Below are positions 1 through 27,713 of a stretch of 27,713 bases of DNA, piece by piece. The translations under genes were made by a program, and so were the position numbers. How positions within the stretch are numbered: position 1 is the first letter of the stretch; the number at the start of each line of letters is the position of its first letter. Under the pieces are notes generated by a model. It saw only the letters and a program-made list of their open reading frames with translations, was not told the origin of the DNA and ran no database searches. The stretch comes from an uncultured Candidatus Saccharibacteria bacterium (GTDB lineage: Bacteria > Patescibacteriota > Minisyncoccia > 2-01-FULL-47-10 > CAYTAF01), in contig CAYTAF010000002.1 of assembly GCA_964435865.1 (NCBI GenBank), positions 1 through 27,713 on the forward strand, written 5' to 3'.

Positions 1-1
1 C

Positions 2-118
2 TACTTCTCCTACCGCAAGGACGGATATAGACCCACCCAGCAATAACCGCGACAATGTCCACCATATCGCCGCTATCAACAGCGCATTCAAAACATAAAA
101 GCTCCCACGATGCCACAA
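2..118 (-). CDS. Possible 5' end of a membrane protein running off the left edge
   Basis: Open frame from TTG at 118: LWHRGSFYVLNALLIAAIWWTLSRLLLGGSISVLAVGEV..., hydrophobic and 10 nt after the dnaK stop. Too short to identify. A + frame ending at TAA 98 is an alternative. Confidence 0.25.
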   Translation of the reverse strand, partial: MWHRGSFYVLNALLIAAIWWTLSRLLLGGSISVLAVGEV

Positions 119-128
119 ATGCCGGCTT

Positions 129-2099
129 CTATTTGCCGGACTCATTCTCGGAGGATTGCTGGCTGTTTTGCTCCTCTCCTCCGTTACCTTCTTCTTTTGA
201 GCTCGCTTGAGAGGAATCACCGGATTGTTGTGAATCTGATTGATAAATCTGATTGCCAATCTCGCTCAATGCGCTGCTAAGTTCTTGAGTCGCATTTTTT
301 ATTTTATCAGGATCCTCCTCTCCTGTCACCTGCTCTACCTGTTTAATCTTTTCTTCTACTTCTTGCTTTTGCTGATCACTGATTTGCTCCTGGTTATCTT
401 CCAGGGTTTTACGAGCCGTATAAAGCAGTGAATCAGCATTGTTGCGAGCTTCTGCCAATTCCTTTTTGCGCTTATCTTCCTCGGCATGTTTTTCGGCCTC
501 ACTTCTCATCTTCTCCACCTCTTCGTCAGTCAAGTCAGAAGTGGCCTCGATGCGAATAGATTGCTCTTTGCCGGTCTTTTGCTCCTTAGCGGTTACATGG
601 AGAATGCCATTGGCATCTATATCAAAAGTGACCTCAATTTGCGGCGTTCCTCTAGGGGACGGAGGAATACCGTCCAACACAAAACGCCCTAATGACTTAT
701 TATCCGCCGCCATCTCGCGCTCTCCTTGTAATACATGCACCTCTACACTGGTTTGATTGTCCGCCGCCGTAGAAAACACCTGAGATTGTTGGGCCGGAAT
801 GGTGGTATTTTTCTCAATTATGGGCGTCATAACACCCCCTAGTGTTTCGATACCCAAAGTCAGCGGCGTAACATCCAGCAACAAAATATCTTGTACATCC
901 CCTTGCAAAACTCCTGCCTGCGTAGCCGCACCGATAGCAACAACCTCATCAGGGTTAATATCTTTATGCGGCTTTTTGCCCAGAACCTCTTCCAAGCGCT
1001 TCTGAATAAGCGGCATTTTTGTCTGACCTCCCACTAAAACTACTTCGTCCACCTCTTTCTCTGATATCCCCGCTTCCTTTAAAACCTCGCGAGTCTTCTG
1101 AATCGAGCGATCCACATGCTCATCCACCAGCTTCTCAAGCTGGGAACGACTCAAATCAATCTCAAGATGCTTGGGACCGGATTCATCCGAAGTAACAAAG
1201 GGAATATTAACAGTGGTTTCGGTTTTACTGGAAAGCTCAATCTTTGCCTTCTCCGCGGCCTCTTTTAGGCGTTGAAAAGCCAGTTTATCATCGGACAAAT
1301 CCACGCCACTATCCTCCTTGTACTGGTTGATTAACCAATCGATAATGGCCTGATCAAAGTCATCACCACCCAAATGCGTGTCACCACCCGTGGCTTTGAC
1401 TTCTACAGTGTCATCCCCGACCTCCAGTACGGAAACATCAAACGTACCGCCGCCAAAATCATACACTACAATTTGCTCTTCCGCTTGCTTATCAAGCCCA
1501 TAGGCCAAAGCGGCAGCCGTTGGCTCATTCAAAATACGCTCCACCTCAAAACCCGCAATGGTGCCGGCATCTTTAGTGGCCTTACGTTGACTATCATCAA
1601 AATAAGCAGGAACCGTAATGACCGCTCGGTCCACTTTTCCGCCAAGCCGATCTTCCGCATCTTGCTTAAGCTTCTGTAAAACGCGCGCTGAAATTTCAGC
1701 CGGTCGGTACCACTTGTCCCCCATTTGCAATTCAACGCCACCTTTATCACTTTTCCTCATCTCAAACGGCAAATTTTCCTTGTCTTTTTGGGCAGAAGCA
1801 TCATCATAATCACGCCCCACAAGACGCTTTGAGGAGTAAATAGTATTTTGCGGGTTTGTAGATGCCTGCCGTTTCGCCATTTGTCCCGCCAAAATTTCTC
1901 CTTTTTGACTATACGCCACAACTGACGGAGTGACGCGGTCACCTTCGGCGTTCTCCAAGATACGCGCTTTGCCGCCCTCGGAAACAGCCATAACCGAATT
2001 AGTGGTGCCGAGATCAATGCCTAAAATTCGACCGCCACCCCCTTGCTCACTTTTTTGTTCCTGCGTATTTTGTTTTTCATTTTGCTGCTTTCCAGTCAT
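129..2099 (-). CDS. dnaK: Chaperone DnaK (Hsp70)
   Basis: GIDLGTTNS, VITVPAYFDD, NEPTAAALAYG, VYDFGGGTFDVS, LLLDVTPLTLGIET and PQIEVTFDIDANGIL motifs; 656 aa with a Q/E/K-rich N-terminal extension and an S/Q/E-rich tail. Confidence 0.99.
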   Translation of the reverse strand: MTGKQQNEKQNTQEQKSEQGGGGRILGIDLGTTNSVMAVSEGGKARILENAEGDRVTPSVVAYSQKGEILAGQMAKRQASTNPQNTIYSSKRLVGRDYDDASAQKDKENLPFEMRKSDKGGVELQMGDKWYRPAEISARVLQKLKQDAEDRLGGKVDRAVITVPAYFDDSQRKATKDAGTIAGFEVERILNEPTAAALAYGLDKQAEEQIVVYDFGGGTFDVSVLEVGDDTVEVKATGGDTHLGGDDFDQAIIDWLINQYKEDSGVDLSDDKLAFQRLKEAAEKAKIELSSKTETTVNIPFVTSDESGPKHLEIDLSRSQLEKLVDEHVDRSIQKTREVLKEAGISEKEVDEVVLVGGQTKMPLIQKRLEEVLGKKPHKDINPDEVVAIGAATQAGVLQGDVQDILLLDVTPLTLGIETLGGVMTPIIEKNTTIPAQQSQVFSTAADNQTSVEVHVLQGEREMAADNKSLGRFVLDGIPPSPRGTPQIEVTFDIDANGILHVTAKEQKTGKEQSIRIEATSDLTDEEVEKMRSEAEKHAEEDKRKKELAEARNNADSLLYTARKTLEDNQEQISDQQKQEVEEKIKQVEQVTGEEDPDKIKNATQELSSALSEIGNQIYQSDSQQSGDSSQASSKEEGNGGEEQNSQQSSENESGK

Positions 2100-2137
2100 A
2101 AGAAAATTACGTTAAAGTATTAATTTATTATACTTAC

Positions 2138-2325
2138 TTCCTGTATGTCATTACACAGGAAAACCAAAGAGCAACCCTTGGGCCAACATATGATGCGGGC
2201 AGTACAAAAGCTGCGGACATGCAAATAAAAGGACTGATCCCTGGTTTCCGCAATAAACTTCAGCGTGCCCAAAGGAACCCTCCTTTTGAAGACAAACCCC
2301 CACTCTGGATAGGCCCTTTGGGCAC
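2138..2325 (-). other. Structured hsp20-dnaK intercistronic region (several hairpins)
   Basis: Perfect 11-bp inverted repeat GTGCCCAAAGG (2265-2275)/CCTTTGGGCAC (2315-2325). Also the minus-strand hairpins CCAAGGG-TTGC-TCTTTGG and TTCCTGTGT-N6-ATACAGGAA (2161-2138), whose G-U pairs favour the minus-strand RNA. Confidence 0.55.
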
Positions 2326-2335
2326 AAAAATAAAC

Positions 2336-2752
2336 TTACTTCACGTTCACCTTTACACTCTTGCGCTTAGCCTGCTCCGCCTTCGGCATCGTGACCGTAA
2401 GAATGCCATTTTCCATATCCGCCTTAGCTTGATTAGACTGCACCGGCTTAGGTAAAGCCACGCGTCGCTTAAAGGACTGCTGTGCAATCTCACGGCGGTA
2501 GTAGCTACGCTCATTCTGCTCTTCTTCGTGCTTGCTTTCTGCGCTAATTGTGAGAGTATCATCTTCCACTTCTACGCCAACTTCGTCTCCTTTAATTCCG
2601 GGTAAAGAAAACTCAGCTACCACTTTATCCTCGGTCTCATACACATTAGCAGAAGGAACTGATTCTTGCCACAGCGGAACCATAGGAACAAAATCCCGAT
2701 CAAAAAAACGATCCATGTCCTGAAAGTTTCGCAACTCCGGAAGTAGTGCCAT
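2336..2752 (-). CDS. Small heat-shock protein, Hsp20/alpha-crystallin family
   Basis: NVYETEDKVVAEFSLPG, RREIAQQSFKRRVALP and KADMENGILTVTMPK are alpha-crystallin domain motifs. Start reassigned to ATG 2752 (138 aa) because the longer ORF overlaps grpE. Confidence 0.93.
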   Translation of the reverse strand: MALLPELRNFQDMDRFFDRDFVPMVPLWQESVPSANVYETEDKVVAEFSLPGIKGDEVGVEVEDDTLTISAESKHEEEQNERSYYRREIAQQSFKRRVALPKPVQSNQAKADMENGILTVTMPKAEQAKRKSVKVNVK

Positions 2753-2763
2753 AATCTTTTTTG

Positions 2764-2806
2764 CTTCTTCCTGCCAACTCCTAACATTAAGTTGACAAGG
2801 AAGAAG
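2764..2806 (-). promoter_or_regulatory. 16-bp hairpin in the hsp20 leader
   Basis: Minus strand: CTTCTTCC-T-TGTCAACT [TAATGTTAGG] AGTTGGCA-GGAAGAAG; one bulge and one G-U pair; ends 11 nt before the ATG. Confidence 0.6.
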
Positions 2807-2816
2807 AAGGGTTAAA

Positions 2817-3353
2817 TTAGTTATCTGCCGTAGTAAGGGTGACCATAGCCGGGCGAATAAGCTTACCTTCAACTATATATCCGGGACGCTGCACCTCAGA
2901 GATGACCTCTCCCTCTCCGGCTACAGCTTCATGCACCTCTGGGTCAAACACTTCTCCGGGGTCTGCTGGCACTTGCTGGAATCCAAGCTGCTCCAGTGCC
3001 GCTTCCAACTTTCTGCTTGCTTGCAGCATTCCGTGCGCCCAAGGTTGGCTGGCCGTCTCTTGATCCACAGCCGAACGGGCTTCCTCGAAATCATCCACCA
3101 CTGGCAAGAGATGCTTTCCCACCTCCTCAAAAATATTTTTCCGAGCCAATTCTTTTTGCTTCTCTAAATCTTTTTGAAAATTATCAAATTTAGCACGCTC
3201 ACGCTTCCAGCCCTCCAAATAACTTGTAGCCTCTTCCTGTTTTTTTTCTAATTGTTTCTGTAAATCTATTAGCTTCTGGGCTTCCTGCCCAGAATCTGAC
3301 TGCTTCGAGTTGTAGGATTTCTTGGCTGACTTTCTTTGCTTTTTATCACTCAT
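2817..3353 (-). CDS. grpE: Nucleotide exchange factor GrpE
   Basis: WKRERAKFDNFQK, LLPVVDDFEEA, FDPEVHEAV and QRPGYIVEGKLIRPAMV motifs; 8-nt overlap with the hrcA stop. Confidence 0.96.
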   Translation of the reverse strand: MSDKKQRKSAKKSYNSKQSDSGQEAQKLIDLQKQLEKKQEEATSYLEGWKRERAKFDNFQKDLEKQKELARKNIFEEVGKHLLPVVDDFEEARSAVDQETASQPWAHGMLQASRKLEAALEQLGFQQVPADPGEVFDPEVHEAVAGEGEVISEVQRPGYIVEGKLIRPAMVTLTTADN

Positions 3354-4038
3354 ATTTTTGAAAAATATTTTTAAGGTATTGCAATACCCCTAAATTTTTA
3401 TCGTAACGCATACGCTGAGGGCCGGCCAAGCCTATCACCCGCTTTTCTCCGTTGTTTAGACGCACTGCTATAATGCTGAAATCATCAAGTCGGCAACCGA
3501 GAAAGCTGGCTTGACTCCCTATAAGCACCCGAGGTCGATCCGAAAATAATACGCTATCCAAATCATTCGGCCTGTGACACAAACGACTGACCAAATCGAA
3601 AAAAGCCAACATCTTAGTACGCTCGGAAAACTCGGGGTTCTCCAAAACCTCCCTAAAGCCCTCTTGTAACAACGGATAATCGTTTCCAAAATACAGCACC
3701 GCGGCTCTGGAAAAACGAGAAAGGTGCCTCGCTAAAGCCAAAGGGTCTTCGTGTACTTTTTCCAACTCGGAGCGCAAATGTCTTTCCGGTGCTCTTGGCT
3801 GCATCAATCGATTCACGAAATACTGATAGCCCCTCTCCGTAGGAATCCTGCCCGCCGAAGTATACGGGTGGGTAAGATAACCGTTCTTTTCAAGTGCAGC
3901 TAACTCATTACGAATTGTAGCCGGAGAATACCCCGAAAAGTGCCGCTCGCTTAAAAGCGCGGATCCTACCGGGGTGGCCGTACTGATATATTCCTCCACT
4001 ACTCGTTTTAAGATCACATTACGTCGCTGATTGGGCAT
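3346..4038 (-). CDS. hrcA: Heat-inducible transcription repressor HrcA (short form, about 230 aa)
   Basis: N-terminal HTH ILKRVVEEYISTATPVGS...SPATIRNELAALE...HPYTSAGRIPTERGYQYFV and C-terminal IGLAGPQRMRY. Start moved to ATG 4038 because the track's GTG lies inside the CIRCE. Confidence 0.95.
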   Translation of the reverse strand: MPNQRRNVILKRVVEEYISTATPVGSALLSERHFSGYSPATIRNELAALEKNGYLTHPYTSAGRIPTERGYQYFVNRLMQPRAPERHLRSELEKVHEDPLALARHLSRFSRAAVLYFGNDYPLLQEGFREVLENPEFSERTKMLAFFDLVSRLCHRPNDLDSVLFSDRPRVLIGSQASFLGCRLDDFSIIAVRLNNGEKRVIGLAGPQRMRYDKNLGVLQYLKNIFQKYE

Positions 4039-4070
4039 AAGAAAGCCATCACCAAATAATTTTTCTATTG

Positions 4071-4097
4071 TTAGCACTCTTAAACTTAGAGTGCTAA
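4071..4097. promoter_or_regulatory. CIRCE operator (HrcA binding site)
   Basis: Exact consensus TTAGCACTC (4071-4079)-N9-GAGTGCTAA (4089-4097), upstream of hrcA. Confidence 0.98.
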
Positions 4098-4101
4098 TTA
4101 T

Positions 4102-4129
4102 ATTTTATAAACTGGAAATTGTATGTCAA
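4102..4129 (-). promoter_or_regulatory. Sigma-70-type promoter of the hrcA-grpE-hsp20-dnaK operon
   Basis: TTGACA (4129-4124), 16 nt, TAAAAT (4107-4102); the predicted start site falls in the CIRCE. Confidence 0.75.
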
Positions 4130-4132
4130 GTC

Positions 4133-4141
4133 TGTTATACT
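4133..4141 (+). promoter_or_regulatory. Extended -10 element for the corA-like gene
   Basis: TG-T-TATACT, 8 nt before ATG 4150. Confidence 0.55.
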
Positions 4142-4149
4142 TAGGACTA

Positions 4150-5028
4150 ATGAAGACCATCAAGGCTGGACAGGTTACCTGGATACTATTGGAACAGCCG
4201 GGACAAAGTGAAGTAAACCACCTGGAGGAAAAGCAACAGCTTCCTTCAAGCATATATCATGGACTTTTACAATCTTCCGCTCGCCCCCGCTTGTTGCAAC
4301 ACGGTCCATATCGCCTCCTGATCTTACACTTCCCCATTTACCAACAATATAAAAAGAAGGTGAGTCGACAGGAAATTCATTTTCTAGCAGGACCCGGCTT
4401 ACTGGTTTCGACACATTGGCGCTCTTTGCCTCCGCTTCAAGAGCTGCGTCAAGATATGCTAAGCCAGATGAAAAAACAAAAAGCATCCCGATTTAAATCG
4501 AGCGATGAACTGCTTTGCTATATTTTGCAATACTTTTATGATTTTTTGTTCCGGGAATTGGACCACATTCAGGCTGACCTGGAATGGCTGGAAGACAACC
4601 TTTTCACGAAAATAGACCGAGAAATGATTAAGACCATCTCTACTGTCCGCAACAATATAACCAGTTTCCAGCAACACATCCACAGCCAAGACGAAGTACT
4701 CACAGAACTAAAAAATAATCTACCCGCAAATTCTTCCGATGCCTCCAAGATATCCTTTGACAAAATCTTGGGTAAATTTAAAGATATCCAGAGTATTTTA
4801 TCCCGATATGCCCACACAGTTACCTCGCTGCACCAAACACAAGATTCTTTGCTTAACGTAAAAATCAATGAAATGATATTGTTTTTGACGATTGTGGCCA
4901 CTCTTTCTCTCCCCTTTGGTGTAGTGACCCTACTTTCCGGCAGCATCACCAAAACAGTAGGGTTAATAATCGCCACGGTAATAGATCTATTATTTGTAAT
5001 GTGGATTTATAGGCGAAAATGGCTTTAA
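4150..5028 (+). CDS. CorA/ZntB-family transporter-like protein (GMN motif absent)
   Basis: Large soluble N-domain (TWILLEQP, LLILHFP, EIHFLAGPGLLVSTH, ELDHIQADLEWLEDNLF), stalk ending INEMILFLTIVATLSLP, two C-terminal TM helices and a basic RRKWL end; 292 aa. Confidence 0.85.
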   Translation: MKTIKAGQVTWILLEQPGQSEVNHLEEKQQLPSSIYHGLLQSSARPRLLQHGPYRLLILHFPIYQQYKKKVSRQEIHFLAGPGLLVSTHWRSLPPLQELRQDMLSQMKKQKASRFKSSDELLCYILQYFYDFLFRELDHIQADLEWLEDNLFTKIDREMIKTISTVRNNITSFQQHIHSQDEVLTELKNNLPANSSDASKISFDKILGKFKDIQSILSRYAHTVTSLHQTQDSLLNVKINEMILFLTIVATLSLPFGVVTLLSGSITKTVGLIIATVIDLLFVMWIYRRKWL

Positions 5029-6419
5029 AGCTTTATAACTCTCTCACCAGAAAAAAAGAGGTTTTCACCCCACTGAACGACAAAAAAGTGGGGCTTTACA
5101 GTTGCGGTCCCACTGTTTACCAGTTTGCCCATATTGGTAATTTGCGCACATACATATCTACAGACCTTCTGCGCCGTACGCTTACTTACTTAGGATACGA
5201 AGTAAAGCACGTAATGAATATAACGGATGTGGGCCATCTTACCATGGAAGCGCAAGATAGTGGCGAAGACAAAATAGAGGCCTCCGCAAAAAAGACCGGG
5301 GAAACAGCGCAAGAAATTGCCCTCTTCTACGAAGAGGCGTTTTTTGCCGACCTAAAAAAACTAAACATACTCCAGCCAGATAAAACTCCGCGAGCCACAG
5401 AATATATTAACCAACAAATTTCCCTAGTCGAACAACTGGAGAAAAAAGGTTATACCTATACAACCAAGGACGGTATTTATTTTGACACTAACAAGCTGCA
5501 ACACTATCCACGCTTAATCCAACAGAGCCCCGAAGAAAAAGAGACGGGCACACGAATTCCGGAAAATCCCAACAAAAGAAATCCGGCGGATTTCGCTCTA
5601 TGGAAATTTTCTCCCGAAGATCAGCAACGACAGTTGGAGTGGGAAAGTCCTTGGGGAAAAGGCTTCCCCGGCTGGCACCTAGAGTGCTCCGTAATGTCCT
5701 CTCACCATCTAGATACTCCATTTGATATACATACCGGCGGCATTGATCATAAAGAAGTGCACCATCCTAATGAAATCGCCCAGACAGAAGCAGCGGAAGG
5801 AAATATACTTGCTAATTACTGGCTTCATGCCGGGTTCCTGACAGTTCAAGGTAACAAAATGGCAAAATCGGAGGGAAATATTCAAACTTTAAGAGACCTG
5901 GAAGGCCAGAGTTTTGACCCACTTGATTTCCGCCTGCTGGTTTTACAAAGCCACTACAGACATCCAATGCATTTCTCCATGGATGCCTTGCAAAAAGCCC
6001 GCCAAGCACGACATAATTTATTAAAAAAATTACAAAATTCACCCGCCTTAGAAGACAAAGCTTCCTCGGCTCTTAAGAGGGACCTTGCTACCTTTCAAGA
6101 AAAGATGGAAAATGATTTAAACACCCCAGAAGCACTGGCGGTAATATTCAACGCGAAAGAAAAGGCACACTTTCGGCCACTACTCCAAAAGGCTAACCGC
6201 GTATTGGGTATCGCCCGAGAAAAAGAGTTAACAAAAACAGCAGTTCCAGAAGATATCCAGCGCCTCGTCCAACAACGAGAGACATTGCGTCGAAAAGGCC
6301 AGTATGAACAAGCCGATAAATTACGAGCCCAGATAGAGCAAGCCGGCTGGCAAGTAGAAGATGCACCCGACGGACCACGGCTGACACCTAAAAACAATAA
6401 TTCAAACATCAAACATTAG
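5019..6419 (+). CDS. cysS: Cysteine--tRNA ligase
   Basis: YSCGPTVY, HIGN, MNITDVGH, DFALWK, GFPGWHLECS, DIHTGGIDH...HHPNEIAQ and KMAKS motifs. Confidence 0.98.
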   Translation: MALKLYNSLTRKKEVFTPLNDKKVGLYSCGPTVYQFAHIGNLRTYISTDLLRRTLTYLGYEVKHVMNITDVGHLTMEAQDSGEDKIEASAKKTGETAQEIALFYEEAFFADLKKLNILQPDKTPRATEYINQQISLVEQLEKKGYTYTTKDGIYFDTNKLQHYPRLIQQSPEEKETGTRIPENPNKRNPADFALWKFSPEDQQRQLEWESPWGKGFPGWHLECSVMSSHHLDTPFDIHTGGIDHKEVHHPNEIAQTEAAEGNILANYWLHAGFLTVQGNKMAKSEGNIQTLRDLEGQSFDPLDFRLLVLQSHYRHPMHFSMDALQKARQARHNLLKKLQNSPALEDKASSALKRDLATFQEKMENDLNTPEALAVIFNAKEKAHFRPLLQKANRVLGIAREKELTKTAVPEDIQRLVQQRETLRRKGQYEQADKLRAQIEQAGWQVEDAPDGPRLTPKNNNSNIKH

Positions 6420-6592
6420 AGCGCCAAAAACCCAAAACTCAAATATCACAAACGTGCACAAACAGAACACAAAACCCAAGCCACAAAACACAGACAGGCA
6501 CCTCGGTTAGTTTGTGCTTTGGAAAGTTTATGTTTTGTGTCTCTGTTTGGGCTTTGTAATTTGTGCTTTGTGGCTTTGTTTGCATTTTGCAT
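6402..6592. repeat. Two-armed 7-nt-period element (CAAA arm / TTTG arm)
   Basis: CAAA-type cores at 6403/6410, 6433/6440 and 6470/6477/6484/6491; TTTG at 6511/6518, 6546/6553/6560/6567 and 6579/6586. Perfect complementary pairs include AAGCCACAAA 6478-6487/TTTGTGGCTT 6567-6576 and ACACAAAAC 6467-6475/GTTTTGTGT 6532-6540. Confidence 0.9.
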
Positions 6593-6599
6593 TATAAAT

Positions 6600-7961
6600 A
6601 TGGACCCTAAAATTCCACCACACAATTTAGAAGCAGAGCAGTCAGTTCTAGGAGCACTGATGTTGGATAAAGACGCCATTAATAAAGTGGCCGACTTTTT
6701 AAAACCAAAAGATTTTTATAAGGTCGCACACGAAAACGTCTATCAAACCATTATCTCTTTGTATTCCCAAGGGGATCCAATTGACATACTCGGCCTTACC
6801 AGCCGCCTGCAAGAAAAAAAGCAACTACAAAAAATAGGCGGAAAGGAATATCTAACGGAATTAGTGAACGCTGTGCCTACGGCCGCTCATATTGAATACT
6901 ACGCAAAAATCGTAAAACAAAAAAAGGTACTCAGAGACCTCATTGGAGCATCCACTCGAATTACTGAACTGGCCTACGGAGGAGAAGAAGAAATAGAAGA
7001 CATTTTAGACAGAGCGGAAAAATCAATTTTTGACGTTACCAATCAAGGACGTCGACAAAATTTTGTGTCCGTTAAAGAAGCTCTGCAGGATGCCTTTTCC
7101 CGCATTGATCAGTTGCATCAAAATCAAGACGGGCTTCGCGGACTGCCAACCGGCTTCTATGACCTAGACGGACTACTCTCCGGATTTCAACGCTCCGATT
7201 TTATCGTACTAGCGGCACGTCCCTCACTCGGTAAAACAGCACTGGCATTAAATACAGCTCGTCATGCCGCCTGTGAACACAAAGCTCCAGTAGGAATATT
7301 CTCTATTGAGATGTCTAAAGAGCAACTAGTAGATCGACTGCTTGCCGCAGAAGCGAATGTCAACCTCTGGAAAATCCGTACCGGCAAGCTGTCCACCACG
7401 GGAGAGGATAATGACTTTACCAAGTTGCAGCGTGCCTTTGGAGCTTTAACTGATGCTCCGCTGTTCATCGATGACTCGGGATCCAATACGGTAATGCAGA
7501 TCAGAACCATGGCCCGACGCCTGCAATCAGAGCACGGCTTGGGCTTAATAGTAGTCGATTATCTGCAACTCATGGAATCCCCTAAGCATATGGAATCTCG
7601 CGTTTTGGAAATCGGACAGATTTCCCGCTCTCTGAAAAGCCTGGCGCGAGAACTGGAAGTTCCAGTTTTAGCCCTATCCCAATTATCCCGGGGAGTAGAA
7701 CACCGCTCCCCCCAAGTGCCGAAACTGGCAGATCTCAGAGAGAGCGGTGCTATTGAACAAGATGCGGACGTAGTGATGTTTATTTACCGGGAAGACCGAG
7801 AAAAAAAGGATACCGAGAGAGTAAATGTTGCTGATATTTTAATAGAAAAGCACCGGAACGGACCTACCGGCCAAGTCGAACTGTACTTTAATGAACAAAC
7901 CACTAGCTTTGAAGATCTGGATACCACACATGCCGACTACGCCCCGCAAATGACACAATAA
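6600..7961 (+). CDS. dnaB: Replicative DNA helicase DnaB
   Basis: PPHNLEAEQSVLG, Walker A AARPSLGKT, IVVDYLQLM, ALSQLSR and DLRESGAIEQDADVVMFIYR. Start at ATG 6600; the upstream extension in the track is translated repeat. No intein. Confidence 0.98.
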   Translation: MDPKIPPHNLEAEQSVLGALMLDKDAINKVADFLKPKDFYKVAHENVYQTIISLYSQGDPIDILGLTSRLQEKKQLQKIGGKEYLTELVNAVPTAAHIEYYAKIVKQKKVLRDLIGASTRITELAYGGEEEIEDILDRAEKSIFDVTNQGRRQNFVSVKEALQDAFSRIDQLHQNQDGLRGLPTGFYDLDGLLSGFQRSDFIVLAARPSLGKTALALNTARHAACEHKAPVGIFSIEMSKEQLVDRLLAAEANVNLWKIRTGKLSTTGEDNDFTKLQRAFGALTDAPLFIDDSGSNTVMQIRTMARRLQSEHGLGLIVVDYLQLMESPKHMESRVLEIGQISRSLKSLARELEVPVLALSQLSRGVEHRSPQVPKLADLRESGAIEQDADVVMFIYREDREKKDTERVNVADILIEKHRNGPTGQVELYFNEQTTSFEDLDTTHADYAPQMTQ

Positions 7962-7964
7962 TAT

Positions 7965-7992
7965 CTTATCACTTGTTTCTTGTATCTTTTTG
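7965..7992 (+). repeat. Single-arm 7-nt-period CTT array in the recR leader
   Basis: CTTATCA CTTGTTT CTTGTAT CTTTTTG; CTT at 7965, 7972, 7979, 7986. Confidence 0.7.
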
Positions 7993-7995
7993 ATT

Positions 7996-8595
7996 ATGGA
8001 GCCAAAGCCGATAAAAACAGTCACGGAAATATTAAAAAAATTACCGGGGGTTGGACAAAAAACCGCCCAGCGCTACGCACACTCCCTAAAAAACTTTTCA
8101 GAAAAAGACCTACAGCTTCTGGCAGAAAGCCTCCAAGAACTCAAAACGCAACTTGATAATTGTGAACGATGTTTTGCTACCATCCAAAGACAACAAAAAG
8201 ATCGGCTTTGCAAGATATGTCGCGACCAAAACCGAGATCAAAAATTATTAGCAATAGTAGAAGACGAGCAAGAAATGGAGGCGATGGAACAAACTAACTA
8301 CAGGGGAGTATATTTTGTACTTGGGGGACTTATAAAACCCAGGTCTCGTCAGTACAATAACGTACGGACGCACGAATTCAAGAAACGTATTCAAAGCGAA
8401 CCGCCACGTGAAATTATTCTTGCTCTAAGTCCAGGAGCAGAAGGTTCGGCAACATTTTTACAACTAAAAAAAGAGTTGCAGCAATTTAAAACCCCAGTCA
8501 CGAGACTGGGAACAGGCTTGCCGTCCGAGGCGGATCTCCGCTATGCCGATAAACAGACCCTAGAAGGGGCCTTAAGCAGTAGGACTAAGCTTTAA
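7996..8595 (+). CDS. recR: Recombination protein RecR
   Basis: HhH LKKLPGVGQKTAQR, C4 zinc finger CERC...CKIC, Toprim-like VEDE/YFVLGG and C-terminal TRLGTGLP...YAD..TL; ATG at 7996. Confidence 0.95.
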   Translation: MEPKPIKTVTEILKKLPGVGQKTAQRYAHSLKNFSEKDLQLLAESLQELKTQLDNCERCFATIQRQQKDRLCKICRDQNRDQKLLAIVEDEQEMEAMEQTNYRGVYFVLGGLIKPRSRQYNNVRTHEFKKRIQSEPPREIILALSPGAEGSATFLQLKKELQQFKTPVTRLGTGLPSEADLRYADKQTLEGALSSRTKL

Positions 8596-8911
8596 TCTCT
8601 GTAACCTGAATGCTGGTATAAGGCTGACGATGGCCTTGTTTTTTTTCGTAACGCTTTTTAGGTTTCTTTTTAAATACTACGACCTTATCCCCTTTCCCGT
8701 GCTCTACTACTTTTCCGGCTACTGTAACATCATTTAAATACGGATCGCCAAGCTGAACTTCAGTGTCTTCTCCTTGCTCCGGAGCCACTAAAAGCACCCT
8801 ATCAAATTTCACGGTATCACCGGCCTCTTTTTCCAATTTTTCCGTTACCAAGGTGTCGCCTTGGCGTACTTTATATTGCTTCCCGCCTGTTTCGATAATA
8901 GCAAAACTCAT
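8585..8911 (-). CDS. rplU: 50S ribosomal protein L21
   Basis: FAIIETGGKQYKV and KKKPKKRYEKKQGHRQPYT; ATG 8911; 11-nt convergent overlap with recR. Confidence 0.98.
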   Translation of the reverse strand: MSFAIIETGGKQYKVRQGDTLVTEKLEKEAGDTVKFDRVLLVAPEQGEDTEVQLGDPYLNDVTVAGKVVEHGKGDKVVVFKKKPKKRYEKKQGHRQPYTSIQVTEIKA

Positions 8912-8918
8912 AAAAATA

Positions 8919-9350
8919 TTAAGTATCACGTGTAAAAAGGGATTGTTTTACCAATTGATCCGCTCTTTTGTTGGCCTCGCGCGGAACTAGCTCAAATTTT
9001 ACACTATCTATACCCCCATAGTCAACCATATGATTCCATATTTTCAGAAAAAGAGCCTGGAGTTTCGCATCTTGAATTTTATATTCACCTCTTAATTGAT
9101 TCACTAACAATCTACTATCCGATTTGATGATCACCTCCGCATCTTCCATTCGCTCCTTGCCCAGTAGCTTTTTCAGCTTTTCCAGCGCGAATAAAGCTGC
9201 CTCAAACTCAGCCTGATTATTTGTACCCTCATAAGAAAGGGGCTCCGAATAGGCCTTCCACTCTTTTTGGTCCTTATAGATAACAACCCCTATGGCTGCT
9301 GGCCCCGGATTGTTAATCGCCCCTCCGTCAATATATACAGTTAGTTGCAT
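8919..9350 (-). CDS. rnhA: Ribonuclease HI family protein
   Basis: YIDGGAINNPGPAAIG, TNNQAEFEA, DSRLLVNQ and VPREANKRAD; the catalytic D/E/D/D residues are present. Confidence 0.9.
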   Translation of the reverse strand: MQLTVYIDGGAINNPGPAAIGVVIYKDQKEWKAYSEPLSYEGTNNQAEFEAALFALEKLKKLLGKERMEDAEVIIKSDSRLLVNQLRGEYKIQDAKLQALFLKIWNHMVDYGGIDSVKFELVPREANKRADQLVKQSLFTRDT

Positions 9351-9467
9351 TAGCTTATTAGCTGTTTAGTGGATTAGCGCACTAGCTAACTAGCCTTAAG
9401 TAATTTCTGCTCATCCCGCTCGCCCCCAAGAGCTAACCTCCCAGCCGGCTAGCAAGCTAGATAGATA
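9351..9467. repeat. Two-armed 8-nt-period element (TAG arm / CTA arm)
   Basis: TAG at 9351, 9359, 9367, 9375, 9383, 9391; GC-rich spacer; CTA at 9433, 9449, 9457, with CCA at 9441 and ATA at 9465 in phase. Confidence 0.9.
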
Positions 9468-9474
9468 CGGATAT

Positions 9475-9608
9475 CGAATAATGAATAACGAATATTGAAT
9501 ATCGAAACAAGCACGAAGCTCTCAATGAATCCGAAGCACGCAACACGAATATCGTAACTCCTTATTACTTATTCTTAATTCTTTATTCGGTTTTAATGGT
9601 ATTATTCG
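9475..9608. repeat. Two-armed 7-nt-period element (GAATA arm / TATTC arm)
   Basis: GAATA at 9476, 9483, 9490, 9497 (GAAAC 9504); TATTA 9563, TATTC 9570, AATTC 9577, TATTC 9584; outer pair CGAATAAT 9475-9482/ATTATTCG 9601-9608. Confidence 0.9.
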
Positions 9609-10162
9609 CACTCAAAGTGCGCCATAAACTGCATCTGGTCACCGCCTTGATTTAAGGGCTTTAATTTGAGTACCATACGCTCGCCGTTTTCACACTCAAA
9701 GTACGGAGGAAAATCAAAATCCTTTGCCAACTTGGCCGCATCCCTCTCAGCCGGCTCAAAGCTCATAGCGTAAGATTGAGACTGCCCAAGGTATGTCTTA
9801 ATTCGATCGCTTACCTCACGAGGTGTGACCACCGAGCGCACCACAAAATCTTTCACTCCCAGTTCATGAGCCTTGCGCTTGTCCTCCTCGCGGCCGAGGT
9901 GCGAATACATAACTATAGGGATATCACTGGTAGCCGCGTTCTTTCGAAGAGAACTGATAAGTTCAAAGCCGTCCATTCGCGGCATAATAATACCGGTGAA
10001 CACTAAATCCGGACGCTCCCGAATAGCTATATCCAGGCCCTCTAGGCCATCTTGTGCCGTCAAAACATTAAACCCCTCCTTTTGAAAAACCTCTCGATAT
10101 AAACGACGCGAGGATACATCATCGTCCACCACCAAGATTGTAGAATTGTCTTCATTGGCCAT
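9602..10162 (-). CDS. Orphan receiver (REC)-domain protein with a short C-terminal domain of unknown function
   Basis: ILVVDDD...AQDGLEGL...RPDLVFTGIIMPRMDG...IPIVMYSHL...ELGVKDFV receiver fold, followed by about 60 extra residues; no kinase gene nearby. Confidence 0.9.
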   Translation of the reverse strand: MANEDNSTILVVDDDVSSRRLYREVFQKEGFNVLTAQDGLEGLDIAIRERPDLVFTGIIMPRMDGFELISSLRKNAATSDIPIVMYSHLGREEDKRKAHELGVKDFVVRSVVTPREVSDRIKTYLGQSQSYAMSFEPAERDAAKLAKDFDFPPYFECENGERMVLKLKPLNQGGDQMQFMAHFECE

Positions 10163-10179
10163 AATAAAAGTAAGCTATA

Positions 10180-10221
10180 AATTACTATACATCACACTAG
10201 CTGGTGATATGAATAGTAATT
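10180..10221. promoter_or_regulatory. Imperfect palindrome between pgk and the receiver gene
   Basis: AATTACTAT (10180-10188)/ATAGTAATT (10213-10221) outer stem and ATCAC/GTGAT inner stem. Confidence 0.5.
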
Positions 10222-10230
10222 CAATCAAAA

Positions 10231-11421
10231 TTAATTATTATTAGAGTAATAAAGTGCCTGCAGCCCAGGGAGCTGATTGCCCGCCAGTAATTCCAACATA
10301 GCACCTCCTCCGGTAGAAGCAAAATCAAATTTATCCAGCAGTCCCTCTCTCGCCAGCGCGGCAGTCGAATCACCACCACCAACTAAACTAAAAGCCGAAG
10401 ACTCGGCAAGATACCGACCTATTTTAATGGTACCTTCTCGAAATTCCGGTAATTCGGTTTTTCCCATTGGACCATTCCACGCCACAGTTTCCGAAACATC
10501 AATAATATTTTTGAACATCTCTATTGTATCCGGGCCGATATCCAAAATCAATTCCTCGGAGCTCATCCGGCCAACAGGAGCAAGCCGGGCGCCTGACCCT
10601 CCTTCCGGATCATCTGAAACAACCGCATCCACCGGCAAATGAAGCTTCGTGTCACTCACTGGCAAACCCTTCAAGGATTCCATACTTTCCGGGCTTACAA
10701 CAGAAGCACCTACTGCTATCCCTTTTACGTGCAAAAAAGTATTAGCCAGCACTCCGCCCAAGCAGATATGGTCAGCTACATCCCAAAACCTCTGCAGTAC
10801 TTCTACCTTGCTGCCCATCTTTATACCCGCTAACATCAAAACCAGTGGTTTAGCAGGACGCTCAAAAATATCTTGCAAAGTACTGACCTCTTTTTGCAAA
10901 CGAAGCCCAGCAAAAGCAGGTAAAAATTGAGGAGGTTGCACCACCGATGCCTGCTCCCGATGTATGACTGGAAAGTCCTCAGCAACATATATGTCCCCGA
11001 TCTGAGCCAGTTTGCGCCCTAACTCGGGAGAATTGTCTAACTCCTCTTGTAAAAAACGTATATTCTCAAGCATCAAAATCTCGCCCGGTTGCATATTGCG
11101 TGAGACCTTCTCCAGCTCTGCCCAGTTAAAGCTTTCACAGAAACGCACCGATGTTTGAAGGCGAGATTCTAAATACTTGGCTACTGAAGATAAACTTAAA
11201 TCACTCACTCGTTTCCCTTCCGGCCGACCTCGTTTCGCCACCACTATCACCTTGGCACCGTTTTGTAAAAGATACCGAAAAGTGGGCAAAATAGCCTCTA
11301 TCCTGTATGCTTCTGCCGGATCTACCATATCATCAGATCCCACGGAAACGTCTAAACCAGCCCGCAACAACACACGCCTCCCCTGAAGCTGCGGTATATC
11401 TCTGAGGGTTCGAAGCTTCAT
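10231..11421 (-). CDS. pgk: Phosphoglycerate kinase (divergent N-domain motifs)
   Basis: GRP, MLENIRF, HR, WNGPMG, VGGGDS and STGGGAML; start reassigned to ATG 11421 (396 aa). Confidence 0.93.
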   Translation of the reverse strand: MKLRTLRDIPQLQGRRVLLRAGLDVSVGSDDMVDPAEAYRIEAILPTFRYLLQNGAKVIVVAKRGRPEGKRVSDLSLSSVAKYLESRLQTSVRFCESFNWAELEKVSRNMQPGEILMLENIRFLQEELDNSPELGRKLAQIGDIYVAEDFPVIHREQASVVQPPQFLPAFAGLRLQKEVSTLQDIFERPAKPLVLMLAGIKMGSKVEVLQRFWDVADHICLGGVLANTFLHVKGIAVGASVVSPESMESLKGLPVSDTKLHLPVDAVVSDDPEGGSGARLAPVGRMSSEELILDIGPDTIEMFKNIIDVSETVAWNGPMGKTELPEFREGTIKIGRYLAESSAFSLVGGGDSTAALAREGLLDKFDFASTGGGAMLELLAGNQLPGLQALYYSNNN

Positions 11422-11455
11422 TGTAACACGAAATGTGAAAATTATTGGAGATACA

Positions 11456-12037
11456 CTATTCCCGATAGTCCTGCCTTTCGTACTCAAAAACATTCTCCGG
11501 AGCAAACCAAAAATCCACCTCATGTTCAGCCTCCTGCTTGTCACCACTAGCATGTACCAGGTTATAAATAGCGCGCTTGCCCGCATTAGCGGTAGCAGCT
11601 GATTCTACGGAAAAATCACCGCGAATAGTCCCTGGAGAGGCAAAAGATGGGATGGTCTCCCCTATAATCTTACGCACCACTCCAATGGCATGCGGCCCCT
11701 CTAAAACTATTTTTACTATCGGACCCGAAGCCAAATATTCAACAGTCCATTGTCGAACCTGCTTACCAATCGAGAAATCATCAGTATTTTCAAAATCATC
11801 TTCAAGCGCCAAACCGTACTCCTGATACGTTTTTTTTGTATTCTGACCCAAATTTTTAATCCAATCCTCCTCTGTCGGATAATGTTTATCAATCTGGTCC
11901 TCGTTTGCCTGAGTCATCTCCAGGCCGACTACCTTGAGCCCACGGCCTTCAAAGCGAGAAATAATCGAACCGATCAAGCCGCGGCGAACACCATCCGGTT
12001 TAATAAGAACTACCGTTTGTTCGTGAATATTTGCCAT
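11456..12037 (-). CDS. ndk: Nucleoside diphosphate kinase (long form)
   Basis: LIKPDGVRRGLIG, SGP, PGTIRGDF and catalytic NLVHASG; ATG 12037, 193 aa. Confidence 0.96.
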   Translation of the reverse strand: MANIHEQTVVLIKPDGVRRGLIGSIISRFEGRGLKVVGLEMTQANEDQIDKHYPTEEDWIKNLGQNTKKTYQEYGLALEDDFENTDDFSIGKQVRQWTVEYLASGPIVKIVLEGPHAIGVVRKIIGETIPSFASPGTIRGDFSVESAATANAGKRAIYNLVHASGDKQEAEHEVDFWFAPENVFEYERQDYRE

Positions 12038-12102
12038 AGTATTAGCCAATTAGAAAATTAGTATTGGTTATATAGATAGATATGAACTAATGGTAGTATA
12101 AC

Positions 12103-12984
12103 CTATTTAAAGCTTTTTATCCAGGCCGTTATGCCATCCGTAAAGATAGCAACAGTACCGTGTTTATCAGTACGCCAAAGCGGAATTCCGGCTAGTTTGT
12201 CCAAGGTTTCCGGGTGTGGATGACCATAAGGATTATCCAAACCGGCGGAAACAAAAGCACCCGCCGGAGTCACCTCATTCAGAAAATTTTTACTGCTGGC
12301 ATCCTTGGAGCCGTGATGAGGTAACTTCAAAAAATCCACGCTTCCCAAGTCGTACTCTCTAACCAGATCCTTTTCCCGCCCTGCCTCAACGTCTCCCGGC
12401 AACAAGAACCGCCGACCTCCAACCCTCGCTTCGGTCACTATACTCGTACTATTTAACGAAGACACCTCTCTCAAAGGTTCCAAAGATTGAGGGGCTAAAA
12501 AACGCACCTGTAACTTATTACCCATTAATAACTTATTACCGGGAACCGGCCGCAAAACGGAAACCTTCTCCTGTCGCAAAGCTCGCACTAGACGTTGATA
12601 GGTTTCAGTATCATGAAAAACGCCAGTAAAAATTATCCGCTCTACTTCAAAATTTTGCACTACCCCAAAAATTCCCCCGATATGATCAAAATCCGGATGC
12701 GTCATAACCACCGTCTCCAGGGTGCGATCCCAAAAAGGACGGACAGAAGAAAGTTCCTGCAAAAGACGTCCCGGGCTGGAGCCACCATCAATCAAAACTT
12801 CTCCCCCACCGGAAGCCCGTACCAGAATGGCATCACCCTGACCCACGTCTAACATCACTACCCGATGCCAACCATCCAGCACTACAAAACGAGCTGCCAG
12901 CAAAGCAAACACCACCAAAATGACAAGTACCCCTAGAGTGATAAAATGTAATTTACGATTGTGAGCAAGGAAAGCGCTTAGCAT
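12103..12984 (-). CDS. ComEC C-terminal-type metallo-beta-lactamase-fold nuclease encoded as a separate gene
   Basis: N-terminal TM segment; MLDVGQGDAI, LIDGG, THPDFDHIGG, LLPGD, KLPHHGS and SAGLDNPYGHPH; ATG 12984 overlaps the upstream comEC end by 32 nt. Confidence 0.9.
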   Translation of the reverse strand: MLSAFLAHNRKLHFITLGVLVILVVFALLAARFVVLDGWHRVVMLDVGQGDAILVRASGGGEVLIDGGSSPGRLLQELSSVRPFWDRTLETVVMTHPDFDHIGGIFGVVQNFEVERIIFTGVFHDTETYQRLVRALRQEKVSVLRPVPGNKLLMGNKLQVRFLAPQSLEPLREVSSLNSTSIVTEARVGGRRFLLPGDVEAGREKDLVREYDLGSVDFLKLPHHGSKDASSKNFLNEVTPAGAFVSAGLDNPYGHPHPETLDKLAGIPLWRTDKHGTVAIFTDGITAWIKSFK

Positions 12985-13987
12985 ACCACTCTGTACCAAT
13001 TACTGATAATACTAAAACTACATAATACCCAACCAGTACGGGCAATGAAATATTAAACTCAAAAAACGCCCCCGGCAGACCGGCAAGCGCCTCTAAGCCA
13101 GCTATTATGGCCTCGCTTAATATTTGCACAGGATAGACCGCTATCACCCCCAAAGACGGAGAAATCATACTAAATACCAGGACAGCAAAACCACCCACAA
13201 TAAGAACAGGTAAGAACGGAACCGATATCAAATTTGCCAAGGGGGAGACAAGCGACATTTTTTCGAAATAAAACACAAGCACGGGCCACAGGAAGATAAG
13301 TACTGATACGCTGACAGAGAGTAAATCCCGAAGCTTGAAAATATTTGGCACCTTACACAAAAAGGGGTCTATAACCGGCTTGAGCAAAACAATGCCGGAC
13401 ACCGCTAAAAAAGAGAGTTGAAAACTGATACTCCCCAACTGAGCGGGCTCCAAAAGTATCATAAAAAGTGCCGCAGCTGCCAAGCTGTGCCAAATACGAA
13501 CACCTCGACCTAACAATAAGCTTATTGCTACTATCCCGGCCATAATGCCAGCTCGAACCGCGGAAGCGGGAGCTCCAACCAGCAACACGAAGCCGGTTAA
13601 GATCCCGATGATAAAAATAACCTGCCACCCTTTGGCAAGAGGCAGGTTGCGGGCAACACCCCAAATACCCAAAGTAACAATACCAATGTGCAATCCCGAT
13701 ATGGCTACAATATGCCGAGTGCCGGTGTTATTAAAAATTTGCTTCAACTCATACGAAAGCGCTTCTTTGTGACCGAGCAGCAAAGCTGAAAATAAACCCT
13801 GGGAATGTCCATAAAACCGCTGGTTGAGAATATCCAGCAAAAAATTCCGAAACGATTCAAAAACGCCAATAGACACATTGCCAACGGGCACAAAAGAAAA
13901 AGAAGGGTTTATACGCAAAATTGCGGCCACAAGTAATAACACGAAAATCGTAAATCCGGGCAAAAGCCAGGACTGGCGAATAATCAT
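12953..13987 (-). CDS. comEC: ComEC/Rec2 Competence-domain membrane protein
   Basis: ALLLG, TGTRHIVAISGLHIG, GAPASAVRAGIMA, SISFQLSFLAV and SPLANLISVP; multiple TM helices; 344 aa. Confidence 0.92.
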   Translation of the reverse strand: MIIRQSWLLPGFTIFVLLLVAAILRINPSFSFVPVGNVSIGVFESFRNFLLDILNQRFYGHSQGLFSALLLGHKEALSYELKQIFNNTGTRHIVAISGLHIGIVTLGIWGVARNLPLAKGWQVIFIIGILTGFVLLVGAPASAVRAGIMAGIVAISLLLGRGVRIWHSLAAAALFMILLEPAQLGSISFQLSFLAVSGIVLLKPVIDPFLCKVPNIFKLRDLLSVSVSVLIFLWPVLVFYFEKMSLVSPLANLISVPFLPVLIVGGFAVLVFSMISPSLGVIAVYPVQILSEAIIAGLEALAGLPGAFFEFNISLPVLVGYYVVLVLSVIGTEWYAKRFPCSQS

Positions 13988-14004
13988 TGCTTATAATATG
14001 CCAC

Positions 14005-14044
14005 AAAAAAGAGTTGAGGGGAAGGCCGATGACGGCCTTCCCCT
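14005..14044 (-). terminator. Intrinsic terminator after nrdJ
   Basis: Perfect 12-bp stem AGGGGAAGGCCG-N4-CGGCCTTCCCCT (14017-14044), followed on the minus strand by CAACTC and a T6 run. Confidence 0.8.
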
Positions 14045-14053
14045 GCTCGTTGT

Positions 14054-14074
14054 CAGATTTGTGGTCTTCCGGGC
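14054..14074. repeat. Left arm of an inverted repeat bracketing nrdJ
   Basis: CAGATTTGTGG (14054-14064) followed by TCTTCCGGGC; complementary to 16457-16481. Confidence 0.65.
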
Positions 14075-16428
14075 TAGTCACACTCACTAAAGCCACAGTC
14101 CTGACAAAGATAGCAGCCGTTAGTGAACATCAAGAGTCCACCGCAGCTGGGACACAGCTCCGGCTGCCTGGTTTTGTCAGATCCGTTCTGGCGAGGTAGC
14201 ATATGATCCTCTGGATCATCTTCGGCCCTATTCTCCAGCAAGTCCATTTGTTCGTTGCCCTCCTGGAGATACTCTTCCATAGCTTTAGCTATGGCATCGG
14301 GGACCGAAACAACTACCGTTCCATCGTCCTGAACTATAGGCCGAAGCCCGCGAATTAAAGACAGCTCATCAATAATCGCAGTTGGCTTCACTCCTGACCT
14401 CAAACACAGAGAGATGAGACGGGCAATGGACTCAGTAAAAGTCATAGCAGAGCTACCGGATTTGCCGAGGTTGGCAAAAACCTCTACTAGACCCTTTTCG
14501 TCTTCGTTGACAGTAACATAGAGGTTGCCCATCTCGGTGTACAGACGGATGGTTTTGCCCTTAACAGCCTTGGGGCGCTCCCGGGGTGTACGCTGGCCAT
14601 ACCCAGACTCTTGCTGAGCCTGCTCGCTTTTCTCCTGCCCTTCGGTAAGGAGGATCCCCTCTCGAGAGCCCTCGCGGTAAACTGTGATACCCTTACAGCC
14701 CAACTCGTGACCATAACGATAAATCCTGTCCACCTCTTCCACAGGAATATCTTCCCGCAGGTTAAGCGTGGAGGAAATCGCGTGGTCAATGTGGGCCTGG
14801 ATCGTCCCCTGCATTTTCACGCGGAAAAAGGGGTCGATCTCGTGAGCTGTCACGAACGTCTCCGGTAAACGCTCCAGCACCTCCTCCGGGCCGTGGTCCA
14901 TATTCCAGCCCTGATTATACGCGTATTCGCGCACCAGCGGATGTAGAACATTAAAGGACGCACCGGAAAGGGACTTACTTTTCCGAACATACTTGAGCGC
15001 GAAAATCGGTTCCACGCCCGAAGTACATCCGGCAAGCACTGATCCCGATCCCACCGGAGGCACCGTGAGCAGAGCAGCATTACGAAGACCCTGAGAGCGG
15101 ATCTTCTCCTGCATTTCTTCGCTCAAACGCTGAATAAAGGCACTTTCCATATGCTTTTCCGCATCAAAAGCGGGGAAAACGCCCTTCTCTTGCGCGAGCT
15201 CAGTGCTCTCGTCGTAAACGAGGTGCTTAATTCGGTCAAAGAGTTGATCGGTGAATTGCACGGCTTCACCGGAATCGTACTTGTAACCGAGCTTGATGAG
15301 CATATCACCAAAGCCGGTAAATCCGACCCCGATACGCCGCGACCAGAGCGAAGCGTTTTTTTGATCTTGGAGCGGGTGCTTGTCCGCGTTATAATCCAGG
15401 ACGTTGTCCAGAAAACGCGTGGCATAGCGCGCGGCTCGCTCCAGACCATCCCAGTCAACCTCGGCGTCCTCTTCAAATTCGTTAAGCACAAATTGAGAGA
15501 GGTTCAAATTGCCAAGGCAACAACAGCCGTAGGGTTCCAGTGGTATCTCCGAGCACGGGTTGGTGGAGATAACCTCCATACCATTATACTCGGTAGTGGA
15601 CTCTCGTTTAACGTTGTCCCAAAAGATCAAGCCGGGTTCAGCGCTAGCGTGGGCACTCTCGATGAGCTTATTCCATGCCTCGCGGGCGTTGACCGTCTTC
15701 CGGATGGAGCCGGTCACCTCACTGTCAAAGTTGAGAACGTGCTCCTCGTTGTTATAGACGGCTTGCATAAAATCGCCCGTAATCCGCACGCTGATGTTGG
15801 CAAATTGGACCTTCTGACGCTCTTTGTCGTTTTTAACGTCAATAAAGTCCAAAAGATCCGGATGATCCGAGCTGATGGTGAGCATTAGAGCACCGCGTCG
15901 GCCGGCTTGGCCAATGGTGCCCGTAGTAAGGGAAAACAAGTCCATAAAGGACACAGCTCCCGTGGAGTAGATGGCCGCGTTGTTAACGGGGGCGCCCTTA
16001 GGGCGCAGAACAGAGATGTCTGAGCCAACACCGCCGCCATAACTGTACGTACGTCCCTCTTTTTTGCAAAACTCGAAGATTTCCTCGAGTGAGTCATCTT
16101 CAAGAGGAATCACATAACAGTTAAGTAGAGTCGCTTGACGCGGCTGGCCGGCCCCGAACATAATGCGACCGCCCGGTACGAAACGAAAGTCCTCCAGCAG
16201 CCAACGGAACTTGCTCTTCCATTCCTGCTGCTTTCCTTTGGTAGCCTCAGCAGAGGCCATCTCCCGGGCGATACGCTCCCACATCTTAGGCGGGCTGTAC
16301 TCCAAGAGCTCACTATCCAGATTACGGAGCGCGTACTTATCCAGAAAGCACCTGATTCTCAGCTCGTCATCCTCGAAGAAATTCCGCGTTTCCTCCGGAA
16401 ACTCCATCTTACTCGGGTCTACAGCCAT
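14074..16428 (-). CDS. nrdJ: Class II (adenosylcobalamin-dependent) ribonucleotide reductase
   Basis: FVPGGRI, LLNCYV, GGGVG, RRGALM, EPGLIF, active-site TNPCSEIPL, CCLGNLNL and RRIGVGFTG; TSCPD-like region and C-terminal CPSC...CYLCQDCG; no ATP cone or intein visible. ATG 16428, 784 aa. Confidence 0.95.
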   Translation of the reverse strand: MAVDPSKMEFPEETRNFFEDDELRIRCFLDKYALRNLDSELLEYSPPKMWERIAREMASAEATKGKQQEWKSKFRWLLEDFRFVPGGRIMFGAGQPRQATLLNCYVIPLEDDSLEEIFEFCKKEGRTYSYGGGVGSDISVLRPKGAPVNNAAIYSTGAVSFMDLFSLTTGTIGQAGRRGALMLTISSDHPDLLDFIDVKNDKERQKVQFANISVRITGDFMQAVYNNEEHVLNFDSEVTGSIRKTVNAREAWNKLIESAHASAEPGLIFWDNVKRESTTEYNGMEVISTNPCSEIPLEPYGCCCLGNLNLSQFVLNEFEEDAEVDWDGLERAARYATRFLDNVLDYNADKHPLQDQKNASLWSRRIGVGFTGFGDMLIKLGYKYDSGEAVQFTDQLFDRIKHLVYDESTELAQEKGVFPAFDAEKHMESAFIQRLSEEMQEKIRSQGLRNAALLTVPPVGSGSVLAGCTSGVEPIFALKYVRKSKSLSGASFNVLHPLVREYAYNQGWNMDHGPEEVLERLPETFVTAHEIDPFFRVKMQGTIQAHIDHAISSTLNLREDIPVEEVDRIYRYGHELGCKGITVYREGSREGILLTEGQEKSEQAQQESGYGQRTPRERPKAVKGKTIRLYTEMGNLYVTVNEDEKGLVEVFANLGKSGSSAMTFTESIARLISLCLRSGVKPTAIIDELSLIRGLRPIVQDDGTVVVSVPDAIAKAMEEYLQEGNEQMDLLENRAEDDPEDHMLPRQNGSDKTRQPELCPSCGGLLMFTNGCYLCQDCGFSECD

Positions 16429-16434
16429 TGACGT

Positions 16435-16440
16435 CTCCTT
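16435..16440 (-). promoter_or_regulatory. Shine-Dalgarno sequence of nrdJ
   Basis: AAGGAG, 6 nt before ATG 16428. Confidence 0.8.
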
Positions 16441-16456
16441 TCTTGATTTTATCGTT

Positions 16457-16481
16457 GCCCCGAAAAAGATCCACAAATCTG
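16457..16481. repeat. Right arm of the inverted repeat bracketing nrdJ
   Basis: CCACAAATCTG (16471-16481) is the exact reverse complement of 14054-14064; pairing extends with bulges to GCCC 16457-16460. Confidence 0.65.
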
Positions 16482-16521
16482 TAAAAGAACTACCCTCTTT
16501 ATAAGGGTGGACTATTAATCT

Positions 16522-16555
16522 AAAAAAAAACGGAACCCCCGACAAGGGGCTCCGT
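16522..16555 (-). terminator. Intrinsic terminator between ftsZ and nrdJ
   Basis: Minus strand ACGGAGCCCC-N6-GGGGTTCCGT with one G-U pair, running into a T9 tract. Confidence 0.85.
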
Positions 16556-16650
16556 GAAAAACAGCTGATAATCAGTATACAGCGCACTCCTTCAAAGTTT
16601 TAAATCCTAAATTCCGCCGGCACCAGCAGAGATAAGCACTTGTGGAACAT

Positions 16651-18003
16651 TTATTCATCTATCTCTTTCAGGCGTTTGCGGATAAAAGCCGGAACCTCGA
16701 AATCCTCCTCACCATCCGAGTCTTCTTCCTCTTTGATGGGCTTGGATTCAACTTCAAACTGAGAGCGCCGAAAAGACCCGCGATTTTGTTCGCTGCGCTC
16801 GCTGCCATCTTGAGAGGATTCCTCGCCGCGCCCGGACCTCTCATGACGATTCGCGTAAACAGGCGCCTTAGGTCGAGCAGGATCTCTATTGCTCTCGGGC
16901 TCGACCTGCTTCCCTTCTTGTTCATTACGTCCTGTACGTTCGCGGTCCTGGCCAGCTGACTGTTTTGGCTGTGCTGTTGACTGCTGCTGGCCCGAAACTT
17001 CATAAATCTCACGCACTTCTTTAATGGGCTCCTTGCGCGGCATCTGCGAGCCCTCAAAACCGGTAGCAATGACAGTAATTTGCAATTGTCCTTTTGGCAA
17101 GGACTCATTGCGCACCGCACCAAAAATTACCTTCGCGTCCGGATCAATATTTTCGGTGATAGCCTGCGCCGCCTTATTAACCTCTGTCATTTTCAAGTCC
17201 TCGCCGCCGCTAATGTTAAAGAGTACGCCCTGAGCACCGTCAATAGAAACTTCAAGCAACGGGGAATTAATAGCTTTTTTGGCCGCCTCCGAAGCACGCT
17301 CGTCGCCCGTACCGGTGCCAATTCCCATAAGGGCGGAACCGGCATCACGCATAATAGCACGCACGTCAGCAAAGTCTACATTAATGATTCCCGGAAGAGT
17401 AATAAGATCCGCGATCCCCTGCACGGCACGCAAAAGCACATTATCCACCATCCGGAAAGCTTCCTCCAGCGTAGTTTTGCTGTCAATCAAGTTCAAAATG
17501 CGATCATTGGGAATTGTAATCAGGGTATCCACATTTCCCTCCAGCTCCTCTAAGGAATCCATTGAAATATTAGAACGCTGGTTGCCCTCAAAGGTAAAGG
17601 GCTTGGTAACAACCCCTACGGTTAAGGCGCCAGATTGACGAGCCATTTCCGCCACCACCGGGATGGATCCGGAAGCAGTGCCGCCGCCGAGACCTCCCAC
17701 TAAAAAAACCATATCAGCTCCTTCCATGGAAGATTCTATATCTTCCTTGTTTTCTTCGGCCGCCTGCCGGCCCAGGTCCGGATCCATGCCAGCTCCAAGG
17801 CCACGGGTAACATTTTTGCCGATATGAATTTTCTCCGGAGCATTAGAGTGGTGCAGATCCTGCGCGTCTGTATTAACAGCAATAAAGTCCACGCCGTTGA
17901 TCTCTGCCTCGATCATTCTCTGGATGGCGTTGCCGCCGCCACCGCCTAAACCAATAACCTTCAATGAGGCAAAAGATTCCACCTGCGGATGAATTTCTGG
18001 CAT
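16651..18003 (-). CDS. ftsZ: Cell division protein FtsZ
   Basis: KVIGLGGGGGNA, GGLGGGTASG, VVTKPFTFEG and T7 loop NVDFAD; long charged linker; C-terminal DFEVPAFIRK. Confidence 0.99.
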   Translation of the reverse strand: MPEIHPQVESFASLKVIGLGGGGGNAIQRMIEAEINGVDFIAVNTDAQDLHHSNAPEKIHIGKNVTRGLGAGMDPDLGRQAAEENKEDIESSMEGADMVFLVGGLGGGTASGSIPVVAEMARQSGALTVGVVTKPFTFEGNQRSNISMDSLEELEGNVDTLITIPNDRILNLIDSKTTLEEAFRMVDNVLLRAVQGIADLITLPGIINVDFADVRAIMRDAGSALMGIGTGTGDERASEAAKKAINSPLLEVSIDGAQGVLFNISGGEDLKMTEVNKAAQAITENIDPDAKVIFGAVRNESLPKGQLQITVIATGFEGSQMPRKEPIKEVREIYEVSGQQQSTAQPKQSAGQDRERTGRNEQEGKQVEPESNRDPARPKAPVYANRHERSGRGEESSQDGSERSEQNRGSFRRSQFEVESKPIKEEEDSDGEEDFEVPAFIRKRLKEIDE

Positions 18004-18007
18004 AAGA

Positions 18008-18050
18008 TTTAGCTTTTAGCGTATTAGCTGATAACTGATTAGTTGGCTAA
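18008..18050. repeat. TAG-core 7/8-nt-period array in the ftsZ leader
   Basis: TAG at 18010, 18017, 18025, 18040 (TAA 18032); TTTAGCT TTTAGCG TATTAGCT GATAACT GATTAGT. Confidence 0.65.
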
Positions 18051-18103
18051 GTTTCAAAGTAATGAAATACTAAACTACTATAGCTTCAAAAAGTTATAAT
18101 TTC

Positions 18104-18131
18104 ATCTTATACTTTACTCATAAATTGTCAA
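18104..18131 (-). promoter_or_regulatory. Sigma-70-type promoter of ftsZ
   Basis: TTGACA (18131-18126), 16 nt, TAAGAT (18109-18104). Confidence 0.65.
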
Positions 18132-18137
18132 GGAACT

Positions 18138-18170
18138 AAAAAAGCACCCTACATATCGGGTGCCTTTTTT
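18138..18170 (-). terminator. Intrinsic (probably bidirectional) terminator between ftsA and ftsZ
   Basis: A6-GCACCC-N8-GGGTGC-C-T6. Confidence 0.75.
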
Positions 18171-18194
18171 GTAATATACTGAAACTTACGGAAA

Positions 18195-19445
18195 TTACGG
18201 CAAAAAGTTTTTAAAAAATCGCTTTACGCCTTGCAAGTCAACCGAAGCCCGTTCCTTAATCGGGTCACTCTGCTCCCCTGACTGATGAAAGCCGGAGATT
18301 ACCAATCCCATTGCTTTAACGTATGCCGGATCGGTTACCTGATCTACCAACCCTCGTGCTTCATGCGGGTAACCAATACGCGCAGGTAATTCCAATTCTT
18401 CTTTAGCCATCTCCAGCAGGCCTGGCAACTTCACGCCGCCCCCCACCAAAACAGCCCCGGCTGGCAAAAAGCCACGCCTGCCTATCCTTTCAAGCTCTTT
18501 ATTGACCAGATCAAAAATTTCCTTTAAACGAGCTTCGATAATCTCTGCCACTTCCTGCCGACGAATTCGCACCTGCTCGTCAAGGCCGAGATCAGCCAAA
18601 TTGATAACTTCTGTTTTGCGGATTTGATGGGGAAGCGCGGATCCATATCGTATTTTTGCCATCTCCGCAGTGTCCAAATCAGTGCGCAACCCAATAGCAA
18701 TATCACTCGTAATAAGGGCGGAGCCAATGGGGATGACCTTAAGATGTGCTATCTCACCTTCTTCATAGACTGCCAATGAGGTAGTTTCTGCACCGATATC
18801 CAGTACAAGCACGCCTAACTCTTTTTGCTTCTTGTCTAGCACTGCCTCCGAAGCCACAACAGGACTTGGATTAAACACGTTAGCCTCCAGACCGCCACTG
18901 CTAACTGCCTTATTCAAATTTTTTAAAAAGGGGCTGGATCCTGTTACCACTAAACTGTCCACTTCAAGCCGCACACCGTTCATTCCCACCGGATTTTTAA
19001 TGCCTTTTTCCGAGTCAATGTTATAACTACGTGCTATTACTTGCAAAATTTCTCTATTTTGTGCTGTGGAAACCGCTTCTGCCGCACGCACCGCTCTATC
19101 TGCATCACTTTGTGTAATTTCTCGGTCTGCACGTGAGACAGCCACAACTCCCTGGGAAGCGTTACCCTCAAGATGCGATCCATTCACTCCGACAACTACA
19201 TTTTTCAAATTCATGCCGGAAACATTGCTGGCTTCCTGCGCAGCATTGCGAATCGAGGCAGCCACATCTTCAATATCCACTACAATGCCACGGCGAGTAC
19301 CCTCACTTCGGCTGTGACCAGTCCCCATAACCTGCAAGCTAGCAAGCGGGTCCTGGCTTTCCTGCCGATCCGCCTTATTGTACATAGCCGTAACGACCCT
19401 GATGGTGGAGGATCCTACATCAAGACCTGTAATAATGTGGCTCAT
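18195..19445 (-). CDS. ftsA: Cell division protein FtsA
   Basis: GLDVGSSTIRVV, RRGIVVDIE, VGMNGVRLEVD, VLVLDIGAETT, IPIGSALITSDIA, EIIEARLKEIF and VLVGGG. Confidence 0.98.
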   Translation of the reverse strand: MSHIITGLDVGSSTIRVVTAMYNKADRQESQDPLASLQVMGTGHSRSEGTRRGIVVDIEDVAASIRNAAQEASNVSGMNLKNVVVGVNGSHLEGNASQGVVAVSRADREITQSDADRAVRAAEAVSTAQNREILQVIARSYNIDSEKGIKNPVGMNGVRLEVDSLVVTGSSPFLKNLNKAVSSGGLEANVFNPSPVVASEAVLDKKQKELGVLVLDIGAETTSLAVYEEGEIAHLKVIPIGSALITSDIAIGLRTDLDTAEMAKIRYGSALPHQIRKTEVINLADLGLDEQVRIRRQEVAEIIEARLKEIFDLVNKELERIGRRGFLPAGAVLVGGGVKLPGLLEMAKEELELPARIGYPHEARGLVDQVTDPAYVKAMGLVISGFHQSGEQSDPIKERASVDLQGVKRFFKNFLP

Positions 19446-19456
19446 AGAAAAACAAA

Positions 19457-19669
19457 TTAAAGACGGCCAAGTTTGCGTAAACGCTCTTTGCGCTTGGCAA
19501 TACGAGACCGTTCAATTGCCTCCTGACGCTGGAGGTGACGAGACTTAGGCTTTTTTCGTACCTGAGCCTCTTTGGCTTCCTGTAAAACACCGCTCCGTTT
19601 CACGCGTTCGGAAAAACGACGCATCAAGGAACCCACGTTTTCACCATCTTGTTTTCTGACTTCAACCAT
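19457..19669 (-). CDS. rpsU: 30S ribosomal protein S21
   Basis: VEVRKQDGENVGSLMRRFSERVKRSGVLQEAK...KPKSR; 70 aa, basic. Confidence 0.92.
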   Translation of the reverse strand: MVEVRKQDGENVGSLMRRFSERVKRSGVLQEAKEAQVRKKPKSRHLQRQEAIERSRIAKRKERLRKLGRL

Positions 19670-19674
19670 AAAAT

Positions 19675-19709
19675 AGTATAAAGTATTAAGTATAAAGTAT
19701 TAAGTATAG
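19675..19709. repeat. Five tandem AGTAT-core heptamers in the rpsU leader
   Basis: AGTATAA AGTATTA AGTATAA AGTATTA AGTATAG. Confidence 0.95.
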
Positions 19710-19738
19710 CATCTCAGCCACACTTCTCTTCCTGGGTA

Positions 19739-20065
19739 TTAAGAATTATCCGCTAACAAATGTAGATGGAAATGCTCCACAATTTGGCCAGCCCAATCAC
19801 CATTATTATTCTTCAGGCGATACCCCTTTTTAGCAACCCCCTCTTCCTTTGCTATCTTCAAACCTAGCTCAAAAAGACCCCCCAAAACAGCCCGCTCCGA
19901 TTCTTCTACTGCGACAGGTGGTTGAACAATATGCTGCTTAGGGATGAGCAGAAGATGCAATGATGCTTCCGGTCGGATATCATGGAATACCAAATAAGTA
20001 TCATCCTGATAAACGATATTAGCCTCCTGTTCTCCGTTTACAATTTTGCAGAAAATACAATCCAT
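19739..20065 (-). CDS. HIT (histidine triad) family nucleotide-binding protein
   Basis: DCIFCKI, FHDIRPEASLHLLLIPKQH and GQIVEHFHLHLL. Confidence 0.95.
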   Translation of the reverse strand: MDCIFCKIVNGEQEANIVYQDDTYLVFHDIRPEASLHLLLIPKQHIVQPPVAVEESERAVLGGLFELGLKIAKEEGVAKKGYRLKNNNGDWAGQIVEHFHLHLLADNS

Positions 20066-20070
20066 TTTAT

Positions 20071-20145
20071 TAGCTTATAGATTACTAGCTTATTAGCAGA
20101 TTAGTGTTAGCTAGTCAGCTAATTCGCTAGTTAGCTAAATAGCTA
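20071..20145. repeat. Two-armed 8-nt-period element (TAG arm / CTA arm) between hisS and HIT
   Basis: TAG at 20071, 20078, 20086, 20094, 20102; CTA at 20111, 20119, 20127, 20135, 20143 (the last is the hisS stop). Confidence 0.9.
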
Positions 20146-21456
20146 TTTTATGCCCAGGCGTTTTTTGACTTCAGTAACAAGCCGACTTATGGGCAAAACT
20201 TCCTGCGCCCCGCTTTCCATATCTCTCAACAAAATATTGTTGTCCATTAGCTCCTTTTGCCCCAAAATCAACACATAACTTACCCCAAGCCGATCCGCCA
20301 TTTTAAGTTGAGAACGTAATGAATCCCGGTCAAAAGAAGCTGCCGCTTTTATGCCGCTCTTTTTCAGTCGGTCCAATAACCCAAAAGAGTGCCGTTTGGC
20401 AGGATCAGAAAGTTGGGCCAAAAATACATCCGGATTATGCTTTGTTGGCACCTCGATGCCGTTTTCTTGGGCTGCTTTCACCAACCGTTCTGTACCCAGC
20501 GCCACTCCTGTCGCTGGCGTTGACTCGCCGCCCAAAGTTTCCACCAATTTGTCGTAACGACCGCCTCCACCCAGAGCTACCTGCCCTTCTGTATCATCCT
20601 GCATCCATATCTCAAAAACGGTCCGGGTATAATAATCCAGGCCCCTGACAATGGCGGGATTCAAATTATAATTGATCTCCAGCTCATCCAGAACCTCTAA
20701 AAACTTTTTAAAGTGCTGATGACAATCTTTGTCTAAATTATCAATGATTTTTGGAGCAGACTTAGCTAAACGCTGCGCCTTCTCACTTTTAGAGTCGAAC
20801 AAATGAAGGGGGCGACGCGCAATATTTTCCCGATCTTCTTTTGGCAGCGCGTCCTGATGAGAACGCAGAAATTCTTTCAGCTTCTCCAGATAATCGGGTC
20901 GACAGTTTTCATCACCAATAGTATTGACTTGAAAAATATAATCGTCAATACCGATACTTTCCAAAAAATTAGCAACCACTTTTACTGTCTCAGCTTCCAT
21001 GGCCGGCGAATCGGAGCCTATCACCTCCAGACCCAGCTGATGAAACTGTCGGTAGCGCCCCTTTTGTGGACGTTCGTATCGAAAAAATGCACCATCATAA
21101 AATAATTTTACCGGATGCGGTTTACTTTTAAAACCATGCTCCAAATAAGACCGGATAATCGGGGCGGTTCCTTCTGGTCGCATAGTCACCCGCTTATCAC
21201 CCTGCGTTCTAAAAGAAAACATCTCTTTGTACACAATGTCTGTCTCTTCACCTACTCCTCGCTCAAAAAGTTCGGTGCTTTCCAAAACGGGAGTATCGAT
21301 CTTTTCATATCCCCAATACTCAGCTTCTTCCCGAAAATTTTGTGACACTTTTTGCCAATATGGCTGTTCTTGGGGCAAAATATCAGCCATTCCTTTCACC
21401 GACTGTAAATCGATATCTTCCGCTTGATCATTTGTGTCCTGGGTGTTATCTGACAT
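20143..21456 (-). CDS. hisS: Histidine--tRNA ligase
   Basis: KGMADILP, MRPEGTA, FRYERPQKGRYRQFHQ, IVRGLDYYTRTVFE and GGGRYD, plus an anticodon-binding domain. Confidence 0.99.
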   Translation of the reverse strand: MSDNTQDTNDQAEDIDLQSVKGMADILPQEQPYWQKVSQNFREEAEYWGYEKIDTPVLESTELFERGVGEETDIVYKEMFSFRTQGDKRVTMRPEGTAPIIRSYLEHGFKSKPHPVKLFYDGAFFRYERPQKGRYRQFHQLGLEVIGSDSPAMEAETVKVVANFLESIGIDDYIFQVNTIGDENCRPDYLEKLKEFLRSHQDALPKEDRENIARRPLHLFDSKSEKAQRLAKSAPKIIDNLDKDCHQHFKKFLEVLDELEINYNLNPAIVRGLDYYTRTVFEIWMQDDTEGQVALGGGGRYDKLVETLGGESTPATGVALGTERLVKAAQENGIEVPTKHNPDVFLAQLSDPAKRHSFGLLDRLKKSGIKAAASFDRDSLRSQLKMADRLGVSYVLILGQKELMDNNILLRDMESGAQEVLPISRLVTEVKKRLGIK

Positions 21457-21462
21457 CTAGAA

Positions 21463-21486
21463 ACAAGAATATAAGTTACAAGAAAT
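21463..21486 (-). repeat. Short CTT-core 7/8-nt-period array in the hisS leader
   Basis: Minus strand CTTGTAA CTTATATT CTTGTTT CTAG-ATG; shares CTTGTTT with the recR leader. Confidence 0.5.
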
Positions 21487-21509
21487 AATTAGCGGACCTA
21501 CGGCCTCTT

Positions 21510-22061
21510 CTAATATTGGGGTGCCTCTATGGCATGAGCCTCACTAAAGGGCCACACACGCAACCACACCCGCCCGACAATTTTTTCTTTTGGTAGAGCG
21601 CCCCACCGGCGAGAATCGTAGCTGGTATCCCGATTGTCTCCCATTACAAAATATTCTTTCTCCTCGAGCTCCATAGTCAAGTGTCCAGAGGTTTCTTGTT
21701 CGGGAGGAAGATAAGAGGATTCATTCAAAACTTTACCATCTGGATAGGACTCATTATAGATCACCACGTCTCCATCTCGAATTTCTACTGTTTCTCCTGG
21801 CAGACCCACAATCCGTTTTATATAAAACTGGCTAGGATTCTCCGGGAACCGAAAGATAACCACCTCTCCGCGCTGTGGCGACCGAAATTGGTATGTAATC
21901 TCATCTGCCAACAAATAATCAAAAGGCTGAAAGGCAGGGTCCATACTCTCTCCCTGCACAAAAAAGGGCTGCACTACAAAAAGCCGCAACGGAATAACTA
22001 TCAATAATGAAAGCACCAGTATCTTTAAAAAACTCAGTGCACTGTCAAGAAGATGTCGCAT
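21510..22061 (-). CDS. lepB: Signal peptidase I
   Basis: N-terminal TM; VQGESM (catalytic Ser), YIKRIVGLPG (catalytic Lys) and YFVMGDNRDTSYDSR. Start is ATG 22061 or 22067. Confidence 0.96.
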   Translation of the reverse strand: MRHLLDSALSFLKILVLSLLIVIPLRLFVVQPFFVQGESMDPAFQPFDYLLADEITYQFRSPQRGEVVIFRFPENPSQFYIKRIVGLPGETVEIRDGDVVIYNESYPDGKVLNESSYLPPEQETSGHLTMELEEKEYFVMGDNRDTSYDSRRWGALPKEKIVGRVWLRVWPFSEAHAIEAPQY

Positions 22062-22085
22062 TATCATTTTAGTATAATGTAAAAA

Positions 22086-24704
22086 TTACATTGAGTCAAA
22101 TCCTGCCTTCCACTCCAAAACCCACTTTGCAACCTCAACCACCATAATCAAACCGATCGCAAAACCTCCAATAATTAACCAATCCTGTCCCATTAAAGGA
22201 ACAGTACGCAATATGGCTTGTAAAGGAGGTAAATATATGCCGGCTAACATTGTCGTAATCCCGGCCCCAATTCCAGCTATCAATGCTTTGTTATCTAATA
22301 AATTGCTACGCCATAATGGACGCCGTAATGCTTTCACCGGCAAAGCATATAATAACGCTGCCAAGCCAATGCCAGCAAAAATCAGCGTTCGCAGCTCGGT
22401 CAGCTCCTTTCCTGATTGCAATGACCACCAAAATAATCCGAGAAACGCCACACCGGTAATTACACTGATAAACACGAACAAACTTCCTTCAAATCGGTCA
22501 AATATGCCCGCACTTTTTGAGCGGGGCTTCTGTCGCATAACATATTTTTCCGGAGGTTCAAAAGCAAACGCCAAACTCGGAAAAACGTCATTTACTAAAT
22601 TGATCCATAAAATTTGAGCCGCTAAAATAGGTAACGGCAAGCCCAACAAGATAGATCCCAAGATCAAAGCCACCTCGGAAAAGCTATCAGCAAGCAGGTA
22701 CAAGGCGGTTTTCTTCATATTATTAAACGCGGTTCGACCCTGCCGAATACTTTCTACAATAGTGGCAAAATTATCATCCAACAACACCAAATCCGCCGCC
22801 TCTTTCGCCACCTCGGTCCCGGACCCCACCGCTACCCCGATATCGGCTTTTTTCAGGGCCGGGGCATCATTTACTCCATCCCCTGTCATGGCTACCACGC
22901 TACCTCGCCTTTGCCACGCCTGGATAATCTTTAACTTGTGCTCCGGGTTTACACGAGCATAAATATCTATTTCCTCTAATTGACGCTCCAACGCTTCTAC
23001 CGAAATAGCTTCCAAGTCCCGACCGGTTAACACAGAATTAGTATCATCACGAAGCCCAAGACGACGCCCGATAGCCTTGGCAGTCAACGGATGATCACCG
23101 GTGACCATAACAGTACGGACGCCGGCACCTCGAGCCTCTTGGATAGCTTCCTCTGCCTCAACTCGCAGAGGATCCTCTAAAGCAAGCAATCCGATAAACT
23201 CTATACCCTCCAGCAAACCCGCTAAATCCTGATCCGTGTACTCGCTAACTTGCTCCGCAACGCGAGGCGGAATATTCCGATATCCCACCCCGATGACACG
23301 AAGTCCTTCTTGAGCCATCTCCTCTACCTTGCTTAAGATCTCTTGCTTTTTGTTATCAGTAACTTGAGCGGCCTCCAGCAACTTCTCAGGGGCTCCGGAG
23401 ACCACCGCCATAGACGTCTCAGCGCTCCACTGCCAGACCGACAACAAATATTTTCTCTCTGTAGTAAAGGGCAATTGAGCGATGCGGGATTTTCGAGTAC
23501 GTAATTGCCAAATATCCAACTCTTCTTGAGCAAGGCCTTCTATAACAGCCCGATCTGTAGCTGACCCCACCAACTCCCCGTCTTCTTGTTGTACTACATC
23601 CGCACTCAAGCCCGCCAGTGTAAGTAATGGGTCAGCCTTGATATCCTCTAAAAACGCAGGACGCTTTTCAAAATACGAAACCGTTTCCTGAAGAACCATA
23701 GTACCCCGAGTGAGCGTGCCTGTTTTATCCGTAGCAATAACATCAGAGGACCCTAATGTTTCCGAGGCTACTAAGCGCCTAATCAATCCATTTTTCCTTA
23801 AAATACGAGTAGCGGCAATCGCTAAAACAACCGTTAAAGCCACAGGGAGGCCTTCCGGGATAGCCGCCACGGCAATGGCAACCGCGGTTACAAAGACCTC
23901 TTCTCCAGCATAAGTGCCTGATATAAGCCCGGCGAGAAAAATTAATAACGTGGCTCCGATCACCAGCATCCCGATCAGTTGACTAAGTCGCTTCACGTGC
24001 AACTGAAAGGGCGTTAAGGTCCTCTCCGAAGTTTCTACCAGTTGGGCAATTTTTCCAAGCTCGGTCTCCTCGCCCGTAGCTGTAACCACTGCCTCCGCAC
24101 GTCCCTGCTGGACCGTAGTCCCCATAAACACCATATTGGTCTTATCGCCTACGCTCACCGTCTTCTCCACCGGGGAAGTCTGTTTATACACGGGTACGGA
24201 CTCACCGGTGAGTTGAGCTTCATCCACCTGTAAATTCCGCACACTCAACAAGCGACCATCCGCCGCTACCCGATCTCCGGCACCCAATATTAAGATATCC
24301 CCCGGTACCACCTCTGAAGAATCCACTTGAAACTCTTTTCCCGACCGCCTTACGAGGGCAGAGTGGCGCACAGTTTCTCGCAGCTGATCAAAAGCAGCGG
24401 AAGCCTTATACTCCTGGAAAAAACCGACTACGGCATTGATACCCAATGCCGCTCCAATAACAAGAGTATCTAAGGTCTCTCCTAAAAACAACGTGATGCC
24501 TCCCGCTACAAATAAAATATAAATAAGCGGACTCTTGAATTGCCTCAAAAACATCCGCACAACACGCAATGAAGATTTTCTCTGAAATTCGTTAGCACCG
24601 TATTCTCGCATCCTCTCTTTTGCCTGTCGCGGCTCCAAGCCAGTTTCTGGCTGGACAGAGAAGTGTTCTAAAACTTTTTTAACAGGATATCGATGCCACT
24701 CCAT
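22086..24704 (-). CDS. Type II P-type cation-transporting ATPase (Ca2+-ATPase-like)
   Basis: LTGES, AAIPEGLP, phosphorylation site DKTGTLT, MVTGDH, TGDGVNDAPAL and ILWINLVND; the transported ion is not established. Confidence 0.93.
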   Translation of the reverse strand: MEWHRYPVKKVLEHFSVQPETGLEPRQAKERMREYGANEFQRKSSLRVVRMFLRQFKSPLIYILFVAGGITLFLGETLDTLVIGAALGINAVVGFFQEYKASAAFDQLRETVRHSALVRRSGKEFQVDSSEVVPGDILILGAGDRVAADGRLLSVRNLQVDEAQLTGESVPVYKQTSPVEKTVSVGDKTNMVFMGTTVQQGRAEAVVTATGEETELGKIAQLVETSERTLTPFQLHVKRLSQLIGMLVIGATLLIFLAGLISGTYAGEEVFVTAVAIAVAAIPEGLPVALTVVLAIAATRILRKNGLIRRLVASETLGSSDVIATDKTGTLTRGTMVLQETVSYFEKRPAFLEDIKADPLLTLAGLSADVVQQEDGELVGSATDRAVIEGLAQEELDIWQLRTRKSRIAQLPFTTERKYLLSVWQWSAETSMAVVSGAPEKLLEAAQVTDNKKQEILSKVEEMAQEGLRVIGVGYRNIPPRVAEQVSEYTDQDLAGLLEGIEFIGLLALEDPLRVEAEEAIQEARGAGVRTVMVTGDHPLTAKAIGRRLGLRDDTNSVLTGRDLEAISVEALERQLEEIDIYARVNPEHKLKIIQAWQRRGSVVAMTGDGVNDAPALKKADIGVAVGSGTEVAKEAADLVLLDDNFATIVESIRQGRTAFNNMKKTALYLLADSFSEVALILGSILLGLPLPILAAQILWINLVNDVFPSLAFAFEPPEKYVMRQKPRSKSAGIFDRFEGSLFVFISVITGVAFLGLFWWSLQSGKELTELRTLIFAGIGLAALLYALPVKALRRPLWRSNLLDNKALIAGIGAGITTMLAGIYLPPLQAILRTVPLMGQDWLIIGGFAIGLIMVVEVAKWVLEWKAGFDSM

Positions 24705-24710
24705 ACCTAA

Positions 24711-24719
24711 AGTATACCA
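24711..24719 (-). promoter_or_regulatory. Extended -10 element for the P-type ATPase (likely leaderless)
   Basis: TG-G-TATACT, 6 nt before ATG 24704. Confidence 0.6.
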
Positions 24720-24806
24720 TAATTTTTAAATTTCAGGGCTCATAATTTCCACATATTTATCAAATTCTAAATCATAACCAGCTACTAAATTAGGGTCCCC
24801 CAAAGA

Positions 24807-26507
24807 TCAATCTTTCGTTGGAGGAATTTGATAGTAATTTAAAATAAACTCTGCCAGATCAGAAAAAGCAGGAGTTACGGACTGCGCGGCAAAACGGACG
24901 CCTGACGGATCGTCCAATTTAATCAACGCCAAAAAAGCGGGGTCATAGGCCGGAGCATAACCTATGAACGTATGAATGTTTTCATCAGCTGAATACCCGG
25001 GTTTATTTTGACTCGCTACCTGGGCCGTACCTGTCTTGCCGGCTACATGATATCCCTTGACTCGCGCTTTTTTGCCATTCTCCACTACCGAGACCAACAT
25101 AGAAGTTAATCGATTGGTGGCCTCCCTGGAAAGTACCTTCTCTTTGCGCTGAGGAGAAAATTTTTCCGCTCCCCCATCAGGATGCACCACTTGCCGTACA
25201 AGCTGAGGACGATAAATATTCCCCCCGTTGGCAACGGCTCCCATGGCTTGCACAAGTTGCATCTGAGTAACGCTGACCCCTTGCCCGAAACTAGCAGTGG
25301 CATAGTTGACAGGACGCCCGGAATCAAGATTAGAAATATCCCCAGAAACTTCACCGGGCAGCCGGATACCAGTTTTCTGCCCGAACCGAAGCTGACTAAT
25401 ATAATCTTTAAATAAATTCTGACCTACTTGCCTCATAGCGTAAATGGCGCCGGTATTTAAGGACTGCTCCAATACCTCAGTCATCGTTACCGTGCCACGC
25501 GCCTCTCCGTCATAATTTTCAATGACCTCGGGGCCAATTTTTACTTCACCGGTATCGGTAAATTTCTCTTGAGGGGTGACAGCCCCAGAATCAAGGGCTG
25601 CCGCAAAAGTAAACGCTTTAAAAATAGAGCCGGGCTCAAAAGTAAGTTGATGAAAAGGACTTAAAAACATATTAGAGGCAAACTCACCATATTGGTTGGG
25701 GTTAAATCCAGGAACAGCAACCATAGCCTTAACAAACCCGGTTTCCGGATCCGTTACGATGATCTGCCCTCCATTGGCATCCCATTTATCCACAAGTTCC
25801 TGTAAAATTTCCCGGGCCTGAGTAGAAATATTTGGATCTAAGGAAAGAATCACATCAGAACCACTCTGGACGCCCCCTAAAGATCTTTTTGTCCAGCCAA
25901 CAATATTATCAACCGCATTAACGCGATTCTGAAGCGAGGCCTCACCGCCTAGAGTTTTATCCCAAGCAGCCTCTATCCCGTACTGTCCGGCCCGCTCGTC
26001 ACCCTCAAACCCAACAAATCCCACTGCCCGAGCAGAAAGTTGCTCCATAGGATAAAAACGCCCCCAAGAAGAAGTTAATTTAATGCCGGGATGATCGGTG
26101 CTGCTCTTTATGGCATTCGCTTCTTGTGAAGAAAGGCGATCCGTCAGCGGCTCATAGGGATCATTCTCCTTGCTAAGTCGTTTACGCAACACCGACTCCT
26201 CGACCTCCAGCTTCCCGGAAAGAGATCCAACAACACGATCCACGGCTTGTTTTTCGATTTTGGAGGGAACCGCGTACACGCTGAACCACTTTTTGTTTGT
26301 AGCGAGGGGAACCTGCTGTCCACTTTTATCCTGCATAAAAATTTTACCCCGCCGAAACATAGATTCCTTCGCAACCTGATGATTGGCCTGTGCTCTCTCT
26401 TTATATGCTTCAGCTTGCTGTACCTGAATAAAATAAAGGCGGGCCCCGAGCAAAACGGCCCACCCTACCAATAATACGAATATAAGGCTAATCCTCCACT
26501 TTGGCAT
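24807..26507 (-). CDS. ftsI: Class B penicillin-binding protein (FtsI/PBP3-like)
   Basis: N-terminal TM and dimerisation domain; SxxK (EPGSIFK), SxN (QSLN) and KTGT; follows rsmH-ftsL. Confidence 0.88.
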   Translation of the reverse strand: MPKWRISLIFVLLVGWAVLLGARLYFIQVQQAEAYKERAQANHQVAKESMFRRGKIFMQDKSGQQVPLATNKKWFSVYAVPSKIEKQAVDRVVGSLSGKLEVEESVLRKRLSKENDPYEPLTDRLSSQEANAIKSSTDHPGIKLTSSWGRFYPMEQLSARAVGFVGFEGDERAGQYGIEAAWDKTLGGEASLQNRVNAVDNIVGWTKRSLGGVQSGSDVILSLDPNISTQAREILQELVDKWDANGGQIIVTDPETGFVKAMVAVPGFNPNQYGEFASNMFLSPFHQLTFEPGSIFKAFTFAAALDSGAVTPQEKFTDTGEVKIGPEVIENYDGEARGTVTMTEVLEQSLNTGAIYAMRQVGQNLFKDYISQLRFGQKTGIRLPGEVSGDISNLDSGRPVNYATASFGQGVSVTQMQLVQAMGAVANGGNIYRPQLVRQVVHPDGGAEKFSPQRKEKVLSREATNRLTSMLVSVVENGKKARVKGYHVAGKTGTAQVASQNKPGYSADENIHTFIGYAPAYDPAFLALIKLDDPSGVRFAAQSVTPAFSDLAEFILNYYQIPPTKD

Positions 26508-26538
26508 GGAGAGAAGAAGAATCTATTAATATTTGTGT

Positions 26539-26832
26539 TCAGCGTCGCGAAAGAGATGCTGAACGGCCGGCTTTGATATAGCGAATATTGGTGGCATCAG
26601 TCAACTGATGCTTATCCATAGGTTGCTTAAACTTTTGCAACTTGTCTTGCTTCAATGATTCCGCTTGCAGCAAGCTGGTTGAGGCTGAATGTTGCTGATT
26701 GTTTTCCTGGAGCTCATTGATCGTATAGCCAAGACTAACAACCCGGCTTACCTGTACTATGTATGCAACAGCAAGCAAGGCAAGTAATATCACCAGCCCC
26801 GTAATAACGCGTGATGACGTTACTTTTTGCAT
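26539..26832 (-). CDS. FtsL-like small bitopic coiled-coil protein
   Basis: Short N-tail, one TM (VITGLVILLALLAVAYIV) and a coiled-coil; sits between rsmH and ftsI. Start is ATG 26832 or 26874. Confidence 0.65.
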   Translation of the reverse strand: MQKVTSSRVITGLVILLALLAVAYIVQVSRVVSLGYTINELQENNQQHSASTSLLQAESLKQDKLQKFKQPMDKHQLTDATNIRYIKAGRSASLSRR

Positions 26833-26845
26833 AGGAGCTGTTTTA

Positions 26846-27712
26846 TTATTCCTGTTGGGGGCGGGAGACACCATATAGTTTGGCTGATCTGGATCTGGGA
26901 TTATTATATATTTCCTGCTCAGAAGGAGCTTGTGCGGCACAGATTACAGAAAAGTCCTCCGAATTTTGACCTAAATGCCGCAAAAATTTTCTGACCTCCT
27001 GCTCTTCCAAAGAATGAAAAACGATAACCGCTATACGAAAGGGCTGCAATTGCCAGGCAGCGCGCAAGGCTAACTGTAATTCCTCCAGTTCCTGATTTAC
27101 CGCAAGGCGTACAGCCTGGAATATCCGTGTTGCCGGATGGCGTCTACCTTCCTGTTTACCGCTTGGCAGACCGGCCCGGATAGCTTCCACCAGCTCGCCA
27201 GTACTTTGTAAGGGTCGACGCTCTACAATGCGAGAAGCAATGGTACCGGCATGACCCTCTTGGCCATACTGAAGAAAAATATTTTTCAATTCTTTTTTAG
27301 AAAGAGTGTTAAGGAGCTCTTGGGCAGATCTGCCCTCATCGAAGCTGAGACGCATATCCAAAGCTTCTTCACGCTGAAAACTGAAGCCGCGACCACTCTT
27401 TTCTAAGTGCCAACTAGAGACTCCCGCATCAATCAAGATTCCATGCCACTGCTTTGCTCGCACGCCTTTTTGGCTCATTACCTGGCTTGCACGTCCGGAG
27501 CAGAACGTTACTCGTTTTTTAAAACGAAAGAGCTGCCTTCGCGCTTCTTCCAAAACTTCCGGATCACGATCTATACCGAGAAGAACATTATGACGATTTG
27601 CCCTTAAAATAGCGTTCGTATGGCCTCCTTCCCCTATTGTCGCATCGATATAATTACCGCCTCTTTCTGCTTCCAGCACCTCCAGCACCTCTTGGCTCAT
27701 TACCGGCTTGTG
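26846..27712 (-). CDS. rsmH: 16S rRNA m4C1402 methyltransferase RsmH (5' end beyond the window)
   Basis: IDATIGEGGH, GIDRDP, DAGVSSWHL, GFSF, LDMR, HPATRIFQAVRLAVNQEL, FHSLE and NPRSRSAKL. The frame stays open to the edge as HKPVMSQEV, so the track's Met is internal. Confidence 0.96.
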   Translation of the reverse strand, partial: HKPVMSQEVLEVLEAERGGNYIDATIGEGGHTNAILRANRHNVLLGIDRDPEVLEEARRQLFRFKKRVTFCSGRASQVMSQKGVRAKQWHGILIDAGVSSWHLEKSGRGFSFQREEALDMRLSFDEGRSAQELLNTLSKKELKNIFLQYGQEGHAGTIASRIVERRPLQSTGELVEAIRAGLPSGKQEGRRHPATRIFQAVRLAVNQELEELQLALRAAWQLQPFRIAVIVFHSLEEQEVRKFLRHLGQNSEDFSVICAAQAPSEQEIYNNPRSRSAKLYGVSRPQQE

Positions 27713-27713
27713 A

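Follow-up and report, generated by a model that had tools for sequence, protein, structure and literature searches.

Periodic tracts in the window

The window, a 27,713-nt stretch of contig CAYTAF010000002.1 from an uncultured Candidatus Saccharibacteria bacterium, contains a series of tracts with a reported 7- or 8-nt period beside cysS, dnaB, recR, an RNase H gene, ndk, ftsZ, rpsU, hisS and HIT (Table 1). The periodicity of each tract was compared with dinucleotide-preserving or order-1 Markov shuffles of the tract itself, taking the maximum over lags 5-10. Seven of the 13 window tracts are periodic at P<=0.005 and a further two at P=0.03, which upholds the periodic tracts of the initial annotation in part, whereas no individual support was obtained for the right arm of 9351-9467, the arms of 6402-6592 or the runs at 18008-18050 and 21463-21486.

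Table 1. Tracts of the window, with their extent as first annotated and their periodicity against shuffles
Positions	Strand	Feature	As first annotated	Periodicity
6395-6600	.	~200-nt imperfect palindrome occupying the cysS-dnaB gap	6402-6592, two arms, period 7	Weak 7-nt phasing of the arms alone: lag-7 match 0.51 and 0.45, P=0.07-0.36
7962-7992	+	Lone short period-7 array of CTT-containing units, lying between dnaB stop and recR start	7965-7992, single arm	P=0.03, lag-7 match 0.62
9351-9400	-	Period-8 array reading GCTAA-N3 on the minus (sense) strand	9351-9467, two arms, period 8	P<0.001, lag-8 match 0.62
9420-9467	-	Weak candidate partner arm of 9351-9400, without pairing to it	9351-9467, right arm	P=0.04-0.44
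9471-9608	.	Foldback with period-7 arms, GAATA-type and TATTC-type	9475-9608, two arms, period 7	P=0.001 (9471-9512), P=0.005 (9555-9608)
12038-12064	-	Lone period-8 GCTAA-type array adjoining the ndk ATG (12037)	12043-12061, single arm	P=0.002, lag-8 match 0.63
18004-18052	-	Weak GCTAA-type run of mixed period 7/8 within the ftsZ leader	18008-18050, single arm	P=0.15-0.16
19670-19712	-	Period-7 array, AGTATWA when read on the plus strand; its end is 5 nt from the rpsU ATG	19675-19709, single arm	P<0.001
20066-20145	.	Period-8 foldback filling the hisS-HIT gap; TTAGC arm, then GCTAA arm	20071-20145, two arms, period 8	P=0.03 (20066-20105), P=0.001 (20106-20145)
21457-21490	-	CTT run reported for the lepB-hisS gap	21463-21486, single arm	Unsupported, P=0.5-0.8

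The cysS-dnaB element has an A/C-rich 5' arm (CAAAAC-type) and a G/T-rich 3' arm (TTTGTG-type), overlaps the cysS stop codon (6417-6419) and ends 3-4 nt upstream of the dnaB ATG (6600). It folds into a single long hairpin (MFE -53.9 kcal/mol, z=-3.0 vs shuffles) with 72 aligned pairs, 55 of them Watson-Crick, and it is this long imperfect palindrome, rather than the phasing of its arms, that stands. The hisS-HIT foldback, whose first unit overlaps the hisS stop codon, is both periodic and a single hairpin better than shuffles (MFE -24.3 kcal/mol, z=-3.25). The foldback at 9471-9608 starts at the stop of a response-regulator gene (9602-10162, minus strand); it has inverted, periodic arms (TRF also calls period 14 at 9471-9506) and folds end to end, yet no better than shuffles (z=-0.55 for 9475-9608). 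The array at 9351-9400 adjoins the start codon (ATG) of the gene for RNase H (8919-9350, assigned by Pfam) and is called by TRF at 9349-9378, but 9351-9467 does not form a single hairpin (z=+0.16 vs shuffles): 9348-9470 gives two local hairpins, and the AGCT-containing units of the tract are self-complementary. Among the lone arrays, 7962-7992 scores under the TRF threshold, the gene beside 12038-12064 is NDK by Pfam, and 19675-19708 is a perfect 14-nt higher-order repeat (TRF period 14, 2.4 copies, 100% identity). Upstream of the ftsZ-leader run lie a promoter-like site (18131-18104) and a terminator-like hairpin (18144-18163).

Abundance, dispersal and turnover of the arrays

The class is abundant, intergenic and far above chance. 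The genome contains 115 period-7 TRF arrays, against 13-20 in order-2 Markov shuffles, and 50 period-8 arrays, against 11-15. In the comparison of intergenic with coding DNA that the initial annotation had proposed, the genome-wide lag-7 self-match reached z=9.3 in intergenic DNA, with harmonics at lags 14 and 21, and no lag-7 signal was present in coding DNA. Of the 78 arrays in co-directional gaps, 43 are no more than 10 nt away from a stop or start codon and so fill the junction. Many arrays have a near-constant period of 7-8 and 4-5 units; they occur in both orientations and also within coding DNA.

Two further features ascribed to the tracts were not borne out. The cores do not differ at every locus: among the 104 distinct unit types of the genome, some are shared across loci and genomes, for example the AAATTGG-type 11 times and the AAAACAC-type 7 times. 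Nor is a conserved core separated by degenerate spacers, since mismatches are spread over the unit columns as chance predicts, without a position-specific conserved core, which argues that no core is under selection. Higher-order repeats of 14 and 16 nt, perfect or nearly so, are a signature of slippage.

Some members form dispersed, multi-copy families. The cysS-dnaB element belongs to a family of about ten dispersed copies with a common arm sequence at 70-86% identity (contigs C1, C3, C4, C9, C30, C35, C55, C60, C67, C84 and C91), elements on C24, C89, C6 and C30 have non-repeat centres in common (84-95% identity), and BLAST links among intergenic regions connect 130 regions. Contigs break inside heptamer repeats, where their ends overlap by 55 nt. 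For most window elements a near-identical copy elsewhere was not found, with similarity only at the level of units, so that these may have arisen by local slippage. The initial view that the tracts are not ordinary microsatellites is half right: they bear signatures of slippage and are dispersed palindromic elements as well.

Some members lie in frame within conserved genes where relatives have nothing. The CCA-adding enzyme gene carries a two-array element in frame, and its residues ~144-172 have no counterpart in eight relatives, whose two matched halves are ~9 nt apart; gltX contains a perfect 5.3-copy heptamer array. Elements also turn over fast between relatives. The S21-ftsA gap measures 11 nt in this genome; in L022 it spans 100 nt and holds two arms, in L024 55 nt and a single arm. 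In orthologous gaps units are gained, lost or swapped and elements are not conserved. The hisS-HIT gap holds a GCTA-type foldback in L022 too, though different units in L024. Neither a target-site duplication nor a mobilising enzyme was identified, nor an empty site in a close strain, and the one transposase-like gene that was found, a Y1/RAYT-like gene, is flanked by unrelated GC-rich palindromes.

Heptamer arms around PF05635 genes

PF05635 denotes the intervening-sequence protein of 23S rRNA, an Avd-like four-helix bundle. This genome (G000) encodes four PF05635 genes; inverted heptamer arms enclose those on C73 and C6. The heptamer architecture forms both arms of small cassettes with the PF05635 gene in the loop: flank complementarity has a median of 22.5 for 28 PF05635 genes of the class and 14 for 48 control ORFs (p=1.5e-7), and inverted heptamer arms surround PF05635 genes at 80 loci from many phyla. 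Units of the window recur in these positions, with CGAATAA-type units near-identical to those of 9471-9608 flanking PF05635 genes in L076, L068 and L036, AAGTAT-type units of 19670-19712 forming the arms of a cassette in L035, and TTAGC/GCTAA arms like those of the hisS-HIT foldback flanking PF05635 genes in L034, L037, L038, L041, L043 and L047. Closely related PF05635 proteins, at 50-60% identity, have quite different units on their flanks, so there is no simple sequence code.

PF05635 is also a gene family that co-varies with the arrays. In one 20-kb stretch per genome, and with statistics that ignore phylogeny, period-7 arrays are about three times more frequent in class genomes with a PF05635 gene (3.85 per 20 kb in 17 positive genomes vs 1.40 in 19 negative genomes, p=0.0005). 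Only the positive genomes show a spectral peak at 7. Three negative genomes nonetheless reach 4 arrays per 20 kb. The suggestion that the tracts are arms or empty sites of a gene-cassette system is therefore the sole one of the three original options with positive evidence, drawn from the cassettes on C73 and C6, from 28 relatives and from many phyla. The loops of the window, however, hold neither a gene nor a detectable remnant of one, no gene-less loop contains a PF05635 remnant, and the descent of these copies from cassettes is thus something we infer.

Origin of the tracts and comparison with known systems

The tracts are probably copies and remnants of a DNA-level, insertion-like class of foldback repeats, for which no published description was found in the literature. 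In each element, units of 7 nt (sometimes 8 nt) would be repeated in a short tandem array, usually with a complementary array, filling a gene junction. Replication slippage, one or two units at a time, may lengthen and shorten the arrays, and copying or repair of the element as a palindrome may keep its arms complementary. The gene-less window copies would then stand to the gene-carrying cassettes as MITEs stand to full elements. Folding of the transcript into a stem, as in the RNase III-cut rRNA intervening sequences, may make insertions at junctions tolerable, and where the expression of dnaB, rnhA, ndk, rpsU, HIT or ftsZ is affected, this would be a side effect rather than designed control.

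An unlikely reading is that of simple heptamer microsatellites, of the STRR or long-SSR type, produced by in-place polymerase slippage and neutral decay, with inverted pairs from occasional template switching and neither mobility nor a gene link. The perfect repeat at 19675-19708, the 104 different units, their even mismatch spread and the missing close copies of most window elements are all consistent with such an origin, as is the heptamer SSR excess of many bacteria, ascribed to slippage in a 2007 survey as cited in PMC4692102. Speaking against slippage in place are arm order and non-repeat centres common within dispersed families, inverted pairing as the rule and its close tie to PF05635 flanks, the co-variation of array density with PF05635, arrays adjoining gene ends, and a whole element inserted in frame within a conserved gene.

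Slightly more doubtful still are selected mRNA structures, that is, long imperfect intercistronic hairpins that would promote processing by RNase III, stabilise the transcript or couple translation, and in which the downstream start is masked by pairing with the upstream gene end. Arms do start at stop codons and end 0-10 nt upstream of start codons, the cysS end pairs with the dnaB leader, only ~14% of genes have a Shine-Dalgarno-like motif, RNase III is encoded (C87:625-1020), and similar stems of rRNA intervening sequences are cut by RNase III (PMC4990558). This second option of the initial annotation is nevertheless not supported: stems show no wobble bias on the sense strand (G.U 87 vs A.C 84; 182 vs 164 in other gaps), and two of the four two-armed elements (9351-9467 and 9475-9608) fold no better than shuffles. 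Gaps with arrays are not more structured than gaps without, orthologous gaps gain, lose and replace elements, and the same elements occur within coding sequence. Gaps without detected arrays are also structured and their sense strand folds better, suggesting that gap hairpins in general may have some RNA-level role.

Phased sites for an oligomeric, TRAP-like RNA- or DNA-binding host regulator, the first original option, are very improbable: the near-constant period, the 4-5 units and the many arrays in 5' leaders beside an ATG, as with the TAACTGA repeats of Beggiatoaceae (PMC4679880), are outweighed by 104 unit types in one small genome, unconserved core positions, use of both orientations and of coding DNA, related PF05635 proteins between different units, and a TrpBP (TRAP) gene not found in this 85% complete genome.

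The insertion-like foldback class resembles several known systems in part. Palindromic non-autonomous repeats, such as MITEs, Correia/NEMIS, ERIC and Rickettsia palindromic elements (RPE), are likewise multi-copy, hairpin-forming, located at gene junctions and co-transcribed, and some RPE copies, like some elements here, are in frame within conserved proteins; here, neither target-site duplication nor a cognate transposase was found, the arms are themselves made of repeats with a 7-nt period, and the families are far more sequence-diverse. The TRAP binding sites of Bacillus, spaced GAG/UAG triplets, share short cores at near-constant spacing in leaders, but their period of 5-6 (7-8 here), one core for all targets and dedicated ring protein do not hold here. 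The direct TAACTGA repeats that precede start codons in Beggiatoaceae, cyanobacteria and Bacteroidetes (MacGregor 2015, PMC4679880) are built from one unit, which is in sense orientation and only very rarely inverted, whereas many units, usually in inverted pairs, are found here.

The GGGAATC heptamer repeats of Xanthomonas, which include convergent (inverted) pairs (Rehm et al. 2015, PMC4692102), are also intergenic tandem heptamers, mostly of ~4 units and often in two inverted arrays; their length and sequence vary among related species while the single or paired type tends to persist, and an insertion-sequence link was not seen. Each Xanthomonas genome has a single G-rich unit, which has G-quadruplex potential, in contrast to ~100 AT-rich units here, and a PF05635 link was not reported for it (PMC4692102), even though 2gsc, the solved PF05635 structure, is that of a Xanthomonas protein. 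As cited in the same paper, the STRR heptanucleotide repeats of filamentous cyanobacteria and a general bacterial excess of heptameric SSRs share period 7, intergenic bias, strong over-representation, an unknown function and slippage as a proposed origin; STRRs comprise a few fixed units per genome, often in long perfect arrays that are rarely paired, whereas the arrays here are short, imperfect, of many units and mostly paired into foldbacks. The 23S rRNA intervening sequences of Coxiella and Leptospira with an S23p/PF05635 ORF (PMC4990558) likewise have terminal inverted repeats that form a stem around the ORF, and are regarded as selfish elements of unknown mobility whose stems are cut by RNase III. 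They occupy helix 25 or 45, and their near-perfect 28-bp stem is not described as heptamer-built, whereas the elements here lie between or inside protein genes, have phased 7-nt arms and mostly lack an ORF.

Heptameric arrays in the gaps between genes

The source genome, placed by its proteins among Paceibacteria-like lineages of the Patescibacteria (CPR), is an assembly of 689 kb in 97 contigs with 46% GC and 85% completeness, of which contig C2 (bases 1-27713) constitutes the window, and no relative closer than order level was found in the genome collection searched. All reported tracts of the window lie in gaps separating protein genes (cysS, dnaB, recR, RNase H, a response regulator, pgk, ndk, ftsZ, ftsA, rpsU, a HIT protein and hisS), and an Rfam search of the window returned no family match and no rRNA. 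Logan contigs from four sediment runs (about 7x; low-depth contigs) are identical to the window, with 0 indels in the arrays.

Across the genome, where genes were called with a crude purpose-made model, TRF detected 115 period-7 arrays against 13-20 in order-2 Markov shuffles and 50 period-8 arrays against about 13. At lag 7, intergenic DNA exhibits a self-match peak (z=9.3) accompanied by harmonics; coding DNA shows no such peak. Arrays are held by 17% of co-directional, 22% of divergent and 8% of convergent gaps, and no more than 10 nt separates 43 of the 78 arrays in co-directional gaps from a stop or start codon, so that the element is the gap itself. Only about 14% of predicted genes possess a Shine-Dalgarno-like motif (GGAG/GAGG/AGGA, -20 to -4), and gene leaders are A/T-rich. 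The 165 arrays comprise 104 distinct canonical units, not the one or few characteristic units per genome of heptameric SSRs/STRRs. These units are diverse but recur as families (TTGGAAA, CAAAAC/TTTGTG, GCTAA-N2-3, ATACG-N2, CGAATAA, TCAAAAA and GATACAA), and the notion of a different core at each locus was therefore discarded. Unit sharing between genomes is non-discriminating, since everything matches when one mismatch and rotation are allowed.

TRF reports seven rows of period-7 arrays in the window. Every tract was compared with shuffles of itself, and of those originally described as periodic, eight are clearly so but four are weak or unsupported. In the ftsA-ftsZ gap, a terminator-like hairpin is followed by a minus-strand promoter-like site, suggesting that ftsZ may have its own promoter; a weak GCTAA run lies in the ftsZ leader.

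Coordinates of arrays, foldbacks and associated features (window positions unless a contig, C, of the source genome or an examined locus, L, is named)
Feature	Location	Details
Clearly periodic tracts	7962-7992, 9351-9400, 9471-9512, 9555-9608, 12038-12064, 19670-19712, 20066-20105, 20106-20145	against self-shuffles
Weak or unsupported tracts	arms of 6402-6592, 9420-9467, 18004-18052, 21457-21490	against self-shuffles
ftsA-ftsZ gap	18100-18165	hairpin 18144-18163
Promoter-like site, ftsA-ftsZ gap	18131-18104	minus strand; TTGACA-16-TAAGAT
CCA-adding enzyme insert	C7 1321-1419 = L178:622-720	two arrays, GAAGCAC x3 and TTTCGAA x4, in frame
gltX (glutamyl-tRNA synthetase) array	C5 18525-18561 = L179:1226-1262	perfect 5.3-copy AAATCAA
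Foldback copies in a relative	L024 5211-5330, 9874-10000, 11885-12036	AAATCCG/AAATTCG... then ...TTTGGAATTT
ATACG-type arms, C73	C73 119-152, 1965-1997, 2389-2421 (within L025)	orientation alternating
591-aa gene, C73	C73:158-1933	neighbour of PF05635 gene
Diversity-generating retroelement, C39	L028:1092-1268, L028:2014-2178; C39:4926-5228; C39:3682-4236	Avd/PF05635; reverse transcriptase downstream of Avd
Template/variable repeat pair, C39	in the retroelement	91% identity
Y1 (IS200/RAYT-like) transposase gene	C8 16413-17138	flanked by palindromes
GC-rich nested palindromes	C1 17494-17793 / C45 3616-4562	not heptamer-built
GC-rich nested palindromes	C24 1690-2058 / C31 6294-6468 / C79 1661-1959	not heptamer-built

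RNA- and protein-level readings of the arrays

The tracts had been read as selected mRNA hairpins, and four elements had been described as two-armed. Two of these, 6395-6600 (z=-3.0) and 20066-20145 (z=-3.25), fold as a single hairpin better than their shuffles, whereas 9351-9467 fails to form a single hairpin and 9471-9608 has inverted arms, yet is no more stable than its shuffles. A selected RNA stem is expected to favour G.U oppositions. Stems were aligned on the sense strand without an energy model, and array-bearing gaps contain 87 G.U and 84 A.C oppositions, compared with 182 and 164 in other gaps; strand-specific wobble tolerance, the trait of selected RNA structure, was thus not seen in the stems. 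MFE z-scores do not differ between gaps with and without arrays. In gaps lacking a detected array, folding of the sense strand is 3.6 kcal/mol more favourable than that of the antisense strand (p=1e-7).

The second reading invoked a TRAP-like ring protein bound to phased cores with degenerate spacers. In a TRAP-type array a single conserved triplet core recurs at a spacing of 2-3 nt, accompanied by the TrpBP protein, whereas the arrays here have a period of 7-8, contain many different cores and show no conservation of particular columns. Within-array mismatches are spread over unit columns as in uniform decay (variance 0.67 vs 0.72 expected; invariant columns 3.38 vs 3.31 expected), suggesting that the appearance of a core with degenerate spacers is the product of a few random changes. 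TrpBP (TRAP; PF02081) was not found in the genome, which is 85% complete and in which assembly-breaking repeats can hide genes called absent. Neither the core-plus-spacer description nor a TRAP-like reader was retained.

The arrays had also been set apart from ordinary REP, CRISPR and microsatellite repeats. This holds for CRISPR, as there is no constant repeat-spacer structure, and for REP/RAYT, as the GC-rich palindromes beside the RAYT-like gene are of another kind, but only in part for microsatellites: marks of slippage are present in the elements, perfect 14-nt higher-order repeats among them, yet the elements are also dispersed and palindromic. A supply of stop codons was dismissed because the unit TAG coincides with the stop codon at hisS only, and G-quadruplexes because the units are AT-rich. 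The Y1 transposase gene has the same GC-rich palindrome of about 45 nt on both sides, which makes it a REP/RAYT-like system separate from the heptamer arrays. Separately, two sets of GC-rich nested palindromes form dispersed copies of 100-133 nt that are 90-94% identical.

Dispersal, insertion and turnover of the foldbacks

At the DNA level, the tracts are foldback repeats, insertion-like and in part dispersed, that bear signatures of slippage. An all-against-all comparison linked 130 intergenic regions of the genome by similarity. Element 6395-6600 is one of about ten copies, in which the arm units follow the same order and the loops vary, and thus combines terminal inverted repeats with many dispersed similar copies, as MITEs do. 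No target-site duplication is evident at its aligned copies, and no cognate transposase with matching ends was found, the palindromes of the sole transposase-like gene (Y1/RAYT-like, C8) being unrelated. The other window elements exhibit only unit-level similarity elsewhere, and further elements of the genome have non-repeat centres in common at 84-95% identity. Contig ends inside these repeats overlap by exactly 55 nt; the assembly was therefore broken by the repeats.

Outside the window, arrays also occur in frame within conserved protein genes, in the manner of Rickettsia palindromic elements; no in-frame element is present in the protein genes of the window. The CCA-adding enzyme carries an insert of about 29 extra residues that is absent from eight relatives, in which the two matched halves adjoin with nothing in between. 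The array in gltX is translated through as a K/N/Q/S-rich peptide.

Orthologous gaps were compared in two metagenome contigs, L022 and L024, which retain the window order mraW...hisS-HIT-rpsU-ftsA-ftsZ and are the best metagenome relatives found, with HisRS identities of 71% and 64% that are too distant for nucleotide alignment of the gaps. Both possess two-armed heptamer elements in the corresponding gaps. In the hisS-HIT gap, GCTA-type arms are kept in L022 and other units are present in L024; in the HIT-rpsU gap, the three genomes have three different units; and the rpsU-ftsA gap measures 11 nt in the source genome, whereas in L022 it is two-armed and 100 nt long and in L024 it has a single arm and a length of 55 nt. 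Across the three genomes, the class and the geometry of the elements are retained, but single elements are not. The division-gene cluster of L024 contains near-copies of one heptamer foldback of about 110 nt in three gaps, a clear dispersed family in a second genome. Loci of other relatives (191 kb) hold 79 arrays, with period 7 dominant.

PF05635 cassettes and related systems

The foldbacks are tied to PF05635 cassettes by architecture and by genome-level abundance. PF05635 is regarded as a homologue of Avd (PMC10053308), and four PF05635 genes are present in the source genome. The gene on C73 has a CGTAT-type arm on one side and an ATACG-type arm on the other, and that on C6 lies between secY and adk within TTCCAAA / TTGGAAA arms; both arm unit families also have gene-less copies elsewhere in the genome. 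The C74 gene sits at a contig end, and the C39 gene, which lacks arms, serves as Avd in a diversity-generating retroelement; the two members of its template/variable repeat pair differ at positions that read T on the plus strand, equivalent to A on the gene strand. Among solved structures, 2gsc and 2rld, both deposited with five chains, match the C73 protein. Three arms of alternating orientation occur on C73, so that the PF05635 gene and its 591-aa neighbour are both bracketed by inverted arms.

A PF05635 gene is present in 46 of 81 genomes of the class. The median flank complementarity is 22.5 for 28 such genes and 14 for 48 control ORFs in the neighbourhood (p=1.5e-7, kin treated as independent), and 71% of the 28 exceed the control 95th percentile; period-7/8 runs are present in 17 of 56 PF05635 flanks and 4 of 96 control flanks. 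The arms at PF05635 genes are built from tandem units of 7-8 nt whose types also occur in gene-less elements (TTAGC/GCTAA, AAGTAT, GAATA, ATACG and TTGGAAA), the first three of which are carried by the window. With kin again treated as independent, 80 PF05635 loci from many phyla and groups (Patescibacteria, Gammaproteobacteria, Bacteroidota, Acidobacteriota, Clostridia, Planctomycetota, Desulfobacterota and others) exhibit the same inverted-arm architecture, with period 7 dominant and unit composition following host GC. The initial annotation had sought a gene family that co-varies with the elements, and PF05635 is such a family: in 20 kb sampled per genome of the class, unrelated to PF05635 gene position and with kin counted as independent, period-7 arrays number 3.85 per 20 kb in 17 PF05635-positive genomes and 1.40 in 19 negative genomes (p=0.0005), compared with 0.5-0.6 in shuffles, and a spectral peak at 7 is present only in the positive genomes.

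The proposal that the arms belong to a gene-cassette system thus stands for PF05635 genes between arms on C73 and C6, in the class and across phyla, but not for the window, which contains no PF05635 gene or remnant and no inverted complementary arms around a PF05635 ORF, nor for gene-less loops, in which a six-frame profile search found no decayed PF05635 genes. Gene-less copies would be non-autonomous relatives of the cassettes, with arms that may change via slippage and a complementarity that may be maintained by palindrome-templated copying or repair. Their transcripts would fold in the manner of rRNA intervening sequences, the stems of which are cut by RNase III (PMC4990558); the source genome encodes an RNase III gene. 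A tentative and rather unlikely extension is that the PF05635 protein, an Avd-like, pentameric four-helix bundle, is the trans-acting partner of the arms, reading phased geometry and not sequence and helping to copy or maintain the foldbacks. By analogy with Avd in diversity-generating retroelements, it might work with a polymerase or reverse transcriptase.

If this were true, the heptamer excess in many phyla would be the footprint of one selfish cassette family, and the gene-less elements of the window would be its non-autonomous copies. The heptamer excess of bacterial intergenic DNA and the role of the '23S rRNA intervening-sequence / four-helix-bundle' proteins would then be joined, and a single protein with a single type of DNA would suffice to test both. 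On the practical side, assemblies of ultra-small genomes are fragmented by such repeats, which also enlarge the junctions between genes, take the place of leaders of essential genes and now and then insert a peptide into a conserved enzyme; annotators should recognise them. For the window itself, the striking geometry is no sign of a novel regulatory code.

No published link between heptamer arrays and PF05635, and no report of such arrays in Patescibacteria, was found in the open-access literature searched, where absence is not proof of novelty. Among published systems, those that come nearest are the GGGAATC repeats of Xanthomonas, of which 70-75 inverted pairs are described (PMC4692102); the cyanobacterial STRRs and general heptamer excess cited in that source; TAACTGA repeats that precede start codons (PMC4679880); rRNA intervening sequences carrying S23p (PMC4990558); and PF05635 ORFs noted within CPR rRNA insertions (PMC11270868). 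The elements of the source genome share with the heptameric SSR/STRR class their head-to-tail 7-nt tandem units, over-representation and intergenic bias, whereas 23S rRNA intervening sequences are situated in helix 25 or 45 of 23S rRNA and the window elements lie between protein genes.
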